The notes under the pieces are model-generated. The model ran no database searches. It saw only the letters and a list, made by a program, of their open reading frames with translations, and had not been told where the DNA came from. From assembly GCA_943356445.1 (NCBI GenBank), contig CALREZ010000001.1, forward strand, positions 15,818 to 79,817: 64,000 nucleotides of DNA, in the 5' to 3' direction. Shown here one piece after another: positions 1-64,000 of the stretch. Within the stretch, counting starts at the first letter, position 1. Each line of letters begins with the position of its first letter. The position numbers and the translations under genes are program-made. The DNA is from Candidatus Nomurabacteria bacterium (GTDB lineage Bacteria > Patescibacteriota > Minisyncoccia > Phycocordibacterales > CAIJYI01).

Positions 1-405
1 AAATATCGCGTGCCACGCGTAGTGCGTGTACACTTTTAATTTGCGGGAATGTTTTGTATTCGCGCCGACATACAAGTTGGAAAGAAAAAGCGGTTTTGGC
101 GCATTTTTCGCATGAGCGAGCGCGTCTTGCCAAACCATTTCAAAAAGTTTGCTTTCAAAGGGTTGGTTTAGTTTAACTCCCCAATTGATATGCTCGTCAT
201 ATTTTGAACCTGTTACGAAATATCTCGCATCTTGCGACCGTCCGGTTCTTTCTCCTGTCATGACGCGGATGGCGCCATGTCTGGTGTATCTCGCCTGTGT
301 GACCCCCTCGGTTTCAAATCGGAGGCAGTGACCGGAGAGTTCATTTCTCCCGAGACTTACAGTGGATACATCTTCAATCTGGTGATATGAATGGTTTTCT
401 GACAT
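1..405 (-). CDS. hypothetical protein (N-terminal part; gene runs off window start)
   Basis: Reverse-strand ORF that starts at an ATG (revcomp of 403..405) preceded by AGGAGA and stays open to position 1. It is absent from the ORF track because it is truncated by the window edge. No family recognised. Confidence 0.35.
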   Translation of the reverse strand, partial: MSENHSYHQIEDVSTVSLGRNELSGHCLRFETEGVTQARYTRHGAIRVMTGERTGRSQDARYFVTGSKYDEHINWGVKLNQPFESKLFEMVWQDALAHAKNAPKPLFLSNLYVGANTKHSRKLKVYTHYAWHAIF

Positions 406-580
406 CTTTTCATCTCCTGTTTGTTTTTCAGTTATCTTGTAAAAGTACAAGGCTAGGGGAGAGCATAACACATTTTGAAGAAAACGCAAGAGTTTGGGCT
501 CTTTTCGGGAAATGCACAGGCCGAGAAAAAAGTCATGGAAAATGAGCTCAAAAAGGGGTATACTATAATTCTTACGAGTT

Positions 581-1660
581 ATGAAAATCATTATTCTTCT
601 TAGTCAATTTACTCCTACGGATGTCAACAAACATCTCTTGGATGATGTTCTTTTTTTAAGGAAGCAAGGCATTGACGCGAGGATCCTGACTCTGTTTCCG
701 GAGGTTCCCGAAAAAACTCTTTACCGCGAATCTTTGTTTGCAAAAGAAAATTTTTCTTGCGTTTCTTTCGGCCGTAAATGGGATCCGAGAGAATGGAAAA
801 AACTCATCGCCCGCTTGTCGGAAGAACACCCTGACCTTATTATCGTCGGAGGAAAGCCCAAGATGCTGGGAATTCTTTGCGCTCGTTTGTCTCACGTTCC
901 GAACCTTTTTGTCTTTGCCTACGATGAAGAGACTATCCGATCATCCCGGTCATTTTTTGGCGGTATTTTTGATTATCTTGCCAATTTCTTTATTGTCGCT
1001 TCTGACGTGACGAAAGAACAAATCCTCTCCCAGTGGCTTTCTCCTTCAAAAGTTGCGGTTATTCCCGCAGGAATTCCTTTTGACGACTACGGGAAACCGC
1101 CCGAACGGAACATCTTCAGTCAATTCGGTTTTGGAGACAATGAATTTATTTTTCTTTTTACCGGAGACCTCGTTCCTGAAAAAGGAGCGGATGTTCTTCT
1201 GCGGGCTTTTTCAAAGGTGCCGGAAGGGAAGCTTGTTATTGTCGGAGATGGCGCTGAAAAAGAAGGCCTTCAATCTCTTTCAGATAATTTGAATCTAAAA
1301 GAACGAGTGCTCTTTTTGAATGAGGATGGAAACATTCCGGAACTTTTGATGAGGGCGGGGGCTGTCGTTTTTCCTTCCAAGAAAGAAGAACCGCTCTCTG
1401 TTTTTGTCCCGGCTCTTATCTCTGGAGTCCCGGTTATCTCATCTGATTTTTTGGGGATAGAAGAAATGATTCGAAATGGAGAAAATGGAATCATCGTAAG
1501 GAAACAGGATTCCGACGATTTGGCAAAAGCCATGAATGCTTTGGTGTTGAATCCTAAAATGTTTGCGGCTCATCAAAAAGACGTGGAGAAAAAATTGGAG
1601 AATTTTTCCGTTTCTTCTCATTGCGCAAAATTGCTTTCTCTCGTTAAAACAAACAAATAA
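581..1660 (+). CDS. glycosyltransferase family 4
   Basis: 359-aa ORF. GT4/GT-B hallmarks: FTGDLVPEKGADVLLRAF and a C-terminal EEPLSVFVPALISGVPVISSD (EX7E-like) region. Confidence 0.8.
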   Translation: MKIIILLSQFTPTDVNKHLLDDVLFLRKQGIDARILTLFPEVPEKTLYRESLFAKENFSCVSFGRKWDPREWKKLIARLSEEHPDLIIVGGKPKMLGILCARLSHVPNLFVFAYDEETIRSSRSFFGGIFDYLANFFIVASDVTKEQILSQWLSPSKVAVIPAGIPFDDYGKPPERNIFSQFGFGDNEFIFLFTGDLVPEKGADVLLRAFSKVPEGKLVIVGDGAEKEGLQSLSDNLNLKERVLFLNEDGNIPELLMRAGAVVFPSKKEEPLSVFVPALISGVPVISSDFLGIEEMIRNGENGIIVRKQDSDDLAKAMNALVLNPKMFAAHQKDVEKKLENFSVSSHCAKLLSLVKTNK

Positions 1661-1668
1661 ATTATTAT

Positions 1669-2802
1669 ATGAAACATAAAATTTGTTACGTTCTCCCGGA
1701 GTATAAAGAGGCTCTCGCCACTCACTTTTCCTACATTGAGCGGTTGCTCTGCGAGGCAAGCAAAGAACTTGATATTTTTCTGATTATAGAAAAAGGCAAT
1801 GTGCCGAGGGGTAATTTGGGATGTTCAAAGATAAAAACGATCGGCTCTTCCAACTTTTTTCTTCGTTCTGTAAAATCAAAATTTTGGCTCCTATACGCCC
1901 GTTTTTACGGATACTGCGATTATTATGTGCATTATTCTTTTCTTTCCGCCATTTCCGCGTCTTTGATTGTAAAACTTTTCGGAGGCAGGGTTTTTTACTG
2001 GAACTGCGGAGAGCCGTGGAAGTATAAACGTTCGTTCCTCCGCGAAAGATTTGAACGGTGGACATATCGCCTCGTTACATTCGTCGTTACCGGTACGGAA
2101 CATCTTGCGGACGAATATGCCAAACACTATCATATTCCGCGCGAAAAGATATTGGTGATGCCGAATTGGATAGACGTGGAAAGATTTGAAGAAGAACCGG
2201 ACAAGAGGGAACTCAGAAAAGAATTGGATCTTCCCGCTGATAAAAAAATAATCCTTTTTGCGCATCGTCTTTCTTTAAGAAAAGGTTCCAGAATGATTCT
2301 TCCCGTAGCAAGAGATCTTCTCTCCGTGAGAAACGATATCTTTTTTGCGGTTGTCGGGACCGGCCCGGACGAGGAAAAGCTTCGCTCGCGTTCGCAGGGA
2401 ACGGAAGCTCTGCGTCATACCGTTCGTCTTTTCGGGGCCGTCCCCAACCGCGAGATCCAAAAGTATTTTGCCGCATCGGATGTCTTTTTTATGCCGTCTC
2501 AAGAAGAAGGATTTCCCCGCGTCGTCCTTGAAGCTATGGCATCAGGAATCCCGATGGTTGCTTCTGATGTCGGTTCCGTCTCCGAGATCGTTCCCGTTTC
2601 CATGAAGCCGTTTGTCGTACATCCGAACGATACTTCCGGGTTTGTTAAAACGCTCAACATGGTTCTTTCTCAGAATTCCGAGCAGAGGCAAAAACAACAA
2701 AAAGAACTCAAAGAAAGGGCGCGAGAATTTGCCACCGGTACGGTCGTTAAAAAATTCGTTAAGCTCTTTGCACACAAAGAGGGAAGACCTTGCGGGCACT
2801 AA
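1669..2802 (+). CDS. glycosyltransferase family 4
   Basis: 377 aa. Contains FMPSQEEGFPRVVLEAMASGIPMVASDVG, a typical GT4 retaining-GT motif. Confidence 0.8.
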   Translation: MKHKICYVLPEYKEALATHFSYIERLLCEASKELDIFLIIEKGNVPRGNLGCSKIKTIGSSNFFLRSVKSKFWLLYARFYGYCDYYVHYSFLSAISASLIVKLFGGRVFYWNCGEPWKYKRSFLRERFERWTYRLVTFVVTGTEHLADEYAKHYHIPREKILVMPNWIDVERFEEEPDKRELRKELDLPADKKIILFAHRLSLRKGSRMILPVARDLLSVRNDIFFAVVGTGPDEEKLRSRSQGTEALRHTVRLFGAVPNREIQKYFAASDVFFMPSQEEGFPRVVLEAMASGIPMVASDVGSVSEIVPVSMKPFVVHPNDTSGFVKTLNMVLSQNSEQRQKQQKELKERAREFATGTVVKKFVKLFAHKEGRPCGH

Positions 2803-3491
2803 ACACTTTTAATATGGAAAAAAACAGCGTAAAAGAATTTGAAGATGCTCGGTGGAGCGGGACAGACCAAACCCCCGTTTTTCGGCATGCAGAAGCCCTC
2901 AGAATGGTTTCAAAAGGACAAAAGGTCTTAGACATCGGCTGCGGAGATGGTCTTCTTTTGGAGGCTATGGTGAAGAAAGGCGTCATCGTTTCGGGTGTTG
3001 ATATCTCCGAGGAGGGGGTTAAGAAATGCCGAGCAAAAGGGCTTGAGGCTTCCGTCGCTAATGCCTCCCACGAAAAGCTCCCTTTTCAAGATCATTCCGT
3101 TGATACGGTTACTCTGCTTGATATTCTTGAACATGTGTATTCTCCGGAGGTTCTTTTGAAAGAAGCCGTCCGCGTTTCAAGAAAGAATGTTATTATAAGC
3201 GTCCCGAATTTCAATTCCTTGCCGGCGCGCATTCAGGTTCTTCTCGGTCGCGTACCCGAAAATAATCGTCCTCATAAAGGCCACCTGTATTGGTTTAACT
3301 ATTGCGTCCTGTTAAAACTTCTGAAGAAAAGCAATCTTCGCGTAGAAGAAGTGAGCTGCAATACTTTTTGGGAGAACGTTCCCGTCATCGGTTTCATGAT
3401 GAAAGGGCTTTGCCGGCTTTTTCCTTCTCTCTTTGCTTTGTCCTTCGTTGTGAAAGCGAGTACTATAATTTCCGACAAAAATGAGTCATAA
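2790..3491 (+). CDS. class I SAM-dependent methyltransferase
   Basis: 233 aa. SAM-binding motif I VLDIGCGDGLL and post-I acidic residue; 4-bp overlap with the upstream gene. Confidence 0.75.
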   Translation: MRALNTFNMEKNSVKEFEDARWSGTDQTPVFRHAEALRMVSKGQKVLDIGCGDGLLLEAMVKKGVIVSGVDISEEGVKKCRAKGLEASVANASHEKLPFQDHSVDTVTLLDILEHVYSPEVLLKEAVRVSRKNVIISVPNFNSLPARIQVLLGRVPENNRPHKGHLYWFNYCVLLKLLKKSNLRVEEVSCNTFWENVPVIGFMMKGLCRLFPSLFALSFVVKASTIISDKNES

Positions 3492-4632
3492 ACCTTTAAA
3501 TATCCTCGTCATCAACTGCGACTGGCGGAATCTTTTTGAAAAAGATTTTGACGAACTTCTCAAAAAAATGGATCGGTGTCTTATGCGCACCGAGCTCAAT
3601 AATTTTTTCTTTTTTTCATGGTCGGATAAAAGTTATGAAAAGCGCCAAGGCGAACGTTTCTTTTCCGTGCATAAAAAAACGATGTGGCAGAAATTCCGTC
3701 CGATGTTTGATCTCATTTCCGTTTTTGCTATTCCTCATATCTTAAAAAAACATCCGTTCCGTCCCGACGTTATTTTAGTCTACGATCTCGGTTTTCTGCC
3801 TGCGGCAAAAGCGGTAAAGAAACGCTTCGGAGGAAAGATTGTTTTATGTCTTATCAACAGGCCGGAAGAACTTGCCCGAACAAGAAAGTTTGCTGCCGTG
3901 AAAGCATCGTATTCTTTGCTTGGAGAAAAGTTTTTTATTCATTCTGCCGACATCGCTTACACTATCAATTCTTCCATGAAGCGGTACATTGAATCCCTTG
4001 GTTTTCCTCCTGATCGGATAAAAATCTTTTCATGCGATACCATTCGTCGAGATATTCCTTTTATTGAAAATTCCGTTCGCGGAACCGTAAGGCGGCAATA
4101 CGACATTTCTCCCGAGAAAAAGATTTTCCTCTCCGTGGGGAGATTGGAAGCCGAAAAAGATTTTCCTCGGCTTTTTGAAATACTTTCTCACCTGGATGAA
4201 AAATATCTGCTTATTATCCTCGGAAGCGGAAGCCTTCTCCCTGATTTTCAAAAGAGAGTAAAAGAACTGGGTATTGAAAATCGGGTTATTTTCGCCGGAC
4301 CGATAGAAAGAAAAGACCTTTGGAATTATTACCTGGATGCCGATATCTTTATGCTGCTATCCAAATCGGAAGCGCTTGGGCTGGTTTTTTGGGAGGCCAT
4401 GTATATGAATGTTCCGGTTATTGGCAGTATGGCGACCGGTATTTTGGAGACTATCGGGGGCGGTGGAGAGAGAGGTTTTTTGGTGGGGGAAAAAGATGAT
4501 ATACTGAGCATTGCTGAAAAAATAGACTTATGTCTTGCCGGTGGCGAGAAAATAGAAGAAATGAAAAAAAGAGCGCGGGAATACGTAGAAGTGCAAATGA
4601 AAAATACTCTATCCATTAACGATATCCTCTAA
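3481..4632 (+). CDS. glycosyltransferase family 4
   Basis: 383 aa. GRLEAEKDFPRLFEIL ... SEALGLVFWEAMYMNVPVIGS is a GT4 C-terminal domain. Confidence 0.75.
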   Translation: MSHKPLNILVINCDWRNLFEKDFDELLKKMDRCLMRTELNNFFFFSWSDKSYEKRQGERFFSVHKKTMWQKFRPMFDLISVFAIPHILKKHPFRPDVILVYDLGFLPAAKAVKKRFGGKIVLCLINRPEELARTRKFAAVKASYSLLGEKFFIHSADIAYTINSSMKRYIESLGFPPDRIKIFSCDTIRRDIPFIENSVRGTVRRQYDISPEKKIFLSVGRLEAEKDFPRLFEILSHLDEKYLLIILGSGSLLPDFQKRVKELGIENRVIFAGPIERKDLWNYYLDADIFMLLSKSEALGLVFWEAMYMNVPVIGSMATGILETIGGGGERGFLVGEKDDILSIAEKIDLCLAGGEKIEEMKKRAREYVEVQMKNTLSINDIL

Positions 4633-4636
4633 TTTT

Positions 4637-5377
4637 ATGCTTTTTACTCTCAAAAATATCGCCTCTAAATATAAATTTACCCCTAAAGGGATTATTCATC
4701 TCGGAGCTCATATCGGTCAGGAAGCGGAAGATTATTCTTTCGTAAAACATGTTTTGTGGATAGAAGGAAATCCTGACATTATGCCGGAGCTGGAAAAGAA
4801 CATAAGCAAATATCCGGGACAAATCGCTTTTCGGGCTCTTGTTTCCGATGTTGACGGCGAGGATGTGGATTTTCAGGTTACGAGCAACGGACAGTCTTCC
4901 TCCATGTTTGCTTTGGATAAAATGAAAACACTGTTTCCTGGTGTCGTTGTCTCCGAAAAGCTCGCACTTAAAACAAAACGATTAGATACTCTTTTCAAGG
5001 AAAAACATCTTGATCCGAAACAGTATGATTTTTTGATTATTGATGTGCAGGGTGCGGAGCTGAAAGCTATAGAAGGAATGGGAAAAATTCTGGAGAGTAT
5101 TGAGTGGCTTTGTGTTGAAGTAAATCTTGTAAAGTTTTACCATGGCACGCCTCTTATGCACGCGGTTGATTCTTATTTGGCAAAAAAAGGATTCAGAAGG
5201 ATTGAAACTAATCTGAAACCACGCCAGTGGGGAGATGCTCTGTATCATCGCGAAAAAATGACCAAGTGCGAGCTCCGAAAAACTCTTCTCAAAGACTATC
5301 TTTTGGAGGCAAAAATCCTTTTTTTCTTCAAACTTCGGTTTTTACGATTTTTAAGAAAGTATTTGAAACGCGGATAA
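4637..5377 (+). CDS. FkbM-family methyltransferase
   Basis: 246 aa. HLGAHIGQEA ... FLIIDVQGAELKAIEGM matches the FkbM methyltransferase domain pattern. Confidence 0.7.
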   Translation: MLFTLKNIASKYKFTPKGIIHLGAHIGQEAEDYSFVKHVLWIEGNPDIMPELEKNISKYPGQIAFRALVSDVDGEDVDFQVTSNGQSSSMFALDKMKTLFPGVVVSEKLALKTKRLDTLFKEKHLDPKQYDFLIIDVQGAELKAIEGMGKILESIEWLCVEVNLVKFYHGTPLMHAVDSYLAKKGFRRIETNLKPRQWGDALYHREKMTKCELRKTLLKDYLLEAKILFFFKLRFLRFLRKYLKRG

Positions 5378-5382
5378 CCTTT

Positions 5383-6465
5383 ATGTCGGATAAGAAATCA
5401 CCAACCGAATTGATTCATGAAAAGAAAGTTCTCTGTCTTTTTAACCGTGTCAGGGAGGGTTCTTTGGAACGAATAGCGAAAGGAAACGAAAGCGATAATG
5501 CTTATTTCGGCATGCTCCGTCTAAAACATTTCGGCTATTCGGCGGAATACTTGGAGATTGAACAATTTTTTTCTCCCGGTGCTTGCCGATTCTTGCGAAA
5601 ATATGTTTTGAACATTCATTTCGCGCATGCTCCGCTTTTTAGAAAAATTTTATCATACGATATTGTTTTTACTTCCACGGCGTTTGGAACATTCCTTCTG
5701 TGGGTTTTGTATCCGTTCAAAAAACCGAAATGGGTCATGTTTGATTTCAATCTGCTTGGTATCATCGGAGACAAGAAAACTTTGAAACAAAAAATATTTT
5801 CTTTCCTCGTTTCCCGTTCTTCCGGAATCGTGACTATCTCTCGCGAAGGAGCGGAAGAAATAAAAAAAGCATTTCCGAAGCTGAAAGATAAAACGCAGTT
5901 TATTCCGCTCGGGACGGATACGGTATGGTTTGCGCCTCAAAACATTCAAGAGGAAGATCTTATTTTTTCTCCGGGAAGAGACCCTGGCCGTGATTATAAA
6001 ACTTTTTTTGAAGCGGTAAGAGACCTTTCCGTTTCGGTAATCATTACCGCCAGACCTCAAAAATTGAAAAAATACTCATTACCTGAAAAGGTAAAAACAT
6101 CCGATCTCACAGCCAAAGAAATGGTTGAAATGTACGCAAAAGCGAAAATTGTTGTTTTGCCGCTGCATATTTCCGATGAATACTATAACGCCATGGGCTG
6201 TTCTACTCTTGTGGAAGCAATGGCTATGGGGAAGGCCGTGATTGCGACTCGTTCGGCGACAATGGAATCTTACATACGAGACGGAGAAAACGGTATCTTA
6301 GTGCCGCAGAACGATGCTATCGCTCTTCGCAATGCCATAAACGAACTTCTTTCTGACTCGGACAAGAGAAAACGTCTCGGGGAAAATGTCAGAAAATTTG
6401 CCGTTGAATACTGCGAAGCGGAAAAATTCGCAAAAAATCTCACTGACTTTTTTGAAAAAATATGA
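5383..6465 (+). CDS. glycosyltransferase family 4 (GT-B fold)
   Basis: The listed ORF begins at 5227 and overlaps the upstream gene; the internal ATG at 5383 (MSDKKSP) abuts the upstream stop. The C-terminus EYYNAMGCSTLVEAMAMGKAVIATRS is GT4-like. Confidence 0.7.
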   Translation: MSDKKSPTELIHEKKVLCLFNRVREGSLERIAKGNESDNAYFGMLRLKHFGYSAEYLEIEQFFSPGACRFLRKYVLNIHFAHAPLFRKILSYDIVFTSTAFGTFLLWVLYPFKKPKWVMFDFNLLGIIGDKKTLKQKIFSFLVSRSSGIVTISREGAEEIKKAFPKLKDKTQFIPLGTDTVWFAPQNIQEEDLIFSPGRDPGRDYKTFFEAVRDLSVSVIITARPQKLKKYSLPEKVKTSDLTAKEMVEMYAKAKIVVLPLHISDEYYNAMGCSTLVEAMAMGKAVIATRSATMESYIRDGENGILVPQNDAIALRNAINELLSDSDKRKRLGENVRKFAVEYCEAEKFAKNLTDFFEKI

Positions 6466-6860
6466 AGAAATTATTACACCAACACCAGTCAGTCATAAAG
6501 TTTTTAGCAACGGGTATTTTTGTCTTTTTGTTCAACTTGGTCGTCCTTTCTTTGTTTACCGAAGCGTTTAAAATATGGTACCTCGTTTCCTCTGTTGTTT
6601 CCTATGCGCTTTCCGTTGTTTTAAATTTTACGCTTCAGAAATTTTGGGTGTTTGAAAACTCCTCAAACGAAAAAACAAAAAGACAATTTATTTTTTATCT
6701 TTTTGTTTCGTGTACTTGCTTGATTCTTAATACTTTCTTTATGTATTTATTGGTGGATTATGCAAGAATACATTATCTGATTTCTCAGGCATTCATCACC
6801 GCAGCACTTGCCACTTTAAACTTTTTTATCAATAGAAACTTTATATTTGCTGAAAAATAA
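6462..6860 (+). CDS. GtrA-family membrane protein (polysaccharide synthesis/flippase-associated)
   Basis: 132 aa with 4 predicted TM segments. KFLATGIFVFLFNLVVLSLF ... LQKFWVFEN is typical of the GtrA family. Confidence 0.75.
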   Translation: MKKLLHQHQSVIKFLATGIFVFLFNLVVLSLFTEAFKIWYLVSSVVSYALSVVLNFTLQKFWVFENSSNEKTKRQFIFYLFVSCTCLILNTFFMYLLVDYARIHYLISQAFITAALATLNFFINRNFIFAEK

Positions 6861-8520
6861 TACTATGATGACTTCAATTAACTCGTGGATAAAAACTCGC
6901 AAGAAAGATTTTGTCGCTTTATTCTTTTTTATGGTTGTCGCCGGCGGATGCGTTTTGTACGGATCCACGCTTCCTTTTTCTGTAAATGGAGATACCTATG
7001 TTTCTCTTCTCGCCAATAAAGCCTCGGCAGATATCAGTTATCCCGACCGAGCGATGATCCTGCGAAATGATTTTAAACCGTATGTCTATCCGTCCGTCCT
7101 CCAGTTCTTTAACGAGCGCTTTTCTCCGAAAGACTACACTTTTATTTTTCTTTTTTTTCTGGTTGTCGCTACCGGGTTTGCGGGGTATGTTGCTCTTAGG
7201 ATGCTCGGGTTTTCACGAACGGTTTCTTTTGCCGTATCTTTGATCGCTTTGCCTCCTCGTTCCAGTATCGGGTCGGAAATTTGGGGAGTTTTTGTTCCGG
7301 GAGATACTCTCGGGCGAACATTCGGATTGCCGGTTCTTTGGCTTTTGGCCGCATGGTACATAAAAAGAAAACATGAGAAAAAACCTCTCTGGCCTGTTTT
7401 TGCGGTTTTGGGTCTCACGACATATGTGCATCCGGTCAGCATTATTTTCTTCGGCGGAATTCTATTTTTGATTATGCTGTATCAGATAGTGACCGAGAAA
7501 AATTATACAGAAGGACTAAAGGACTTTGCAATAAGTGTTGCTATGTTCTGTACCGGGGCCTCTCTTCTTTTGCAAAGAATTTTTATCACTACCTCAAATA
7601 TCGCATCTAAACACACGGGTTTTGCTTCCGTTTCCAATACTGAATATGCGCAGGCGGTATATTCCAGGATTCGCTGGGATTTTCCGCCTGCGAGTACGGT
7701 GTGGCTGCGAGTTGTCGCTATTATCAGTTTTATGTTCGTGGCCGGAGCGATTTGGGCATATTTTCAGATCCGCGAACAGAAACCTTCCAAAGAAAATAGT
7801 TTATACAAAGAGATCTATCGTTTTGCTGTTCCTCTTATCGCTTTCTCTTCGGTTTTGTCCATCGCTCTTCCTTCTCTCCAAATTTGGCTGATGAGAGAAC
7901 ACGGCTGGCCTCTTATCCTCCAGCAGGGAAGTCGTATGTTCAAGTATTATTATTTGGGGGTCTTTCTCCTTTTTGCCGTCGCTTTGTCTGTTTTTATAAA
8001 AAAGTATTCTCCTAAAAAATATATTATCGCGCTTATCGTCGTGATAGGAATGATCAGTTCCTCTTTCGGGCTGGAATGGTTTGAGTTCTTGATAGGGTAT
8101 AAGAATTATTGCGATGGATTTATTCCCGTCGCTTTGCAAAAAAAGACTTTCGCAAAAGCGGATACAAAAATGTATCCGGAGATCTGCAAAGAAATGAAAG
8201 ACGCCGGAATCAAAAAAACAGACCTCGTTCTTTCCGGAGATTTTCCTCTGCGGTATTTTTGCGAAACAAAGCTTCTCGCGACTTTAGAGGAAGGGTCATC
8301 GTATCTTATGGCGGGCCGCTCTGAAATGGTATGGTGGTATCGGACTTTCTGGCAGCAGGACGCCGCTTTTAATAAATCCCAAGACTTGATTGATTTTGCA
8401 AAAAAGCAAAAAGCCGGTTATGCTTTGGTCACCGTTGGGTCTCCTCTTGAACAAGAGTTTAAGGAAAAGGGAATGATAAAAGAAAAGGGGACAGTCTATT
8501 CAGTCGTTAAATTCCAATAA
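6847..8520 (+). CDS. polytopic membrane protein, putative GT-C-fold glycosyltransferase (Gtr type-specific component-like)
   Basis: 557 aa with many hydrophobic segments and a C-terminal soluble domain. It sits between a GtrA-like and a GtrB-like gene. No diagnostic motif recognised. Confidence 0.45.
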   Translation: MLKNNTMMTSINSWIKTRKKDFVALFFFMVVAGGCVLYGSTLPFSVNGDTYVSLLANKASADISYPDRAMILRNDFKPYVYPSVLQFFNERFSPKDYTFIFLFFLVVATGFAGYVALRMLGFSRTVSFAVSLIALPPRSSIGSEIWGVFVPGDTLGRTFGLPVLWLLAAWYIKRKHEKKPLWPVFAVLGLTTYVHPVSIIFFGGILFLIMLYQIVTEKNYTEGLKDFAISVAMFCTGASLLLQRIFITTSNIASKHTGFASVSNTEYAQAVYSRIRWDFPPASTVWLRVVAIISFMFVAGAIWAYFQIREQKPSKENSLYKEIYRFAVPLIAFSSVLSIALPSLQIWLMREHGWPLILQQGSRMFKYYYLGVFLLFAVALSVFIKKYSPKKYIIALIVVIGMISSSFGLEWFEFLIGYKNYCDGFIPVALQKKTFAKADTKMYPEICKEMKDAGIKKTDLVLSGDFPLRYFCETKLLATLEEGSSYLMAGRSEMVWWYRTFWQQDAAFNKSQDLIDFAKKQKAGYALVTVGSPLEQEFKEKGMIKEKGTVYSVVKFQ

Positions 8521-8527
8521 AATTCGT

Positions 8528-9472
8528 ATGAAAATATCCGTAGTTATTCCCGTGTATAACGAGTCAAAAAGTCTCCCGGAACTTTTTTCGGAGATTGTTC
8601 ATATTTTGGAACGGGAGAAATCGGCTTTTGAAATTATTGCTGTGAATGATGCATCAAGAGATAATAGCTGGGAGGTGCTTAAGAAATTCGCCTCTTCCGA
8701 CGTGCGAATAAAAGCCATTAACTTCCGTTCCAATTACGGACAGACTTCAGCCATGTCGGCAGGAATAAAAAATGCCACGGGCGATGTTATTGTGCCGATA
8801 GATTCCGATCTTGAAAATGATCCTGCCGATATCCCGAAACTTTTGAAAAAAATGAGAGAGGGATATAGTGTCGTTTCCGGCTGGAGAAAAGACCGATGGG
8901 GTGATAATGCTTTTACCAGGAAGCTTCCATCTGTTTGCGCGAACTGGCTCATCTCTCATATTTCCGGAGTATATTTGCACGATTACGGTTGTACGCTCAA
9001 AGCCTATGAACGCGATATTATTGCCGAAGTGGAATTGTATGGAGAGATGCACCGATTCATCCCCGCCTATGCCGTGTGGAAAGGGGGAAAGGTCGCGGAA
9101 ATCCCGGTCAATTATCGTCCGAGAAAATATGGCGAAAGCTCTTATGGGATGTCTCGTATTTTTCGTGTTATTCCCGACCTCGTTCTTCTTAAATTTTTCA
9201 TCAAGTACATGAATCGCCCGATTCATTTTTTCGGCGGGTTGGGTTTCATTTCTTTTGCTCTCGGTCTTCTTTCAGGGGTTACCGCGATAGGATTAAAAAT
9301 CTTCGGTCTTCGTGATTTTGTTCAAACCCCGTTGCTATTATTCTCCGCGCTTTTTATTATCGTCGGAGTACAACTTGTCGTCATGGGTTTGCTTGCGGAA
9401 ATGATAATGAGAACCTATTACGAGTCGCAGGATAAAACAGCGTATTCTATAAAAGAGAAAGTTAACCTGTAA
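8528..9472 (+). CDS. GT2 polyprenyl-phosphate glycosyltransferase (GtrB/DPM1/ArnC-like)
   Basis: 314 aa. N-terminal ISVVIPVYNE ... AVNDASRDNS ... DSDLENDP (GT2 DXD) plus two C-terminal TM helices, as in GtrB/ArnC. Confidence 0.8.
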   Translation: MKISVVIPVYNESKSLPELFSEIVHILEREKSAFEIIAVNDASRDNSWEVLKKFASSDVRIKAINFRSNYGQTSAMSAGIKNATGDVIVPIDSDLENDPADIPKLLKKMREGYSVVSGWRKDRWGDNAFTRKLPSVCANWLISHISGVYLHDYGCTLKAYERDIIAEVELYGEMHRFIPAYAVWKGGKVAEIPVNYRPRKYGESSYGMSRIFRVIPDLVLLKFFIKYMNRPIHFFGGLGFISFALGLLSGVTAIGLKIFGLRDFVQTPLLLFSALFIIVGVQLVVMGLLAEMIMRTYYESQDKTAYSIKEKVNL

Positions 9473-9478
9473 GCAAAC

Positions 9479-9901
9479 GTGGAAAAAGAAAAAAGCAAAA
9501 AGGAAAAAGGGACGGACGACGGAAAAATAACTTTTTTTACTCAACTTGAAGTTTGGAAAATGGGACATAAAACTGTTCTCGATGTTTATCTTATTACCAA
9601 AAAATTTCCAAAAGAGGAAATTTTTGGAATAACTTCTCAAATGAGAAGGTGTGCCGTTTCTATCACCTCAAACATTTCAGAGGGATTTGGCCGATTTTCG
9701 TATAAAGAAAAAATACAGTTTTATGCCATTGCGCGCGGCTCAATAACAGAATTGCAAAACCAACTTCTTATTTCAAAAGATATTGGGTATATTTCAAAAT
9801 CGGAATTTGAAAGAATTGCAAAGAAAACCGTTGATACGCATAAAATGCTGCAAGGTCTTATTAAAAGTTCTCAAAAAAGGATTCAGGGCATTGGAAATTA
9901 A
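9479..9901 (+). CDS. four-helix-bundle protein (23S rRNA intervening-sequence protein family)
   Basis: LEVWKMGHKTVLDVY ... ITSQMRRCAVSITSNISEGFGRFSYKEKIQFYAIARGSITELQNQL matches the PF05635-type four-helix-bundle family. The start is uncertain: GTG at 9479, and no in-frame ATG precedes the conserved N-terminus. Confidence 0.65.
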   Translation: MEKEKSKKEKGTDDGKITFFTQLEVWKMGHKTVLDVYLITKKFPKEEIFGITSQMRRCAVSITSNISEGFGRFSYKEKIQFYAIARGSITELQNQLLISKDIGYISKSEFERIAKKTVDTHKMLQGLIKSSQKRIQGIGN

Positions 9902-9927
9902 CCTTTTTTCTTTTTGCTTTATTCTTA

Positions 9928-11808
9928 TTGCTTAAATATATGTGCGGTATAACCGGATTCATTGGACAAGGAACAAAAGGCGACCTTCTTAAGATGGTCG
10001 GTTCTTTAACGCACCGCGGGCCGGATGATCAAGGGGTTTTTTTTGAAAATGGCGTAGCTTTTGGTCATACTCGTCTTTCCATTCTTGATCTTTCACCGCT
10101 TGGACATCAACCGATGTTTTCTCAAGACCGGAATACGGTTCTCGTTTTTAATGGAGAAATCTATAATTTTCAAGAACTCAAAACCGAGCTTTCTCTGGAC
10201 GGGCATCTTTTTCAAGGCGCTTCTGATACCGAAGTGATACTTGCTCTTTACGAGAAATATAGAGAGAAAAGCTTTGAAAAAATGCATGGGATGTTCGCCA
10301 TTGCTCTCTACGATAAAAAGAACGAACGCCTTATTCTGGCGCGTGACCGAATGGGGAAGAAACCGCTCTATTGGTTCTTTTTGAACGGGACGTTCGCTTT
10401 TGCTTCAGAGATAAAGAGTCTTCTCATACACCCGGCTTTCAAGAAAGATATAGACCTTTTTGCGCTCAATAAATATCTCTTGTATGAGCATGTTCCTACT
10501 CCTCAAACGATTTTTAAATATGCAAAAAAACTGGAGGCGGGACAGTATTTGGTGTACGAGAAAGGGCGGATACGAAAAGAAAAATACTGGAAGCCCGATT
10601 TTACGGAAAGCGATATTTCTTTTGAAGAGACGCTGGTTTCTTTGGATAAAGAAATTGATTCCTCGGTAAAAGAACGAATGATTTCGGATGTTCCCCTCGG
10701 GGTATTTTTGAGCGGAGGACTGGATAGTTCCGCTATCGCTTACTATGCGCAGAAAAATTCTGAACAGAAAATAAAAACATTTTCCATCGGATTTGACGAA
10801 AAAAGCTTTGATGAGTCGGGATACGCGAGGCAAGTCGCGGATTTTCTGGGAACGGAACATTATGAGAAAAAAGTGAGCGCGCAAGATCTTCTTGATGTTA
10901 TTCCGGAACTGGCGCAAATGACAGACGAGCCCCTCGCTGATGCTTCCATTATTCCGACCTATCTCTTATCTAAATTTGCAAAAGAACAGGTTACGGTTGC
11001 GCTCGGCGGCGATGGCGGTGATGAACTCTTTGCCGGTTATCCCACCTTTCAGGCGGATATTTTGCGGGGATATTTCCCAAAATTTTTAATTTCTCCGGCC
11101 GAGAAAATTCTTCGCCTGCTTCCCGTGTCTCATAAAAATCTCGGCCCCGTATTCCAGCTGCTTAAATTTCTTGAAGGAGCAAAAGAAAAAGATCCGCTTG
11201 TTCGCCACCAGAAGTGGCTGGGAGCTTTTACCGATGAGGAAAGACAAGAATTGTTTGCACCAGAAAAATGGAAATTTTTGGAAAAAGGAAAAGCCGACGC
11301 GTATGAAGATCTTAAAACTTACGAAGAGGAGGCTAGCGGTGCAAGCGAGGGGACGAAACTTTTGTATTCTTATGAACGCTCTTATTTGATGGATCACGTA
11401 ATGGTAAAAGCGGATCGCGCAAGCATGCGCGCGTCCCTTGAAACACGGGCGCCACTCCTTGATCACAAATTCGTTGAACTTGCGAACCGACTTCCTTTTT
11501 CTTTTAAACTTCGCGGATTCACGACGAAATATATTTTGAAGAAGCTGATGGAGAAAAAAATACCCAAGGATATTATTTATCGCAAAAAGAAGGGCTTTGG
11601 CATACCGGTAGCCGCCTGGCTTTCCGGCGAGCTCAGGGAATTCTGTGACAATACTCTTTCGCGAAGCGCTATCCAAAACGCCGGATTTTTTAACTATTCG
11701 TACGTGGAAAAACTTAAAAAGGAACATTTTCAAAAAAAGAGAAATTACGCCAAAAAACTTTGGACTTTGCTCGTCTTTCAATTGTGGTATAATGCGTGGG
11801 CTAAATAA
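9928..11808 (+). CDS. asnB: asparagine synthase (glutamine-hydrolysing) / amidotransferase
   Basis: 626 aa. N-terminal MCGITGFIG (catalytic Cys2), an SGGLDSS PP-loop and the full AsnB architecture. Confidence 0.9.
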   Translation: MLKYMCGITGFIGQGTKGDLLKMVGSLTHRGPDDQGVFFENGVAFGHTRLSILDLSPLGHQPMFSQDRNTVLVFNGEIYNFQELKTELSLDGHLFQGASDTEVILALYEKYREKSFEKMHGMFAIALYDKKNERLILARDRMGKKPLYWFFLNGTFAFASEIKSLLIHPAFKKDIDLFALNKYLLYEHVPTPQTIFKYAKKLEAGQYLVYEKGRIRKEKYWKPDFTESDISFEETLVSLDKEIDSSVKERMISDVPLGVFLSGGLDSSAIAYYAQKNSEQKIKTFSIGFDEKSFDESGYARQVADFLGTEHYEKKVSAQDLLDVIPELAQMTDEPLADASIIPTYLLSKFAKEQVTVALGGDGGDELFAGYPTFQADILRGYFPKFLISPAEKILRLLPVSHKNLGPVFQLLKFLEGAKEKDPLVRHQKWLGAFTDEERQELFAPEKWKFLEKGKADAYEDLKTYEEEASGASEGTKLLYSYERSYLMDHVMVKADRASMRASLETRAPLLDHKFVELANRLPFSFKLRGFTTKYILKKLMEKKIPKDIIYRKKKGFGIPVAAWLSGELREFCDNTLSRSAIQNAGFFNYSYVEKLKKEHFQKKRNYAKKLWTLLVFQLWYNAWAK

Positions 11809-11810
11809 TC

Positions 11811-12548
11811 ATGAAAAGAGAACACTACGATATGATGCGTCAAACGGAGGATTTCCACTGGTGGTATCGTGTTCGTCGCGCTCTTATATGTCGTCTGGTG
11901 GCCTCCTATGCCTCTAAAAGGGGTTTTGAAGCGCCTCTTCGCATTCTGGATATCGGTTGCGGGACAGGAGGGCTTTTTCACGAATTGCAGGCCTTTGGCG
12001 AGGTAAAAGGCGTTGATTTTTCAGAGCGTGCCGTGGCATATTGCCGAGGACGCGGCCTTGCCGGGATTGCCGTTGCTGATGCGACAGCTCTTCCTTTTAA
12101 AGACGAGTCGTTTGACTTGGTTATTGCTATGGATATTTTGGAACACCTGAAAAATGATGCAAAAGGTTGTTCTGAAATAGAAAGAGTTTTGGTTCCCGGA
12201 GGAACGGCTATCATTACCGTTCCCGCTTTTATGTTTCTGTGGAGCGTTACGGATGTTCTTTCCGAACACTATCGCCGATATACGAAAAAAGGAATAGAAG
12301 GAGTTTTGAAAAAAACAGGAATGACCGTCCGGTATTCCACCTACTTCAATACTTTTTTGTTCCCATTTATTGCCGGAGTGCGTTTGTTTGTTAAATTTTT
12401 TCGAATCCCCATGCGTTCCGAAAACAACGTCGGCGGAAAACTTTCCAACCGAATTTTCCACGGGATATTTCATCTGGAGTCGCTTTTGATCCCCCACCTG
12501 TCATTTCCGTTCGGGGTTTCCATTTTAACTATCGTTGAGAAAAAATAA
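11811..12548 (+). CDS. class I SAM-dependent methyltransferase
   Basis: 245 aa. ILDIGCGTGGLF motif I and DLVIAMDILEHL motif. Confidence 0.75.
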   Translation: MKREHYDMMRQTEDFHWWYRVRRALICRLVASYASKRGFEAPLRILDIGCGTGGLFHELQAFGEVKGVDFSERAVAYCRGRGLAGIAVADATALPFKDESFDLVIAMDILEHLKNDAKGCSEIERVLVPGGTAIITVPAFMFLWSVTDVLSEHYRRYTKKGIEGVLKKTGMTVRYSTYFNTFLFPFIAGVRLFVKFFRIPMRSENNVGGKLSNRIFHGIFHLESLLIPHLSFPFGVSILTIVEKK

Positions 12549-13694
12549 TCAAGAGAGGCAAGAATAATATACCGCACGAGTTTTTTCTGCGGTTTTTTCC
12601 CACGAGTATTCTTCTGCTTTTTTATTTCCGAGCTGTATAAGTTGCGATCGGTAATTTCGGTCTCCGCAGACTTTTTTAAGCGCCATGGTAAGGGAAACTG
12701 GATCTGTTGACTCAAAGTATACTGCCGCGTTTCCCGCTATCTCGGGAAAACAGCTCGCATTGCTTAGTACTGCCGGACAACCGGAGGAGAGCGCTTCCAG
12801 TATAGGGATGCCGAAGCCTTCATACAGAGAGGGAAAAACAAAACACTCGGCGTGTCTGTAGAGATACGAAAGTTCGCTGTCATCCGCTTCTTGTCGTATG
12901 ACTTTATGTTCAATGCCGTGTTCTTGGATAAGTGACTTTTCTTCTCTGGTAAAAGTCCCTCCTCCTGCACAAAGGAGGTATAGATCTTTTTCTGAAAGAA
13001 GAGGTGCTGCCCCACGAATCATCACCGAGAAATTTTTGTAACGTACTCGGCTGCCGACGTAGAGAATATATCGCTTGGGAATTTTTGTTTTCTTCGGTTC
13101 AACTTCCCCGAAATTGGAGGCAAGGTGTACAACGTCAATTTTATCGGGAGCAATCCCAAGAATTTTAACGAGATCGTTTTTTGTATTCTCTGAAATGGCG
13201 ATAATTCTCATTGCTTTTTCCGTGAGGAGTTTTTTTTGTGGAGCCGTGATATTTTTTCCGATAAAATATTCGGGATATAACTCATGAATCATATCGTAGA
13301 CAGTAATGACGAATGGTTTTTCTTTAAGATAGGGAAGAAAGTATGGGTCGTAATGCGTAGGATGAAAAACATCAAAATCAGATGTTTCCAAAGCCCTTAT
13401 TGAAGTGCGTTTATTCGCGCGTTCTTTGAGGATGGCATACCATCTTTTTGCGGTAGCCGAATTTCTCAACATGACGCGAATGCGGGAGGGAAAACTTTTT
13501 TTATCCGCAAACATTCTGGTTGCTTTCGCGACTTTCGGATTTGATTTTATGTAGTCATTATTGGCATGTCTTAGGGCTATATCGTACGAATAGTCGGGAA
13601 TTCCCTCCGAATGGCGGGTAATCTCGGAAAAGATGTGCGAAGCCCCTCCAAACCGCTGGTGGCTCCAAATTTGGTGGTCGTAGAGTACTTTCAT
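12549..13694 (-). CDS. glycosyltransferase family 4
   Basis: 381 aa. FVFPSLYEGFGIPILEALSSGCPAVLSNASCFPEIAG is a GT4 signature. Confidence 0.8.
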   Translation of the reverse strand: MKVLYDHQIWSHQRFGGASHIFSEITRHSEGIPDYSYDIALRHANNDYIKSNPKVAKATRMFADKKSFPSRIRVMLRNSATAKRWYAILKERANKRTSIRALETSDFDVFHPTHYDPYFLPYLKEKPFVITVYDMIHELYPEYFIGKNITAPQKKLLTEKAMRIIAISENTKNDLVKILGIAPDKIDVVHLASNFGEVEPKKTKIPKRYILYVGSRVRYKNFSVMIRGAAPLLSEKDLYLLCAGGGTFTREEKSLIQEHGIEHKVIRQEADDSELSYLYRHAECFVFPSLYEGFGIPILEALSSGCPAVLSNASCFPEIAGNAAVYFESTDPVSLTMALKKVCGDRNYRSQLIQLGNKKAEEYSWEKTAEKTRAVYYSCLS

Positions 13695-14593
13695 CTGAAT
13701 ATTTTTTTTAACTTATTGATTATCCGTATCAAAATACATGGGTACATTTCTTTTTCCTCTATTCTTTCCGATTCTTTGGAAATTTCAATCGTTTTTGGGT
13801 GAATAATCTTGTTAAGAGAGTATGTTTTTCGTTCAGAATAAGGACTATTCTTCGTCGTGTGGGTAGCATCATTTCCGAATCCTATATTGCAAATTAAATT
13901 AACGGTCGGTGCTATGCTTAAACCGCCATTTTTAAATATAGTATAAACCCATCGCGCATCCCATGAATCCACTCGTTTTGAATACAGACGATCAAAAACA
14001 TCTAACCAGTGTTTCTGCATTTTAGGATTTTTAAAAATCCGCGCAATCTTTTTTTGTTTTTTGAACTCCGGATAACTTTCCATATCCGTTTCATAACGTT
14101 TCCACGCCCTCCTCCATGTGGCCCAGCCCCAAGTATGGCAGTGTCTTGTAAAGTAATAACTGGACTTTGTTTTTATTTTTTTATGCAATAACATATCGTT
14201 CCCCGATATCATCATTACCTCCTTTTTATTTTTGTATCGGTCAAGCAACTCATCGCAATAAGGAAAGAAAGACGGGTTAGGAAGGCAGTCATCTTCTAAA
14301 ATTATTCCTCTTTCAACATGGTCAAAAAACCAAGAGATTGATTGGTGGACACCTCGGCCGGTACCTTTATCTAAATTTTTCTCCGCATATTTTCGGTGAA
14401 CTTTGCATGGCCAGTCAATATTTTCTGTCACGGCTCGGGTTCGTCGGCATAGTTCGTTTTCTCCTGCGCGGTCTTCTCTCGGGCCATCCGCTGCGATAAA
14501 GAGCTCAGATGGCCGAGCTCTTTTAATCTCCTCAAAAACTCTTGTGGATACCTCTGGTCGGTTGAATATCAGAAACAGTATTGGGGTTTTCAT
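13691..14593 (-). CDS. GT-A fold glycosyltransferase, GNT-I-like (GT13-like)
   Basis: MKTPILFLIFNRPEVSTRVFEEIKRARPSELFIAADGPR resembles the N-terminal block of GlcNAc-transferase I-family proteins, and an ILEDDCLP acidic motif is present. Start set at the second Met so the gene abuts the downstream gene. Confidence 0.45.
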   Translation of the reverse strand: MKTPILFLIFNRPEVSTRVFEEIKRARPSELFIAADGPREDRAGENELCRRTRAVTENIDWPCKVHRKYAEKNLDKGTGRGVHQSISWFFDHVERGIILEDDCLPNPSFFPYCDELLDRYKNKKEVMMISGNDMLLHKKIKTKSSYYFTRHCHTWGWATWRRAWKRYETDMESYPEFKKQKKIARIFKNPKMQKHWLDVFDRLYSKRVDSWDARWVYTIFKNGGLSIAPTVNLICNIGFGNDATHTTKNSPYSERKTYSLNKIIHPKTIEISKESERIEEKEMYPCILIRIINKLKKIFR

Positions 14594-14597
14594 AAAA

Positions 14598-15398
14598 TTA
14601 TTTAATAAGATCGGCAAATATATTTCCTTTTTCTGTTCTAATAGGATCTGGCCTGTATTCTTTGGGTATTTCTTTTGAGGTGCTTTTATTTCGGCTATTG
14701 AATAACACCTTGTTGTATCCTATCATTTGAGCAATTTCATCTAAAGAGTTTGGAGTAAATAAATTTCTGTGTCCATGGTTGTTCCATTCTCCGGCATAGA
14801 CACCTAAAACACCTTTTTTAAAATCGGAATACCTTTCCATGGAGGCCAAGAGGTTTGGTGTGTTGATACGATGGATTGAATTGGGTTTAAGAACTCTGAA
14901 AGTTTCGGCTAAAAATAAGATTTGTTCTTTTTGTTCCAAATGTTCTATAAAATCTTCATGGAAAATAACATCAACGGAATTGTCTGGGAAGGGTAATCCA
15001 GTTTTTGTAATGTCAATGGCAAAAAAATCGTTTTTGTCGCCACGAATAGCTTCTGGATAGTATTCATTTGTATAACTTTTTAGATGGGGTTCAGCAGGAA
15101 CAAAGTGCAAATCTATGTTTATCCATCCTTTTAAAACTCTCGGACCGCAACCATAATGTACCTTTATCCTGTTGTTTTTTATATAAGATTTAGCTAGCCG
15201 GGCATATTCCTTTTTTCTGAAGTTATTATTTTTTTTAATTTGATATCGTTCGAAAAAATTAACTTTTTGTTTAATTTTTCTCAAAGTGATTAAAAGAAAA
15301 GGGTATATTTTTTTGTAATCTGTGCTTGGATGTTTAAGGAGATGAATAATTTTTTTGAGCATAAGTCTTTTTCTGTTAGGGTGAATATATGGTATCAT
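14598..15398 (-). CDS. putative SAM-dependent methyltransferase
   Basis: 266 aa. VHYGCGPRVLKGWINIDL is a glycine-rich methyltransferase motif-I pattern seen in LPS-associated methyltransferases; the rest was not recognised. Confidence 0.45.
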   Translation of the reverse strand: MIPYIHPNRKRLMLKKIIHLLKHPSTDYKKIYPFLLITLRKIKQKVNFFERYQIKKNNNFRKKEYARLAKSYIKNNRIKVHYGCGPRVLKGWINIDLHFVPAEPHLKSYTNEYYPEAIRGDKNDFFAIDITKTGLPFPDNSVDVIFHEDFIEHLEQKEQILFLAETFRVLKPNSIHRINTPNLLASMERYSDFKKGVLGVYAGEWNNHGHRNLFTPNSLDEIAQMIGYNKVLFNSRNKSTSKEIPKEYRPDPIRTEKGNIFADLIK

Positions 15399-15451
15399 GG
15401 TAAGAAAAGCGGTGCAATTAGACGCTTTTGACGGTTTGTCAAAACTATTTT

Positions 15452-16570
15452 ATGAAATTTGTTTATCTTACTTCAAAAATTTTCCCCGCTTCCACTGCCG
15501 ATCATTTTTTTGTGCTTCAGATGGCGCGAGCTTTTACTTCTCTTTTGCGCGAGGATTTTTTGTTGGTTGTCGGGGCTGAACATAATGATGAACTTCTCGG
15601 TATTCCGCATTATTCTTTCAATCTGAAAATGAGAAGAGGGAAGCGAATTTTCATTTTTTTCAAATTTTTATTCGTTGTTTTTACGAGAAAACTTTTTACT
15701 AAGGATACGGTGTTTTTCACTAACGATCGTTCCTTGTTGCGAATACTTTTTTTCTGGAAAAGTATTTTACATTTCAAATATCGCGTGGTCTCGGATTGGC
15801 ATATGCTCCGCGATGACGAAGAAGAGGCGGATATTATTAAAAATAGCGACGGGCTGGTAACAACAACGAAACACCTGAAAGACCTCGTAGTAAGCCGTTT
15901 TGAGGTTCCAGAAGCCAAAATACTTACCGCTTATGGCGGTGTGGATATTGATATGTTTTCAAAAGTAACGGAATCGCCGGAAACGTTGCGAAAACGTTTG
16001 GGTTTGCCGATTTCCGATTTTTTGGTCGGGTATGTCGGATACTACAAAACCATGGGAATGTCAAAGGGCTTGGATACTATGATGGAAGCTTTATCTCTTA
16101 TTTCTGATAAGACGGTAAAGATGGTCTTTGTCGGAGGAGGAAAAGAAGACATTGAAGAGTATTCAAACTTTGCCAAAGAAAAAGGCGTGTTTGATCGAAC
16201 GATATTTATTCCGGTCGTTTCGCCAGAAGCATTGGCTTTTTATGAAAAGGCGGTTGATGCTCTTGTTATTCCATATCCGGATAAACCGCATTTTCGCGAA
16301 TATGGTTTTCCGATGAAAACCTATGAATATCTTGCGGCAAAGAAACCGGTTATTTATTCCGATCTTACGATTATCAGAGAAGTTCTTTCGGATTGCGCCA
16401 TCTCTTTTAACCCGGGAGATTCAAAAGACTTGTCTGAAAAAATACTTGAAATAAAAAACGATCCGGCGAAAACAAAAGAGATGATTTTGCGAGCTTATAA
16501 AAAAGCCGAAGACTCTTCTTGGAAAGCGCGCGCTCAAAAAATCATCACTTTTTCAAAAGACATTTTATAA
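15452..16570 (+). CDS. glycosyltransferase family 4
   Basis: ATG at 15452 (MKFVYLTSKIFP). C-terminal EYGFPMKTYEYLAAKKPVIYSDL is a GT4 motif. Confidence 0.75.
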   Translation: MKFVYLTSKIFPASTADHFFVLQMARAFTSLLREDFLLVVGAEHNDELLGIPHYSFNLKMRRGKRIFIFFKFLFVVFTRKLFTKDTVFFTNDRSLLRILFFWKSILHFKYRVVSDWHMLRDDEEEADIIKNSDGLVTTTKHLKDLVVSRFEVPEAKILTAYGGVDIDMFSKVTESPETLRKRLGLPISDFLVGYVGYYKTMGMSKGLDTMMEALSLISDKTVKMVFVGGGKEDIEEYSNFAKEKGVFDRTIFIPVVSPEALAFYEKAVDALVIPYPDKPHFREYGFPMKTYEYLAAKKPVIYSDLTIIREVLSDCAISFNPGDSKDLSEKILEIKNDPAKTKEMILRAYKKAEDSSWKARAQKIITFSKDIL

Positions 16571-17561
16571 ATATCTTTGAAGTGTCCATATATTTTTTCA
16601 CTCCGCCGATTCTGAAAAGAGGGGAGGAAAAAAATAGGACAAAAACGGGAACTCCCCCTGAAGCGTTCATTCCGCAAAGGGTTCGCCATCTTTCATAAAT
16701 GACTTTATCAAGAGCATCCGTTTTGTATATTTTGGTTTTTCTATTGGCTTCTAAAATTTTTGTCAGCCATTTTTCTTCTCTTTTCAGAAAAAGAATTGCC
16801 GGTTCGTTTTGCGCGGGTTTGAGAGAATTATGCAGGCGTTTTTCTTTGTCGGTTTGTTCAATGTCTAATTTTTTGAGCATTTTACTCCGAACGAGATAGG
16901 CGATATCCCATGTTTCTTGTTTGTGGGCTTGAAAAGCGCTGTCTGGGTGGATGCGATATCGCAAGAGGACTTTGGGGATGTTTGTTATGGGAAAATGTTC
17001 CAAACAACGAGACCAGAGTTCGTAGTCTTCACAGTACCGGATATCGGTATCGTAATTTAGATGGAATTTTTCGAAAAAGCTTTTTCGGAACATAACCGTC
17101 GGATGGGCAATGGAGGTGTAAAAAAGCATGTTGGCGCGAAGGTTATCGGGGTCGGTCGGTACTTTATCCACGACTGATTTTCCTGCGCCGAAAGTTCTGT
17201 ACCATGATCCGCATAATCCGATCTCGGGGTGCGCGTCCAAGAATTTTACCTGTTCTTCAAAACGATTGGGGAGACAAATATCATCCGCATCCATTCTTGC
17301 AATGTATTCTCCTTTTGAGAGATTCACTCCGTCAAAAAGATTTTTTTGCAGCCCTATATTTTTTTCGCGATCAATAAGACGAATTCTTTTGTCGTCATAA
17401 TTTTTTATGATATCAAGGCTTCCGTCGGTGGAAGCGTCGTTCATAATAATGAACTCAAAATCTTTGAAGGTCTGACTCAAAACACTCTCTATCGTGTCAC
17501 GGAGATATTCTTCGCTGTTGTACGCCGACATAACGACGGATATTTTCGGGCTGTTGGTCAT
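16545..17561 (-). CDS. glycosyltransferase family 2
   Basis: KISVVMSAYNSEEYLRDTIESVLSQTFKDFEFIIMNDASTDGS ... RMDADD are GT2 motifs. The internal Met (MTNSPK) was chosen so the start overlaps the upstream stop by 4 bp. Confidence 0.8.
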   Translation of the reverse strand: MTNSPKISVVMSAYNSEEYLRDTIESVLSQTFKDFEFIIMNDASTDGSLDIIKNYDDKRIRLIDREKNIGLQKNLFDGVNLSKGEYIARMDADDICLPNRFEEQVKFLDAHPEIGLCGSWYRTFGAGKSVVDKVPTDPDNLRANMLFYTSIAHPTVMFRKSFFEKFHLNYDTDIRYCEDYELWSRCLEHFPITNIPKVLLRYRIHPDSAFQAHKQETWDIAYLVRSKMLKKLDIEQTDKEKRLHNSLKPAQNEPAILFLKREEKWLTKILEANRKTKIYKTDALDKVIYERWRTLCGMNASGGVPVFVLFFSSPLFRIGGVKKYMDTSKIFIKCLLKK

Positions 17562-18052
17562 AATGAGAGAGTATCCAGTATTTTCATCGCGATGTCCAGA
17601 CGGTCGGATGGAATGAAAAGGGAACACTTAAGACCCGCTTTCATTCCCATTTCAGTGTCTTTTTGCGAATCGCTTATTAAAATGGAACTTTCCATGTTAA
17701 CGGAGTATTTTTCTCGGGCTTGATTGATAAGCCCCGGTTTCGGCTTTCTGCATTCGCAGGAATTTTCTTCATGCGGACAGAAGAGTATTTCCAGAATATC
17801 AATGCCTTTTTGTTTAAGCGTATCCTCCATATATTTGTGAATAATGTTCAGATCTTTTTCCGTCATTATTTTTCTGGCAATACCTCTTTGGTTGGTGATA
17901 ATGATTATTTCAAAACCAAGATTTTGGAGTCGGCGCATCAGATCAAAAATTCCATCATTCCAAATAAAATTTTCAACACTCGTAATATATTGGTGTTCTT
18001 CCGCTTTTTTATTAATGACCCCGTCTCGGTCAAAAAAGGCGATTTTTTTCAT
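17558..18052 (-). CDS. gmhB: D-glycero-D-manno-heptose 1,7-bisphosphate phosphatase (HAD-IIIA)
   Basis: 164 aa. MKKIAFFDRDGVIN (DxDGT-type motif I) and CECRKPKPG are typical of GmhB/histidinol-phosphatase-like HAD-IIIA enzymes. Confidence 0.75.
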   Translation of the reverse strand: MKKIAFFDRDGVINKKAEEHQYITSVENFIWNDGIFDLMRRLQNLGFEIIIITNQRGIARKIMTEKDLNIIHKYMEDTLKQKGIDILEILFCPHEENSCECRKPKPGLINQAREKYSVNMESSILISDSQKDTEMGMKAGLKCSLFIPSDRLDIAMKILDTLSL

Positions 18053-19041
18053 TATTCGTGATGTTTGTGGATGAAGAGTACTCGGCTTCCCTCGGGTTCA
18101 AAATTAATCGGCATTTCTTTGTATTTTTTGAGCGCCGATTTTATTTTTTCGTGATTGCTTTTTGGGGCATACACCATAAGGAAACCGCCGCCGCCCGCTC
18201 CCAGAATCTTTCCTCCTTCGGCGCCATTTTTTATCGCGATGCCGTACATGGAATCAATTTCTCCGTTAGAAATTCCTCCGTTCAAAGATTTTTTCAAAAG
18301 CCATGCCTCATTCAGCATTTCCCCAATCTCTCCCGTTTTATTATTTTCTATCGCCCTTTTTAACTCGTGCGCCATCTGCGCCATTTTTTCAGTATTTTGG
18401 AATTTTTGTTTGTCGCTTAATCCCTCAATTTGATTTTTGAGAAGGCTTCCTGTCTGACGAGTGATTCCCGTATAAAAAAGCAGTAAAGAATCTTCCATTT
18501 TCTTTAACGTTTTTGAAGAACAAATAACGGGGCTGACGGAAACGTGTCCATTGGGGGCGTATTCTATGAATTTCATTCCCCCATAGCTTGCGATGTATTG
18601 ATCTTGCTTGCCGATAGGTTCCTTCAACTTTCCGATTTCTATTTGGCATGCCTCATCTGCTAGCTGTTCTTCTGATACGGTTTTTCCTTGGTAGGCGTAA
18701 AGCGCTTTTAAAAGGCCTACGGTGAAGCTGCTGCTGGAACCGAGGCCTGTACCCTTAGACGGTATATCCGCAATAGTGACAATCTCAATTCCTTTGTTTA
18801 TTCCGACGTGCTTCATACAGGCTTTTGCTCTGGTATGCTCCAATTTTTGAAGAGAATCCACCATTTCGGTTTGAGAATAGCTGACGCGAATTTTTTCATC
18901 AAATTTTTTATTCAGACAGACATAGACATATTTTTCTATCGCTGTGGAAAGCGTCGCTCCGGGAGATCTTTTATAGAACTGAGGGATATCGCTTCCTCCG
19001 CCCATAAAACTTATTCGCAACGGTGTTTTTACGATAATCAT
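18052..19041 (-). CDS. hddA: GHMP kinase, D-glycero-alpha-D-manno-heptose 7-phosphate kinase-like
   Basis: 329 aa. N-terminal KTPLRISFMGGGSDIP and the GHMP ATP motif PSKGTGLGSSSS; located in a heptose operon. Confidence 0.7.
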   Translation of the reverse strand: MIIVKTPLRISFMGGGSDIPQFYKRSPGATLSTAIEKYVYVCLNKKFDEKIRVSYSQTEMVDSLQKLEHTRAKACMKHVGINKGIEIVTIADIPSKGTGLGSSSSFTVGLLKALYAYQGKTVSEEQLADEACQIEIGKLKEPIGKQDQYIASYGGMKFIEYAPNGHVSVSPVICSSKTLKKMEDSLLLFYTGITRQTGSLLKNQIEGLSDKQKFQNTEKMAQMAHELKRAIENNKTGEIGEMLNEAWLLKKSLNGGISNGEIDSMYGIAIKNGAEGGKILGAGGGGFLMVYAPKSNHEKIKSALKKYKEMPINFEPEGSRVLFIHKHHE

Positions 19042-19049
19042 GTGTGTTT

Positions 19050-19769
19050 TTAGAAAATGAGATTCTTTATTTCGTTCTGCGACTGTTTGTATGTTTCCGG
19101 CGTGCCCACATCAAGTAGAAATTCCGACATGAGGTATACGCGCATATCCTCGTTTCGTGAGAGGAGAAAAGGGAAGACATCGTGCCCGAAATCCAAGAGG
19201 TCTGTATTCATATTTGCCAAATACTGAAAAATGCTCTTATTCAAGACGTATATTCCCGCGTTCGCTTGATGGCTTATTATATCTTTTTCCGCGGGTTTTT
19301 CAATAAATTTTTTTATTTTTTTCTTTTCGTCAAAAACAATAATACCCTTTGAGGAAGGATTTTTTTCGTAATATGAGGCAATCGTGGCGATGCCCGCATG
19401 CGCTTTCAAAAGTTGAGAATAATTTATATTCGTGAGATTGTCGCCGTAGACGACAAAAAAGTCATCTTCGTTTTGGAAAAAATCGCGGTTATGAAGAAGC
19501 GTCCCGGCGCTTCCGAGAAGCGATGGCTCGTAGGCGAGCTTTATTTTTATTTCCGGATTCTTTTTTGCATATTCTTCAATAAACTCTGAAATTTTATCCG
19601 CGAGATAGTGAGTGTTGATAAGAACTTCATTTACTCCATGTTTTTGCAGAGAATTGAGATGGTAGGCAAGCAAAGGCTGTCCCGAAATGGGAACCAGTAC
19701 TTTTGGTATTTTGTCGGTGAGCGGGCGAAGCCGCGTACCGAATCCAGCTCCGAGAATCAACGCTTTCAT
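19050..19769 (-). CDS. hddC: sugar-1-phosphate nucleotidyltransferase (heptose 1-phosphate guanylyltransferase-like)
   Basis: 239 aa. MKALILGAGFGTRLRPLTDKIPKVLVPI is a nucleotidyltransferase N-terminal signature. Context with gmhA, gmhB and the GHMP kinase supports a GDP-heptose role. Confidence 0.65.
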   Translation of the reverse strand: MKALILGAGFGTRLRPLTDKIPKVLVPISGQPLLAYHLNSLQKHGVNEVLINTHYLADKISEFIEEYAKKNPEIKIKLAYEPSLLGSAGTLLHNRDFFQNEDDFFVVYGDNLTNINYSQLLKAHAGIATIASYYEKNPSSKGIIVFDEKKKIKKFIEKPAEKDIISHQANAGIYVLNKSIFQYLANMNTDLLDFGHDVFPFLLSRNEDMRVYLMSEFLLDVGTPETYKQSQNEIKNLIF

Positions 19770-20746
19770 TTTTTTATTTTTTTAAAATCGTACGCCGTTT
19801 TTATTATTTCGGAAATATCCGTATATTCGGGTTTCCATCCTAAAAATTTCTGAGCTTTGGTTGCGTCCGCGATAAGTTTTGATGGATCGCCGGGGCGGCG
19901 GCCCTTGAGCTGATAGGGAAGTTTTTTCCCCGAAATTTTTTCTGCCGCAGAGATTAATTCCAACACGGAAAATCCTTTGTTGATTCCGAGGTTAAATTGT
20001 TCGCAGGTGGGCTTTCCGGAAAGAAGCATCTCTCCCGCCAAAAGATGAGCGGAAGCGAGATCGTTTACGTGGATATAGTCGCGGATTCCCGTTCCGTCTT
20101 TGGTTTGAAAATCATTTCCGCACACATAAAACATGTCTCTTTTTCCGAGTATCGTTTCAATAATGGAGGGTATCACGTGGCTTTCAGGGGTATGATGTTC
20201 TCCTATTTTTTTTGATTCATCGCAGCCGGAAGCGCAGAAATATCGGAATGACACGGAATTGATTCCGTATGCTCGGTGATAATCTTTCAGTATTCCTTCA
20301 AAGATAAGTTTTGTTTTTCCGTAAGGATTCGTCGGGTTTTTGGGATGATCTTCTTTGATTATCTCCGACTCCGGTTCCCCATATACGGAGGCCGAAGAAG
20401 AAAAAACGATATTTTTTACCCCAGTTTCTTTCATTGCGGAAAGCACGTTTAACCCTCCTTTTACGTTTGTGCGATAGTACTCTTCCGGTGTTTCCATTGA
20501 ATCGGGTACGCTCGCCAAGGCTGCGTAGTGAACCACCAGATCTATCTCGTGCTTTTTAAAAACCTTCAAAAGAGCTTTTCTGTCTCTGATATCTGTTTTT
20601 GAATAGGTAACGTTTTTGTGTGTAATAACATTTTTTTTTCCTTCGCGAAAATTATCCACGACGACTATTTTGTAGCGTGATTTCGCTTTGTTTACGAAAT
20701 GGCTTCCGATATATCCGGCGCCTCCGGTAGCAAGAATGGTTTTCAT
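19766..20746 (-). CDS. galE: UDP-glucose 4-epimerase (NAD-dependent epimerase/dehydratase)
   Basis: 326 aa. ATGGAGYIGSH Rossmann motif and the catalytic YGKTK. Confidence 0.8.
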   Translation of the reverse strand: MKTILATGGAGYIGSHFVNKAKSRYKIVVVDNFREGKKNVITHKNVTYSKTDIRDRKALLKVFKKHEIDLVVHYAALASVPDSMETPEEYYRTNVKGGLNVLSAMKETGVKNIVFSSSASVYGEPESEIIKEDHPKNPTNPYGKTKLIFEGILKDYHRAYGINSVSFRYFCASGCDESKKIGEHHTPESHVIPSIIETILGKRDMFYVCGNDFQTKDGTGIRDYIHVNDLASAHLLAGEMLLSGKPTCEQFNLGINKGFSVLELISAAEKISGKKLPYQLKGRRPGDPSKLIADATKAQKFLGWKPEYTDISEIIKTAYDFKKIKK

Positions 20747-20750
20747 AGGT

Positions 20751-21326
20751 TTACCCTTCGTCTTTCAGGAGGTCCATAAAGACGTTTTTTATCGTATGAT
20801 TGAGAATAAGATGGATATCCTCGGAGATTTCCATGTCGTTGATATTAGCATTTATTGAGTATTTTGCGAGTTTTTTCAATTTTCCCCCGTCATATCCGGT
20901 TAGTCCTATCGTGATGTTTCCTTGCGCGTTGGCGTATTCCACCGCTTTTATGACATTCTTGGAATTTCCGCTTCCTGACAGGGCGATAACGAGATCTCCC
21001 GGATTCAGAAAATTTTTCAGTTGTTCAATAAAGACTTCATCGTATGACAAGTCGTTTGAATATGCGGTAATGGTTGCCATATTGTCGGTAAGCGAGTGGA
21101 CGTGAAATTTTTTGTGTTTCCCGTAACTCACTCCTTTGTTGAGGTCGCAGGCGATATGCGAGGCGGTGGAGGCGCTGCCTCCGTTCCCGAAAACAAATAT
21201 GATATTGTCATTTTTATACGTCTCAAAAATGACATGCGCGACTTGGTTGATCTCGTCTCGGCTCAGAGCTTTGACGCACGACGCTACTTTTTCCAAGTAA
21301 TTATTGATCTGTTCTTTTGCTTCCAT
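20751..21326 (-). CDS. gmhA: phosphoheptose isomerase (SIS domain)
   Basis: 191 aa. IIFVFGNGGSASTASHIACDL is the SIS/GmhA signature. Confidence 0.8.
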   Translation of the reverse strand: MEAKEQINNYLEKVASCVKALSRDEINQVAHVIFETYKNDNIIFVFGNGGSASTASHIACDLNKGVSYGKHKKFHVHSLTDNMATITAYSNDLSYDEVFIEQLKNFLNPGDLVIALSGSGNSKNVIKAVEYANAQGNITIGLTGYDGGKLKKLAKYSINANINDMEISEDIHLILNHTIKNVFMDLLKDEG

Positions 21327-21363
21327 AGAAATATAAAATAAAAATAAATAAGGGTGTCAAATT

Positions 21364-22170
21364 TTATAATCTTATCCAAGAAGAGGGAATTAATGCCGCT
21401 TCTTTTTTTTCTTCAGATATGAACCACTTTTTCGGTGTCACTACTATTTTTTTCTTATTTTGATTGAGCCACGCGCCCCACCAGCTGAAGGTACTGTTTG
21501 CCGTTATATTATGCTTGCACAGGCTCATAAGCATAAGTTCTTGATAATCAATAAAACCTTTTTCTGAAACAAGAGTTACAGGAAAACCGAAACTGATATT
21601 TTTTTTCACCCAATCCTCATCATCTGAAAAAACAAATAGCTCAATATCTCCCGTCTTTTCTTTTATGTATTTCACCGCTTTTTTATAGTATTCCGGAGTG
21701 CAGCTCTCGTATACCCGCACATTTTTCCCCGAAAGATAATCCCCTTTCCGCACATGAAGAGAAACTGAGTTTGAACCGGAAATTTTTTTGAGAAGGGCTT
21801 CGTATTTTTCTCCTTGAATATCTTTAGGAATGAAATCTTTTCTCAAAATACTTTCTATTTCTTCAAAGTACTTTAAATTTTGCCAATACCCAGTAAGAAA
21901 AACATTTTTTCCGACAGACAAAATCTTGGAATCAAAAGCAAAAGAGGACTCCTTTATGTGTGGAATAAAAAGGGAACTTATTTTTTGAAACACTGTTATT
22001 CCTTTTCCCGAGATATTGAAATGATTAAGTGTAAACAACCGATCGGGAGAATTTTTATACCATGACACATCAAATACCAACCCAGTTTTTTGTTCAAGAG
22101 AAAGCCTCCTCCCTAATGCATACTGAAACATTTGATTGCCTATTCCTCCAAAGATTTTTATGATAATCAT
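21364..22170 (-). CDS. alpha-1,2-fucosyltransferase (GT11)
   Basis: 268 aa. N-terminal IKIFGGIGNQMFQYALGRRL is the GT11 (FutC/WbsJ-type) hallmark. Confidence 0.8.
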   Translation of the reverse strand: MIIIKIFGGIGNQMFQYALGRRLSLEQKTGLVFDVSWYKNSPDRLFTLNHFNISGKGITVFQKISSLFIPHIKESSFAFDSKILSVGKNVFLTGYWQNLKYFEEIESILRKDFIPKDIQGEKYEALLKKISGSNSVSLHVRKGDYLSGKNVRVYESCTPEYYKKAVKYIKEKTGDIELFVFSDDEDWVKKNISFGFPVTLVSEKGFIDYQELMLMSLCKHNITANSTFSWWGAWLNQNKKKIVVTPKKWFISEEKKEAALIPSSWIRL

Positions 22171-22171
22171 A

Positions 22172-23800
22172 CTATTTTTTCATGAACCAGAAACAACCGC
22201 AACCGTAATTTTGCGTGTCGGATTGTTCTTTTGTTGCGTTCGTTATCATGCCTGTTCCGATGGCGTTGTCTGGGATAAGGGAAAACTCCACCAGTTCCAA
22301 TCCTTCAAAATATCTCATAATCTGTTCGTATGAATATATGCGATGAGAATTGAAGCATATTTTTGGTTGGCCGAGGGGAACGACAAAAAGAAGATTCCCA
22401 TTTCTTGCAAGCACTCTTTTCAGTTCTTTGATGGCTTTTAGATCTCCTGCCGTATCCAGCGGGTCTCCGTACCGTCCGAGTCCAACGTGCTCAACAGTAT
22501 GCATACAGGAAAGAGAAGAAACGCTTTCGTCTTTGAAGGGGAGATGGAGCAAGTCAGCTTTAGAAGAGGAAAGACCGCTCATTTTTATGTTCGCCGGACG
22601 GTAGTCGTAGAAATGCACGGGGATAAAAGCGGAAAGCATCGTGCAGAAATGAAGCGTGGAGGAAACATCAATATGCTCTGTCGGGTTTATTTTTTTGACT
22701 ATTCTTGCCGCCCATGCGGGGTGGTAGATATAATGCGCGTCAAAATGAGTGGAAGGGGTTCTTTCTGAAAGCGACGGCCTGCGATTTTTCCAAAGTACGG
22801 AAAAATCCGAACGGCTTGTTGAAAGTTTTTGAAAGCGCAAAAAATCTTTCAGAAAGTTTTTATAAGAAAACGTTTTTTTGAAGAGTCTTTTTAAGAAATT
22901 CGGGAAAAGTTTTTTCAACAAAGATTTCCATCCGGAACCCGTATTCCCCGGAGCTTTATATCCGGTCATTCCCGTTTCTCCGGATTTGAGGAATATCGGT
23001 CTTTCAAAGAAGTTCTCAAACCAGTTTCGGGAACCCCAATCGCTTCGCAGATATTCCGCGTCTTCATCCGTAAGAAGGTGGACAAAATTAAGAAGCATTT
23101 TTGTCGCCATAAGGGAGCTTTCATCGGTTTTTTTAGATTCTCTCACGAAGAGGGAATCACCCCCGAAACGGTGGAAATAAAAAGAATTCGGAAGTACGAC
23201 GAACTTTGAACCGTTAGCGAGATGTTTCAGCGTGTATCCCCAAGCCTCATGAAGACCTTTTCCATATTCCCAATAACCGCCGATTTTCTCCCAGCTTTTT
23301 TTGGTATAGAGAAAATTTCCTCCCGGCCCCGGATTGATCGGGCCGGCAAGAAAATCGGCCAGCGACATAACGCCTCCTTTGTATATCCATTTGTGATCTA
23401 TCTTTTTTGTATCGGTTTTGAAGTAATGATATTCGCTGAAAGCGGCAACGTCGGCTTTTTCGGAGATAAGATATTCTTTGAGTTTTTTAATGCTTCCTTT
23501 CTCTAAAATGTTGTCGGCATCCAGATTGAAGATAAGAGGATTTTTTGCTTTTTTTATGCCGATATTTCTGGACGCGGGGCATCCTTTGTTTTGTTTATTT
23601 TTGATATAAACGACCTGCGGATATTTTTTTCGCAATTCCGCGATTTTTTTACCCGTATCATCGGAAGAAAAGTCGTTGACGATAATCACTTCGTCGCCAT
23701 TCTCAAAATTTCCGTGAAAAATAGAATCAACCGATTCCTCCAGTGTATCGGCGCAATTATATGCCGGTATGACGAAGCTGATTTTTGAAATCTTATCCAT
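22172..23800 (-). CDS. bifunctional GT2 glycosyltransferase / methyltransferase-domain protein
   Basis: 542 aa. N-terminus ISFVIPAYNCADTLEESVDS ... VIIVNDFSSDDTG ... DADN is GT2. C-terminus LHLPFKDESVSSLSCMHTVEHVG ... LLFVVP resembles a Methyltransf_11-type domain. Confidence 0.65.
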   Translation of the reverse strand: MDKISKISFVIPAYNCADTLEESVDSIFHGNFENGDEVIIVNDFSSDDTGKKIAELRKKYPQVVYIKNKQNKGCPASRNIGIKKAKNPLIFNLDADNILEKGSIKKLKEYLISEKADVAAFSEYHYFKTDTKKIDHKWIYKGGVMSLADFLAGPINPGPGGNFLYTKKSWEKIGGYWEYGKGLHEAWGYTLKHLANGSKFVVLPNSFYFHRFGGDSLFVRESKKTDESSLMATKMLLNFVHLLTDEDAEYLRSDWGSRNWFENFFERPIFLKSGETGMTGYKAPGNTGSGWKSLLKKLFPNFLKRLFKKTFSYKNFLKDFLRFQKLSTSRSDFSVLWKNRRPSLSERTPSTHFDAHYIYHPAWAARIVKKINPTEHIDVSSTLHFCTMLSAFIPVHFYDYRPANIKMSGLSSSKADLLHLPFKDESVSSLSCMHTVEHVGLGRYGDPLDTAGDLKAIKELKRVLARNGNLLFVVPLGQPKICFNSHRIYSYEQIMRYFEGLELVEFSLIPDNAIGTGMITNATKEQSDTQNYGCGCFWFMKK

Positions 23801-23802
23801 TT

Positions 23803-25590
23803 TTATTTTTTCTTGAATACGATGAGTACGCTGTGGCCAATCAAGTGTTTTGATATTGCAGAAATTCCTGCGTAGGAAATAAGTTTTGATATTCTTCTGA
23901 ATAGAAACTCAAAAAGGCCGGCTTTTTTGTTGAGTCTTTCTTTTATTGAACGGTTTGCTATCTTTAAAGCGTAACCGAGATGGTACTCCTGAAGGGGCTC
24001 AAAATATATCCTTTCTACTTCTATCCCGAAGTGATTTTGAAGAGAGATAAGAGAATTTATATTCCATCGCCCCATATGGTGAGGAGGCATGTTAAGGATG
24101 GTACTATCATCTGTAAAAATAAGGCAGTCGTTATTCGGCACGCTTACAATCATTAATCCCCCTTGTTTAAGTACGGCAAGCGATGCTTCCAAAAAACTTT
24201 TGACGTCGGGAACATGTTCCAATACTTGAAATGAACAGACGACATCATAATATAATTCTTTTTTATGCGAAAAAGTTTCAATACTGTCGGAATAAACGGC
24301 AAGACCTCTTTTTTTACATTCCAAAAGCGCGTCAGAGTTCATTTCCAGCCCTTCGGCGGTTGAACCGTTCCCGGAAACTTTTTTAAGAAAATCTCCGCGC
24401 GCGCACCCGATTTCCAAGACCTTGTCGTTCTTTTTTATAAATTGAGAAGCAATTCCGTGTTCCCATTTTTCGTCCATGTAATACCATGGGAATTTTTGGA
24501 GCTCCTGATAAAAAGAATCGTCACCGGCAATGGCAAAAGGCGCAAAAAAACGATAACCGGTATCAAGACAACGATAAAGACATACGGTTTTTATATTCTT
24601 GAAAAATTTTTCCACATTTATTCCAAATTCTCTTTTATATCCGTCTATTAAAAAAGAAGAAGGAATTTCTTTTTCCAACAAAACATTATCTTTTCCTGTA
24701 ATCGGACTTTTGGGAATCATCTTATTTTTTTCATTAGCAATACTTTCCATTACTTCCTCGTATTTTTTGAAAGGAAAAACATCAAGATATGAACCCGGGG
24801 TTAAATTGAATATCTTCACGTCTGACATTTTTTGTTTTAAAAGTCTGTGGGTCTGAAAGGTTATTCTTGCGCATTTGCAGGTTTCTTCATAAGGAACGAT
24901 AATATCCATTATTGGTATTTTGGGAACATCTTCCGCTTCGTAAAAATGATGTTCTTGATAATAAGGGGTTTTTCCTTCTATATAGCTTTTTTTTACGAGC
25001 CAATCATGCTCCACCCCCATGAGGTACATTGTTTTGAATCCCATGTAATTTGCCGTAATCATTGAGGAGAAAATTATATTTTGAAGATACGGAATTTGTT
25101 TATCAATATCAACATTGAATTTCCCGTCCTCGGTGAAATATTGGTTTTGCGATAAAAATATTTTTTTATTTTTAGAGAATAAATCTCTTTTTTCAATTAA
25201 TTCCTTGTATGTGAAAGGCAAGATCATTATTGTATCTTCATGGACCTTTTTGGAAACGTTCTCTAGGTATTTTTTTGATTCAACGTCTTCTTTAAAAACT
25301 TCTGAACAAAGAATGGAGAAAAATTTTGGATGCACTATATCATACTGCGGGTGAAGATAGAAACCAGCAACAGCAAAAGTCCATTCATCTTTCAGCGGTG
25401 TAAGATCTTGTATTTTTATAGAAGGACCCGTTCCTAATATAAAACACCGCTTTCCTTTGTTGGCGTTTTTATATTTGACATTTTCTTTTAAATCTTTCTC
25501 AATTTGTATTTTTTGAAAAAATAGCCGAATTCTGGTTCTTATCAATGTTCTTTTTTTAAGCCAAATTATTGCTTTTTTTACCTTTTTCAT
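23803..25590 (-). CDS. Maf-like DUF115 (MptE-like) domain fused to class I SAM-methyltransferase
   Basis: 595 aa. N-terminal RCFILGTGPSIKIQDL ... AVAGFYLHPQY fits the DUF115/motility-accessory-factor fold. C-terminal VLEIGCARGDFL ... VVCSFQVLEHVPD ... GGLMIVSVP is a methyltransferase domain. Confidence 0.6.
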   Translation of the reverse strand: MKKVKKAIIWLKKRTLIRTRIRLFFQKIQIEKDLKENVKYKNANKGKRCFILGTGPSIKIQDLTPLKDEWTFAVAGFYLHPQYDIVHPKFFSILCSEVFKEDVESKKYLENVSKKVHEDTIMILPFTYKELIEKRDLFSKNKKIFLSQNQYFTEDGKFNVDIDKQIPYLQNIIFSSMITANYMGFKTMYLMGVEHDWLVKKSYIEGKTPYYQEHHFYEAEDVPKIPIMDIIVPYEETCKCARITFQTHRLLKQKMSDVKIFNLTPGSYLDVFPFKKYEEVMESIANEKNKMIPKSPITGKDNVLLEKEIPSSFLIDGYKREFGINVEKFFKNIKTVCLYRCLDTGYRFFAPFAIAGDDSFYQELQKFPWYYMDEKWEHGIASQFIKKNDKVLEIGCARGDFLKKVSGNGSTAEGLEMNSDALLECKKRGLAVYSDSIETFSHKKELYYDVVCSFQVLEHVPDVKSFLEASLAVLKQGGLMIVSVPNNDCLIFTDDSTILNMPPHHMGRWNINSLISLQNHFGIEVERIYFEPLQEYHLGYALKIANRSIKERLNKKAGLFEFLFRRISKLISYAGISAISKHLIGHSVLIVFKKK

Positions 25591-25699
25591 GTTTTTTGAT
25601 TTGTTTATTATATACCTTTTTGAACCCCATGATAAGCCTTTTTCTTAAAGGTAAAGCATTGTAATTAAAATACGAAAAGTATGGAATGTCTGTTTGCGT

Positions 25700-25741
25700 A
25701 AATAAAAAAAGCGCTTCCTCTAAGAGAAAGCGCTTTGAGTA
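25700..25741 (-). terminator. rho-independent terminator (minus strand)
   Basis: On the minus strand, gcgctttctcttagaggaagcgc hairpin followed by T7, just after the stop of the 25752..27071 gene. Confidence 0.5.
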
Positions 25742-25751
25742 ATCTTTTGTA

Positions 25752-27071
25752 TTATTTTTTTTGCAATAATTTTTTTTCTTCAAGCTTTTTAATCGCATCA
25801 AGAATTTGCTTTTTGTTCATTTGCGATCTTTCAATCATTTGATCAACACTCGTTTTTCCATCGGCGTAAAACAGTACCCAGTATAGGGCATCGAGTTCAT
25901 TGCTTCTCCATGGTTTTTTTTCATGATCTATGCGATTTAATGCTCCGATCTTTGGATAGAGCCCGCGTTTTCCGAGCTGTAGCTCGCAACGAGATTCTGT
26001 CCGCTCATAAAACTTTAGAGAATCAATTTCTTTTATAAGTCTCATGTGCATTTCAATACTTTTGAAGATATTTTCCGCTTTGACAAAATCAAGATTGTCT
26101 AATGAGGTATGATAGTAATCATATTCACAGTATTTATCCCGACAAATAGTTATGCAGGGTATACGGAATCCCGGAGACGAATATTGGCGTTCATCGCTTC
26201 CTTGAGGCACGAACTCATACTCTTTGAATTCTTGTTTTGATGCTGTCAGTACTTTTCTAGCAGCGATATCAACGAAGCTCTTTTCTTCAAAAGAAGGTTT
26301 CAACGAAAAAATCCCAGGACCTCCCACGCAAGATATTATTATCCCGGCCATGACTTTTTTCATTGCGTCTTCATTGTTTTTACAATACGCAACCGCGCCT
26401 ATCGTTTCCGGAACAAAGACAATCCGGTAGCTGTAATTCAGCTTCATTTCCAACATTTTTTTTGCGAGAAAAGTCGTAAGCACAATTCCGCTCAAGTTAT
26501 CATTTGCAAGCGAAGGATGGCAAATATAAGTTGAAATGAGAAACTCATCATTTTTTTTGCCCGGAATCAATAATTCGCCTAAAGAAAGCGAACCGTCCTC
26601 AAGGTTTGAGTCAATGAAAACTTCGTATTTCTCACCCTCCCTAAAATATTTCTTGAAGTCATCATAGCTCACGCAAAATCCCCAGTAATCGTTATAATAC
26701 GAAGTCCTATAGGGTACCGCACAGGGAAGGTTTTCTTTATAGTGTAAATGGGGAACAAGCTCTTTAAAAGTAAGTTTTCCTTTTACTGGCTGACTATATC
26801 CTACCACGTGCAAATTGCTTTTCTTGAAATCAACAATTTTTTCTCCCTGAGAATTTTTTATCCAGCCATCTTTTATATTCCATTCTTTTGGAATTACCCA
26901 GTCGTAGACTTCTTGTCCCGAAGGGTATTCTTTTATTTTCAAAGGAACAATATCTTGCAGTATTTTGAGTGTTTTTCTATTTCCGATGCCAGTAAGACTT
27001 CGTGAAATAGGAAAAAGAAGCTCCATGCATTGTCGTATCTCATTAGTTACTATTGATCGTTTGCTCATGGC
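25752..27071 (-). CDS. hypothetical protein, aminopeptidase-like DUF4910/DUF2172-type domain protein
   Basis: About 440 aa from the internal Met (MSKRSIV), which abuts the upstream gene. It has a YICHPSLANDNLSG acidic/His cluster. Family assignment is tentative. Confidence 0.4.
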   Translation of the reverse strand, partial: AMSKRSIVTNEIRQCMELLFPISRSLTGIGNRKTLKILQDIVPLKIKEYPSGQEVYDWVIPKEWNIKDGWIKNSQGEKIVDFKKSNLHVVGYSQPVKGKLTFKELVPHLHYKENLPCAVPYRTSYYNDYWGFCVSYDDFKKYFREGEKYEVFIDSNLEDGSLSLGELLIPGKKNDEFLISTYICHPSLANDNLSGIVLTTFLAKKMLEMKLNYSYRIVFVPETIGAVAYCKNNEDAMKKVMAGIIISCVGGPGIFSLKPSFEEKSFVDIAARKVLTASKQEFKEYEFVPQGSDERQYSSPGFRIPCITICRDKYCEYDYYHTSLDNLDFVKAENIFKSIEMHMRLIKEIDSLKFYERTESRCELQLGKRGLYPKIGALNRIDHEKKPWRSNELDALYWVLFYADGKTSVDQMIERSQMNKKQILDAIKKLEEKKLLQKK

Positions 27072-27072
27072 T

Positions 27073-27750
27073 TTAATTGCTCTCCGCAGGTTTTTGAAAT
27101 ATGAGGTCCATTGAGTTGTTCCAAAAAGCAAATTTCCCGCGTCCGGTGAACAGTTTTTTAAGAAAACAGAAATGATCTTTAACCGGATTTGAGTAGGCAC
27201 TATCAAGATAGGGATATCTGATTTCTTTGAAACTGAAGCCGAAATTTTCCATGGCTTGTTTTAAGCTATTATCGGATGGAAGGTAGAAATTTTGTTCAGG
27301 AATAAGAAGGGGAAGGGAATTCCAGAGTTTGAAATATAGACTGTTCGTATTTGGCGTCATGAGAAATACAACAAAACCTCCGGGCTTTAAAGCCTCAAAC
27401 GTTTTCTTCATATACAGAAACGGAGTGTCTATATGCTGAATTGTTCCGCGAAAAACAATAAGATCAAAGAAATTTTTTGAATTAAAAAGATCTTTATCAA
27501 ACCGTATTCCTTTCTCTGTGGCGATGGATTTTGCAAATTCGGATATTTCCATTCCATAGGTTTCACCATTCCACTTCAGAACATCAAGGAACTCTCCAGT
27601 GGAGCATCCGACATCCAGAAGTTTTCCGGAACAAATATATTTATTAATGAATTCTTTTTCAGACAAAAAACTTTTTTGTCTTTTTATGTCATTCCCGACC
27701 CGATCTCTAAAATATTCAGGATTGAATACTTCGCGATACTTTTCGTTCAT
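27073..27750 (-). CDS. class I SAM-dependent methyltransferase
   Basis: 225 aa. LLDVGCSTGEFL motif I and FDLIVFRGTIQHI motif. Confidence 0.7.
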   Translation of the reverse strand: MNEKYREVFNPEYFRDRVGNDIKRQKSFLSEKEFINKYICSGKLLDVGCSTGEFLDVLKWNGETYGMEISEFAKSIATEKGIRFDKDLFNSKNFFDLIVFRGTIQHIDTPFLYMKKTFEALKPGGFVVFLMTPNTNSLYFKLWNSLPLLIPEQNFYLPSDNSLKQAMENFGFSFKEIRYPYLDSAYSNPVKDHFCFLKKLFTGRGKFAFWNNSMDLIFQKPAESN

Positions 27751-28447
27751 ATTGCCTCCTTATCTTTTTTAGCAGTTTATATTTCAACTCCGCCATTTCC
27801 CAATCTTCTTCTGTGTTGATGTCTTGTCCTTCGAACTGTGGAACTATCAGCGGTAAAGAGTGTTTGAGATAGAGTGTTCTTTGTTTCAAAAAACTATCGG
27901 TTTTGAGAAAATAAAATTGATTGGAATCGTTGTACGATGGTTCCATGTCTTGGGTTCTTGTAGCGTAATTTTCCGGCCAAAACATTTTTACCATACCGTC
28001 CTCTATCTTCAACGCTTTTTGAATCGGGGCAGGGCAACTCATCACAGGAAATACTGCGTCTGCTTTTTTTTCAATAATCATGCGTTCGGCCGTTTTCAGC
28101 CGTTCGGGGGTAAGAAACGGAGATGTAGGGTAAATACAGCACACATAATCAAATTCGCGTCCGAGTTTTTTATACTCCTCTAACACTTCAATAAGTACTG
28201 TTGCAGTACCCGTTGTGTCTGACGAATTCTCCTGCGAACGCATAAAAGGAACTTTTGCGTCAAGAGCAAGGGAGATATCGGCAATAGTTTTGTCGTTGGT
28301 TGATACCATTGTTTCGCAGAAAACCCCCGAGTGAATTGCCGCATCAATTGAGTATTTGATGATGGGCTGACCGTTGAATTTTTTAATGTTTTTGTGAGGT
28401 ATTCTTTTGCTCCCTCCTCTAGCGGGAATGATAGCAAGTATCTTCAT
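27716..28447 (-). CDS. CMP-nonulosonic acid synthetase (acylneuraminate cytidylyltransferase family)
   Basis: 243 aa. MKILAIIPARGGSKRIPHKNIKKFNGQPII is the NeuA/PseF/LegF family N-terminal signature. Confidence 0.8.
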   Translation of the reverse strand: MKILAIIPARGGSKRIPHKNIKKFNGQPIIKYSIDAAIHSGVFCETMVSTNDKTIADISLALDAKVPFMRSQENSSDTTGTATVLIEVLEEYKKLGREFDYVCCIYPTSPFLTPERLKTAERMIIEKKADAVFPVMSCPAPIQKALKIEDGMVKMFWPENYATRTQDMEPSYNDSNQFYFLKTDSFLKQRTLYLKHSLPLIVPQFEGQDINTEEDWEMAELKYKLLKKIRRQYERKVSRSIQS

Positions 28448-28634
28448 TTTTTATTTACTCCTTCTTTTTGGTTTTAATCTGTTTTTTTGCAAATCAAATA
28501 ATACTATCAAAGTACGAAAATCCGTTTGAAGTATATCCCATATTTAATGAAAAGGTCAAGGGGTAATTTGGTTATATTTTAAAAAATATGATTGTCTTAT
28601 TGCTTAGTTTTAAAAAAAAGGGATAATATAAATC

Positions 28635-29237
28635 ATGAATATCTCAAGAGAAGAAATGAGGAAAAATCTTCAAAAGGAATTTGAACAGTGTTATTTGTCG
28701 GTTCCGAAAACCCATTCTCCTGATATTGAGGGGGTAGTCATTCTTTCTCACGTTGATTATAATTTTGATAGGGAGGACCCGCGGTGTAAATTCTCAGATG
28801 AGCTTATTTCTCGGATAGAATATGGCGCAAAAATGTTTTTAGATTCTTCTTTAAAAGTTTTTTTGATTATGGACGGATGTCGTTCACAGCTTCTTTTAAT
28901 GGAGGAAAGAGCTATTGGTCTCGGTGTCAGACAAGATCAAATTTATCTTTTAGATGCGGGTGATATCGCTTTCTCAAACACAAAAAAACAGATTGAGATT
29001 TTACGCGACGATCCGATTACCAGTAAAATGAAGAAAATAGTTTTTATAACTAATACTTATCACGTTCCCAGAGTCAGGAGAACAGCCTCGCTTTTAATTC
29101 CTGAAAATATTTCTTTTGATGTTTTTGGCGTTCCAAATGATATTTCGCTGTATGATAAACAGAATGCGATTAATGGGGAAATAGAACGAATTCTAAAATA
29201 TATTGAAAAAGGTGATATTGCCATTACTCCTCGCTGA
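28635..29237 (+). CDS. hypothetical protein, DUF218/YdcF-like
   Basis: 200 aa. FITNTYHVPR resembles the DUF218 xTSxYHMxR motif; otherwise unrecognised. Confidence 0.35.
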   Translation: MNISREEMRKNLQKEFEQCYLSVPKTHSPDIEGVVILSHVDYNFDREDPRCKFSDELISRIEYGAKMFLDSSLKVFLIMDGCRSQLLLMEERAIGLGVRQDQIYLLDAGDIAFSNTKKQIEILRDDPITSKMKKIVFITNTYHVPRVRRTASLLIPENISFDVFGVPNDISLYDKQNAINGEIERILKYIEKGDIAITPR

Positions 29238-29247
29238 AAGTATATGA

Positions 29248-29277
29248 AAAAGCACCGACCATACGAATCGGTGCTTT
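29248..29277. terminator. bidirectional terminator between convergent genes
   Basis: aaagcaccga-ccatacgaa-tcggtgcttt hairpin flanked by A/T runs. Confidence 0.55.
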
Positions 29278-29281
29278 GTTA

Positions 29282-30337
29282 TTATTGGAGCTTTTCAAAA
29301 ACTAATTCTTCCCCCTTTTTGATCTTTTTTATGACTTTTTTCCCGACCATCTCGGAGACACGATAGGGAGGTACTCCTTTATTTGATAAAGGTCGGAGAA
29401 AATCCAACATTTCGGAGGTTATTATGGAATTTTTGCGGATATTGTATTTTGCGCGGATTGATCTTTTATAAGATAAAGCGGATTCTTTTTCATTATCTTC
29501 CACTTTTTTTATTCCGTCACCAAGCGCCATATATACTTCTTCTGCGCATTGCACCATCTTTTTCCATGATTTCGGGTCCATAGCAAACTTATGGTCTTGT
29601 CCGTCACGAGAATTGTCATCTGTAAAATGTTTTTCAAATACAACCGCACCGAAGGGGACAGCTCCAAGAACGGTTGAGTATCCTTTTGTGTGGTCTGATA
29701 ATCCTAAAATTATATCGGGATAAATATCCCTATAAGTTTTTAAGACATTCAAATTTATATATTTGAAATTTTCAGTGTTTGCCGTGTAATTGGTGTTGCA
29801 TTGCATCAGTACTATATTGTCGGTATATTTTTGAATCGTTTCCATTGATCGAGTAATATCTTCCAATGAAGAAGCCCCCGTCGCAATAATTACCGGCTTT
29901 CCTTTTTTTGCAATGTACTCAATAATTTCGAGCCAGGTGATATCGCCCGATCCAATTTTGTAAGCATTTACAAACGGATCAACGTGGTCAACAGATTCAA
30001 AATCATAAGGACTCGTTAAATACTCAATACCGACTTCATCGCATTTTGCTTTAAGCTTCGCTGTCCATTCAAACGAAATGCTCGCGTCCTTGTAGGTCTC
30101 AAAAACTGATTTTTTCCAAGCGGCCTGATTGGATAGTTTTCCGAGAACATTAAACCCGACCTTGCTGATCAGTTTTTCTGCCTGAAAATTCTGGAACTTG
30201 GCAGCATGCGCTCCCGTTTCTTTTGCGAGTTCGATAAGTTTGAATGCACGAGTAATATCGCCGTCATGGTTAGAGGCAATATCTGCGATAAAGTATAACG
30301 GTCCGGTTTTTGTAATAGATATTTGACCGATTTTCAT
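29282..30337 (-). CDS. nonulosonic acid synthase (NeuB/PseI/LegI family, with C-terminal SAF domain)
   Basis: Start at MKIGQISI. PLYFIADIASNHDGDITRAFKLIELAKETGAHAAKFQNF is the NeuB-family N-terminal signature; C-terminus is a SAF domain. Confidence 0.85.
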   Translation of the reverse strand: MKIGQISITKTGPLYFIADIASNHDGDITRAFKLIELAKETGAHAAKFQNFQAEKLISKVGFNVLGKLSNQAAWKKSVFETYKDASISFEWTAKLKAKCDEVGIEYLTSPYDFESVDHVDPFVNAYKIGSGDITWLEIIEYIAKKGKPVIIATGASSLEDITRSMETIQKYTDNIVLMQCNTNYTANTENFKYINLNVLKTYRDIYPDIILGLSDHTKGYSTVLGAVPFGAVVFEKHFTDDNSRDGQDHKFAMDPKSWKKMVQCAEEVYMALGDGIKKVEDNEKESALSYKRSIRAKYNIRKNSIITSEMLDFLRPLSNKGVPPYRVSEMVGKKVIKKIKKGEELVFEKLQ

Positions 30338-30364
30338 TTCGATTCCCCTTTGTTTCAAAAAACA

Positions 30365-31309
30365 CTATTTCTGACAAGCAGAATAACTTTTTTTTGATAC
30401 TTGGTCAATATTAAAATTATGGTAGTCTTTTTTCATTTCATTTAATCCGTCAAAAACACTGAGGCCTTGACCCAGCGTTTTTTTAAAAAACGAAGTGTTT
30501 AAGGACGTGTTTTTTGGTCGAGCGATATTTGATTGAATATCATTGGAAGAAATCGGTTTTACTTTGTTCGTCTCATAAGAAAAAGCGTCTGCAAGCAATT
30601 TCAAGAAAAAATATTTGCTTAAAACCTCTTCCGAACCGATATTTAAAATTCCGGAGATTTTTTTCTTTTCTAAAATATGTTTAAGCGTCCGTGCAAGCTG
30701 TTTTGTGTAAACGGGATTAAAAAAAGAATCAGTAAAACCATTTATTGTTTTTTTGTTTTTCCAGTTTTGAAGCGCCCATTCAGCTATGGCATTTCGCGGA
30801 GGGATATGAAAACCGAAGATATGAGTGCGGATGACCAGTGAGCCTTTGTCTGCAGAAAGTACACTCTTTTCGGCTTCAAGTTTGCTTTTTGAATAAACAT
30901 TTAACGGGTGTGTCGGTTCCGTTTCTCTGTAATTTCCTATTTTTCCGTCAAAGAGCGAATCGGTTGAAATGTATATAAATTTTGTATGTTTGTTTTTTGT
31001 TTCAGTCAAAACCTTTGTCGCTTTTACATTGACGAGATTCGCTTCTTTTTTGTTTATTTCACAGAATCCGACATCCACTAGCGCAGCACAGTGAATAATA
31101 ATATCGGGGTGGATATCCTCAAGAATTTTTTTTATTTTTTCGGAGTCTTTTAAGTTGGCAGTGATATAATGAACCAAAGGAATTTTCTTGAAACCATCAT
31201 TTTTTATCAGTCCAAAAACGGCATATTTCTTGTCTTCGCTGAAGATTTTCGTCATATCACGGCCAAGCATCCCGCCAGCGCCTGTAATCAGTACTTTTTT
31301 TGGGGCCAT
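30365..31309 (-). CDS. RmlD-like NAD(P)-dependent sugar-nucleotide reductase
   Basis: 314 aa. KVLITGAGGMLGRD Rossmann motif and YSKSKLEAE (YxxxK). The size and organisation fit the dTDP-4-dehydrorhamnose reductase substrate-binding family. Confidence 0.65.
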   Translation of the reverse strand: MAPKKVLITGAGGMLGRDMTKIFSEDKKYAVFGLIKNDGFKKIPLVHYITANLKDSEKIKKILEDIHPDIIIHCAALVDVGFCEINKKEANLVNVKATKVLTETKNKHTKFIYISTDSLFDGKIGNYRETEPTHPLNVYSKSKLEAEKSVLSADKGSLVIRTHIFGFHIPPRNAIAEWALQNWKNKKTINGFTDSFFNPVYTKQLARTLKHILEKKKISGILNIGSEEVLSKYFFLKLLADAFSYETNKVKPISSNDIQSNIARPKNTSLNTSFFKKTLGQGLSVFDGLNEMKKDYHNFNIDQVSKKSYSACQK

Positions 31310-31311
31310 TA

Positions 31312-32295
31312 TTATTCCGTTACTAGTTTTTTAATCTCATCTTTTGTCAGCCAAATATCATTTTTATCACTGGTATAACTGAACCCTGCTTTTACTTTTT
31401 TCCCTTTCGCATAATATTTTTTATAGAGACCTTCATTAAAACTGATGTCCGGAAGGATCATAAAGTAATCGCCAAGGGAATAGGTGTTGATATCGTTCTC
31501 TGTAATGAGTATTTCGTGCATTTTTTCTCCTGGTCGGAGTCCGATTATTTTTTTCTTTGCCTTTGGAGCAATTGCATCAAAAAGGTCGCCGATTTTCATA
31601 CTTGGAATCTTTGGAACGAATATCTCCCGTCCTTCCATGTTTTTGAGCGCAAAAAGTACGAGTTGAAAACTTTGAGGGAGAGCAAGCCAGAAACGCGTCA
31701 TATCCGGATTCGTAACATCGACTGTTTTTATATTTTCTCCGTTTTTTAGGATTGTTTCTATTATACTGCCTCTTGAACCGATTACATTACCGTAGCGCAC
31801 AACACTAAAAGGTATTTTGTCCCCAGAATACATGTTCGCGGAGCAAAAAAGTTTTTCAGCGGCGAGTTTGGTTGAACCGTAGAGGTTGATGGGGTAAACC
31901 GCTTTGTCTGTCGATATGAGAACGGCTTTGCCTACCTTTTGGTCCAAAGCTGCTTCTATCACATTTTGCGTACCAATAATATTGGTTTTTACCGCTTCAA
32001 AAGGATTATATTCCATCGCTGGGACTTGTTTTAGCGCTGCGGCATGGACAATGACATCTACCCCAGAAAAAGCGCGTTGAAGTCGGGGGAGATCGCGAAT
32101 ATCTCCTATGAAGAACCGAATGCGAGAGTCTTTTATTTCCTGTTGCATTTGATGCTGTTTGAATTCATCGCGGCTGAAGATAATGACTTTTTTAGGATTG
32201 CATTTTGCTAAAACAAATTTTGCAAAATTTTTTCCGAAAGAGCCGGTTCCCCCAGTAATGAGCACGGTTTTTCCCTTAAGAGTTGTTTCGTTCAT
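31312..32295 (-). CDS. UDP-N-acetylglucosamine 4,6-dehydratase (PseB/FlaA1/CapE-like short form)
   Basis: 327 aa. GKTVLITGGTGSFGKNF ... IIFSRDEFKQHQM is characteristic of inverting UDP-GlcNAc 4,6-dehydratases. Confidence 0.75.
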   Translation of the reverse strand: MNETTLKGKTVLITGGTGSFGKNFAKFVLAKCNPKKVIIFSRDEFKQHQMQQEIKDSRIRFFIGDIRDLPRLQRAFSGVDVIVHAAALKQVPAMEYNPFEAVKTNIIGTQNVIEAALDQKVGKAVLISTDKAVYPINLYGSTKLAAEKLFCSANMYSGDKIPFSVVRYGNVIGSRGSIIETILKNGENIKTVDVTNPDMTRFWLALPQSFQLVLFALKNMEGREIFVPKIPSMKIGDLFDAIAPKAKKKIIGLRPGEKMHEILITENDINTYSLGDYFMILPDISFNEGLYKKYYAKGKKVKAGFSYTSDKNDIWLTKDEIKKLVTE

Positions 32296-32362
32296 GATAT
32301 TTTTATAGGTGTTAGGTTTTTCTGCCGTTTTACTTTATGATATTTTGAAATGTAATGCAAAT

Positions 32363-33430
32363 TTAGTCTTTTGTAAGGTTTAATACTTTTGTTATTGTTT
32401 CAGCGAAATTCTCAGGGAGAAACTTTTTGTATTTTTCGCTTTGAAGGAAGCGTTCTATCGCACAGAGATACTCGTTGTATCTTTCTTCCGTAACGGAAAA
32501 GAGATAATCGGCCAGTTCCTTTTCGTTTTTGAATTTTCTTCGGTCTATAAAAACATCCTCGTCAATATAATCGGCAACATTCGGCGCTCCAAGATATATT
32601 GGCACTGTTTTTGCCGCAAGGGCATCAAAAATCTTTTCAGTGATATAGCCGTTTTGTTCCGTGTTCTCGTAGCACAAAGCAAATTTGTATTGAGAAAGCG
32701 TATTAATCTTATTTGGAACCTCGCCTTGAAATTTTTTGTATTTTTTGACCAGCCAAGGAATTCTTTTTTGCCACTTTGTTATCGGTTGGTTCCAGTATAT
32801 GCCAAACAAATCGAAATGTTCGGGGTAATTGGCATCAAAATACGTTATGGTATTTCTCCTGGCCGTATATAGTTCCAGCGGAAGAGAAGATGTTTTATTT
32901 GTTATGATGTTTACTAAAAATTTTCTCTCAGAAAACGTTCGGTTATTTCGTATTGGTTTTGATGTTGCGGAAGGATGATGAACCTTAAAAAATTTTTTGT
33001 TGTCAATAATGTCGTCATCCCAAGTTAAAATACGGTTGAAATGTTTCCATAGAGCCGGGTCGTAGTTGCGCGGGCAAATGACTTTTCCTTCCATGATTAA
33101 AAAAACAAGTTTATCGGACATGGATAATTTTTCCGCTTCTGTGACAAGCTCTCTTTTCGGCCATATTTGCGGGAGTTTTAATCCGAGGATTTTTTTTAAT
33201 CGCCATTTCCACGATTTTTTGTGCTCGTTGGAAACGCTTTCGGCGTTAAGAAAAAGGATCCACCCGCACCCTTCCACGGAATTGCTGTCTGCGGTCGTAA
33301 ATTCATACCCGAGGAACTGAAGTTTATCGCGAAGCATGCGCCATGTTTCGGTGACGTTATTTATATCCGGGCCGAACATCCTGTTATTGCCGAGGGGGCG
33401 GCTTGGAACCTGAAGAAGTATTTTTTTCAT
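32363..33430 (-). CDS. alpha-1,3-fucosyltransferase (GT10)
   Basis: QYKFALCYENTEQNGYITEKIFDALAAKTVPIYLGAPN matches the GT10 FucT motif (YKFxLxFENS ... GYxTEK). Start set at MKKILL, overlapping the upstream stop by 4 bp. Confidence 0.7.
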   Translation of the reverse strand: MKKILLQVPSRPLGNNRMFGPDINNVTETWRMLRDKLQFLGYEFTTADSNSVEGCGWILFLNAESVSNEHKKSWKWRLKKILGLKLPQIWPKRELVTEAEKLSMSDKLVFLIMEGKVICPRNYDPALWKHFNRILTWDDDIIDNKKFFKVHHPSATSKPIRNNRTFSERKFLVNIITNKTSSLPLELYTARRNTITYFDANYPEHFDLFGIYWNQPITKWQKRIPWLVKKYKKFQGEVPNKINTLSQYKFALCYENTEQNGYITEKIFDALAAKTVPIYLGAPNVADYIDEDVFIDRRKFKNEKELADYLFSVTEERYNEYLCAIERFLQSEKYKKFLPENFAETITKVLNLTKD

Positions 33431-34299
33431 TGGTTTGTTTTGAACGCGCTTTTTATCTGACGGTAGATCTTTTCCCCGAAAAGATGTTTTAAAAACTTTT
33501 TGAAACGCAGTAACTCCCATCGTATTTTGTTTTGGGATTTGAACCAAAAATGTTTGATCCATGAAATGACAAAAAACAAGAAGGCTTGAACCTTACGAGG
33601 AAATTTTTTCAGAAGAGCGTTACGGAATAAGAGGAATTCAGAAAAGGGAAGCATCGTCTGCAATTTTTTAACAATCATAGGCATGGCGCTTTGCGAAAGA
33701 TGAGCTCCGTCTAAAAAGTACTGTTGTTTTGTATCATCGTTGGGGTTTAGGAGTTCATTCAGTATTGAAAGTACGCGGATGTTTCTATTTTTTGCTTCTT
33801 CCAGCAGCTTCTCGTTGAATTCTTTTTTTAATCGGTTTATTTCTCTGTCGTCGGCATCATCCGGATATTTTTCACGACCGGAAAATCTCGAAACGATGAG
33901 AGGCGAAGACCCTAAAAGAATTACCTCATATCCCATGTTTTTTATCTCGGTGATGGCGGAAAAATACCTTTCCAAAACGTCATCAATCATTTTTTCTATG
34001 CTTTCGTTTTGATGCGATACGTGCTTCATGAGATATATCATACGGCAATCCAGTTCGCCGAAAGACAAAAGAACAAGATCTTTTTTATCTATTTTTTCAA
34101 GTATTTTGAACAGGATTTCACGATCGTGAGACTTGGCGCTTTCTTTGTATAAATTGTATGCCAAAGATGGCCCAGTAAAATATGTCTTAAACGACGGGAT
34201 TTTATTTACTGTTTTTGCCGGCCATATCGGATAAAGAAAATTTGTTCCGGAGAAGACGTGGACGTGGCTATCGCCGACGCAGTGTATCGTTCTAACCAT
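33427..34299 (-). CDS. SGNH/GDSL-hydrolase family protein
   Basis: 290 aa. Block I CVGDSHV, block III GSSPL, block V DGAHLS (DxxH). Possible glycan O-acyl esterase or transferase. Confidence 0.5.
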   Translation of the reverse strand: MVRTIHCVGDSHVHVFSGTNFLYPIWPAKTVNKIPSFKTYFTGPSLAYNLYKESAKSHDREILFKILEKIDKKDLVLLSFGELDCRMIYLMKHVSHQNESIEKMIDDVLERYFSAITEIKNMGYEVILLGSSPLIVSRFSGREKYPDDADDREINRLKKEFNEKLLEEAKNRNIRVLSILNELLNPNDDTKQQYFLDGAHLSQSAMPMIVKKLQTMLPFSEFLLFRNALLKKFPRKVQAFLFFVISWIKHFWFKSQNKIRWELLRFKKFLKHLFGEKIYRQIKSAFKTNQ

Positions 34300-34315
34300 T
34301 TTTAGAATTAAGATA

Positions 34316-35599
34316 TTATTCGCTTGAAAGAGATTCGATTTTCCAATCGCAATTTGTAAGCACGGCGCAGTGAGCTAAACCGTATTTTCCGTAAGGTGAC
34401 ATTGGCGTTCTTCCGTTATCCGCAATAGTGAAACTCAACACGTCGGGACAATGATCTATGTTTTTTGAACCTCGTACATGCGCCGCGACAAGAAGCGTAT
34501 AGATGCTCGGCATAAGAAAATTTCCCCTAACCCCGGAAACCACTGAGTATTTTCCCGTTGGCAGATGTTCAAACTCACCTTTATTTTTTTCGGAAAGACT
34601 TGTGAAGATCACATTCATTCCCTCGCTGTTTTTGAGTCCGAAACTTATTTCTGCGTTGTTTGTCTCTTTTTGTACGGAAAATTCAGCGCAAATTTTGAAA
34701 TTCTTTGATACGTCTATTATGTCAGTCGCCACGCCGTTTTCATCCGCTATCCAAGCTTTTGTGAAAGTTACATCTTTGTTGAGATCCGGTTTTAATTCAA
34801 CCCCTTGCGTGGTCATTTCTTCCAGGTATTGTTTTATGATTTCGTTGGTATCACCGGCTGCTTTGATTTCTCCTTTCTGCAAAAGAATTGTTTTGGTGCA
34901 CAAGCTTTGAATGGCGGCGAGATTATGGCTGACAAAAAGAATGGTGCGCCCGTCTTGTTTAGTTACCTCATCCATTTTTCCCAGGCATTTTTTTTGAAAT
35001 TCCGCGTCTCCAACCGCAAGCACTTCATCGATAATAAGGATATCGGGCTCCATGTGGGCTGCGACAGAAAAGGCGAGACGGACATACATTCCGCTGGAAT
35101 AGTATTTTACCGGCGTATCCAAAAACTGAGCAATTCCCGCAAATTCAACGATGCGATCAAACTTCTCCGCCACTTCCTTTCTCTCCATCCCCAGAATGGC
35201 GCCGTTTAAGAAAATGTTTTCTCTCCCGGTAAGTTCCGGGTGGAAACCTGTACCTACCTCAAGAAGACTGCCGACTTTTCCTTTGATCTTCACCTCTCCC
35301 GTTGTCGGCGGGGTAATCTGCGAGAGTATTTTAAGCAATGTTGATTTCCCGGAACCGTTCGGCCCGATGATCCCAACTATTTCTCCCTTTTTGATATCAA
35401 TGTTTACATTCTTCAGTGCCCAGAATTCTTCTTTGACATCAATGCCGGCAAGCTGCTTTGCTTTGAATTTAAGAAAGGCAAAAGGAGCCCGGAAGACGTT
35501 TGCAATAACATCTCTGAGCGCTATATATCCGCCGCGGTGATGATTGATATTATACCGTTTACCGAGGCCTTTTATCTCTATGATGGTTGGTTGTTCCAT
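34316..35599 (-). CDS. wzt: polysaccharide ABC exporter ATP-binding protein with C-terminal extension (Wzt-like)
   Basis: 427 aa. Walker A GIIGPNGSGKST, ABC signature YSSGMYVRLAFS, Walker B ILIIDE. About 170 extra C-terminal residues, as in Wzt carbohydrate-binding domains. Confidence 0.85.
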   Translation of the reverse strand: MEQPTIIEIKGLGKRYNINHHRGGYIALRDVIANVFRAPFAFLKFKAKQLAGIDVKEEFWALKNVNIDIKKGEIVGIIGPNGSGKSTLLKILSQITPPTTGEVKIKGKVGSLLEVGTGFHPELTGRENIFLNGAILGMERKEVAEKFDRIVEFAGIAQFLDTPVKYYSSGMYVRLAFSVAAHMEPDILIIDEVLAVGDAEFQKKCLGKMDEVTKQDGRTILFVSHNLAAIQSLCTKTILLQKGEIKAAGDTNEIIKQYLEEMTTQGVELKPDLNKDVTFTKAWIADENGVATDIIDVSKNFKICAEFSVQKETNNAEISFGLKNSEGMNVIFTSLSEKNKGEFEHLPTGKYSVVSGVRGNFLMPSIYTLLVAAHVRGSKNIDHCPDVLSFTIADNGRTPMSPYGKYGLAHCAVLTNCDWKIESLSSE

Positions 35600-35603
35600 G
35601 AAA

Positions 35604-36422
35604 TTATATTATATCCGCAAAGTATCGCTCTGTTTTTTTAAACATGACGATACCGATAGCAAGGAGAACAGAAGTCGCCACGAAAGAAATGAATATAAGA
35701 AGGCCGTTTATTTTTGCTGTGCCCAAAAGAGCCGCACGCGCATTCTGGATCACTCCGGTCATTGGATTTATAGCAAGTATCCATGAGTATTTTCCGGCGA
35801 TACTGGCCGGGTAAATGACAGGGGTCAAGAACATTAACATTTGAATAAAATAAGGAAGAATATAACGGACGTCGCGATATTTTACATTGATTGCGGCAAG
35901 GAAAAGCCCCAGACCGACGGCTGCCATAAAACAAATGATAAGAAGGATCGGAAGGACGAGAATTCCCAACAGGTTGGGATGATATCCGTAATAGATCATC
36001 ATCCCCACGAGAATCGTCGCGGCGATGGCGAAATCAACCAATTGGGTAATAACCGAAGTGATCGGGAGAATGAGGCGAGGAAAATACACTTTGGTAATAA
36101 TGGATTGATTGGCTATCAAGCATGAGCTGGTGCTGGAAAGCGCGCTGGAAAAAAATTGCCAAAAGAGCAATCCCGTGTAAACGAAAATCGGATAGGGAAC
36201 TCCATCAGAGGGCATTTTTGCGAGTTTTCCGAAAAAGATGGTAAAGACCACCATGGTCATGAATGGTTGGAAGATCGCCCACGCCGCCCCGAGAGCGGTC
36301 TGTTTGTACCTAACCTTCAGGTCTCTCCATGTGAAAAAATAGAGCAATTCTTTGTATTGCCAAATTTCACGAAGATCATTCCATCTAAAGATTTTTTTTG
36401 GTTTGATTATCGTCGTTTGCAT
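35604..36422 (-). CDS. wzm: ABC-2 type polysaccharide exporter permease (Wzm-like)
   Basis: 272 aa, 6 TM segments, an ABC-2 family pattern, adjacent to wzt. Confidence 0.8.
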   Translation of the reverse strand: MQTTIIKPKKIFRWNDLREIWQYKELLYFFTWRDLKVRYKQTALGAAWAIFQPFMTMVVFTIFFGKLAKMPSDGVPYPIFVYTGLLFWQFFSSALSSTSSCLIANQSIITKVYFPRLILPITSVITQLVDFAIAATILVGMMIYYGYHPNLLGILVLPILLIICFMAAVGLGLFLAAINVKYRDVRYILPYFIQMLMFLTPVIYPASIAGKYSWILAINPMTGVIQNARAALLGTAKINGLLIFISFVATSVLLAIGIVMFKKTERYFADII

Positions 36423-36559
36423 GTCATTATATCTTACGTTATTTTAGGGATTTTTTCCAGTGGGAATGCTCGCTTTTTATAGAACTGTTAAAAACACAAA
36501 AAGTTACCGGAAAGGCGGGGATTGAAAAGGGCCGGCGCTTCCTGTAATATAATGGACAT

Positions 36560-36916
36560 ATGACAGTAAAAGGGGTCGGTATTGATATTGCGGAGGTCAA
36601 AAAATTTGCTTCTTTTAAGAAAAACGGGGAAGACCGATTTTTGTCTAATAATTTCACCGAAAAAGAGTTGGAATACTGTTTCTCTTTTGCGGATTCAAGT
36701 ATTCATCTCGCGGCAACTTTTGCCGCGAAGGAGGCGGTGTGGAAAGCTTTTGGGAGGGCCGATATGCTTCAGTCAGCGATTGAGGTCAGGCGGAATGGCT
36801 CAGGGTATCCGACAGTGTGGATAAAAAACCGGCCGCAAAAATCTATTTTACTTTCTATAAGTCACACAACGGAAACAGCCGTCGCCGTCGCAATTATGAC
36901 GAATAGAAAAAAATAA
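36560..36916 (+). CDS. acpS: holo-[acyl-carrier-protein] synthase (4'-phosphopantetheinyl transferase)
   Basis: 118 aa. GVGIDIAEV ... FAAKEAVWKAF are AcpS motifs. Confidence 0.85.
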   Translation: MTVKGVGIDIAEVKKFASFKKNGEDRFLSNNFTEKELEYCFSFADSSIHLAATFAAKEAVWKAFGRADMLQSAIEVRRNGSGYPTVWIKNRPQKSILLSISHTTETAVAVAIMTNRKK

Positions 36917-37000
36917 AAATAGAAAAATTACAAAAATATAACCGCTTTGGCAATCTTTCCATTTTTCTGTTTTCTTATTTTTTATATTATTATTTTATTT

Positions 37001-38044
37001 ATGAATACAAAAAAATGCATTGTGCTTGATTTGGATAATACTCTCTGGGGAGGGATTGTCGGGGAAGATGGATTTGATGGAATACAGCTTTCTTTATCTC
37101 ATCCGGGTTCAAGTTTTATTGCTTTTCAACAAGCTCTTTTGGATCTCTATAATCGTGGAATTATTCTGGCGGTAAATAGCCGAAATAATTTTGAAGACGC
37201 GATGAAGGTAATCCGTACTCATCCGAATATGATCCTGAAAGAACTTCACTTTGCGGCGATGCGCATCAACTGGAACGATAAGGCCGCGAATATCGTTGAA
37301 CTGGCAAAAGAACTCAATATCGGACTGGACTCCATGGTGTTTTTTGATGATGACCCGACTAATCGTGCGACCGTTCGAGCCATGGTCCCCTCTGTGGAAG
37401 TTCCCGAACTTCCCGCAAGTCCTGAAGAATACGCAAAATTCCTTCTTTCCCTCCCATATTTTCCGAGCGCGGCGATAACGGATGAAGATAAAATGCGCGG
37501 GAGTCTGTATGTAACGGAACGGTTGCGTCAAGAAGCGGAAAAGTCATTCCCGAGCAAAGAAGAGTTTTTAAAAAATCTCGGATTGGAACTTCATATTCTG
37601 GAAGATGATCCGACCTCTATTGCTCGCCTTGCTCAGATGACAGGAAAAACCAATCAGTTCAATGTAAACAAAATCCCCATGACGGAAGAAGAAATGACAG
37701 GCTTTATGGAACATCCCGAATACAAAGTATTTCACGGGCATGTTGCCGATCGTTTCGGTGAACATGGCATTACGAACTTGGCGATTGTGAAAAAAAATGG
37801 CGAGAATTGGAACATAGAACATTTCCTTATGAGTTGTCGGGTAATCGGTCGGGGAATAGAAGATGCTTTTTTGACGGCCATTGCTGGTGTCGCGAAAAAA
37901 GAGGGAGTGAAGCGTCTCGCGGTTACTTTTATCCCTACGGAAAAAAACGCGCCGGCTCAAGAATTTATCAATCGGCGTTTTATCAATAACGAAACAATGG
38001 TGGAAGATACTCCTTCCTCTCCGGAGTGGATTACGATCAAATAA
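37001..38044 (+). CDS. HAD-IIIC family phosphatase, FkbH-like
   Basis: CIVLDLDNTLWGG is HAD motif I DxDxT with the FkbH-like LWGG. The size and C-terminal region fit the FkbH-like domain. Start at ATG 37001. Confidence 0.75.
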   Translation: MNTKKCIVLDLDNTLWGGIVGEDGFDGIQLSLSHPGSSFIAFQQALLDLYNRGIILAVNSRNNFEDAMKVIRTHPNMILKELHFAAMRINWNDKAANIVELAKELNIGLDSMVFFDDDPTNRATVRAMVPSVEVPELPASPEEYAKFLLSLPYFPSAAITDEDKMRGSLYVTERLRQEAEKSFPSKEEFLKNLGLELHILEDDPTSIARLAQMTGKTNQFNVNKIPMTEEEMTGFMEHPEYKVFHGHVADRFGEHGITNLAIVKKNGENWNIEHFLMSCRVIGRGIEDAFLTAIAGVAKKEGVKRLAVTFIPTEKNAPAQEFINRRFINNETMVEDTPSSPEWITIK

Positions 38045-38045
38045 T

Positions 38046-38276
38046 ATGGAAAAATTTAATGAAATGGCGGGCGAAGCTTTTAAAATGTCGCCATCTGAAG
38101 TAAAAGATTCTTTGACTCCGAAAGATATACCTGAGTGGGATTCCATGAACTTTCTTCTGTTTATTGCCGCTTTGGAGAAGGAATTTAATTTCTCATTCAG
38201 TATGGACGAAGTGCTAAACGCAAAATCGCTTGGCGATATAAAAGCGGTATTGAAGGGTAAAGGGTTGATTGCATGA
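38046..38276 (+). CDS. acyl carrier protein
   Basis: 76 aa. WDSMNFLLFIAALEKEF carries the DSL/M phosphopantetheine-attachment serine context. Confidence 0.7.
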   Translation: MEKFNEMAGEAFKMSPSEVKDSLTPKDIPEWDSMNFLLFIAALEKEFNFSFSMDEVLNAKSLGDIKAVLKGKGLIA

Positions 38277-38692
38277 TTGCGAAAGATTTAAAATTTGAGG
38301 ATATTAAAAAGGGGGATTCTTCTTCTTTTGAAGTAACGATAACAGAAAGCGACATACAAAAATTCGCTGAACTTTCCGGTGATTATAATCCGCTTCATGT
38401 TGATGAAGAATATGCAAATGAAACGGAATTTGTCGGGAGGGTCGTTCACGGAATGTTTCTCGGATCATTGGTTTCTCGTTTTGTCGGAATGGAACTGCCC
38501 GGGAAAAAAGCTCTCTTGTTGAAAGAAACGCTTGAGTTTAAAAAACCGGCAAGAATCGGCGACCGTATTATTGTGAAGGGGGCTGTCGTCTATAAAAGCG
38601 AACCGCTTCGCCTTATAGAACTTTTAATGGAAATACGCACGGAAAAAGAATTGCTCGTTTCCGGTTCCGTGTATGCAGGGGTTTTACTATAA
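38273..38692 (+). CDS. MaoC-like (R)-specific dehydratase, hot-dog fold
   Basis: 139 aa. DYNPLHVDEEYA ... GRVVHGM is the MaoC dehydratase motif. Confidence 0.75.
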   Translation: MIAKDLKFEDIKKGDSSSFEVTITESDIQKFAELSGDYNPLHVDEEYANETEFVGRVVHGMFLGSLVSRFVGMELPGKKALLLKETLEFKKPARIGDRIIVKGAVVYKSEPLRLIELLMEIRTEKELLVSGSVYAGVLL

Positions 38693-38699
38693 ATAAAAA

Positions 38700-39458
38700 A
38701 TGAATGCCACTCAAAAGATTGCGGTAATATCCGGTGCAACGGGATACATCGGATACGAAACAGCAAAAAAACTTGCGGCTGACGGCATGCGTATAGCGAT
38801 GCTTTACTATGGTTTATCAAAGGAGGATGCTATTCGTATGGTTTCTGAACTTTCAGGAGAAGGACATAATGCTTATTTTTGCGATATTTCGGATGAAAAC
38901 GCCGTTACTCAGGTTATTGATAGGATAGAACAAGAAATGGGCCATTTATATGCGTGTATTCACGCCGCCGGAACGCTGCCGAAGCCAAAACAACTTCACC
39001 TTTCTTCCCCTGCTGATTTGGATGAACAGTTTAAGGTGAATATATTTGGGACTTTTAATTTTTTGTCGTCTTGCGCAAGGCGCCTCAAAGAACACAAAGA
39101 CGGGGTGATTATTGGAATTACCACCGCAGGTGTCGTTACTCCAATCAACACAAAAGCTCGCGGAGCTTACAGCGTGCTGAAGTTCGCTCTTCAAGGGATG
39201 CTCGTTGCGCTCAAAGAAGAACTTTCTTCTTTTGGCATCCGAGTATATTCTATTGCTCCGGGCGTATTACCTGGAGGGCTGAATCGCGATACCCCGAAAG
39301 CATTTCTTGAAATAACGAGAAGTACGAGCCCGACAAAAACGCTTGCTGCGGCAGAAGATGTGGCAGAAAAAATATCTTCTCTTTGTTTGGAAACGGCGAA
39401 TGGAATATCAGAGTTCACATTTTTAATCGCGCCGGAGACCGGTATAATGCCGAAATAG
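38700..39458 (+). CDS. SDR family oxidoreductase
   Basis: 252 aa. ISGATGYIGYETAKKLA Rossmann motif, YSVLKFAL (YxxxK) and NAAG-like IHAAG. Confidence 0.8.
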   Translation: MNATQKIAVISGATGYIGYETAKKLAADGMRIAMLYYGLSKEDAIRMVSELSGEGHNAYFCDISDENAVTQVIDRIEQEMGHLYACIHAAGTLPKPKQLHLSSPADLDEQFKVNIFGTFNFLSSCARRLKEHKDGVIIGITTAGVVTPINTKARGAYSVLKFALQGMLVALKEELSSFGIRVYSIAPGVLPGGLNRDTPKAFLEITRSTSPTKTLAAAEDVAEKISSLCLETANGISEFTFLIAPETGIMPK

Positions 39459-39461
39459 GAT

Positions 39462-40178
39462 ATGGATAGCAAAAGAAAAACAATAATCATTTCCGGCGGA
39501 GGCGGATATTTAGGAAACGCTCTTGTCCGAACGTTTACGAAAAACGGTTTTAATATCATTGTCCTTGAAAGAGAAATAAAAGGATTGTCTGGTACGGAAA
39601 ATCTGCACTTTAAACTCGCTGATGTTTCCAATTTTTATGATGTAAAGAAAGCGGCTGACGAAGTAAAAAAAGAATTTGGAGGGATTTTTGCCATAATCCA
39701 CGCCGCATCGGCTCCCCTTGTCCGCCAGCCGGCGCTTTCTGTTTCTGAAAAAGATTTTGAAAAACAGTTTGCGGTAAATGTTCTTGGGGGTTTTTATCTT
39801 TTTAAGTATTTTAGCGAGATGCTTTCTCCAGACGGTGCCATCATCGGGATAACGACTTCGGCAATCTTTCATGGTACTGCTCATGCAAAAAGCGGTTCAT
39901 ATGTAGCCGCAAAATCGGGGTTGTGGGGATTGCTCCGTTCTATCTCTTTTGAGACTTCATTTCGCGTTTATTCCGTTGCCCCGGCCTTTATGCCGGATGG
40001 GTTGAACAAAGATCTTCCGCTCGCAATAAGAGAATTCATTGTTAAAAAAATCGGCACCAAAAATGTTACGGATGCCGGAGAAGTTTCTCTTACTGCTCTT
40101 TCCCTTGTGAACGACAAAGAGAGAAGGTGGAGCGGAAAGACTATTGCTCTGCCGGGATTTTTGGTAACTGAATTCTAA
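39462..40178 (+). CDS. SDR family oxidoreductase
   Basis: 238 aa. ISGGGGYLGNALVR and YVAAKSGL (YxxxK). Confidence 0.75.
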   Translation: MDSKRKTIIISGGGGYLGNALVRTFTKNGFNIIVLEREIKGLSGTENLHFKLADVSNFYDVKKAADEVKKEFGGIFAIIHAASAPLVRQPALSVSEKDFEKQFAVNVLGGFYLFKYFSEMLSPDGAIIGITTSAIFHGTAHAKSGSYVAAKSGLWGLLRSISFETSFRVYSVAPAFMPDGLNKDLPLAIREFIVKKIGTKNVTDAGEVSLTALSLVNDKERRWSGKTIALPGFLVTEF

Positions 40179-40181
40179 CTT

Positions 40182-41642
40182 ATGCTTTTTAATTCATTTT
40201 CATATTTGATATTTTTCCCTCTGGTCTTTGCTGCATTCTTTTCTGTCCCCAAACGTTTCCAGACCAGCGTTCTTCTCCTCTCAAGCTGTGTTTTCTACAT
40301 GGCCTTCGTTCCGAAATATATCCTCATTCTTTTCTTCCTCATCACCGTTGATTTTTTTGCCGCTCAGGCCATTGAAAAAAGAGAAGGCATTGAACGGAAA
40401 AGATTTCTCCAGCTTTCCATTTTTGCGAATATCGGCACGCTTTTTGTTTTTAAATACTTCAATTTTTTCAACATAAATATCGCCTCCCTCGCCGGTTTTC
40501 TGCACTGGAACTATTCTCCGTTTCTTTTGACCATCATTCTGCCTCTCGGTCTCTCTTTTCATGTCTTTCAAAGCTTGAGCTATGTCATAGAAGTATACCG
40601 GAAAAAATATGCCCCGGAGAAAAATTATTTGACCTATGCTCTCTATGTCATGTTTTTCCCTCAGTTGGTTGCCGGGCCGATAGAACGGCCTCAGAATCTT
40701 TTGCCTCAATTCCATGTTTTTCATGATTTTGATCCGGTAAACGCAAGAAAGGGGTTGGAAAGGATGCTGTGGGGATTTTTTAAGAAACTGGTTATTGCGG
40801 ATCAGCTGGCTCTTGTTGTGAATGCGATGTTTGCGCATCTTCCTTCCGACGGGGTGGCTCTTCTCATCATGATGTTTTTTTTCTCCTATCAGATCTATTG
40901 TGATTTTTCAGGTTACTCTGATATCGCCATCGGCTCCGCTCTCGTGCTCGGATATGACCTTTCCGAGAACTTCAACCGCCCCTACGCTTCGCGTTCCATT
41001 GCCGAGTTTTGGAGGAGATGGCACATGTCGTTGTCCGGATGGCTTCGCGACTATTTGTATATTCCTCTTGGTGGAAATCGGGTTTCAACAAAGCTTCGCT
41101 GGTATTTTAATATCATGACGACATTCGTTCTTATCGGTCTTTGGCACGGAGCGAACTGGACGTTCGTGGCTTTTGGGGCTTTGCATGGAGTTTATCGTGT
41201 TGTTGGAGAGATAACGAAACAAACAAGAGAGAAGATATGGAAGATTCTCGGGACTCCAAGAAAAATCCAATCCGTGGCGCAAACACTTATTACTTTTTTT
41301 CTCGTTCTTATCGGTTGGATATTTTTCCGCGCTCAAAACATTTCTCAAGCAGGGCAGATCTTCTCGGGTATTGCTGTTGGAATCGGTAATTTCTTTGATA
41401 TGAATTACTTACGGTTTAAGCTTGGAAGGGGTCTTGGAATCGGAGGAACACAGCACGTATTTGCTTATGCCATGGTAATAGTGATGGAGATCGTTCAGTA
41501 TTTTCAGACACGGAAAAACACTTTCTATATTTTTGACAGCCAGCCGAGAGTTATCAGATACGGATGGTATTATCTGATCGCTCTGATTATCTTGTTTTCG
41601 GGGTATTTTGGGGAAACTGCCTTTATCTATTTTCAATTCTAA
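40182..41642 (+). CDS. MBOAT family O-acyltransferase (DltB/AlgI-like)
   Basis: 486 aa polytopic protein. N-terminal MLFNSFSYLIFFP and the conserved MBOAT His region RRWHMSLSGWLRDYLYIPLGGNR. Confidence 0.85.
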   Translation: MLFNSFSYLIFFPLVFAAFFSVPKRFQTSVLLLSSCVFYMAFVPKYILILFFLITVDFFAAQAIEKREGIERKRFLQLSIFANIGTLFVFKYFNFFNINIASLAGFLHWNYSPFLLTIILPLGLSFHVFQSLSYVIEVYRKKYAPEKNYLTYALYVMFFPQLVAGPIERPQNLLPQFHVFHDFDPVNARKGLERMLWGFFKKLVIADQLALVVNAMFAHLPSDGVALLIMMFFFSYQIYCDFSGYSDIAIGSALVLGYDLSENFNRPYASRSIAEFWRRWHMSLSGWLRDYLYIPLGGNRVSTKLRWYFNIMTTFVLIGLWHGANWTFVAFGALHGVYRVVGEITKQTREKIWKILGTPRKIQSVAQTLITFFLVLIGWIFFRAQNISQAGQIFSGIAVGIGNFFDMNYLRFKLGRGLGIGGTQHVFAYAMVIVMEIVQYFQTRKNTFYIFDSQPRVIRYGWYYLIALIILFSGYFGETAFIYFQF

Positions 41643-41644
41643 AC

Positions 41645-42775
41645 ATGTCGCATTTCTTAAAAAAATTCTTTCTTTTTTTAGCTCCGTTTGGCTTAATATT
41701 TATTTTGCCGATTACCGTATTTCTGCTAAGCCGAGAATATTATACGATAGACCGCGCTCTTCTCGTGGAGAAAGAACATCCGAACGCGGTGATAGGGCTT
41801 GCTTATAGCAATATATCCGGGCTTAAGAATGCGCTTGTCGCAAAGAACAATCCGACCGTGTTTGCGCTCGGGACTTCCCGTACGGGACAATTCAGAAAAG
41901 AATTTTTTACGGCATCGTCCACATTTGTTACGGCAAGCAATTCCGTGGTGAGCATTGACGGGATGAAAAAATTTATTGAGGAACTTCCCGACGACAATAA
42001 AACTGAAATTGTTATACTCGGTTTGGATCCGAATATGTTTTTGCCGTCATACCTTCATGAGTATCCGTCCGAAACAGATTATGAAAGGTTGAAAGATTTG
42101 TTCTTGGGAAGGTGGAGGAATTTTTATATCGCTTACTTTTCAGGAAGATTTTCCATCAAAGAATTGTGGATTCGCTCGGGGCAGACGGAAAGCATCGGGT
42201 TAACCGGCATTATGAGGGAAGAAGGGTTTCGTCCCGATGGCAGCTATCAATACCGGAAAAAACTTTCAGAACCGAATCGCGAGGAACTTTTGAAATCAGA
42301 TATGGATACTTCCATTTCTTTACTCAGAGCGAACAGGAGCAATCCATATTATAATCAATACAGCGACCCTTTCTCAAAAGACGTGATTTTGTCTCTTGAT
42401 GAGCTTTTAACGCTTTGCCAAAAGAAGCATCTCTATGTGGTCGCATATATTCCTCCTTTTCCACCGCTTGTGTATCAGGAACTCATTCGTTTGCCTGACG
42501 GACAAAAAGAAAATGTATTGCAGCTGCCAGCGGCCCTCAGAGAAACTCTTTCCCGACACGATTTTGACTTTTACGATTTTTCCGACAGTACTATTCTCGG
42601 AAAACACGATAACGAATTTATAGATCCGTCGCATGGAACCGATAAGTATTACCTGCGGATGATTTTATATATGGCTGAAAGAAATAAGAGGTTGTCGGAG
42701 TATGTTGATATTCCGAAAGATAACAAACTGTTGCAAAACGCGAACAAAGATTATTTGGATGATGTTCTTAAATAA
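41645..42775 (+). CDS. putative MBOAT partner protein (DltD/AlgJ-like, N-terminal membrane anchor)
   Basis: Start at ATG 41645 (MSHFLKK) after the MBOAT stop. Single N-terminal TM, FALGTSRTGQ and DPSHGTD SGNH-like blocks. Assignment rests on context. Confidence 0.45.
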   Translation: MSHFLKKFFLFLAPFGLIFILPITVFLLSREYYTIDRALLVEKEHPNAVIGLAYSNISGLKNALVAKNNPTVFALGTSRTGQFRKEFFTASSTFVTASNSVVSIDGMKKFIEELPDDNKTEIVILGLDPNMFLPSYLHEYPSETDYERLKDLFLGRWRNFYIAYFSGRFSIKELWIRSGQTESIGLTGIMREEGFRPDGSYQYRKKLSEPNREELLKSDMDTSISLLRANRSNPYYNQYSDPFSKDVILSLDELLTLCQKKHLYVVAYIPPFPPLVYQELIRLPDGQKENVLQLPAALRETLSRHDFDFYDFSDSTILGKHDNEFIDPSHGTDKYYLRMILYMAERNKRLSEYVDIPKDNKLLQNANKDYLDDVLK

Positions 42776-42789
42776 TAGGGAATAAAATT

Positions 42790-43725
42790 TTATTCAGCCC
42801 GACTTTCTTTGAACCAGGCGTATGACATTTTTATTCCTTTTTCCAGAGGAACTTTATGCTTCCAGCCAAGAGTATGAAGTTTTGAAACGTCTAACCATTT
42901 TCGGGGTGTGCCGTCGGGCTTGCTTTTATCCCAGACGAGTTTTCCGGCGAAGCCGACAGTCTTTTTCGCGAGTTCGGCGAGTTCTTTAATGGAGCAATCT
43001 TCACCTGTGCCGATGTTTATTGTTTCCGAACCGTCATATTTGTTCATCAGAAAGATACAGGCATTGGCAAGATCATCAATGTACAAAAACTCGCGTTTTG
43101 GTTTTCCGCTTCCCCACATAATGACTTCCTTTGCTTGATTCTTTTTTGCTTCGTGAAGTTTGCGCAGCATCGCAGGAAGGACGTGGGAATTTTCAAGGTC
43201 AAAATTATCATTCGGACCGTAGAGGTTTGTGGGCATGACGGAAATGAAATTCGTTCCGTATTGTTTGTTGTAGGATTCGCACATTATCATGCCGGCAATT
43301 TTTGAAATGGCGTATGCTTTATTGGTTGGTTCAAGATAACCGCTTAAAAGATATTCTTCTTTTATCGGTTGCGGGCAGTTTCTCGGATAAATGCAGGAAC
43401 TGCCGAGGAAGAGAAGCTTTTTTACTTTAGAGAGATACGCATTGTGAATAACATTGTTTTGAATCTGAAGATTTGAATAGGCAAAATCCGCCGGATAGGT
43501 TTTGTTGGCAATAATTCCTCCGACTTTGGCGGCGGCGAGGAAAACATACTCCGGTTTTTCTTGAGCGAAGAACTTCTCAACCGCTTTTTGGTCAAGCAAA
43601 TCCAGTTCTTTTCTTGTTTTTAAAACAAGGTTGTTATATCCCTTTTTTTGCAGAGCTCTGACGATTGAGCTTCCGACGAGTCCTTTGTGTCCGGCGACGT
43701 AGATCTTTGAATCTTTTTTCATCAT
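42790..43725 (-). CDS. fcl: GDP-L-fucose synthase
   Basis: 311 aa. [19 protein letters not shown] and YAISKIAG (YxxxK) match the Fcl/WcaG family. Confidence 0.9.
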
Positions 43726-43751
43726 AGAGATTTATGGTGCTTTGCTGTTAT

Positions 43752-44798
43752 TTATTCTGCGGTTTTTTCGGCTTCGTAATCGCTTTCGGCCATGAGTTTG
43801 GCGAGTTTTTTGAAAGTGGTTGAAGGTTTCCATCCGAGAGCTTTTTTGGCTTTGGCATAATCTCCCAAAAGGACATCCACTTCCGCGGGGCGGAAATAGG
43901 CGGGATCAATTTCAATCAGCACTTTTTTTGTTTTTTTATCAATGCCTTTTTCTTTGAGACCTTTTCCTTGCCAGACGATTTCAAAGTCAAAAGTTTTTGC
44001 CGCTTCTTCCGCGAATTCTCTTATGGAGTGTGTTTCTCCCGTAGCAAGGACAAAGTCATCCGGCGTCTTATGCTGGAGCATACGCCACATTCCTTCCACA
44101 TAATCTCTGGCATACCCCCAATCTCTTTTTGCGTCTAAATTTCCCAAGAAAAGTTTGTCTTGTTTCCCGAGTTTTATCCGCGCCAATCCCTGCGTTATTT
44201 TTCTCGTAACGAATGTTTCTCCTCGGCGGGGCGATTCATGATTAAAAAGAATTCCATTGGATGCGAACATCCCGTAACTTTCGCGGTAGTTTTTGGTAAT
44301 CCAATAGGCGTAGACTTTGGCGCAGCCGTAAGGAGAGCGCGGGTGGAAGTGTGAAGTTTCTCGGAGGGGGAGTTCTTCGGCCTTTCCGAACATCTCACTG
44401 GAAGAGGCTTGGTAGAATCTTGTTTTTGCTCCGAATTTTCGTATGGCATCAAGGAGGCGAAGCGTTCCCGTGCCGGTTACATCCGTGGTGTATTCGGGTG
44501 TGTCAAAACTGGCTCGTACGTGGCTTTGAGCGCCGAGATTGTAGAGCTCGTCAGGCTGCGTCTTTTCTATGAGTCGATTGATGTTGCTGGCATCGGAAAG
44601 ATCTCCGAAATGCAAAAAAAGCGCCCGATCCTCTTTCTGCGGATCCTGATACAGATGATCAAGACGGTGCGTATTGATAGTGCTTGCTCGGCGGATAATG
44701 CCGTGAACTTCATATCCTTTTTCCAGAAGCAATTCTGCCAAGTAGGATCCGTCTTGTCCGGTGATTCCGGTGATGAGCGCTTTTTTAGGTGTTTTCAT
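43752..44798 (-). CDS. gmd: GDP-mannose 4,6-dehydratase
   Basis: 348 aa. [34 protein letters not shown] is the classic Gmd N-terminus. Confidence 0.9.
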
Positions 44799-44939
44799 TT
44801 TTTTATGATCTGAAATTCCATTCTGACATTTTTTTATTTGTTTGAAAACATTGACACGGTGAGATTAATCGGTCTTTGTAACCGGACGTTGTTTTTATCT
44901 GTTGCAATAGGAGTCCATTAAAAGTATTATACGATACCT

Positions 44940-46319
44940 ATGAACTCTGTTATTTTATGCGGCGGATCGGGAACAAGGCTCTGGCCCCTTTCGCGAAAAA
45001 ATTATCCGAAGCAGTTTTTAAATCTCTATAGCGACAAATCTCTTTTGCAGGAGACGTTTTTACGCATGCGCCGGATCATGCCGGATGAAAATATCTTTTT
45101 CGTTACGAACAAAGATAATTATTACAACGTGTTCAACCAGATAAAAGAAATTTTTCCGACATTCAGCGAAGATAATATCATTCTGGAACCGACGGCGCGC
45201 AACACGCTTCCGGCCGTCGCTTTGGCGGTGAAATACTTGAGGGAAAAGAAAAAAATACCGGCAACCGAGCCGATACTTTTTGCTCCCGCCGATCATTGCA
45301 TTCTTGACGGCGAAGCATTCGCCAAAGTGGTAAAGAAAATGGGCAAGGATGTCGGTGATCATATCGGCACTATCGGCATTGTTCCCCTTAAACCGGAAAC
45401 GGGCTACGGCTATATCCAAAAAGGAAAAAAACACGGCAGTTTTTTTGACGTTGTTTCTTTTAAGGAAAAACCGAACAAGACGACAGCGGAAGAATATCTT
45501 GCTTCGGGCGAGTATCTTTGGAACTCGGGCCTGTATATGTTTAATGCCAAAACTTTTGTTTCTGCCCTTAAAAAACATGTTCCCGAAACGGCGAAGGCGT
45601 ATGAAGAAAAATGGGAAAGATTTATAGAACATTTTTCCGAACTCCAAAAAATTTCCATAGACAATGGCATCTCCGAAAAATCGGACAAGATAATTCTTTT
45701 TGAGGGGGATTTCGGGTGGAGCGATATCGGTTCTTTTGACAGCCTTGCGGAAGCGTCGGAGAAAAACAAAAAACATTCTTCGCGCCACGCGAGCGTTGAT
45801 TCCAAAAACATATTCGTTCATACGACGAGCAACCGGCTTATCGCGACCCTCGGCGTTGAGGACTTGGTTATCATTGAAAACAACGACAGTATTCTTATCC
45901 ATAAAAGGGGAAGAAGCGAGGACGTGAAAAAAATGCTCGCGCATTTGGAAGAGAAAAAATATCCCGAGGTAGAGCACAACATTCTGGTTCACCGACCGTG
46001 GGGAAAATATGAGGTGCTGATAGACAATCCTTTGTATAAAGTGAAAAAAATCACCGTGTATCCGGGAGCGAAACTCTCTTATCAATCACATGAACACCGT
46101 TCCGAACACTGGGTTGTCGTGGAGGGCGTAGCGACCGCGACGGTGGGAAACGAAGAAATTCCGCTTCATAAAAATCAGAGCACGTTTATTCCGGCTCAGA
46201 CAAAACATCGTTTGGCGAATTTCGGGAAAATAAATTTGAAGATTATTGAGGTTCAAACGGGGACGTACTTCGGAGAGGATGATATCAAACGGTACGACGA
46301 CATCTATAAACGAATCTAA
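44940..46319 (+). CDS. manC: mannose-1-phosphate guanylyltransferase / mannose-6-phosphate isomerase (type II PMI)
   Basis: 459 aa. N-terminal ILCGGSGTRLWPLSR nucleotidyltransferase and a C-terminal cupin with a QSHEHRSEHWVVVEG motif. Confidence 0.9.
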   Translation: MNSVILCGGSGTRLWPLSRKNYPKQFLNLYSDKSLLQETFLRMRRIMPDENIFFVTNKDNYYNVFNQIKEIFPTFSEDNIILEPTARNTLPAVALAVKYLREKKKIPATEPILFAPADHCILDGEAFAKVVKKMGKDVGDHIGTIGIVPLKPETGYGYIQKGKKHGSFFDVVSFKEKPNKTTAEEYLASGEYLWNSGLYMFNAKTFVSALKKHVPETAKAYEEKWERFIEHFSELQKISIDNGISEKSDKIILFEGDFGWSDIGSFDSLAEASEKNKKHSSRHASVDSKNIFVHTTSNRLIATLGVEDLVIIENNDSILIHKRGRSEDVKKMLAHLEEKKYPEVEHNILVHRPWGKYEVLIDNPLYKVKKITVYPGAKLSYQSHEHRSEHWVVVEGVATATVGNEEIPLHKNQSTFIPAQTKHRLANFGKINLKIIEVQTGTYFGEDDIKRYDDIYKRI

Positions 46320-46387
46320 AACGTTTTTTCAATCGGCTTTACTTATGATATATTTGAAAGGGAAGGCGGACAGCCTTTCCTTTTTTC

Positions 46388-47884
46388 ATGCTTTTCAATT
46401 CGTTTTCTTTTCTCATCTTCTTTCCGGTTGTTACCGCCGGATATTTTCTTGCTCCGCACAAATATCGCTGGGCGTTTCTTCTTGCGGCGAGTTGTGTTTT
46501 TTACATGGCTTTTATTCCGTACTATATACTGATACTTTTTACCGCCATCGGAATTGACTATTATGCGGGCATAAAAATTGAAGATACGGAAGACGTGAAA
46601 AAGAGAAAAACGTATTTGATTTTAAGCGTGGTCAGCACTTCGCTTCTGCTTATCCTTTTCAAGTACTTTAATTTTTTCAATGCCAATTTTAAAGAAATAG
46701 CGAGTTTTCTGCATTGGAATTATTCCATTGGTTTTTTGAGTATCGCTTTGCCGATAGGGCTTTCTTTTCATACGTTTCAAAGTTTGAGTTATGTTATTGA
46801 GGTATATCGTCGGAAGCAGAAAGCCGAACGACACCTCGGCATTTATTCGCTCTATGTCATGTTCTATCCGCAATTGGTTGCGGGGCCGATTGAACGTCCT
46901 CAGAATTTGCTTCACCAATTCCGCGAAAGGCATGAATTTGATTACCTGAGATTAAGAGCGGGGCTTCAACGGATGCTGTGGGGATTTTTCAAAAAAGCGG
47001 TAATCGCGGATAATCTCGCCATGTACGTCGGTCTTGTTTTTGGAAACCCGCATCATTATTCCGGAGCTCCTCTTTTGCTTGCTTCGGTATTTTTCGCTTT
47101 TCAGATATATTGCGATTTCTCCGGCTATTCCGATATCGCTCTCGGTTCGGCGAAGGTTATGGGTTTTGATCTCATGGAAAATTTTAAAGTCCCGTATGGC
47201 GCAACGACCGTAACGGAATTTTGGAGAAGATGGCATATCTCGCTTTCTTCGTGGATACGCGATTATATTTTCTTCCCGCTTTCCATGGGATGGAGGAAAA
47301 TGGGGAAGCTCGGCATCGTGTGCGCCACGTTGGTTACGTTTGCTTTTGCCGGACTGTGGCATGGGGCGAGCTGGCTGTTTGTTTTCTTTGGTTTGCTTCA
47401 TGGATTCGTTCTTTCTCTTGAACTTCTTACTTCTCGGTGGAGAAATAAAATATCGTCATTTTTTCCGGACATATGTTCAAATATATTTGGCAGGCTCTAC
47501 GTCTTTTCTTTTTGGACAGCCTCGCTTGTTTTTTTTCGGGCGGGAACCTTTGCTGATGCGCTCTATATAGTATCTCGTTTTCCTTCGGGGATTTCCGAGT
47601 TTGGCCGAACCGTGGGGACGGCTCTTTTTCAGATGAGCGTTGCTCCTTTCCGAATGCTTTTTTCCACACTCCAACTGTACTATGGAAATTTGAGGTTCTC
47701 TTTTCTTTTGGGATTGGTGCTGGTCGTTATTGTTTCTGAAATACTGGAGTATAAAATAGGACTTTTTGTTTTACTCAACAAAATCCCCAAGATTTTCAGA
47801 TGGATATGGTATGTTGTTTTGGTTCTCTCCATAATGAATCTGGGGGTAACTACCGAAGTGCTGTTTATTTATTTTCAATTCTAA
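46388..47884 (+). CDS. MBOAT family O-acyltransferase (paralog of 40182..41642)
   Basis: 498 aa. About 55-60% identical to the other MBOAT by eye (MLFNSFSFLIFFP ... RRWHISLSSWIRDYIFFPL ... IYFQF). Confidence 0.85.
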   Translation: MLFNSFSFLIFFPVVTAGYFLAPHKYRWAFLLAASCVFYMAFIPYYILILFTAIGIDYYAGIKIEDTEDVKKRKTYLILSVVSTSLLLILFKYFNFFNANFKEIASFLHWNYSIGFLSIALPIGLSFHTFQSLSYVIEVYRRKQKAERHLGIYSLYVMFYPQLVAGPIERPQNLLHQFRERHEFDYLRLRAGLQRMLWGFFKKAVIADNLAMYVGLVFGNPHHYSGAPLLLASVFFAFQIYCDFSGYSDIALGSAKVMGFDLMENFKVPYGATTVTEFWRRWHISLSSWIRDYIFFPLSMGWRKMGKLGIVCATLVTFAFAGLWHGASWLFVFFGLLHGFVLSLELLTSRWRNKISSFFPDICSNIFGRLYVFSFWTASLVFFRAGTFADALYIVSRFPSGISEFGRTVGTALFQMSVAPFRMLFSTLQLYYGNLRFSFLLGLVLVVIVSEILEYKIGLFVLLNKIPKIFRWIWYVVLVLSIMNLGVTTEVLFIYFQF

Positions 47885-47885
47885 T

Positions 47886-48824
47886 ATGAAAATTTTTTGG
47901 AGCTGGACAGTATTTTTCATCATCATTTTTCTTTCGCAGATCGCGATCTCTCATTTTATTACCGAACCGTGGGGAGCGAGAACCCTTTCTGAAACCCTTG
48001 ATAAAGGATATGACGTCTTGTACTTCGGAGACAGTACGGTTGACGCTTCGGCCGATACGGATACTGACAAAGCTCCGATCACCGAAATGCTCAGACGTTT
48101 AAAACCGGAGCTTTCCATCGCCGACCTTTCCCGCAGTTCCAATCATCTGGGTCTCTATGAAGCCATGGTTGGGCAGATCGCAAAATCCGGAAAAAAGCCC
48201 GTCATAATCATACCCATCAATATGAGAAGCTTTTCCCCGTGGTACGACAAGCGGCCGGAATTTCAGTTTGAAAAGGAGATATTTTATCTGACGGCGCCGT
48301 CTCCTCTTATTGCTTGTTTTTACAAACCGCTTGCCGTATTTCGCGCGATAAATGTTAACGCCGTAACTTTTTCCGAGTTTTATCAGACGCCGGTTTATCG
48401 GGGAAAAAAGCAGATTGGCATTGTCGCAGATTTTAATGACACGGTTCTCGCGACAACAACGCCGGAAAATATCAAAACGAGTTTTATGCTCGGGTATATG
48501 TTTGATCTTGATGCAAAGCATCGAAAGCTTGATTCGTTGCGAAACATTATTGACCAAGCTGACCGATCGGGTATAAAAATATATTTTTATATTACCCCGA
48601 TAAATCACGAGCAGGGAGAAAAATTTTACGGAAAAGAATTCAAAGAACAAATGGAGAAGAATACCGATACCGTTTGCGCCATTCTCAAAGAGAAAAAACA
48701 TTCTTGCTTGAATCTCGCTTTTTCCGTTGATCCGAGCTATTTCCAGTCACCCGTTCTCCCGAGCGAACATCTCAATGAAAAGGGAAGAATGTTTGTGGCT
48801 GAAGAGGTTGCCAAAATGCTTTAG
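47886..48824 (+). CDS. putative MBOAT partner protein, SGNH-like
   Basis: 312 aa. N-terminal TM, VLYFGDSTVD (block I GDS) and a PSEHLNEKG region; directly follows the MBOAT gene. Confidence 0.45.
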   Translation: MKIFWSWTVFFIIIFLSQIAISHFITEPWGARTLSETLDKGYDVLYFGDSTVDASADTDTDKAPITEMLRRLKPELSIADLSRSSNHLGLYEAMVGQIAKSGKKPVIIIPINMRSFSPWYDKRPEFQFEKEIFYLTAPSPLIACFYKPLAVFRAINVNAVTFSEFYQTPVYRGKKQIGIVADFNDTVLATTTPENIKTSFMLGYMFDLDAKHRKLDSLRNIIDQADRSGIKIYFYITPINHEQGEKFYGKEFKEQMEKNTDTVCAILKEKKHSCLNLAFSVDPSYFQSPVLPSEHLNEKGRMFVAEEVAKML

Positions 48825-48880
48825 AGGAAGTTTGTCTATGATTCTTTTTTATTTAATAAAGTTGGTGTACTATAGAGGCT

Positions 48881-51154
48881 ATGAAAACAACAGAAAATTT
48901 TTTACGCAACGCGATTCTTACGGGAATCTTTGCGGTGCCGTTTTTGGCATTCCTTGTTACCGGCTCAATGTTTTTTCCTTTTATTACCGGGAAAAACTTT
49001 GGATTTAGAATTATCACCGAGGTGATATTCGCTTTGTGGATATTGCTCGCGTACGCGAATGTCTCGTATCGTCCGAAATTTTCATGGATTATGGCGACGG
49101 CCGCATCTTTTGTCGGAATCGTTTTTCTCGCGGATATTTTTGGCGCCAATCCCGCAAGAAGCATTTGGTCCAATTATGAACGAATGGAAGGCTTTGCGGC
49201 GCTCATCCACGTTTTTGCTTTTTTTGTCGTTGCCGGTTCCGTTTTGACCAGAGACCTTTGGACGAAATTTTTACAGACATCGGTTTTTGCCGCGACCATT
49301 ATGGCTCTCTACGGATGGATGCAGTATGCCGGAGGGGCGGCAATCAATCAGGGCGGCGGACGTCTCGACGGGCGTTTTGGCAATGCGGCCTATCTTGGAG
49401 GATATCTGCTTTTTAACGCTTTTCTGACCGCTTTTCTTATGACGCGAACCAAGAAATATAATTTCCTGTGGTGGATTTACGCGTGCGCCATCATTCTTCA
49501 GGTGATCATCATGTTCCTTACGGAAACTCGCGGTTCCATGCTCGGATTTTTTGTCGGCGTTACGCTTTCGTCCCTCATTTTTATTTTCTTGAGCAAAAAG
49601 AATCCGCTCCTGAAAAAAATTGCCATCGGGGTTGTCGGGTTCGTTGCCGTCTTTATCTTTTCGGTATTTCAATTCAAAGATTCAAGTTTTGTACAGAGTC
49701 ATTCCACCCTCTCTCGTTTTGCCACGATTTCTCTTTCCGGGTCAACGGTGGATTCTCGCTTCATGGTTTGGGGTATGGCGATAGACGGATTTAAAGAACG
49801 CCCGATCCTCGGCTGGGGACAGGATAACTTCAATGTGGTGTTCAATAAGTATTACAATCCCGGCATGTGGAATCAGGAGCAGTGGTTTGATCGCGCTCAC
49901 GACATCTTCTTGGATTGGCTGATTTCTGCCGGATTCTTGGGACTCTTCGCGTATCTTCTCCTTTTTGTTTTAGGCGTGTTGTTTGTTTGGGAGACGGGAA
50001 CAAAGTTCGGAGAAAAAGGTTTGTTGAAAAACATTTCGTTTGCTTGGAAAAAATATGTTTCCGGAGAAGAAGAGCATCATCTTCTTGAAAAGAGCATCTT
50101 GACCGGATTGTTTGCGGCTTACTTCGTCCATAACATTTTCGTCTTTGATAATTTGTTCAGTTATATTCTTTTCTTTTCCGTTCTCGCTTTTCTCCATTCT
50201 TCTCATGTAGAGGAACCGGTGATGGCGAAAAATTTTACAAAGAAATTTGTACCGGGAAATGACGTTCTTCCTTTGTCGTATATCGCCGGCCCGGTCTTGT
50301 TTGTTTTTGTCATTGTCATGTATATCGTCAACATCAAACCGATACTGGCGAGTCAGGCGATTATTGCCGGAATCCAGCCACATCAGGATGCTTCCGGAAA
50401 AGTGACTTTTACGAAAGAAAATTTTGACAGCTTCAAACAGGTTATTGCGTATGATACGTTCGGCAATTCCGAGGCAAGAGAACAGATCGTGCAGGCGGCC
50501 GTTCGGAACGCTTCGCCGGGCGTAGATAAGGATATGCAGAAGCAACTTTTTGAACTCGCCAAAGAACAGATTCTGGAGCAGATACGGGATGTCCCCGAAG
50601 ATGCTCGCATTGAAACTTTTGCCGGAACGCTTTTCTTGAGATACGGACAGCAGGATGAAGCGCTCGCTCATTTTGAAAGAGCTCATGAGCTTTCTCCGAA
50701 TAAACAGACGATTAGTCTGAGTCTTATTCTCTGTTATTTGAATGCCGGACGAGCCGATGACGCGATGGCTTTGGCGAAAGCGACCTATGAACTTGATACT
50801 GACTTTAAAGAGGCGGCAAAGATGTACGCGGTAACGGTCCTCTACAAAGGAGACCAAAAACTTGCCGATGATATTCTTATCAAAAACTTTGGGACAGCGG
50901 CGATATATGATGAAGACCTTATTACCACCTACGCTTTTATGAAGAAGTACGACAAAGTCCTCGAGATCCTCAATCAAAAACTTAAAGAGAAAGAAGACTC
51001 TCAGGTTCGCATTCGTCTCGCCGCTACATATCTTGAAATGGGCGATAACGCCGCGTCTATCGCCGAGATAGAAAAAGTGATGGCGGAAGACCCGAGCTTT
51101 AAACAGCAGGGAGAGTACTTTATTCAGGAAATTCGCGCCGGGAGGAAGCCGTAA
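48881..51154 (+). CDS. O-antigen ligase/polymerase-like (Wzy_C) membrane protein with C-terminal TPR repeats
   Basis: 757 aa with about 12 TM segments, including the LTETRGSMLGFFVG motif of the O-antigen ligase family. The C-terminal ~250 aa have TPR-like repeats (AHFERAHELSPNKQ ...). Confidence 0.7.
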   Translation: MKTTENFLRNAILTGIFAVPFLAFLVTGSMFFPFITGKNFGFRIITEVIFALWILLAYANVSYRPKFSWIMATAASFVGIVFLADIFGANPARSIWSNYERMEGFAALIHVFAFFVVAGSVLTRDLWTKFLQTSVFAATIMALYGWMQYAGGAAINQGGGRLDGRFGNAAYLGGYLLFNAFLTAFLMTRTKKYNFLWWIYACAIILQVIIMFLTETRGSMLGFFVGVTLSSLIFIFLSKKNPLLKKIAIGVVGFVAVFIFSVFQFKDSSFVQSHSTLSRFATISLSGSTVDSRFMVWGMAIDGFKERPILGWGQDNFNVVFNKYYNPGMWNQEQWFDRAHDIFLDWLISAGFLGLFAYLLLFVLGVLFVWETGTKFGEKGLLKNISFAWKKYVSGEEEHHLLEKSILTGLFAAYFVHNIFVFDNLFSYILFFSVLAFLHSSHVEEPVMAKNFTKKFVPGNDVLPLSYIAGPVLFVFVIVMYIVNIKPILASQAIIAGIQPHQDASGKVTFTKENFDSFKQVIAYDTFGNSEAREQIVQAAVRNASPGVDKDMQKQLFELAKEQILEQIRDVPEDARIETFAGTLFLRYGQQDEALAHFERAHELSPNKQTISLSLILCYLNAGRADDAMALAKATYELDTDFKEAAKMYAVTVLYKGDQKLADDILIKNFGTAAIYDEDLITTYAFMKKYDKVLEILNQKLKEKEDSQVRIRLAATYLEMGDNAASIAEIEKVMAEDPSFKQQGEYFIQEIRAGRKP

Positions 51155-51213
51155 CGAACGCAGGAAAAAGCAACAAGGATAAAGAAAAAAGGGGATGGAA
51201 CGAGAAACGATAA

Positions 51214-51242
51214 AAGTCCGGCGGAAACGCCGGACTTTTATA
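51214..51242 (+). terminator. rho-independent terminator
   Basis: aagtccggcg-gaaa-cgccggactt hairpin followed by TTTTA, 60 nt after the stop of the Wzy-like gene. Confidence 0.6.
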
Positions 51243-51330
51243 TGCCTGTTTTTGGCGTTCTAAAATTTCCCTTTTTAAGAAATGGAAAAAACGGCTTAAT
51301 AGGGGCATATATTCGGATGTGCACAGGGTG

Positions 51331-51358
51331 TTGACACTGAAATGCTTTTGCGTATAAT
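51331..51358 (+). promoter_or_regulatory. sigma70-type consensus promoter upstream of the 16S rRNA gene
   Basis: TTGACA (51331..51336), 16-nt spacer, TATAAT (51353..51358), about 210 nt upstream of the 16S 5' end. Confidence 0.55.
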
Positions 51359-51566
51359 AGAGGTTACGCTCATTGAAAAAGCGCCTTTATTTTGAAAGGC
51401 CACATACAAGTACAAATGCAACACAAATCGCAATTGATAAAAGTATCAGTTGCGCGTGCTAATAGAATTTTGCAAGAATTCGTTAGACGTAATTACGAGA
51501 ACAAAAGACCAAATAGCACAGCGATGCAAATTGGATTTTCTTTTGTTTCACTCTTGTCTTTTTTTT

Positions 51567-53050
<1,484 letters not shown>

Positions 53051-53362
53051 TTCATTTTATTGCGATCATCTTGTTTTCTTCGGAAAACAAAGATTGATTC
53101 GAAATGGCGATTGCTCAACCTAGTTGAGTAAGGCAATGGTTTTCTTGCCTTTAAATAAAAACCCCTTCAGCTTCTTTTGGTTAAAGAAGCAAACCCATAA
53201 AGAAAGAGTGAAACAAAAGAAAGTTAAATTTGCTTTCTGACTCTCGTATTTTGTGAAGCATTGCAAAATTAACCCGCATGATCTGCGGTTTTTTTTGTGC
53301 ATATGCAAAAGGTATCTCCTCACGCTATTTAAAAAATGGCTTGACTGTGTATTTTTTTTGTC

Positions 53363-53579
53363 GCCGGACGGGGTCTCCGACCGCTACTCGGTCAGTACAC
53401 CTTTTGGACTTTTTGTTTCGCTCACCGCTCACAAAAATTCTCAAAAGGTCTTGCGGAATGGGTCCCTGCCCATTCCTCACCCGTCCCGTCATTTGTGTAA
53501 CCATACAAACTTCTGTTTTTATACCAAACTTTATTGGGTAATTCAAACAAACAGACGGGGTCAGAGACCCGCGTCTGGC
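53363..53579. repeat. GC-rich long-stem inverted-repeat element, copy A (MITE-like / structured-RNA-like)
   Basis: gccggacggggtctccgacc (53363..53382) pairs with ggtcagagacccgcgtctggc (53559..53579). The interior shares the TTGTGTaACcA ... CAAACTTTATtGGGTaATtCAAACA core with copy B. Confidence 0.55.
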
Positions 53580-53637
53580 AAAGATTTGCTTTTGGTAAAC
53601 AAAAACAGTTTTTTTACATAATATCAGGAGAAGGAAG

Positions 53638-54036
53638 ATGAAAAAAGAAGATGTAAAGAAAATTAAGAAAACATTGGGATTCGCTTTGTTTATCCTCGGA
53701 CTGCTTAACGGGAGTTTAGAGACATTGGTGTTTATGGATAATGCTCTCGGCGCGGTGATATTCGTCGCTGGTTTCGGCACCTTAGGTGTTTGCGTCGGTG
53801 ATTATCTGGGAGGTCTTTATATTCAAAACGAATTAAAAGCGAAAGATAACGTGTTAGGTTTTATCTCATTATCTTTGGGAATGATTGTTGGTATTGCTGC
53901 TTGTCATTATTTAGCGCTTGGCGCGGTAATCGCCCTTTTGGGGATAGGCGTGTCTGTAAAAATACTTACTGATGCTCCATTGAAAGTTTCATTATCGGTC
54001 GTGAAGAAAGATCTAAAAGAACTCAGCGAAGGATAA
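53638..54036 (+). CDS. small glycine-zipper membrane protein, hypothetical
   Basis: 132 aa with three hydrophobic segments rich in GxxxG. AGGAGAAGGAAG lies 1 nt upstream of the ATG. A terminator hairpin lies at 54061..54091. Confidence 0.5.
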   Translation: MKKEDVKKIKKTLGFALFILGLLNGSLETLVFMDNALGAVIFVAGFGTLGVCVGDYLGGLYIQNELKAKDNVLGFISLSLGMIVGIAACHYLALGAVIALLGIGVSVKILTDAPLKVSLSVVKKDLKELSEG

Positions 54037-54060
54037 AGGAAAAAGGCGTTCTTTTTTATG

Positions 54061-54091
54061 GGACGGGGCCACAACCCCGTCCTTTTTATTT
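54061..54091 (+). terminator. rho-independent terminator
   Basis: ggacgggg-ccacaa-ccccgtcc followed by TTTTTATTT. Confidence 0.6.
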
Positions 54092-54094
54092 GCG

Positions 54095-54123
54095 TTGACG
54101 CGTTTTTGCTAAAAACATATAAT
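54095..54123 (+). promoter_or_regulatory. sigma70-like promoter giving a predicted leaderless transcript
   Basis: TTGACG (54095..54100), 17-nt spacer, TATAAT (54118..54123). The ATG of the downstream CDS is at 54130, 7 nt after the -10 element. Confidence 0.5.
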
Positions 54124-54129
54124 AAAAGA

Positions 54130-54660
54130 ATGAAGAAACCTATTTCAAAAACAAGCAAATCTGACTCACAGAAAAAACTCGCACCGGAAGTTCGTGAGGC
54201 TCTTGATTCCTATCATTTGGAAATGCAAAAATATGTTGATACTTTACAAAAAAGGTCTGACGAGGATATAAAGCGATATATTGGTTCTTTGACAGAAGAG
54301 TATCAAGGAAGAACTTCCGCCGTCGCGGAACAATTTTCGGGGTTGAACGAAAAGATAGATACCATAAAAGAAACGCTTGATGAACACGGAAGAATACTCG
54401 AAATGCACACCGAGATGATCGGTACGCTTATGGAAGACGTTTCCGTTCTAAAAGAAGATGTTGCTGTCTTAAAAGATGACGTTTCCGTTCTAAAAGAAGA
54501 TGTTGCTGTCTTAAAAGATGACGTTTCCGTCTTAAAAGAAGATGTTGCTGTCTTAAAAGATGACGTTTCCGAAATCAAAGATGAACTCAAAAACAAAGCC
54601 GACAAAACCGAAGTTATCCATCTTTCTCGGAGAGTTTCTGTTCTTGAACGCAATGTTTAG
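54130..54660 (+). CDS. coiled-coil protein with 14-aa tandem repeats, hypothetical
   Basis: 176 aa, strongly heptad-like, with a DVSVLKEDVAVLKD x3 repeat block. Start set at MKKPISK because of the promoter and terminator context. Confidence 0.55.
   Translation: MKKPISKTSKSDSQKKLAPEVREALDSYHLEMQKYVDTLQKRSDEDIKRYIGSLTEEYQGRTSAVAEQFSGLNEKIDTIKETLDEHGRILEMHTEMIGTLMEDVSVLKEDVAVLKDDVSVLKEDVAVLKDDVSVLKEDVAVLKDDVSEIKDELKNKADKTEVIHLSRRVSVLERNV
54436..54572 (+). repeat. 42-nt perfect/near-perfect tandem repeat x3.3 inside the CDS
   Basis: gacgtttccgttctaaaagaagatgttgctgtcttaaaagat is repeated at 54436, 54478 and 54520 (the third copy has 1 indel-neutral change), plus a partial fourth copy. Confidence 0.85.
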
Positions 54661-54698
54661 ATAGTGTGTGTTCATATTGTCAAAAATTGTTAAAAAAT

Positions 54699-54725
54699 AA
54701 GCCCCGTTTGTTTACGGGGCTTTAG
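54699..54725 (+). terminator. rho-independent terminator
   Basis: aagccccgt-ttgttt-acggggctt hairpin followed by a T-rich tract, 40 nt after the stop. Confidence 0.55.
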
Positions 54726-54749
54726 TCTTTTGTTTGGATACTTCAGTTT

Positions 54750-54835
54750 TTAACGTGGGGATTATCCTTCCGCCACTTTATTCTTATTCTCTTTGAGTGC
54801 TCCTTTTATTAACGTGGGGAACACTCTTCCGCCAC
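54750..54835. repeat. two 27-nt direct repeats with 59-nt periodicity
   Basis: ttaacgtggggattatccttccgccac (54750..54776) and ttaacgtggggaacactcttccgccac (54809..54835). Confidence 0.6.
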
Positions 54836-54915
54836 ATCATTCTGGAATAAGAATAGCAGTTTCGGAAAAAATGTCAAGTCAAGTGATAACCGGGGAAATG
54901 AGTTTATAAAGTTTC

Positions 54916-55048
54916 CGCCGGACGCGGGTCTCCGACCCTGTCCGCAACGTTTGTGTGACAAGACGAACTTTCTTTTTTTAAACAAACTTTATGGTGTCAT
55001 CCAAACATTCCAACGCGGTCGGAGACCCGCGTCGGGCGACGACGACGG
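54916..55048. repeat. GC-rich long-stem inverted-repeat element, copy B
   Basis: gccggacgcgggtctccgacc (54916..54936) and ggtcggagacccgcgtcgggc (55028..55048) form a 21-bp stem with 1 mismatch around a 91-nt interior. The interior is homologous to copy A. Confidence 0.6.
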
Positions 55049-55245
55049 ACGACGGACGTCCGGCAAAAACGAGTGTGAGGAGATACTTTTTGTGCCGATC
55101 CCCGCATTCGCGAGGATGACGATTTGGGGGTATTTTAGTCCAAGGAAATGAGTTTTTGGATTCACAGATTTTTCTTTGACATTTTACATTAAATATGATA
55201 CTATAAAATAAGGTTTTGGAACTTTCAAAAAAGAAAGAGGGAAAT

Positions 55246-55467
55246 ATGCCGAGATACATATTGGAAGTTAATTACGAAGAACAGAAAGATCATCACGAGC
55301 GGTATACTTCATGTGAACGGTTGGAATTTGAACGCGATAGCGACAAATCCGCCTTAAGATACGCATTTAGTTCAGCAAGTATCAATGCGAGAGAAGAAGA
55401 CAAAAAGTTATTCAGAGTGGTTGAACCATATGGTTCAACCAAGAGAATCTATTCAGAAGAAGAATAA
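55246..55467 (+). CDS. small hypothetical protein
   Basis: 73 aa from MPRYILEV, with AGAGGGAAAT upstream. Followed by a hairpin plus T-run terminator at 55478..55507. Confidence 0.4.
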   Translation: MPRYILEVNYEEQKDHHERYTSCERLEFERDSDKSALRYAFSSASINAREEDKKLFRVVEPYGSTKRIYSEEE

Positions 55468-55477
55468 GAAATTTACA

Positions 55478-55507
55478 CCCGTCGGTTTATCCGGCGGGTT
55501 TTTTTGT
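55478..55507 (+). terminator. rho-independent terminator
   Basis: cccgtcgg-tttat-ccggcggg followed by T8. Confidence 0.55.
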
Positions 55508-55569
55508 TTTTGTTGTGTATGTTTGGTATAATAACTGAACAAAGATTAAACATTTATTATCTATTTTTT

Positions 55570-57354
55570 ATGAAAGAATCTTTTCCTCCAAAAATAAACG
55601 AAGAAAAAACAGAGGGAGAAAATAATTTCCAAGAGGCAAAAAACGGAGTGGAAGTTCCGAAAGGAGAAGAAAGGGAATATGCAAAATCCAAAGAGGAGAT
55701 GTGGGATATGGTTGGAAAGCTCAATGACGGAGACGGCTTCGTTTCTTATGATTTTACTCCCGAAATGATGGAGAAAAGAATGGATCTTAACGGCAGGGCC
55801 GTTGATCTCATCGGTAAATTTCAAAAAACCGGATATCAAAAAGGAGATTTTGAAAAAGCTCATCAACTCTACCATGAATTTTCTTCTTTTTATGAAGGGG
55901 TAAAAAGTCGCGGAAAAAAGCAGGTTGACGAACGAGCATACGAAGCGAGTCTCCAGAGACGATCGGAGATCGAGAATGCTTTGAAAAAACCGACATCAAA
56001 TGAACCCGAGCCTTCTGTTCGTCAGAGCGATACATCGGTTGAAGAAATAACAAAAGAACTGGAAAAATTCAAAGCTGAAGGCGGGCTCAATTTATATTAC
56101 ACGAGCAAAGAAGATCTTGTCAGCGATCTTATTTCTTCCCGTCATCTTGCCGAGAATCCGGAACAGGAAAAAATAATGACAAAGTTTTTTGAAGCAAGGG
56201 TTTCTCTGCATCAGGAAAAACTTTGGTATAAAGATTTTCGTTCCCATCATCCTTTTTTCGCGCCGTTCATGAAAGTGGTCAATATGCTGGCGCTTTCTCC
56301 TGAAATTTTGTCGGGTGCTTATAATGGTCGTAAATTGCGACAGATGGCTAAAGAGGGAAAGCTTACAGAACAACAAGTTGAAAAGATAAATACGGCGCTT
56401 CAAGAAATAAAAAATGAGGAGGTGGAAAAGCCTTCTTTGGAAAAACAAGGCGGAGGATCTAAAAAACAGTCTGAAAATATCGCTCAAGAGGAAACATCTG
56501 AAATGGAAAAAGGAGGTCTCGAATCATTCTCTTCCAGTATCGGGGAAAGCGATCCGAAGGATCCGAATCGCATAAACGAAGATCAGGTTTTGGAAAGAAA
56601 AGATAAGGGTGTGTATGCCGTATTTGACGGTGTTGGAGGGCAAGAACAGGGAGACGTTGCTTCATATGTTGCAAAGCATGCCTTATCAAAAGAATGCGAT
56701 ACTATGCCTGAAAACATGTCGATTCAGGAAACGCAAGATTTTGTCCAGAGAGTCATAAAAAAGATCAGTGATAATATTTTTGAAAATAATCGGCTTGCCA
56801 CAGAGCGCGGAAAATTAAGTAATATGGCCAGCACTATGACCCTTGCTGTTGTCTGGAATGGTAATAATGGAGAGAAAAAACTTATTGTCGGAAATATCGG
56901 AGATAGTCGAGCTTATCTTCAAAAACAAGGGAAACTTGAACAACTTACCATGGATGATAACTATCTTCGGAAACATGCGGGAGATGATACTCGCGCTCGG
57001 AGTCTTCAGCTCATCCTTAACAACATCAACAGCGAAGAGGAGATCAATCTGCTTGAGGGGGTTAATGAAAAAGATAAATTTTTGTTACTGGAAAGTTTTA
57101 GAAATAGAAATATCATTATGAAGTGTCTTGGTCTAGAAAATCAAAATCCGGAAGTAACTGTCCATGATTTTCCGGCCGGCTCTGAGCTATTGCTTGCGAC
57201 GGATGGTTTGACGGATAACCTTACTGATAAAGAAATAGAGCAAAATTTTGGAAAGAACCTTGCGGTTGCGGCGCTTAAAAGAAGCAATGAGGGGCATGGC
57301 AGAGCAAAACAGGATGATATTAGTTTTGTTACCGTGAAAAACTCATCCAGATAA
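55570..57354 (+). CDS. PP2C-family Ser/Thr phosphatase with long N-terminal extension
   Basis: C-terminal ~250 aa contain VYAVFDGVGGQEQGDVAS ... LAVVW ... GNIGDSRAYL ... LATDGLTDNL (PP2C motifs). The N-terminal ~330 aa are charged, coiled-coil-like and unassigned. Confidence 0.7.
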   Translation: MKESFPPKINEEKTEGENNFQEAKNGVEVPKGEEREYAKSKEEMWDMVGKLNDGDGFVSYDFTPEMMEKRMDLNGRAVDLIGKFQKTGYQKGDFEKAHQLYHEFSSFYEGVKSRGKKQVDERAYEASLQRRSEIENALKKPTSNEPEPSVRQSDTSVEEITKELEKFKAEGGLNLYYTSKEDLVSDLISSRHLAENPEQEKIMTKFFEARVSLHQEKLWYKDFRSHHPFFAPFMKVVNMLALSPEILSGAYNGRKLRQMAKEGKLTEQQVEKINTALQEIKNEEVEKPSLEKQGGGSKKQSENIAQEETSEMEKGGLESFSSSIGESDPKDPNRINEDQVLERKDKGVYAVFDGVGGQEQGDVASYVAKHALSKECDTMPENMSIQETQDFVQRVIKKISDNIFENNRLATERGKLSNMASTMTLAVVWNGNNGEKKLIVGNIGDSRAYLQKQGKLEQLTMDDNYLRKHAGDDTRARSLQLILNNINSEEEINLLEGVNEKDKFLLLESFRNRNIIMKCLGLENQNPEVTVHDFPAGSELLLATDGLTDNLTDKEIEQNFGKNLAVAALKRSNEGHGRAKQDDISFVTVKNSSR

Positions 57355-57377
57355 AGAAATTCTTTTTTTAATTTTCA

Positions 57378-58265
57378 ATGGAAAACATACCAAAAGAGAA
57401 CCTCTCTCCTAAAACAGATGTTTCTTTTCCTTTTGCAAACTTGGAAAGATCTAAAGACGTGTTCGGTCCGAGTGCCGTTTTTTATGATGTTCCCGGTCAT
57501 CCGGAATTGATTGTAAGGAAGTGTTTTGTTTCAAAGGAAGTGATGGAGAACATAAATGAGGAACTGGAGGAAAAGGATGAATATAAAGATTTTACGGAGG
57601 AAGAATTGGAAGAGATCAGAAATAAGAAAAAAGTGGAACAGCTTATTAAGAATGCCGGGGATTTTCAAAAAACAGGAAAACGTTACGGACTGCGAATGGC
57701 GGAAACGAGCTATGTGGTCGGTACGGATCCTGATTCCGGAAAACCTGAAATTTTTGGGGTAACGGACCGCATCATTGGAGAAAATCTGAAGACTATGCGC
57801 GGTATTTCAAAAAAAATGGAGGGTGAAATTGATGAGGTATTCAGCGGTATTATTTTTCATTTGAGAGATTCATATTTGGGGAATGGTGTTTTTTGGAGAG
57901 ACTTTAGAGACGATCAGATTTTATACGGAGCCAAATACAGGGAAACAGAACAGCATCCCTATCTTATTGATGTTGATCCTTTGATGGTTTCGTGGGTTGA
58001 TCCTAAAATATGCAAAACGGAAAACGAGAGAGAAGACCTTTTCTGGACAAAAATCGGCCTTATTCTTGCGATTGAGGTGGAGAGGGTTGAAGAGAAAATT
58101 CAGTCAGGACGTCTTGTAAAAACAAGAGAAGCTTTGAACGATGTTATAAAAACCGTACCGGAACCGAAGAGCGTAAGGGCGAAAAATTGGTATGATAGCT
58201 TGGTTGATGATTTGCGGGGTAACTCCATAAATGATTTTCCCAATATCGGTTTCAGATTTTCATAA
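57378..58265 (+). CDS. hypothetical protein
   Basis: 295-aa ORF immediately downstream of the PP2C gene. Good coding look; no family recognised. Confidence 0.45.
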   Translation: MENIPKENLSPKTDVSFPFANLERSKDVFGPSAVFYDVPGHPELIVRKCFVSKEVMENINEELEEKDEYKDFTEEELEEIRNKKKVEQLIKNAGDFQKTGKRYGLRMAETSYVVGTDPDSGKPEIFGVTDRIIGENLKTMRGISKKMEGEIDEVFSGIIFHLRDSYLGNGVFWRDFRDDQILYGAKYRETEQHPYLIDVDPLMVSWVDPKICKTENEREDLFWTKIGLILAIEVERVEEKIQSGRLVKTREALNDVIKTVPEPKSVRAKNWYDSLVDDLRGNSINDFPNIGFRFS

Positions 58266-58346
58266 AGAAGGTCTTTGATGAGGAAATTTTTAAAGTCGAG
58301 TAAATGATTGCAGTTTTTCATTTTTTTTGGTATATATAGAGTACTT

Positions 58347-58418
58347 GCGCGCATAGTTCAGGGGTAGAACGCTGTCCTGATAAGACAGAGGTCCTTGGTT
58401 CGATTCCAAGTGCGCGCA
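58347..58418 (+). tRNA. tRNA-Ile (anticodon GAT)
   Basis: Cloverleaf read by hand. Acceptor GCGCGCA/TGCGCGC, D arm GTTC ... GAAC, anticodon stem CTGTC/GACAG with loop CTGATAA, T arm CTTGG-TTCGATT-CCAAG. CCA is not encoded. Confidence 0.8.
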
Positions 58419-58468
58419 CAAACGACGGTAGCGTTAAAGTCTCTTTTATTTTGTCACTCTCTCGTAAT

Positions 58469-58540
58469 TATAAGACAGAGGTCCTTGGTTCCTTGCCCTG
58501 CCGTAGCGAAGCGGAGGAGGGGATTCCAAGTGTGCGCACA
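58469..58540 (+). pseudogene. duplicated 3' half of tRNA-Ile interrupted by a 30-nt insertion (tRNA fragment)
   Basis: taagacagaggtccttggttc (58471..58491) and gattccaagtgtgcgcaca (58522..58540) match the anticodon-loop-to-3'-end of the upstream tRNA. A 30-nt insertion sits inside the T loop. No matching 5' acceptor strand upstream. Confidence 0.6.
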
Positions 58541-58650
58541 GGGAATGAAAACCGGCATGAGGTACATCATGCCGGTTTTCTTGACTTCTTGTGCGTTTCA
58601 GGTAGCCTGTAGGGAGAATACAAAACAATATAACTAAAGGGGTTATTATC

Positions 58651-59016
58651 GTGTCAAACTATGTTATTTCAAATGAGCAAAAAGACCTCTACCATGAGCT
58701 CAAAGATCGTTTAGTGTATTTGATCCTAAAAAGCAAAAGAGAAATTCTTGATATCGTATCAAACCGAATCTATCTCTGTGAAGACGGAGAATGGACGATT
58801 ATTTCTGAAAAACATGAAGTAACCGAGGGGACGCTTTCTCTTCATGTTCTTCTTACCGAATATGCCTGTCATTTGATGGGCGGAAGGAATTTGGGAATAA
58901 TGGTTATTAAAGACCAGGAAACATTCAACCGACTTTTTAACGGTTTTATTGAACTGATGAAAGTTGACGAAGAATTTTTGACGGGCGATCCGTACGATAC
59001 GGATCTTTTGGTTTGA
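58651..59016 (+). CDS. hypothetical protein
   Basis: 121-aa ORF with a GTG start, preceded by AAAGGGG. Confidence 0.35.
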   Translation: MSNYVISNEQKDLYHELKDRLVYLILKSKREILDIVSNRIYLCEDGEWTIISEKHEVTEGTLSLHVLLTEYACHLMGGRNLGIMVIKDQETFNRLFNGFIELMKVDEEFLTGDPYDTDLLV

Positions 59017-59044
59017 TAAAGCTTAAAATAAAAAGGAGATAAAA

Positions 59045-59476
59045 ATGACTCAAACTTGCGCATGCCCCGGTTTTTCCGCTGCGACGCATATATTGCATAT
59101 GGCGGCGCGCGCCGGACTATCTAAAGTGATCGTTGCCGCGCTTGAAGAAGGCGCTGATATCAAGGCTCGCGAATATGACGAACGCTGCCCCGATACCGGT
59201 TATGATGCTTTGGCTCTCGCTACTTACTTTGGACACCTTAATGCGGTAAGAGTTCTCACCGCTTTCGGCGCGGATCATGATGTTCTGGTTGAAAAAGGAA
59301 CGACGCTTTTGATTGTTGCCGCCCTGCAAGGGCACACGAAAATTGGCGAGTATCTTATCTCTCTCGGATTGCCGATTGATGTCGTTGACGGCGATGGCGA
59401 CTCCGCCCTGTCGGTGGCAAAAAGAGGCAATCATAAAGAATTTATAGCGATGCTTGAAAAGCATATGAAGCGATGA
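59045..59476 (+). CDS. ankyrin-repeat protein
   Basis: 143 aa with three or four ANK-like repeats (GYDALALATYFGHLNAVRVLTAFGADHD; GTTLLIVAALQGHTKIGEYLISLG). Strong SD AAAAGGAGAT upstream. Terminator at 59483..59515. Confidence 0.7.
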   Translation: MTQTCACPGFSAATHILHMAARAGLSKVIVAALEEGADIKAREYDERCPDTGYDALALATYFGHLNAVRVLTAFGADHDVLVEKGTTLLIVAALQGHTKIGEYLISLGLPIDVVDGDGDSALSVAKRGNHKEFIAMLEKHMKR

Positions 59477-59482
59477 TTTTAA

Positions 59483-59515
59483 AACCGTTCCGGTATTTAC
59501 GGAACGGTTTTTTCT
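59483..59515 (+). terminator. rho-independent terminator
   Basis: aaccgttccg-gtattta-cggaacggtt followed by TTTTTC. Confidence 0.6.
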
Positions 59516-59587
59516 TGCCAAAACTCTGTCTTTGTGGTAGAACGAATGGGACGTTGGACATTGAAATCAGCCTAAAGGAGGGCGAAA

Positions 59588-60859
59588 ATGGAAGGAAAAA
59601 GAAAGAAATATAATAGAGAAGCGGAACAACTTCTCAGAAAACTTTCGACTCATGAAAATGAATTAACTAATAGTGAACATTTTGAACTGAATGAAATATT
59701 CGGTGCACATTGTTATTCACCTTTGGATGAACTCGTTATCGAAAAAACTCGCGGAGTATGGGTGTGGGATATTGAAGGAAAAAGATACATGGACGGACTT
59801 TCCGCTTATTCCGCGCATAATGCCGGGCATTGCCATAGGACAATCGTCAAAGCAATGCGCGAACAAATTGGAAAATGCGATACGACCTCGGGCGCTTTCT
59901 TGCATAAAGAATTAGGGCCGTTCAAAGCTGAACTTGCCGCATTTTGCGGGAAGGATATGGTTTGGCCGCAAAATGGCGGAGTTGAAGCATGGGAATTTGC
60001 GGTTAAAGTTTCTCGTCTTTGGGGGTATCGTGAAGCAAAGGGAGTTCCCGAAGAAAAAGCGGAGATAATCGTTATGAGAGGGAACTTTCATGGACGAACT
60101 CTCGCTGCAACCAGCGCTTCTTCCGAACCTGCTTACAAAAAAGGTTTTGGACCGTTTCTTCCCGGTTTTGTCTGGGTTGATTATGACGACACCGAAGCTT
60201 TGCAAAACGCCATTACCCCAAATACCGTCGCTGTTATTTTTGAACCAATTCAAGGCGAAGCAGGAATTAAAGTTCCTCGTTTCGGGTATTTGAAAGCGGT
60301 AAGAGAATTGTGCGACAAACATAATATCTTGATGGTTGCTGACGAAATACAAGTCGGTCTTGGACGCACCGGATATAAATTCGCTTGCGACTATGAAAGT
60401 GTTGTTCCGGATCTTTACATTATCGGTAAGGCTTTGGGCGGCGGATCTGTCCCGGTTTCAGCTGTTGCCGGAAATAAAGACATTCTCGGGCTTATCGAGC
60501 CTGGCACGCACGGCTCGACCTTTGCGGGAAATCCGCTGTCTTGCCGTGCGGCTCGTGCATATCTTCGCGTATACGAAGAAGAAGATCTGGCTGAAAAATC
60601 GCGAGTAATGGGAAATTATTTCATGGATCGTCTCTCTACCATATTTTCGTCGCATATCAAGGAAATCCGGGGAAGAGGCTTGCTTATCGGTGTTGAACTC
60701 AATAGTCCAGCCCGTCCTTTCTGTGAAGAATTGAAAAGACTGGGGCTTTTATGTAAGGAAACACATGGAAATATCATTCGTATTGCTCCGCCTCTGGTCA
60801 TTACCAAAAAACAAATAGACTGGGCGGTAAAACGCATCAAAAAGGTTCTTGAAGCCTAG
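59588..60859 (+). CDS. rocD: ornithine aminotransferase (class III PLP-dependent aminotransferase)
   Basis: 423 aa. VWVWDIEGKRYMDGLSAYSAHNAGHCH and DEIQVGLGRTG ... IGKALGGG (PLP lysine region) match the ornithine--oxo-acid transaminase family. SD AAAGGAGGG upstream. Confidence 0.8.
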   Translation: MEGKRKKYNREAEQLLRKLSTHENELTNSEHFELNEIFGAHCYSPLDELVIEKTRGVWVWDIEGKRYMDGLSAYSAHNAGHCHRTIVKAMREQIGKCDTTSGAFLHKELGPFKAELAAFCGKDMVWPQNGGVEAWEFAVKVSRLWGYREAKGVPEEKAEIIVMRGNFHGRTLAATSASSEPAYKKGFGPFLPGFVWVDYDDTEALQNAITPNTVAVIFEPIQGEAGIKVPRFGYLKAVRELCDKHNILMVADEIQVGLGRTGYKFACDYESVVPDLYIIGKALGGGSVPVSAVAGNKDILGLIEPGTHGSTFAGNPLSCRAARAYLRVYEEEDLAEKSRVMGNYFMDRLSTIFSSHIKEIRGRGLLIGVELNSPARPFCEELKRLGLLCKETHGNIIRIAPPLVITKKQIDWAVKRIKKVLEA

Positions 60860-60868
60860 GTGAAACAC

Positions 60869-60903
60869 TATCGCCCCGACGAGTATCGGGGCGATTTTTT
60901 TAT
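60869..60903 (+). terminator. rho-independent terminator
   Basis: atcgccccgacgagtatcggggcgat hairpin followed by T9. Confidence 0.65.
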
Positions 60904-60958
60904 TGACTTTTTATTTATTTCATGATACAATAATAACCAGATTTTGACAACATGAAAG

Positions 60959-61603
60959 GTGAAAGCCATGAGCACGAAACAAGAAAAGGTGCCGGTGGTC
61001 ACCTATGCACTACTCGAGAAAATTGAGACTCGTAAAACTCAAAAGGAAAAACAACGCAAGCTGGAATCTTCGTACCGCGCTGGCGCAAAAAAACAAGAAG
61101 CTCTTTTACTGAAACAAAGGGCGGAACGCGAGCGATTGCGCGCAGTAAAAGAAGAACTTCGCGAGGAAATCAGACGCACTCACGTCATACCTTCTTTTAT
61201 CTTGGAAAGAAAACGCGCAAAAAAAGAAGAGCAAAAGAAAGCGAAAGAATTTGCTTTTGTTGAACGGCACCGTCAAAAAAAACTTGCGGAAGATATTCTT
61301 CAAGAACAAAAAGAACAAGCTTTTCGCTCAAAACAATTCAGAAAAGAATTGCGTTTGGCCAAAACGGTTCCTCTTGAGATTAAAAGACTGCCACTTTTGT
61401 TTGAAGAAAGCGAAATCGGGAAGGCTCAATTGCTTGAGTGTGAAAAAACAATAGTTCCTCTTTTGGTAAAACTTGCCAAGATCGTCGGCTTTGATGTTGA
61501 ACTTGACGAATTCGGAGAAAAAACCGCTTTAATCTTATGGAAACCTTATCCTTATTGGCGATACGCTTTCTCGGATAAAAAGAGCGGGGCGTTGAATGGA
61601 TAG
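60959..61603 (+). CDS. hypothetical K/E/R-rich coiled-coil protein
   Basis: 214 aa, highly charged and helical-looking; no family recognised. Confidence 0.45.
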   Translation: MKAMSTKQEKVPVVTYALLEKIETRKTQKEKQRKLESSYRAGAKKQEALLLKQRAERERLRAVKEELREEIRRTHVIPSFILERKRAKKEEQKKAKEFAFVERHRQKKLAEDILQEQKEQAFRSKQFRKELRLAKTVPLEIKRLPLLFEESEIGKAQLLECEKTIVPLLVKLAKIVGFDVELDEFGEKTALILWKPYPYWRYAFSDKKSGALNG

Positions 61604-61618
61604 TTCTCCAAAAACATA

Positions 61619-61652
61619 ATCGGCACAGGGTCTAGACCCTGTGCCGATTTTT
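61619..61652. terminator. bidirectional rho-independent terminator between convergent genes
   Basis: cggcacagggtctagaccctgtgccg perfect hairpin, flanked by A-run and T-run. Confidence 0.65.
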
Positions 61653-61665
61653 ATGATGTTGGTTT

Positions 61666-63162
61666 TTAGAATCCCGGGAAGAAATCTTTTTTGATCTGCG
61701 AATCTTTCAGTCCCATTTCTTTTAACGTTTTTTCCAAGGTTATCACCATGGCCATCGGGCCGGCGACGTAAAATGTTCTTTCACGATAATCGGGAATATT
61801 TTTTTCTATGGAATTTTTATCTATGTTTTCGCCTTTGTCGGAAAAGAGATAGGTTGTCCGCAAGCCGAACTTCGCTGCCGCTTCATTGAAGATATTTCTG
61901 TATGAGACGTTCTCTTCTTTTTTGTTTGCATACAGGAGAACAATGTCCCGTTTTTCTCCCGCGTCTGTCGCATATTTTATCATGCTTCTGAAAGGAGTAA
62001 TGCCGATACCTCCGGCGATGAAGGCGAGTTTTTGTTTGGTATCAAGAGGAAGAACGAAGTCTCCGACGAGGTGAGAAGCGATAATAGCGTCGCCGGGCTC
62101 CATGGAGAGCATTTTCTTTTTAAAGGTGCTCCCGTTGTCGCAGAATTTTATGCCGATACGAATCTCGTCTTCCGTCGGAGACGAAGAAATGGTGAGATAC
62201 CGTCTGATTCCGCGATTATCGGGGTTCTCATGCGGAAGCATCCACTCCATATATTGTCCGGCTTTGTAACGGAGCTTTTGAGGGGAATCAAAAACAAATT
62301 CGGCGGTATCGGCGGCGATAACTTCTATTTTTTTTAATTTCAAAAGCAGGTTATCTTTGGTGCTGACGAAGTATGAACCGAGATTGCCAAGCAATAGGGC
62401 GAGTTCCGGCGTGGAATATATTTGTCCGATATGAACCCATGGGACGAAGAGAAAACCGACGGCCGTTCCATAGGCGACGCGCAGTTTTTTTGTCGGGGGG
62501 GTGGTAAGCGGTTCGGTGAGCATAATGAAAGCAAAGAAGAAAAGAGGGGAATTTCCAAGCGCTCGCGAGATGACGGAAAGGGGATTTCCTCCAGAGACAA
62601 TGGCCGGAACGATAATAAAAACCAAAGCCGTAATCAGAAAAGAACCGGCAAGATCAAACCGTCCTATTTTACGGACGAGAAGAAATCCTCCAATCATTAC
62701 GAAAGGAAGCATTGTCGGCGTACCGATCCACCATGTTGCGGAGAGTCCGAGAGTAAGCGATACAAGCGCCACCGCAAAAGCGGCCGGGTTGAAAATGTGC
62801 CGTTTTTTTATGGCGAACATGAATTTGGATGCCATGGCCCAGACGGCTGCCCAAAAGGAGAGCACGTAGTATCTCCAATCTGTTGCTGATGACGGAGGAG
62901 TAATGAGCGCGGTTAAAATGAGGGCGGTGATATACACCGATTCGTCGTTCGCGGGAACCTCAAAGACTTTTGCAAAAATATCATTCGTGAGCGAACAGAA
63001 AAAGAGAAGAAAAGCGGCGGAGAAAATCAGAGAAAAAGGATTGAGATGAAGAACCCCGAAGGAGGCGAGGAATACCGCTCCGGAGAGAATAAAAACAAGC
63101 GTGTAGAGCGTAACGCGGTACATCGTCGCTTTATCTAAAATTTTGTCTATGAAAGTGAACAT
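61666..63162 (-). CDS. RnfD/NqrB-like membrane domain fused to ferredoxin-NADP reductase-like FAD/NAD(P)-binding domain
   Basis: 498 aa. N-terminal ~270 aa are polytopic. C-terminus has RYLTISSSP (FAD RxYS), AFIAGGIGITPFRSM (NAD GGxGxxP) and ends FPGF. Confidence 0.6.
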   Translation of the reverse strand: MFTFIDKILDKATMYRVTLYTLVFILSGAVFLASFGVLHLNPFSLIFSAAFLLFFCSLTNDIFAKVFEVPANDESVYITALILTALITPPSSATDWRYYVLSFWAAVWAMASKFMFAIKKRHIFNPAAFAVALVSLTLGLSATWWIGTPTMLPFVMIGGFLLVRKIGRFDLAGSFLITALVFIIVPAIVSGGNPLSVISRALGNSPLFFFAFIMLTEPLTTPPTKKLRVAYGTAVGFLFVPWVHIGQIYSTPELALLLGNLGSYFVSTKDNLLLKLKKIEVIAADTAEFVFDSPQKLRYKAGQYMEWMLPHENPDNRGIRRYLTISSSPTEDEIRIGIKFCDNGSTFKKKMLSMEPGDAIIASHLVGDFVLPLDTKQKLAFIAGGIGITPFRSMIKYATDAGEKRDIVLLYANKKEENVSYRNIFNEAAAKFGLRTTYLFSDKGENIDKNSIEKNIPDYRERTFYVAGPMAMVITLEKTLKEMGLKDSQIKKDFFPGF

Positions 63163-63217
63163 AATAATTTAAATGTGCCGCCATGGATTCCGGCTCAAGG
63201 CCGGAATGACGATATCT

Positions 63218-63958
63218 TTATAAATACTTTTCAAATCCGCTCGTCATGGTTGCTATCCCATTTTTGTCTATCGCGTATCCCTCAAAATCGGCGAGGCTTT
63301 CAATGAAATTGATCCCTTGTTTTCCCATCGCGAAAGCAGGGGTGGCGAAACGGTCGGCTTCGTAGATGTTCGGGCCGATAACGGTAATGCTTGCGATTTC
63401 GTCGGCCGAGGCGTTTTGCTTTGACGGGTTGTAAATATGCTTTCCGCGAGCTTGATTTCCCGATGTCGCGACGCCTCGGTTGCTGATGTTGAGAACTTTT
63501 ACTATCTCTTTTTCGTCAAAAGGGTTGCGTATGCCGATCTTCCATGGCTGACTATTCTCATTTTTGCCTCGCACCTCCATATCACTTCCGACATTAACGT
63601 AAAAATTTTCAAATCCTTCATCTCGTAAAATTTCCGCGGCGTTATAAATAGCCCAGCCTTTTACCAATCCCGACGGGTCCAAAAAACCTCCGGGGGATCG
63701 GATATCAAAATATCCGTCGGAAAGTTTTTTTGTTTCCTCACAGAGCTCAAAAACTTTCCGCATATCGTCGGAAAAATCCTCTTCTCGTATGATGCCGTGG
63801 TTAATCTTCGTTATTTCGCTCGTTTCTTTGTAGACGCTGAATTGTTCGTCAATGGAACGAAAATAAGAAAATACTTTTTCAAAAATACTTTCGGGAATAT
63901 CATTTCCCGGAATATCAACCGTGACGGGCATCCCCATGATGATCCGCTCTTTTTTCAT
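63218..63958 (-). CDS. apbE: ApbE-family FAD:protein FMN transferase
   Basis: 246 aa. MGMPVTVDIPG ... GYAIDKNG and the overall ApbE pattern; it looks short or truncated relative to typical ApbE proteins of ~300 aa. Confidence 0.65.
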   Translation of the reverse strand: MKKERIIMGMPVTVDIPGNDIPESIFEKVFSYFRSIDEQFSVYKETSEITKINHGIIREEDFSDDMRKVFELCEETKKLSDGYFDIRSPGGFLDPSGLVKGWAIYNAAEILRDEGFENFYVNVGSDMEVRGKNENSQPWKIGIRNPFDEKEIVKVLNISNRGVATSGNQARGKHIYNPSKQNASADEIASITVIGPNIYEADRFATPAFAMGKQGINFIESLADFEGYAIDKNGIATMTSGFEKYL

Positions 63959-64000
63959 GTTTTAGAGAAGAGCTTGTTTAAGGGCGGAATCCAAAGAAGC

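What the first reader, a model, noticed from the sequence alone, without database searches (positions are those of the whole stretch)
581..51154. 50-kb glycan island predicting a heavily methylated, fucosylated, heptose-containing polymer exported by a Wzm/Wzt system with a Wzt C-terminal extension
Contents of the island:
- about 14 glycosyltransferases
- complete GDP-D-glycero-alpha-D-manno-heptose and GDP-L-fucose pathways
- both a GT11 alpha1,2- and a GT10 alpha1,3-fucosyltransferase (the pair that builds Lewis-type epitopes in Helicobacter)
- seven methyltransferase domains, including FkbM-type and two GT-methyltransferase fusions
- an ABC exporter whose ATPase carries a ~170-aa C-terminal extension

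In E. coli O8/O9a the Wzt C-terminal domain binds the methyl or phospho-methyl cap that terminates chain growth. By analogy, one of the methyltransferases here may act as a chain terminator that is read by Wzt.

The extent of methylation capacity, together with a Wzy/ligase-like TPR protein in an otherwise ABC-dependent locus, is unusual for a small AT-rich (apparently CPR-like) genome.
Basis: partly seen in the sequence, partly recalled or inferred. Interest (0 to 1): 0.6.

Follow-up and report, generated by a model that had tools for sequence, protein, structure and literature searches.

The report
Capped-glycan export island in a CPR bacterium
An ultra-small Patescibacteria (CPR) bacterium uses about 50 kb to build, methylate, export and attach a complex surface sugar chain with machinery like that of O-antigens and Gram-positive S-layer glycans; it is a real but largely ordinary member of that kind.

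Summary
The gene inventory is confirmed. It holds 12 profile-supported glycosyltransferases plus 2 putative ones, GDP-fucose and NDP-heptose genes, GT10, GT11, seven methyltransferase domains, two GT–methyltransferase fusions and Wzm/Wzt. The Wzt C-terminus is a genuine cap-binding domain: Pfam Wzt_C matches, and the AlphaFold model's best hits are all three solved Wzt carbohydrate-binding domains.

- a Pse-like nonulosonate pathway with a sialyltransferase-like/methyltransferase fusion;
- a PPTase–FkbH–ACP–dehydratase–reductase set next to a DltB-like MBOAT;
- a GtrA/ArnC-like/10-TM trio.

The Wzy_C–TPR protein is not odd. The family is abundant in Patescibacteria, lies within 10 kb of Wzm/Wzt in 10 related loci, and parallels the TPR-bearing O-oligosaccharyltransferase WsfB of S-layer glycan clusters.

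In two close relatives (Wzm 96% identical), DNA similarity stops exactly at the Wzt NBD/CBD boundary and resumes inside GT10. The cap-reading domain therefore belongs to a swapped cassette (CBD, SGNH enzyme, GT10). It does not track the nonulosonate module.

A methyl cap remains possible but unproven. Verdict: a new member of a known kind, of moderate interest.

The parts
581..1660 (+). GT4-type glycosyltransferase
   Evidence: Pfam Glycos_transf_1, 112 bits
1669..2802 (+). GT4-type glycosyltransferase
   Evidence: Pfam Glycos_transf_1, 117 bits
2790..3491 (+). Class I SAM methyltransferase (MetW/Methyltransf_11 type)
   Evidence: Pfam. NCBIfam gives only sub-threshold hits; the second best is the oligosaccharide methyltransferase MftM.
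3481..4632 (+). GT4-type glycosyltransferase
   Evidence: Pfam Glycos_transf_1, 119 bits
4637..5377 (+). FkbM-family methyltransferase
   Evidence: Pfam Methyltransf_21, 61.5 bits. NCBIfam fkbM_fam, 51.5 > 37.7.
5383..6465 (+). GT4-like glycosyltransferase (C-terminal GT-B half detected)
   Evidence: Pfam Glycos_transf_1, 74 bits. The start follows the 360-aa gene call in L004.
6462..6860 (+). GtrA/GtcA-like small membrane protein (candidate polyprenyl-P-sugar flippase)
   Evidence: Pfam GtrA_DPMS_TM, 76.8 bits
6847..8520 (+). Membrane protein with about 10 TM segments and no family match. Putative extracytoplasmic (GT-C-like) transferase of the three-part module.
   Evidence: Hydropathy. No Pfam or NCBIfam hit. 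The role is inferred from its position only.
8528..9472 (+). GT2 polyprenyl-phosphate glycosyltransferase (ArnC/GtrB/PgfS-like), with C-terminal TM segments
   Evidence: Pfam Glycos_transf_2. Full-length NCBIfam alignment to ArnC, 204 bits, and to PgfS, 156 bits, both below cut-off. TM segments.
9479..9901 (+). 23S-rRNA-IVP family four-helix protein; probably a passenger gene
   Evidence: Pfam 23S_rRNA_IVP, 129.5 bits. GC 0.33.
9928..11808 (+). AsnB-type glutamine amidotransferase
   Evidence: Pfam Asn_synthase, 350 bits. NCBIfam asn_synth_AEB, 500 > 267; the best score is to the EPS-associated amidotransferase TIGR03108. WsfA is the analogue in the P. alvei slg cluster (PMC2943079).
11811..12548 (+). 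Class I SAM methyltransferase (Methyltransf_11)
   Evidence: Pfam, 80 bits
12549..13694 (-). GT4-type glycosyltransferase
   Evidence: Pfam Glycos_transf_1, 96.7 bits
13691..14617 (-). 308-aa protein with no family match; putative GT-A-type transferase
   Evidence: No Pfam, NCBIfam or PDB hit. It has an EDD (DxD-like) motif. Homologues of 37-47% identity lie next to Wzm/Wzt in 8 loci.
14598..15398 (-). Divergent SAM methyltransferase
   Evidence: Pfam Methyltransf_11, 33.6 > 21.2. A 64% homologue is in L013.
15428..16570 (+). GT4-like glycosyltransferase
   Evidence: Pfam Glycos_transf_1, 64.8 bits
16545..17627 (-). GT2 glycosyltransferase (EpsE/TuaG-like)
   Evidence: Pfam Glycos_transf_2, 124.6 bits. 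NCBIfam.
17558..18052 (-). GmhB-like heptose bisphosphate phosphatase (HAD-IIIA)
   Evidence: The best NCBIfam names are GmhB models, 147 bits, below cut-off
18052..19041 (-). HddA-like GHMP sugar kinase (heptose-7-P 1-kinase, alpha-anomer route)
   Evidence: Pfam GHMP_kinases_N/C. Best NCBIfam hit is HddA, 161.8 bits, below the 600 cut-off.
19050..19769 (-). Sugar-1-phosphate nucleotidyltransferase (HddC candidate)
   Evidence: Pfam NTP_transferase, 141.6 bits. HddC is only the 5th NCBIfam hit, 96 bits. The nucleotide specificity is not established.
19766..20746 (-). UDP-glucose 4-epimerase GalE
   Evidence: NCBIfam TIGR01179, 384 > 262
20751..21326 (-). GmhA-like sedoheptulose-7-P isomerase
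   Evidence: Pfam SIS_2. Best NCBIfam hit is gmhA, 107 bits, below cut-off.
21364..22170 (-). GT11-family glycosyltransferase (alpha-1,2-fucosyltransferase family)
   Evidence: Pfam Glyco_transf_11, 103.7 bits. Homologues lie in 14 Wzm/Wzt loci.
22172..23800 (-). GT2 + DUF268/Methyltransf_11 fusion (542 aa)
   Evidence: Pfam. In the relatives L007 and L008 a stand-alone DUF268 gene lies in the same gene run as GT11 (adjacent in L008).
23803..25590 (-). Sialyltransferase/MptE-like (GT42/Maf-like) domain (residues 1-295) fused to a Methyltransf_23 module (residues about 300-595)
   Evidence: The family profile hits Cst-I (3.8e-6), Cst-II (about 6e-5) and Maf (0.014). All 50 family members hit Pfam MptE-like. 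AF2 pLDDT is 94.4, and the top Foldseek hits are CstII, ST8SiaIII and MptE. The methyltransferase module occurs alone or fused to other GTs elsewhere.
25752..27068 (-). DUF4910/DUF2172 aminopeptidase-like protein with a wHTH; role unknown; conserved with the nonulosonate module
   Evidence: Pfam. 85% identical in L006.
27073..27750 (-). Methyltransf_23 methyltransferase overlapping PseF
   Evidence: Pfam, 70 bits. 90% identical in L006.
27716..28447 (-). PseF-type CMP-nonulosonate synthetase
   Evidence: NCBIfam TIGR03584, 266 > 205.7
28635..29237 (+). DUF218 protein conserved inside the nonulosonate module
   Evidence: Weak Pfam DUF218 hit. 94% identical and in the same position in L006.
29282..30358 (-). 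NeuB-family nonulosonate synthase
   Evidence: Pfam NeuB, 237.8 bits. NCBIfam NeuB 269 and PseI 235, both below cut-off.
30365..31309 (-). RmlD-like NDP-4-keto-sugar reductase
   Evidence: Pfam RmlD_sub_bind, 174.8 bits. NCBIfam rmlD, 176 < 224.
31312..32295 (-). PseB, the inverting UDP-GlcNAc 4,6-dehydratase
   Evidence: NCBIfam TIGR03589, 436.9 > 407.75
32363..33430 (-). GT10-family glycosyltransferase (alpha-1,3/4-fucosyltransferase family); part of the variable cassette
   Evidence: Pfam Glyco_transf_10, 64.1 bits. Its identity matrix mirrors that of the CBD.
33427..34299 (-). Cytoplasmic SGNH/GDSL-type esterase or acyltransferase; part of the variable cassette
   Evidence: Weak Pfam hits. 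It has GDS (residue 9) and DGAH (residue 197) motifs. It occurs only here and in L089 (58% identity).
34316..34837 (-). Wzt carbohydrate-binding domain (residues 255-427)
   Evidence: Pfam Wzt_C, 1.2e-10. AF2 pLDDT 92.5. Foldseek hits: 8dky 7e-10, 5hno 2e-7, 2r5o 9e-7.
34838..35599 (-). Wzt nucleotide-binding domain
   Evidence: Pfam ABC_tran. PDB hits: A. aeolicus Wzt 6.9e-68, TarH, TagH, RfbE.
35604..36422 (-). Wzm ABC-2 permease
   Evidence: Pfam ABC2_membrane, 68.8 bits
36560..36916 (+). 4'-phosphopantetheinyl transferase
   Evidence: Pfam ACPS. NCBIfam pantethn_trn, 67 > 45.
37001..38044 (+). FkbH-domain protein (HAD-IIIC; loads a glyceryl unit on a carrier protein in known systems)
   Evidence: NCBIfam TIGR01686, 296 > 146.65
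38046..38276 (+). Acyl carrier protein (76 aa, DSM motif)
   Evidence: Pfam PP-binding, 26.4 > 20.8. Sequence.
38273..38692 (+). MaoC-type (R)-hydratase/dehydratase
   Evidence: Pfam MaoC_dehydratas, 74 bits
38700..39458 (+). FabG-like SDR reductase
   Evidence: Pfam adh_short_C2. NCBIfam FabG-like, sub-threshold.
39462..40178 (+). Second SDR reductase
   Evidence: Pfam
40182..41642 (+). MBOAT membrane O-acyltransferase (DltB-like)
   Evidence: Pfam MBOAT, 87.6 bits. PDB DltB, 5e-27. NCBIfam DltB, 163 < 375.
41645..42775 (+). TM-anchored partner protein with SGNH-like GTS and DPSH motifs
   Evidence: No profile hit. Motifs. A 28% homologue follows the MBOAT in L015.
42790..43725 (-). GDP-L-fucose synthase (Fcl)
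   Evidence: NCBIfam NF047922, 493.4 against a cut-off of 500
43752..44798 (-). GDP-mannose 4,6-dehydratase (Gmd)
   Evidence: NCBIfam TIGR01472, 554.9 > 415
44940..46319 (+). Mannose-1-P guanylyltransferase / mannose-6-P isomerase (ManC)
   Evidence: NCBIfam TIGR01479, 451 > 373
46388..47884 (+). Second MBOAT O-acyltransferase
   Evidence: Pfam MBOAT, 93.9 bits. PDB DltB, 1e-24.
47886..48824 (+). TM-anchored partner protein with a GDS motif (SGNH-like)
   Evidence: No profile hit. Motif and N-terminal TM segment.
48881..51154 (+). Wzy_C (O-antigen-ligase family) membrane protein with a C-terminal TPR domain; candidate ligase or O-oligosaccharyltransferase
   Evidence: Pfam Wzy_C, 75 bits, plus TPR. 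More than 5,300 homologues, the named ones from Patescibacteria. It lies within 10 kb of Wzm/Wzt in 10 loci.

Best explanation
The island encodes an ABC-transporter-dependent surface-glycan pathway in a Patescibacteria (Parcubacteria/Paceibacterota-type) bacterium. It works like the capped O-polysaccharide systems (E. coli O8/O9a, K. pneumoniae O12, A. aeolicus). Its nearest counterpart is the Gram-positive S-layer glycan (slg) clusters.

1. Precursors. The island encodes enzymes for GDP-Fuc, an NDP-D,D-heptose, a UDP-hexose 4-epimer and a CMP-nonulosonate. Gmd, ManC, GalE, PseB and PseF are shown by equivalog-level hits. The other enzymes are inferred at family level.
2. Initiation. A phosphoglycosyl transferase encoded outside the window starts the chain on a polyprenyl phosphate. 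This is a gap in the evidence.
3. Elongation. Cytoplasmic GT4, GT2, GT10, GT11 and sialyltransferase-like enzymes extend the chain, and SAM methyltransferases O-methylate it (inferred).
4. Export checkpoint. A non-reducing-end modification marks the finished chain. The Wzt C-terminal CBD reads it and licenses export through Wzm/Wzt. The fold is shown; binding is inferred. The cap-determining genes are most likely those that travel with the CBD: GT10 and the adjacent SGNH enzyme, possibly followed by methylation.
5. Decoration outside the membrane. A GtrA/ArnC-like/10-TM module and two MBOAT plus SGNH-like pairs modify the chain. One MBOAT appears to be fed, Dlt-style, by a PPTase-FkbH-ACP-dehydratase-reductase set (inferred).
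6. Attachment. The Wzy_C-TPR protein transfers the chain to its acceptor. CPR bacteria studied so far lack lipid A, so the acceptor is probably a surface protein or a cell-wall component rather than LPS (inferred).
For: Transporter
- Wzm and the Wzt NBD match solved O-antigen and teichoic-acid exporters.
- The Wzt C-terminus matches Pfam Wzt_C. Its AF2 model (pLDDT 92.5) has all three solved Wzt CBDs as best PDB hits: the 3-O-Me-Man-binding, the Kdo-cap-binding and the O9a domains.
- Caps of methyl, methyl-phosphate or Kdo gate export in characterised systems (PMC9445017).

CBD swap
- L006 and L090 have Wzm 96% identical to the window, but their CBDs are only 36-41% identical.
- DNA similarity of 77-91% on both flanks stops at window 34866-34869, the NBD/CBD boundary. 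It resumes inside GT10.
- The more distant L089 (Wzm 82%) keeps the same CBD type (67%), the SGNH gene (58%) and GT10 (65%).

Other modules
- Precursor pathways.
- GT-methyltransferase fusions.
- Sialyltransferase-like domain.
- Decoration modules. The FkbH-ACP-MBOAT set recurs with Wzm/Wzt in L015.

Ligase and acceptor
- The Wzy_C-TPR family is abundant in Patescibacteria and linked to Wzm/Wzt in 10 loci.
- slg clusters combine wzm/wzt, a methyltransferase-GT terminator (WsaE), a Wzy_C O-oligosaccharyltransferase (WsfB carries a TPR) and an Asn-synthase homologue (PMC2943079).
- A Parcubacterium lacks lipid A and LPS genes (PMC5220378).
Against: - No initiating phosphoglycosyl transferase was found in the window or in the 9.4 kb upstream of it.
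- No chemistry exists: the glycan, the cap and the acceptor are all unknown.
- GT10 and the SGNH gene adjoin the CBD. Their co-variation could reflect simple physical linkage in one recombination event rather than functional coupling, and it rests on only four relatives.
- Whether the TPR domain faces outward could not be decided from hydropathy.
- The island may serve more than one glycoconjugate.
- Heptose, NeuB, Fcl and MBOAT assignments are below curated equivalog cut-offs.
Confidence: 0.6

Rival explanations
1. The export signal is an O-methyl (or phospho-methyl) cap placed by one of the island's methyltransferases, as with WbdD or WsaE, and the Wzt CBD reads that methyl group.
For: - There are seven methyltransferase domains, two of them fused to GTs as in WsaE (PMC2943079).
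- The closest structural match of the CBD is the A. aeolicus domain crystallised with 3-O-methyl-mannose (PMC9445017).
- DUF268 and other methyltransferases plus GT11 recur next to Wzm/Wzt_C in other Patescibacteria.
- This version is compatible with the best explanation if the GT10-added residue is the one that is methylated.
Against: - No WbdD-like kinase was seen in any profile scan.
- No methyltransferase lies in the block that is exchanged together with the CBD.
- The methyl-pocket residues of A. aeolicus could not be mapped: identity is 14% and the sequence alignment ends before Trp362.
- The substrates of all seven methyltransferases are unknown.
Confidence: 0.3
2. The cap is a terminal nonulosonic acid, possibly methylated. 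The sialyltransferase-like/methyltransferase fusion (23803-) adds it and the CBD reads it, analogous to the Kdo cap made by WbbB in K. pneumoniae O12.
For: - A CMP-nonulosonate pathway lies in the island.
- A sialyltransferase/MptE-like domain is fused to a methyltransferase next to it.
- Kdo-cap CBDs are among the structural matches.
- Nonulosonates are typically terminal residues, as in the T. forsythia O-glycan (PMC5420450).
- A nonulosonate module plus an MptE-like gene also sits beside Wzt in L090.
Against: - L006 keeps the same nonulosonate genes at 90-96% protein identity, yet its CBD is only 36% identical.
- L090 has a different nonulosonate pathway (NeuB 31% identical), but its transferase domain is 70% identical to the window's.
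- CBD type therefore does not track the nonulosonate module.
- MptE/Maf-type enzymes can also glycosylate proteins directly.
Confidence: 0.15
3. The 50 kb is not one pathway. It is a cluster of two or three independent glycosylation systems: a Wzm/Wzt-exported polymer, Maf-like direct nonulosonate glycosylation of a protein, and a GtrA/ArnC-like lipid-sugar decoration system. They sit together in a recombination-prone region.
For: - Genes lie in several divergent blocks on both strands.
- GC dips to 0.34-0.38 across 24-32 kb.
- Modules are shuffled among relatives: the nonulosonate type differs in L090, the transketolase cassette is in L006-L008, and the MBOAT is absent beside the FkbH set in L006 and L090.
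- Selfish genes are inserted between wzm and wzt in relatives.
- Two further GT4 genes lie beyond PEPCK upstream of the window.
Against: - Only one exporter and one ligase-type gene are present in the 50 kb.
- The ACPS-FkbH | Wzm-Wzt-GT10-nonulosonate order is conserved in close relatives.
- This reading is partly compatible with the best explanation rather than exclusive of it.
Confidence: 0.35
4. It is a conventional LPS O-antigen locus of a diderm bacterium, with Wzy_C-TPR acting as WaaL.
For: Wzm/Wzt with a CBD and a Wzy_C ligase-family protein are the classical O-polysaccharide components.
Against: - The closest homologues of Wzt and Wzy_C-TPR are overwhelmingly from Patescibacteria.
- Parcubacteria analysed so far lack lipid A and LPS genes (PMC5220378).
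- No lpx, kds or lpt gene is in the 64 kb.
Confidence: 0.03

Closest known systems
S-layer glycan (slg) clusters of Geobacillus stearothermophilus NRS 2004/3a and Paenibacillus alvei CCM 2051T (PMC2943079). The GDP-D-glycero-alpha-D-manno-heptose route of Aneurinibacillus thermoaerophilus S-layer glycan is cited from my own knowledge.
   Same: - wzm/wzt export in a monoderm-type cell.
- A multidomain methyltransferase + GT enzyme (WsaE) that makes a methyl cap.
- A Wzy_C O-oligosaccharyltransferase, TPR-bearing in WsfB.
- An Asn-synthase homologue (WsfA).
- A low-GC, tightly packed cluster.
- The GHMP-kinase (alpha-anomer) heptose route.
   Different: - No S-layer protein gene or WbaP/WsaP initiator in the window.
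- Far more GTs and methyltransferases.
- Added nonulosonate, FkbH-ACP/MBOAT and GtrA/ArnC-like modules.
- The organism is an uncultured Patescibacterium whose envelope is uncharacterised.
Capped O-polysaccharide ABC export: E. coli O8/O9a (WbdD, Wzt CBD 2R5O), K. pneumoniae O12/Raoultella (WbbB Kdo cap, 5HNO) and A. aeolicus WzmWzt (8DKY, 8DKU; PMC9445017)
   Same: - Wzt = NBD + C-terminal beta-sandwich CBD.
- The CBD is far more variable than the NBD and is exchanged as a module at the domain boundary.
- The best structural matches are these very domains.
   Different: - Sequence identity to the solved CBDs is only 10-15%.
- No WbdD-type kinase/methyltransferase or WbbB-type GT99 was seen in the profile scans.
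- The acceptor is unlikely to be lipid A-core.
Campylobacter Cst-I/Cst-II (GT42) sialyltransferases and Maf/MptE-like flagellin nonulosonate transferases
   Same: The N-terminal 295 aa of 23803- belongs to a large family. Its profile hits Cst-I, Cst-II and Maf, and all 50 aligned members hit Pfam MptE-like. The family shares the GxGPS nucleotide-sugar motif, and the fold search returns sialyltransferases.
   Different: - TM-scores are modest (0.41-0.52).
- The domain is fused to a roughly 300-aa methyltransferase module. No other protein covering both halves turned up among the 5.8 billion searched.
- Donor and acceptor are unknown.
Dlt system (DltA-DltC-DltB-DltD), which D-alanylates teichoic acids
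   Same: A carrier protein with its own PPTase lies next to a DltB-like MBOAT and a TM-anchored SGNH-like partner.
   Different: - There is no DltA-type adenylating ligase.
- The carrier is presumably loaded by an FkbH-type enzyme and processed by a MaoC dehydratase and SDRs, so the acyl group would be a C3 hydroxy-acid derivative rather than D-alanine.
- The MBOAT scores 163 against the DltB cut-off of 375.
Three-component extracytoplasmic glycosylation (GtrA/GtrB/GtrC; CsbB/GtcA/YfhO; ArnC/ArnT; PgfS system)
   Same: A GtrA-family protein, an ArnC/PgfS-like GT2 with C-terminal TM segments and a polytopic membrane protein are adjacent.
   Different: The 10-TM protein matches no GT-C family profile.

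Membership tests
Wzm/Wzt ABC-transporter-dependent glycan export with cap-binding CBD | ABC-2 permease (Wzm) adjacent to the ATPase | tested here: met
   Pfam ABC2_membrane, 68.8 bits; the gene ends 4 nt upstream of wzt
Wzm/Wzt ABC-transporter-dependent glycan export with cap-binding CBD | Wzt-type NBD | tested here: met
   phmmer hit to A. aeolicus Wzt, 6.9e-68, then TarH, TagH and RfbE
Wzm/Wzt ABC-transporter-dependent glycan export with cap-binding CBD | C-terminal beta-sandwich carbohydrate-binding domain | tested here: met
   Pfam Wzt_C, 42 > 30.4. AF2 pLDDT 92.5. Foldseek top 16 hits are all Wzt CBDs or full-length Wzt; TM-score normalised to the target is up to 0.82.
Wzm/Wzt ABC-transporter-dependent glycan export with cap-binding CBD | Dedicated chain terminator (WbdD kinase/methyltransferase, or WbbB GT99 Kdo transferase) | tested here: inconclusive
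   No kinase or GT99 profile hit. Candidates are the GT2-DUF268 fusion, the sialyltransferase-like/methyltransferase fusion, and GT10 + SGNH.
Wzm/Wzt ABC-transporter-dependent glycan export with cap-binding CBD | CBD binds the non-reducing terminal cap and is required for export | not testable with these tools
   Needs binding and export assays
Wzm/Wzt ABC-transporter-dependent glycan export with cap-binding CBD | Initiating polyprenyl-phosphate phosphoglycosyl transferase (WecA or WbaP type) in the system | tested here: not met
   No Glycos_transf_4 or Bac_transf hit in the ORFs scanned in the window (63218-63958 was not scanned) or in the 9.4 kb upstream. The relative L008 has Bac_transf next to its locus. 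The gene may lie elsewhere in the genome.
Gram-positive S-layer glycan (slg) O-glycosylation cluster | wzm/wzt plus a multidomain GT-methyltransferase | tested here: met
   Definition from PMC2943079.
Gram-positive S-layer glycan (slg) O-glycosylation cluster | Wzy_C-domain O-oligosaccharyltransferase (TPR in WsfB) | tested here: met
   Met at domain level: Wzy_C 75 bits + TPR. Transferase activity and the protein acceptor were not tested.
Gram-positive S-layer glycan (slg) O-glycosylation cluster | Glycosylated S-layer (or other) target protein | not tested
   No S-layer-type gene was recognised in the ORFs profiled on the right flank. A whole-genome search and glycoproteomics are needed.
GDP-D-glycero-alpha-D-manno-heptose pathway (GmhA, HddA, GmhB, HddC) | All four enzyme classes present and clustered | tested here: met
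   SIS, GHMP kinase, HAD-IIIA and NTP_transferase genes are contiguous at 17558-21326
GDP-D-glycero-alpha-D-manno-heptose pathway (GmhA, HddA, GmhB, HddC) | Each protein reaches the curated equivalog score | tested here: not met
   HddA 162/600, HddC 96/300, GmhA 107/209, GmhB 147/178. GDP as the nucleotide is inferred only.
GDP-L-fucose pathway | ManC, Gmd and Fcl | tested here: met
   ManC 451 > 373, Gmd 555 > 415. Fcl 493.4 against 500, marginally below.
Pseudaminic acid pathway (PseB, C, H, G, I, F) | PseB and PseF | tested here: met
   436.9 > 407.75 and 266 > 205.7
Pseudaminic acid pathway (PseB, C, H, G, I, F) | PseC aminotransferase, PseH acetyltransferase and PseG hydrolase | tested here: not met
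   No DegT, GNAT/hexapeptide or GT28-like gene in the island. An RmlD-like reductase and a DUF218 gene sit in the module instead, and both are conserved in L006.
Pseudaminic acid pathway (PseB, C, H, G, I, F) | PseI synthase at equivalog level | tested here: not met
   PseI 235 < 340; NeuB 269 < 400
GT42/Maf (MptE-like) nonulosonate transferases | Sequence-profile and fold similarity to Cst-I, Cst-II and Maf | tested here: met
   Profile hits 3.8e-6, about 6e-5 and 0.014. 50 of 50 family members hit MptE-like. Foldseek top hits are CstII, ST8SiaIII and MptE, with modest TM-scores of 0.41-0.52.
GT42/Maf (MptE-like) nonulosonate transferases | CMP-nonulosonate donor use and catalytic residues | not tested
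   Only the GTGPS motif was noted
Dlt-type carrier-protein/MBOAT acylation | MBOAT + carrier protein + extracytoplasmic SGNH-like partner | tested here: inconclusive
   MBOAT and ACP are met. The partner protein has only short motifs and no profile hit.
Dlt-type carrier-protein/MBOAT acylation | DltA-type adenylating ligase that loads D-alanine | tested here: not met
   No AMP-binding domain. An FkbH-type loader is present instead.

The most novel reading that the evidence does not exclude
Patescibacteria run a serotype-like, cap-gated glycan export system. Specificity would be switched by exchanging a three-part cassette (Wzt CBD + SGNH enzyme + GT10 transferase). The exported chain would be attached to surface proteins by a TPR-bearing Wzy_C oligosaccharyltransferase. 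It would also be decorated by a second kind of carrier-protein-dependent MBOAT system, in which an FkbH-loaded, dehydratase/reductase-processed C3 acyl-ACP (glyceryl or lactyl) replaces the D-alanyl carrier protein of Dlt. A side possibility is that the PseB + RmlD-like + NeuB + PseF module, which lacks PseC, PseH and PseG, makes a 7-hydroxy (7-deamino) pseudaminic-acid analogue.
Probability: 0.2. Interest if true: 0.65.

Novelty: new member of a known kind. Interest (0 to 1): 0.42.

Why it matters
CPR/Patescibacteria are episymbionts with minimal genomes and an uncharacterised envelope. Fifty kilobases devoted to one surface-glycan region suggests that the sugar coat is central to their biology, for example in host attachment or phage avoidance.

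The CBD cassette swap between near-identical loci suggests glycan-type switching comparable to O-serotype variation, in a lineage without LPS.

Three items here can be tested by heterologous expression without culturing the organism: the Wzt CBD, the sialyltransferase-like/methyltransferase fusion, and the FkbH-ACP-MBOAT set. Apart from these, each component belongs to a known family, and the overall logic is already described for O-antigens and S-layer glycans.

Tried and rejected
- Heptose dehydratase. I first read the SDR in the heptose cluster (19766-) as a GDP-heptose 4,6-dehydratase making a 6-deoxyheptose. This was rejected: the gene is GalE at equivalog level.
- CBD against PDB by sequence. 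A phmmer search of the CBD alone found nothing. Only the fold search was informative.
- Methyl-pocket residues. Mapping the A. aeolicus methyl-pocket residues (Leu300, Thr346, Ala348, Trp362) was abandoned. The sequence alignment is unreliable in the CBD and ends at residue 351.
- N-terminus of 23803-. The word-indexed search found no homologue of this half. The exhaustive HMMER search was needed.
- Proteins without family matches. 13691-, 6847, 41645 and 47886 gave no Pfam or NCBIfam hit even at E ≤ 10, and 13691- (the only one of the four searched against PDB) gave no PDB hit. They remain putative.
- TPR topology. A 12-TM and a 13-TM model are both possible from hydropathy and the positive-inside rule.
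- Literature. Searches for FkbH + MBOAT, and for Patescibacteria with nonulosonate or Wzt terms, returned nothing relevant.
- Mis-assembly was rejected.
- An LPS O-antigen reading was rejected as unlikely (PMC5220378).
- Nonulosonate cap. I favoured this at first but downgraded it after the comparison with L006 and L090.

Full report
**Observation**

- Six GT4-type genes, three GT2, one GT11 and one GT10 have Pfam support above threshold.
- A twelfth glycosyltransferase domain is the N-terminal half of the 595-aa protein 23803-25590(-).
- Two further candidates have no family match and remain putative. These are the 308-aa protein 13691-14617(-) and the roughly 10-TM protein 6847-8520.
- Seven methyltransferase domains are present, including an FkbM member and two GT-methyltransferase fusions.
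- By NCBIfam, none of the methyltransferases reaches an RNA or protein methyltransferase cut-off. That refutation criterion is therefore not met, although their substrates are unknown.
- ManC and Gmd pass their equivalog cut-offs, and Fcl scores 493 against 500.
- The heptose genes (SIS isomerase, GHMP kinase, HAD-IIIA phosphatase, nucleotidyltransferase) are contiguous. Three of the four are best named as GmhA, HddA and GmhB; for the nucleotidyltransferase HddC is only the fifth-best hit. All four fall below the equivalog cut-offs.
- The SDR gene inside the heptose cluster is GalE.

**Organism and assembly**

- The window carries a bacterial 16S rRNA gene at 51560-53056, with no 23S gene following, and a tRNA-Ile 5.3 kb downstream.
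- The nearest homologues of Wzt and of the Wzy_C-TPR protein are named Parcubacteria, Paceibacterota, Vogelbacteria, Zambryskibacteria and similar. The CPR attribution therefore holds.
- Four independent assemblies (two ENA, two Logan) are colinear with window 1-11660 and 24316-45599 at 99.3-99.97% identity. The two ENA pieces come from one 116-kb contig with a constant coordinate offset. Mis-assembly is excluded for those spans.

**The Wzt extension**

- Wzt (34316-35599, minus strand) aligns to A. aeolicus Wzt over residues 56-374 (6.9e-68) and to the teichoic-acid and galactan exporters over the NBD.
- Residues 274-395 match Pfam Wzt_C.
- An AlphaFold2 model of residues 255-427, built on 67 homologues, has pLDDT 92.5 and is a beta-sandwich.
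- Its best PDB matches are the three solved Wzt CBDs. A. aeolicus, crystallised with 3-O-methyl-mannose, gives E 7e-10 and a target-normalised TM-score of 0.82. The Kdo-cap binder of the O12 system gives 2e-7, and E. coli O9a gives 9e-7.
- The extension is therefore a real CBD.
- In characterised systems such domains read a methyl, methyl-phosphate or Kdo cap and are essential for export (PMC9445017).

1. A nonulosonate module (25752-32295).
   - It holds PseB and PseF at equivalog level, a NeuB-family synthase, an RmlD-like reductase, a DUF218 protein, a Methyltransf_23 enzyme and a DUF4910/DUF2172 protein.
   - It has no PseC, PseH or PseG.
2. The 595-aa protein next to that module.
   - Its C-terminal roughly 300 aa is a methyltransferase module that occurs alone or fused to GT2, GT4 or GT11 domains in other organisms.
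   - Its N-terminal 295 aa belongs to a large family of 3,774 cluster representatives.
   - The family profile hits the Campylobacter sialyltransferases Cst-I and Cst-II and a Maf protein. All 50 aligned members hit Pfam MptE-like.
   - The AF2 model (pLDDT 94.4) retrieves CstII, ST8SiaIII and MptE first, with modest TM-scores.
3. An acylation module (36560-42775).
   - It holds a PPTase, an FkbH-domain protein (296 > 146.65), a 76-aa ACP, a MaoC dehydratase and two SDRs.
   - These are followed by a DltB-like MBOAT and a TM-anchored protein with SGNH-like motifs.
   - A second MBOAT/partner pair lies at 46388-48824.
4. A GtrA-like protein, a polytopic membrane protein and an ArnC/PgfS-like GT2 at 6462-9472.

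**Comparative genomics**

Three relatives share the ACPS-FkbH | Wzm-Wzt-GT10 backbone. Percent identities to the window:

| Locus | Wzm | Wzt NBD | Wzt CBD | GT10 |
|---|---|---|---|---|
| L006 (GCA_026395595.1) | 96 | 83 | 36 | 52 |
| L090 (GCA_943355145.1) | 96 | 83 | 41 | 52 |
| L089 | 82 | 76 | 67 | 65 |

- At DNA level, L006 and L090 are 77-91% identical to the window on both sides.
- Similarity ends at window 34866 and 34869, the NBD/CBD junction. It resumes only inside GT10, at 32771 and 32712.
- L089 is uniformly about 68% identical across Wzm-Wzt-SGNH-GT10. It alone shares the 290-aa SGNH gene that sits between wzt and GT10.
- L006, L007 and L008 carry a split transketolase-like pair plus an epimerase at that position instead.
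- The nonulosonate genes of L006 are 90-96% identical to the window's, despite the different CBD.
- L090 has a different, NeuC-type nonulosonate module. Even so, its MptE-like transferase is 70% identical to the window's N-terminal domain.
- The CBD therefore behaves as part of an exchangeable cassette with GT10 and the gene between them. It does not track Wzm, the NBD or the nonulosonate pathway.
- Caveat: these genes are adjacent, so co-transfer alone could produce the pattern, and only four loci are compared. The breakpoint at the domain boundary is the stronger argument, and it mirrors the serotype-specific CBDs of E. coli O8/O9a.

**Wider distribution**

- In a tblastn matrix over 83 Wzt-anchored loci, GT11 homologues occur in 14, Gmd and Fcl in 14 each, and Wzy_C-TPR homologues in 10. 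The last are all labelled Patescibacteria or Saccharibacteria. Every hit lies within 10 kb of Wzm/Wzt.
- The FkbH-ACP-MaoC-SDR-MBOAT-partner set recurs beside Wzm/Wzt in a Paceibacterota MAG at 28-59% identity (L015).
- The Wzy_C-TPR architecture has more than 5,300 homologues at E ≤ 1e-10, and those listed with an organism name come from Patescibacteria.

**Interpretation**

The locus works like a capped, ABC-transporter-dependent polysaccharide pathway. A Parcubacterium studied in detail lacks lipid A and LPS genes, and the CPR envelope is unresolved (PMC5220378). The nearest described counterpart is therefore the S-layer glycan (slg) cluster of Gram-positive bacteria (PMC2943079). Those clusters contain:
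- wzm/wzt;
- WsaE, a methyltransferase plus two GT domains that makes the 2-O-methyl cap;
- Wzy_C-domain O-oligosaccharyltransferases WsaB and WsfB, with a C-terminal TPR in WsfB and in PglL;
- an Asn-synthase homologue.

The identity of the cap is open. A nonulosonate cap is disfavoured by the L006 and L090 comparison. I favour a cap determined by GT10 and the SGNH enzyme, possibly further methylated, on the basis of the cassette structure.

Main gaps:
- the missing initiating transferase;
- the unknown acceptor;
- the undetermined orientation of the TPR domain;
- the possibility that the island serves more than one glycoconjugate.

**Novelty and score**

- Every component belongs to a known family, and the overall logic is established. 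This is a new, uncharacterised member of a known kind.
- Three sub-features are more unusual: the CBD/SGNH/GT10 swap, the sialyltransferase-like/methyltransferase fusion, and the FkbH-ACP set adjacent to a DltB-like MBOAT.
- Held-library searches for FkbH + MBOAT and for Patescibacteria with nonulosonate or Wzt terms found nothing relevant.
- Interest: 0.42.

Noticed in passing
window 53043-53056 (3' end of the 16S rRNA) and the upstream regions of about 57 genes: The 16S 3' tail reads GGAACAAUUUCAUU where the Rfam consensus has GGAUCACCUCCUUU, so the CCUCC anti-Shine-Dalgarno core is absent. Few genes have a GGAGG-like motif. Many have a TATAAT box 5-12 nt before the ATG, which suggests leaderless or very short-leader mRNAs.
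   Followed up: partly
window 51560-53056 and 58347-58419: The 16S rRNA gene is not followed by a 23S gene. Protein genes follow it, and the tRNA-Ile lies 5.3 kb downstream, so the rRNA genes are unlinked.
   Followed up: no
window 25752-32295; L006 11796-17936: The nonulosonate module has PseB, a NeuB-family synthase and PseF but no PseC, PseH or PseG. An RmlD-like reductase and a DUF218 gene are conserved in their place (90-96% identical in L006). If nothing is supplied in trans, this predicts a 7-hydroxy pseudaminic-acid analogue.
   Followed up: partly
L006 6179-6565; L090 7160-8287; L007 8406-9731: In relatives, unrelated genes are inserted between wzm and wzt: a PemK toxin, an AAA_14/DUF4143 ATPase and a B12-radical-SAM gene. 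The wzm-wzt junction therefore looks like an insertion and recombination hot spot.
   Followed up: no
L006 7958-10638; L007 11308-13988; L008 11316-13983: A split transketolase-like pair (N and C halves) plus an epimerase follows wzt in three relatives, in the position of the window's SGNH gene. It may make a two-carbon-branched or chain-extended sugar.
   Followed up: no
L052 (DATJQC010000007.1, labelled Candidatus Nanoarchaeia archaeon): A MAG labelled as a DPANN archaeon carries Wzt (47% identity) and Wzm (66% identity) homologues of the window's genes. This is either CPR-DPANN gene transfer or a binning error.
   Followed up: no
window 9479-9901: A 23S-rRNA-intervening-sequence-family (bAvd-like) four-helix protein gene with low GC (0.33) sits in the middle of the glycan island.
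   Followed up: no
L004 1644-9825 (upstream of the window start): The contig upstream of the window carries a VirD4/TraG-like coupling protein, a PemK toxin, two more GT4 genes, a radical-SAM gene and PEPCK. The glycan region may therefore extend about 6 kb beyond the window, and it abuts mobile-element-type genes.
   Followed up: no
window 22172-23800; L007 17616-18350; L008 18066-18827: DUF268, a methyltransferase-like family named for Caenorhabditis proteins, is fused to GT2 in the window. In the relatives L007 and L008 a stand-alone DUF268 gene lies in the same gene run as GT11: adjacent to it in L008, and separated from it by a Methyltransf_23 gene in L007.
   Followed up: no
L006 186-2318; L090 701-3303: Close relatives have DegT and NUDIX genes next to Gmd and Fcl, adjacent to the FkbH-ACP set but with no MBOAT. 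There the acyl-ACP might N-acylate a perosamine-type amino sugar, reminiscent of V. cholerae O1 (own knowledge). The window lacks DegT and has the MBOAT instead.
   Followed up: no
window 24001-32000: GC falls to 0.34-0.38 across the nonulosonate and methyltransferase-fusion block, against 0.40-0.45 elsewhere.
   Followed up: no
window 55504-57354 and 59045-59476: A 616-aa protein with a C-terminal PP2C phosphatase domain and a 143-aa ankyrin-repeat protein lie downstream of the 16S gene.
   Followed up: no

What the first reader, a model, noticed from the sequence alone, without database searches (positions are those of the whole stretch)
23803..32295. Atypical nonulosonic-acid-like module: PseB-type dehydratase + RmlD-like reductase + NeuB-family synthase + CMP-transferase + Maf(DUF115)::methyltransferase fusion, with no aminotransferase
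The sequence shows a FlaA1/PseB-like UDP-GlcNAc 4,6-dehydratase, a NeuB-family synthase with SAF domain and a NeuA-family cytidylyltransferase. The canonical PseC/LegC-type aminotransferase, the N-acetyltransferase and the UDP-sugar hydrolase are not seen in the window. An RmlD-like 4-reductase is present instead.

That combination would predict a 9-deoxy, 7-hydroxy (not 7-amino) nonulosonic acid, or else a 6-deoxy-HexNAc branch unrelated to NeuB.

The 595-aa protein beside the module fuses a DUF115/Maf-like domain to a methyltransferase. Maf/DUF115 proteins are the candidate pseudaminic/legionaminic acid transferases of flagellin glycosylation systems. This makes it a candidate transferase (and methylator) for the nonulosonic sugar, here in a likely non-flagellar, surface-glycan context.
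Basis: partly seen in the sequence, partly recalled or inferred. Interest (0 to 1): 0.65.

Follow-up and report, generated by a model that had tools for sequence, protein, structure and literature searches.

The report
Aminotransferase-free nonulosonic acid sugar pathway
This stretch encodes a compact, widely conserved but uncharacterised route to a sialic-acid-like nine-carbon sugar that probably carries a hydroxyl where pseudaminic acid carries an amino group. Beside it sits a sialyltransferase-like enzyme fused to a methyltransferase that probably attaches the sugar to an exported surface polysaccharide.

Summary
On the minus strand of 23803-32295 lie a PseB-type UDP-GlcNAc 4,6-dehydratase, an RmlD-like SDR, a divergent NeuB-family synthase and a PseF-type cytidylyltransferase. 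They are followed by a methyltransferase, a DUF4910 protein and a 595-aa fusion protein.

No PseC, PseH, PseG or NeuC homolog occurs in the 64 kb or in 10 kb on either side.

The cassette is not a one-off. The RmlD-like gene sits directly upstream of this NeuB clade in 71 of 80 loci from many phyla. Of 54 loci with full flanks, 30 have no aminotransferase.

The predicted sugar, a 3,5,9-trideoxy (7-hydroxy) nonulosonic acid, has a natural precedent. The Fusobacterium nucleatum ATCC 25586 O-antigen contains both 6-deoxy-L-AltNAc and such an acid. I found no genes assigned to its synthesis.

The surroundings are a Wzm/Wzt ABC-transporter glycan cluster, not a flagellar one.

Open points are the UDP-release step, the exact role of the RmlD-like enzyme, and the product itself. 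I class this as a new variant of a known kind, of moderate to high interest.

The parts
31312..32295 (-). PseB-type inverting UDP-GlcNAc 4,6-dehydratase/5-epimerase (327 aa)
   Evidence: TIGR03589 PseB scores 436.9 bits, above the cutoff of 407.75; FnlA scores only 242 against 730. Polysacc_synt_2 E = 9e-94. PDB 2gn4 FlaA1 E = 4e-103.
30365..31309 (-). RmlD-like SDR (314 aa). Proposed NAD(P)H-dependent C4 reductase of UDP-4-keto-6-deoxy-L-AltNAc; this role is inferred.
   Evidence: PF04321 scores 174.8 bits. TIGR01214 scores 176.5, below the cutoff of 224. Best PDB matches are MAT2B and archaeal RmlD, about 1e-28. GAGGMLG and YSKSK motifs are present. The gene lies directly upstream of NeuB-like in 71 of 80 related loci.
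29282..30337 (-). NeuB-family nonulosonate synthase of a distinct clade (351 aa from the ATG)
   Evidence: PF03102 scores 237.8 bits. It falls below both equivalog cutoffs: NeuB_NnaB 268.8 against 399.65, and PseI 235.5 against 340.25. It is about 30% identical to SpsE, PseI and NmNeuB, and catalytic motifs are retained. The clade holds thousands of members at 55-68% identity.
28635..29237 (+). DUF218-like protein (200 aa) on the opposite strand, between the synthase and the cytidylyltransferase. Role unknown.
   Evidence: PF02698 scores 26.7 bits, just under the cutoff of 27.6. It is conserved at this position in L002 and L003, at 93.5% identity to the L002 copy. It is absent from the other related loci.
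27716..28447 (-). PseF-type CMP-nonulosonate synthetase (243 aa)
   Evidence: TIGR03584 PseF scores 266 bits, above the cutoff of 205.7. CTP_transf_3 E = 3.9e-25.
27073..27750 (-). Class I SAM methyltransferase (225 aa). Probably tailors the sugar.
   Evidence: Methyltransf_23 E = 2.5e-19. It is conserved next to PseF and DUF4910 in L002 and L003.
25752..27068 (-). DUF4910/DUF2172/HTH_47 metallopeptidase-like protein (438 aa). Proposed sugar-amide tailoring enzyme; biochemistry unknown.
   Evidence: DUF4910 E = 2.7e-88. PDB 3k9t (CA_C2195) E = 9.5e-108. A role in modified-carbohydrate synthesis was proposed from gene neighbourhoods (PMC4000134).
24721..25590 (-). N-terminal Maf/DUF115, sialyltransferase-like domain of the 595-aa protein (residues 1 to about 290). 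Proposed CMP-nonulosonate transferase.
23803..24720 (-). C-terminal SAM methyltransferase module of the 595-aa protein (residues about 291-595)
   Evidence: Methyltransf_23 E = 7.6e-18. Homologs are about 330-aa stand-alone methyltransferases or fusions to GT2, GT4 or GT11 domains. The nearest solved structures are UbiG-like methyltransferases.
34316..36422 (-). Wzm (35604-36422) and Wzt with a C-terminal Wzt_C domain (34316-35599). This is the ABC exporter of the glycan that the module serves.
   Evidence: ABC2_membrane, ABC_tran and Wzt_C hits. The Wzm-Wzt pair lies upstream of the same triad in about 22 Chloroflexi loci, and in L011 and L002.
32363..33562 (-). GT10-like glycosyltransferase directly upstream of pseB. 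It is either a fucosyltransferase or an untested candidate for a 'masked' UDP-sugar hydrolase.
   Evidence: Glyco_transf_10 E = 1.7e-17. It holds the same position in L002 at 52% identity. It is not found in the other related loci.
22172..23800 (-). GT2 + DUF268 methyltransferase-like fusion (542 aa), immediately downstream of the 595-aa gene. This is a second transferase-methylase fusion.
   Evidence: Glycos_transf_2 E = 6.1e-32 and DUF268 E = 6.1e-16.

Best explanation
The module is a minimal, aminotransferase-free branch of pseudaminic-type nonulosonic acid synthesis.

**Proposed steps**
1. [quoted passage not shown] The enzyme family is shown; the reaction is inferred from equivalog membership.
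2. The RmlD-like SDR reduces C4, giving UDP-6-deoxy-L-AltNAc or its C4 epimer. Inferred.
3. UDP is removed by an enzyme not yet identified. This is the gap.
4. The NeuB-clade synthase condenses the free 6-deoxy-hexosamine with PEP. The product would be a 5-acetamido-3,5,9-trideoxy-L-glycero-L-(gluco or manno)-non-2-ulosonic acid, with a 7-hydroxyl in place of the 7-amino group. Inferred.
5. The PseF-type enzyme makes the CMP-sugar. The family is shown.
6. The adjacent methyltransferase and the DUF4910 protein tailor the sugar. Speculative.
7. The Maf/sialyltransferase-like N-domain of the 595-aa protein transfers the sugar from CMP to a glycan. Its fused methyltransferase methylates the added sugar or the acceptor sugar. 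The fold is shown; the function is inferred.
8. The glycan is assembled on a lipid carrier and exported by the neighbouring Wzm/Wzt ABC transporter. The nonulosonic acid may be its non-reducing-end cap.
For: **Gene content of the window**
- PseB and PseF pass NCBIfam equivalog cutoffs. The synthase and the reductase do not pass theirs.
- The synthase keeps the NeuB catalytic motifs. It forms its own clade, about 30% identical to PseI, NeuB and SpsE.
- No PseC, PseH, PseG or NeuC homolog is found in the 64 kb or the flanking 10 kb on each side. The only aminotransferase is an ornithine aminotransferase.

**Conservation elsewhere**
- The RmlD-like gene lies directly upstream of this NeuB clade in 71 of 80 genome loci. 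These span Patescibacteria, Bacteroidota, Chloroflexota, Firmicutes, Proteobacteria, Nitrospirota and others.
- PseB lies within 7 kb in 61 of 80 loci.
- 30 of the 54 loci with full flanks have no aminotransferase.

**Chemical precedent**
- The F. nucleatum ATCC 25586 O-antigen contains both 6-deoxy-L-AltNAc and a 5-acetimidoylamino-3,5,9-trideoxy-L-glycero-L-gluco-nonulosonic acid (Vinogradov 2017, as cited in PMC13014188).
- RmlD-family enzymes reduce L-configured 4-keto-6-deoxy nucleotide sugars (established knowledge of RmlD).

**The transferase**
- 99 of 100 family members match PF01973.
- The family profile matches Cst-I/Cst-II.
- The model has pLDDT 93.6.
- The same methyltransferase module is fused to GT2, GT4 or GT11 domains in other proteins.

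**Export context**
- Wzm/Wzt co-localise with the triad in the window, in L002, in L011 and in about 22 Chloroflexi loci.
Against: - No UDP-sugar hydrolase or hydrolysing 2-epimerase is present in the window or in any related locus examined. The pathway as written therefore has a hole.
- The RmlD-like gene stays next to the synthase, not next to PseB, when other genes are inserted. It also persists in the 24 of 54 loci that carry an aminotransferase. It may therefore do something other than replace PseC.
- 43 of 80 related loci carry a distantly PseH-like GNAT beside the synthase. That hints at an amino intermediate in those organisms.
- Only part of the genome is visible, so PseC, PseH and PseG could be encoded elsewhere.
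- The Wzt C-terminal domain is only 37% identical between the window and its close relative L002, whereas the ATPase domain is 83% identical. The cap-recognition idea therefore lacks support from conservation.
- No biochemical data exist for any member.
Confidence: 0.5

Rival explanations
1. This is an ordinary CMP-pseudaminic acid pathway whose pseC, pseH and pseG genes lie elsewhere in the genome. The RmlD-like enzyme only diverts some PseB product to a 6-deoxy-L-hexosamine used by one of the many glycosyltransferases.
For: - PseB and PseF pass the Pse equivalog cutoffs.
- Only about 84 kb of the genome could be inspected.
- Related loci often carry a PseH-like GNAT, and some carry DegT aminotransferases.
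Against: - The synthase fails the PseI cutoff (235.5 against 340.25). It belongs to a separate clade, about 30% identical to PseI.
- The RmlD-like gene is welded to this synthase clade in 71 of 80 loci.
- The DegT proteins of related loci score far below the PseC cutoff, about 210-223 against 423.5.
- No PseG was seen in any locus.
Confidence: 0.15
2. The RmlD-like SDR is not, or not only, a C4 reductase. It may be the functional substitute for the missing UDP-sugar hydrolase, releasing UDP by transient NAD-dependent oxidation and elimination, as GH4 and GH109 glycosidases cleave glycosides. Alternatively it may be a redox epimerase or reductase acting on the sugar just before or after condensation. 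The product would then differ, for example a 7-keto acid or an epimeric nonulosonic acid.
For: - PseG and NeuC are consistently absent while the extra SDR is consistently present across 80 loci.
- When other genes are inserted between PseB and the synthase, the SDR remains immediately upstream of the synthase, often overlapping it.
- The SDR persists in loci that have an aminotransferase.
Against: - No SDR of the RmlD family is known to release a nucleotide. This rests on my knowledge, not on a test.
- The simple 4-reductase reading matches the known chemistry of the family.
- 6-deoxy-L-AltNAc coexists with the trideoxy acid in F. nucleatum, as the reductase reading predicts.
Confidence: 0.15
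3. There are two unrelated branches. PseB plus the RmlD-like enzyme make a UDP-6-deoxy-L-HexNAc for direct incorporation. The NeuB-like enzyme plus PseF make a different ulosonic acid from another precursor.
For: - No enzyme links the UDP-sugar to a free sugar.
- 6-deoxy-L-AltNAc is itself a polymer residue in F. nucleatum.
Against: - The conserved, often overlapping gene order PseB, RmlD-like, NeuB-like across many phyla argues for one pathway.
- No alternative precursor genes accompany the synthase. There is no NeuC, and no sugar-6-phosphate synthase plus phosphatase pair.
Confidence: 0.1

Closest known systems
CMP-pseudaminic acid pathway (PseB, PseC, PseH, PseG, PseI, PseF) of Campylobacter jejuni and Helicobacter pylori
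   Same: The first enzyme (PseB, above the equivalog cutoff) and the last (PseF, above the cutoff) are the same. Both have a NeuB-family condensation step, start from UDP-GlcNAc, and use L-configured intermediates.
   Different: There is no PseC, PseH or PseG. An RmlD-like SDR is present instead. The synthase lies outside the PseI equivalog and is about 30% identical to PseI. The predicted product has a 7-OH rather than a 7-NHAc.
Sugars of the Fusobacterium nucleatum ATCC 25586 O-antigen: 6-deoxy-L-AltNAc and 5-acetimidoylamino-3,5,9-trideoxy-L-glycero-L-gluco-non-2-ulosonic acid (Vinogradov et al. 2017, cited in PMC13014188)
   Same: These are exactly the two products expected from PseB plus a 4-reductase, and from condensing that sugar with PEP. 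Both occur in a surface polysaccharide.
   Different: The link is chemical only. I could not inspect the F. nucleatum genome, and no biosynthetic genes are reported in the papers searched. The F. nucleatum sugar carries a 5-acetimidoyl group. Its configuration is tentative.
UDP-L-RhaNAc/L-QuiNAc and UDP-L-FucNAc pathways (WbvB/WbvR/WbvD; FnlA/FnlB/FnlC, CapE/CapF/CapG). From my own knowledge, not tested here.
   Same: A Polysacc_synt_2 dehydratase/epimerase is followed by an SDR reductase acting on a UDP-4-keto-6-deoxy-L-HexNAc.
   Different: The dehydratase here is PseB-type, not FnlA-type (242 against a cutoff of 730). There is no 2-epimerase. The reductase is coupled to a NeuB-family synthase and a CMP-transferase.
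Maf (motility-associated factor, DUF115/PF01973) flagellin nonulosonic acid transferases and GT42 sialyltransferases Cst-I/Cst-II
   Different: The domain is only about 290 aa, without the flanking domains of the 600-plus-aa Maf proteins. There are no flagellin or flagellar genes nearby, and the context is a Wzm/Wzt polysaccharide cluster. It falls below the Pfam threshold (19.5 against 34.6).
Clostridium acetobutylicum CA_C2195 (DUF4910, PDB 3k9t) neighbourhood, with CA_C2196 'methyltransferase + DUF115', spsE and spsF (Das et al. 2014, PMC4000134)
   Same: A DUF4910 homolog (E = 9.5e-108) sits next to a methyltransferase/DUF115 fusion, a NeuB homolog and a CTP_transf_3 enzyme.
   Different: The domain order in the fusion is reversed as described: methyltransferase first in CA_C2196, DUF115 first here. 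The Clostridium locus has ATP-grasp and acetyltransferase genes and lies in a region later treated as a flagellin glycosylation island (PMC13317340).
Chain terminators of ABC-transporter-dependent O-antigens (WbdD methyltransferase/kinase of E. coli O8/O9a; WbbB beta-Kdo transferase of Klebsiella O12). From my own knowledge.
   Same: A Wzt with a C-terminal carbohydrate-binding domain lies close to an enzyme that could add a methyl group and/or an ulosonic acid to the chain end.
   Different: There is no sequence relationship to WbdD or GT99. Termination is a hypothesis only. The Wzt C-terminal domain is poorly conserved even in the closest relative.

Membership tests
CMP-pseudaminic acid pathway | PseB, the inverting UDP-GlcNAc 4,6-dehydratase | tested here: met
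   TIGR03589 scores 436.9 bits, above the cutoff of 407.75; PDB 2gn4 E = 4e-103.
CMP-pseudaminic acid pathway | PseC aminotransferase (DegT family) | tested here: not met
   No DegT_DnrJ_EryC1 hit in any ORF of the window or in the contig flanks. The rest of the genome was not visible.
CMP-pseudaminic acid pathway | PseH N-acetyltransferase and PseG UDP-sugar hydrolase | tested here: not met
   No GNAT, Glyco_tran_28_C or Epimerase_2 hit in the window or among the called genes of L001, L093 and L095.
CMP-pseudaminic acid pathway | PseI synthase (TIGR03586 equivalog) | tested here: not met
   235.5 bits against a cutoff of 340.25. About 30% identity to PseI 8h2c, in a separate clade.
CMP-pseudaminic acid pathway | PseF cytidylyltransferase | tested here: met
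   TIGR03584 scores 266 bits, above the cutoff of 205.7.
NeuB family of PEP-condensing nonulosonate synthases (PF03102) | NeuB TIM-barrel domain with metal- and PEP-binding residues | tested here: met
   PF03102 scores 237.8 bits against 22.1. The KFQ, YKIGSGD, NYT, SDH, EKHFT and DH motifs align with NmNeuB, PseI and SpsE.
NeuB family of PEP-condensing nonulosonate synthases (PF03102) | C-terminal SAF/antifreeze-like domain | tested here: inconclusive
   PF08666 scores 19.9 bits against a cutoff of 21. However, the NeuB_NnaB and PseI models align to their last residue, and most clade members carry a precomputed SAF hit.
RmlD dTDP-4-dehydrorhamnose reductase (TIGR01214) | Equivalog-level score | tested here: not met
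   176.5 bits against a cutoff of 224.05. The domain-level PF04321 hit is clear at 174.8 bits.
RmlD dTDP-4-dehydrorhamnose reductase (TIGR01214) | SDR cofactor motif and the S/T-Y-K catalytic residues | tested here: met
   GAGGMLG, STDS and YSKSK were read from the translation. Assignment to catalytic positions is by eye, not by structural alignment.
Maf / DUF115 (PF01973) nonulosonic acid transferases | Pfam PF01973 match above the gathering score | tested here: not met
   19.5 bits against 34.6 for the window protein itself. However, 99 of 100 homologs match, with a best E-value of 1.8e-15.
Maf / DUF115 (PF01973) nonulosonic acid transferases | Sialyltransferase-like (GT-A variant) fold shared with Maf and GT42 | tested here: met
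Maf / DUF115 (PF01973) nonulosonic acid transferases | Flagellin as acceptor, with location in a flagellar glycosylation island | tested here: not met
   There are no flagellin or flagellar genes in the 64 kb or its flanks. The context is a Wzm/Wzt glycan cluster.
Maf / DUF115 (PF01973) nonulosonic acid transferases | CMP-nonulosonate-dependent transfer activity | not testable with these tools
   Requires an enzyme assay.
Wzt-coupled O-antigen chain terminators (WbdD/WbbB type) | A terminating modification recognised by the Wzt C-terminal domain | tested here: inconclusive
   Wzt_C is present, and wzm-wzt co-localise with the cassette in several phyla. However, the C-terminal domain is only 37% identical in the closest relative and is not BLAST-detectable in the Chloroflexi loci.

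The most novel reading that the evidence does not exclude
PseB, the RmlD-like SDR, the NeuB-clade synthase and PseF would together be the so far unassigned biosynthetic route to 7-hydroxy (3,5,9-trideoxy, fusaminic-type) nonulosonic acids. It would be a four-gene pathway that needs neither an aminotransferase nor a PseG-type hydrolase, with the SDR or a masked glycosyltransferase releasing UDP. It would be spread by horizontal transfer through many phyla, including ultra-small Patescibacteria. In this organism the sugar would be installed and methylated by a bifunctional Maf-like transferase-methyltransferase, as the chain-ending cap of a Wzm/Wzt-exported glycan.
Probability: 0.3. Interest if true: 0.75.

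Novelty: new variant of a known kind. Interest (0 to 1): 0.6.

Why it matters
Nonulosonic acids shape how bacteria are seen by hosts, phages and other cells. The known bacterial routes (Neu, Leg, Pse and their epimers) all have assigned genes.

A 3,5,9-trideoxy acid has been known chemically since 2017, from a colorectal-cancer-associated Fusobacterium. I found no genes assigned to it. If this cassette makes that class of sugar, four things follow.

- It gives a genetic marker for such sugars in thousands of genomes and metagenomes.
- It shows that a Pse-like sugar can be made with four genes.
- It offers new enzymes for chemoenzymatic synthesis of sialic acid analogues: a synthase with possibly different C4 stereochemistry, and a short Maf-like transferase that acts on glycans rather than flagellin.
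- It points to sialic-acid-like surface decoration in Patescibacteria, whose cell-surface biology is almost unknown.

Tried and rejected
1. A single-sequence AlphaFold run on the whole 595-aa protein gave pLDDT 31 and was unusable. It was replaced by a run on the N-domain with an alignment.
2. The word-index homolog search found no relative of the N-domain; all 65 hits other than the query itself covered only the methyltransferase half. The exhaustive HMMER search was needed.
3. I considered that the Wzt carbohydrate-binding domain is conserved together with the cassette, which would mean it recognises the nonulosonic acid. I rejected this as evidence. The C-terminal domain is 37% identical in L002, against 83% for the ATPase domain, and is not BLAST-detectable in the Chloroflexi loci.
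4. I looked for a universal UDP-releasing enzyme. The gene after the synthase is a GT4 in Chloroflexi and a short GT2 in gammaproteobacteria. A GT10 precedes pseB only in the window lineage. No single family is shared, so no assignment was made.
5. The AsnB-like amidotransferase at 9928-11808 could be an acetamidino synthase linked to the cassette. It occurs near the cassette in only 3 of 80 loci, plus L009 and L010, so I treat it as a passing note.
6. The class III aminotransferase at 59588-60859 is an ornithine aminotransferase among arginine-metabolism genes. It is not part of the module.
7. The GNATs and DegT proteins of related loci are not canonical PseH or PseC. All score below those cutoffs.
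8. Literature searches for a characterised PseB-plus-reductase nonulosonic acid pathway, for 6-deoxy-L-AltNAc biosynthesis, and for nonulosonic acids in Patescibacteria found nothing relevant.
9. I could not test the F. nucleatum ATCC 25586 genome.

Full report
**1. What is in the interval**

The minus strand of 23803-32295 carries seven tightly packed genes, and one small gene sits on the plus strand.

| Coordinates | Strand | Gene | Evidence |
|---|---|---|---|
| 31312-32295 | - | PseB-type dehydratase | TIGR03589 436.9 bits, cutoff 407.75; FnlA only 242 against 730. Best solved relative H. pylori FlaA1, 4e-103. |
| 30365-31309 | - | RmlD-like SDR | PF04321 174.8 bits; below the RmlD equivalog cutoff, 176.5 against 224. 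Intact GxxGxxG and YxxxK motifs. |
| 29282-30337 | - | NeuB-family synthase | PF03102 237.8 bits. |
| 28635-29237 | + | Weak DUF218 protein | |
| 27716-28447 | - | PseF-type cytidylyltransferase | 266 bits, cutoff 205.7. |
| 27073-27750 | - | Methyltransferase | |
| 25752-27068 | - | DUF4910/DUF2172/HTH_47 protein | |
| 23803-25590 | - | 595-aa fusion protein | See section 2. |

Two of its domain calls are weaker than stated. The SAF domain scores 19.9 bits, against a cutoff of 21. The DUF115 domain of the 595-aa protein scores 18.6-19.5 bits, against 34.6.

**2. The 595-aa protein**

The word-index homolog search found only relatives of the C-terminal half. These are about 330-aa stand-alone methyltransferases, or the same module fused to GT2, GT4 or GT11 domains. 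None matched residues 1-300.

An exhaustive HMMER search with residues 1-300 found 3,763 cluster representatives, mostly 270-310 aa proteins. Several results then converge on a sialyltransferase-like fold.

- Of 100 aligned members, 99 match PF01973 (MptE-like, formerly DUF115/MAF_flag10), with a best E-value of 1.8e-15.
- A profile of the family matches the C. jejuni sialyltransferases Cst-I and Cst-II at 5e-6 to 9e-5. It matches the Magnetospirillum Maf protein at 0.015, through the GNGPS and IYLxGxD motifs.
- AlphaFold with this alignment gave a confident model, pLDDT 93.6 and pTM 0.90.
- Foldseek gives the same families.

The N-domain is therefore a Maf/sialyltransferase-like domain.

In the closest relative the two halves are separate adjacent genes of 290 and about 305 aa. 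That relative is locus L002, from a MAG labelled Candidatus Parcubacteria, and its halves are 79% and 83% identical to the window protein. The window protein is thus a recent fusion of two units that work side by side.

The architecture is not new. The window's DUF4910 protein is a close homolog of C. acetobutylicum CA_C2195 (3k9t, E = 9.5e-108). The neighbour of CA_C2195, CA_C2196, was described as 'methyltransferase + DUF115', next to spsE and spsF (PMC4000134).

**3. What is missing**

Pfam scans of the ORFs of the whole window found no DegT-type aminotransferase, no GNAT or hexapeptide acetyltransferase, no PseG-like hydrolase and no NeuC-like hydrolase. Precomputed annotations of the same contig agree, including about 10 kb beyond each end.

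The one aminotransferase, at 59588-60859, is an ornithine aminotransferase that sits among arginine-metabolism genes.

**4. The surroundings**

The module lies inside a large glycan cluster containing:

- Wzm and a Wzt with a Wzt_C domain, directly upstream;
- GT10- and GT11-type transferases;
- GDP-fucose genes (gmd, fcl, manC);
- NDP-heptose genes (gmhA, a kinase, a nucleotidyltransferase and gmhB) and galE;
- many GT2, GT4 and methyltransferase genes, and a GT2-DUF268 fusion;
- two MBOAT proteins;
- an O-antigen-ligase-like protein with TPR repeats.

There are no flagellar genes.

**5. The cassette is widespread**

The synthase belongs to a large clade. The search returned 8,000 hits at E below 1e-20, and the best 120 are 60-92% identical. 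In a genome scan, at least 534 species genomes had a relative.

I examined the 80 best loci. They come from Patescibacteria, Bacteroidota, Chloroflexota, Firmicutes, Gamma- and Betaproteobacteria, Nitrospirota, Planctomycetota, Omnitrophota and others. They include cultured Chitinophaga, Winogradskyella, Photobacterium, Psychrobacter, Eubacterium and Clostridium strains.

| Feature | Count |
|---|---|
| RmlD-like gene directly upstream of the synthase | 71 of 80 |
| PseB within 7 kb | 61 of 80 (most exceptions are truncated contigs) |
| A cytidylyltransferase in the locus | 69 of 80 |
| Loci with at least 8 kb on both sides that lack any detectable aminotransferase | 30 of 54 |

Independent look-ups with Pfam annotation show the same order in Yanofskybacteria, KSB1, Bacteroidota and a JGI isolate.

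The synthase clade is monophyletic in a neighbour-joining tree. It is about 30% identical to each of PseI (8h2c), N. meningitidis NeuB and B. subtilis SpsE, and it keeps the catalytic motifs. It is a bona fide NeuB-family enzyme. It belongs to neither the PseI nor the NeuB/LegI equivalog, and it is not a Kdo8P or DAHP synthase.

**6. Most likely function**

The simplest chemistry runs as follows.

1. PseB makes UDP-4-keto-6-deoxy-L-AltNAc.
2. An RmlD-family reductase reduces C4. That family normally reduces L-configured 4-keto-6-deoxy nucleotide sugars.
3. After loss of UDP, the synthase condenses the 6-deoxy-hexosamine with PEP. The product is a 5-acetamido-3,5,9-trideoxy-nonulosonic acid.
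4. The PseF-type enzyme activates this acid.

The O-antigen of F. nucleatum ATCC 25586 is [->4-beta-Non5Am-4-alpha-L-6dAltNAc3PCho-3-beta-D-QuiNAc-]. It contains both 6-deoxy-L-AltNAc and a 5-acetimidoylamino-3,5,9-trideoxy-L-glycero-L-gluco-non-2-ulosonic acid (Vinogradov 2017, as cited in PMC13014188; also PMC7371886).

By my own stereochemical derivation, L-glycero-L-gluco is the C4 epimer of the Pse configuration. It derives from the same L-altro hexose. A synthase clade distinct from PseI would fit that.

Searches for 'fusaminic', for trideoxy-ulosonic acids and for 6-deoxy-AltNAc found no paper that assigns genes to this sugar.

**7. What does not fit or is unknown**

- **UDP release.** No UDP-releasing enzyme is present here or in any related locus. 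The gene after the synthase is a GT4 in Chloroflexi and a short GT2 in gammaproteobacteria. A GT10 precedes pseB only in the window lineage. PseG is itself a 'masked' glycosyltransferase, by my own knowledge, so these are candidates. None is universal.
- **The SDR's position.** The SDR stays glued to the synthase rather than to PseB when genes are inserted. It is also retained in the loci that have an aminotransferase. Those loci carry either an aldo-keto-reductase / CTP_transf_3 / aminotransferase trio, or a GFO-type oxidoreductase plus DegT downstream of PseF. The SDR might therefore replace the hydrolase, or act at another step.
- **The GNAT.** 43 of 80 loci have a GNAT next to the synthase that is distantly PseH-like, 55-64 bits against a cutoff of 93. 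The window has none.
- **Genome coverage.** Only about 84 kb of this genome was visible.

**8. Link to export**

Wzm-Wzt lie immediately upstream of the cassette in the window, in L002, in a KSB1 locus and in about 22 Chloroflexi loci. In the Chloroflexi loci a roughly 540-aa protein with a weak KpsC/KpsS-like hit (E = 0.003) lies between wzt and pseB, and TagB-like proteins are also present.

This suggests that the sugar decorates ABC-transporter-dependent glycans, possibly as a terminal cap. The Wzt C-terminal domain diverges fast, however: 37% identity in L002 against 83% for the ATPase domain. I treat the cap idea as a hypothesis only.

**9. Verdict**

The module is best described as a new variant of nonulosonic acid biosynthesis. 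It is widespread and uncharacterised, and it is coupled to a short Maf-like transferase fused to a methyltransferase in a polysaccharide context. My confidence in the specific product is about 0.5.

Noticed in passing
window 23803-25590, compared with L002 14780-16571: The DUF115-like domain and the methyltransferase are one 595-aa ORF in the window. In the closest relative they are two abutting genes of 290 and about 305 aa, 79% and 83% identical to the window protein. This is a recent gene fusion or split, or a frameshift in one assembly.
   Followed up: partly
window 34316-35599, compared with L002 2648-3967: The Wzt ATPase domain is 83% identical between the two relatives, but the C-terminal carbohydrate-binding domain is only 37% identical. 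Wzm is 96% identical and the sugar-synthesis genes 92-96%. The recognised chain end probably differs between near-identical clusters.
   Followed up: partly
window 9928-11808 (+): An AsnB-type glutamine amidotransferase (626 aa) lies inside the glycan cluster. Enzymes of this type make acetamidino groups on sugars (PseA, WbpG; my own knowledge). The F. nucleatum trideoxy acid carries a 5-acetimidoyl group. The gene is found near the cassette in only 3 of 80 loci, plus L009 and L010.
   Followed up: partly
window 36560-47884: A possible acyl-carrier-dependent acylation module. It comprises a phosphopantetheinyl transferase-like ORF (36560-36916, by homology to L002), an HAD/FkbH-like protein (36947-38044), a 139-aa ORF (38273-38692), two FabG-like SDRs (38700-40178) and two MBOAT O-acyltransferases (40182-41642 and 46388-47884).
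   Followed up: no
window 22172-23800 (-): A second transferase-methylase fusion (GT2 + DUF268) lies directly downstream of the DUF115-methyltransferase fusion. Several further methyltransferases are in the cluster (2790-3491, 4637-5377, 11811-12548, 14598-15398). Together they suggest a heavily methylated glycan.
   Followed up: no
L004/L005 182-4853 (Yanofskybacteria contigs): A second, different ulosonic-acid-like cluster lies beside the triad. It has a 636-aa NeuB + AP_endonuc_2 (xylose-isomerase-like TIM barrel) fusion, a 414-aa protein with no family, a methyltransferase, a CTP_transf_3 enzyme and a radical SAM enzyme.
   Followed up: no
L007, L015, L017, L019, L045, L079, L088: downstream of the PseF gene: A GFO/IDH/MocA oxidoreductase plus a DegT aminotransferase (below the PseC cutoff) follow the cytidylyltransferase. 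In L007 a second GNAT and a weak polysialyltransferase-like protein are also present. This could be late-stage oxidation and amination of the CMP-sugar.
   Followed up: partly
L011, L021, L028, L035-L039, L043, L052, L081, L090, L091: A recurring trio sits between PseB and the RmlD-like gene: an aldo-keto reductase, an SpsF-like CTP_transf_3 enzyme and an aminotransferase. The aminotransferase is DegT-type or class III, and is sometimes fused to the cytidylyltransferase as a 677-aa protein. A similar AKR/cytidylyltransferase fusion was noted in Vibrio sp. B9-25K2 (PMC7371886).
   Followed up: partly
L047 6285-7904, L054 6426-8027, L051 4852-6543 (Chloroflexi): A roughly 540-aa protein lies between wzt and pseB, with only a weak Capsule_synth (KpsC/KpsS-like) hit at E = 0.003. 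The family occurs in 25 of 80 loci. It is a candidate alternative transferase for the ulosonic acid. TagB-like Glyphos_transf proteins lie downstream.
   Followed up: partly
L093 1644-3988 (about 6-8 kb upstream of the window start on the source contig): A TraG/VirD4-type coupling protein and a PemK toxin gene border the glycan cluster. A PemK gene is also inserted between wzm and wzt in L002. These hint that the region is mobile.
   Followed up: no
window 48881-51154 (+): A 757-aa protein combines an O-antigen-ligase (Wzy_C) domain with C-terminal TPR repeats. It lies in a genome whose closest named relative is a Candidatus Parcubacteria MAG, a group not usually credited with lipopolysaccharide. 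The acceptor of the glycan is unknown.
   Followed up: no
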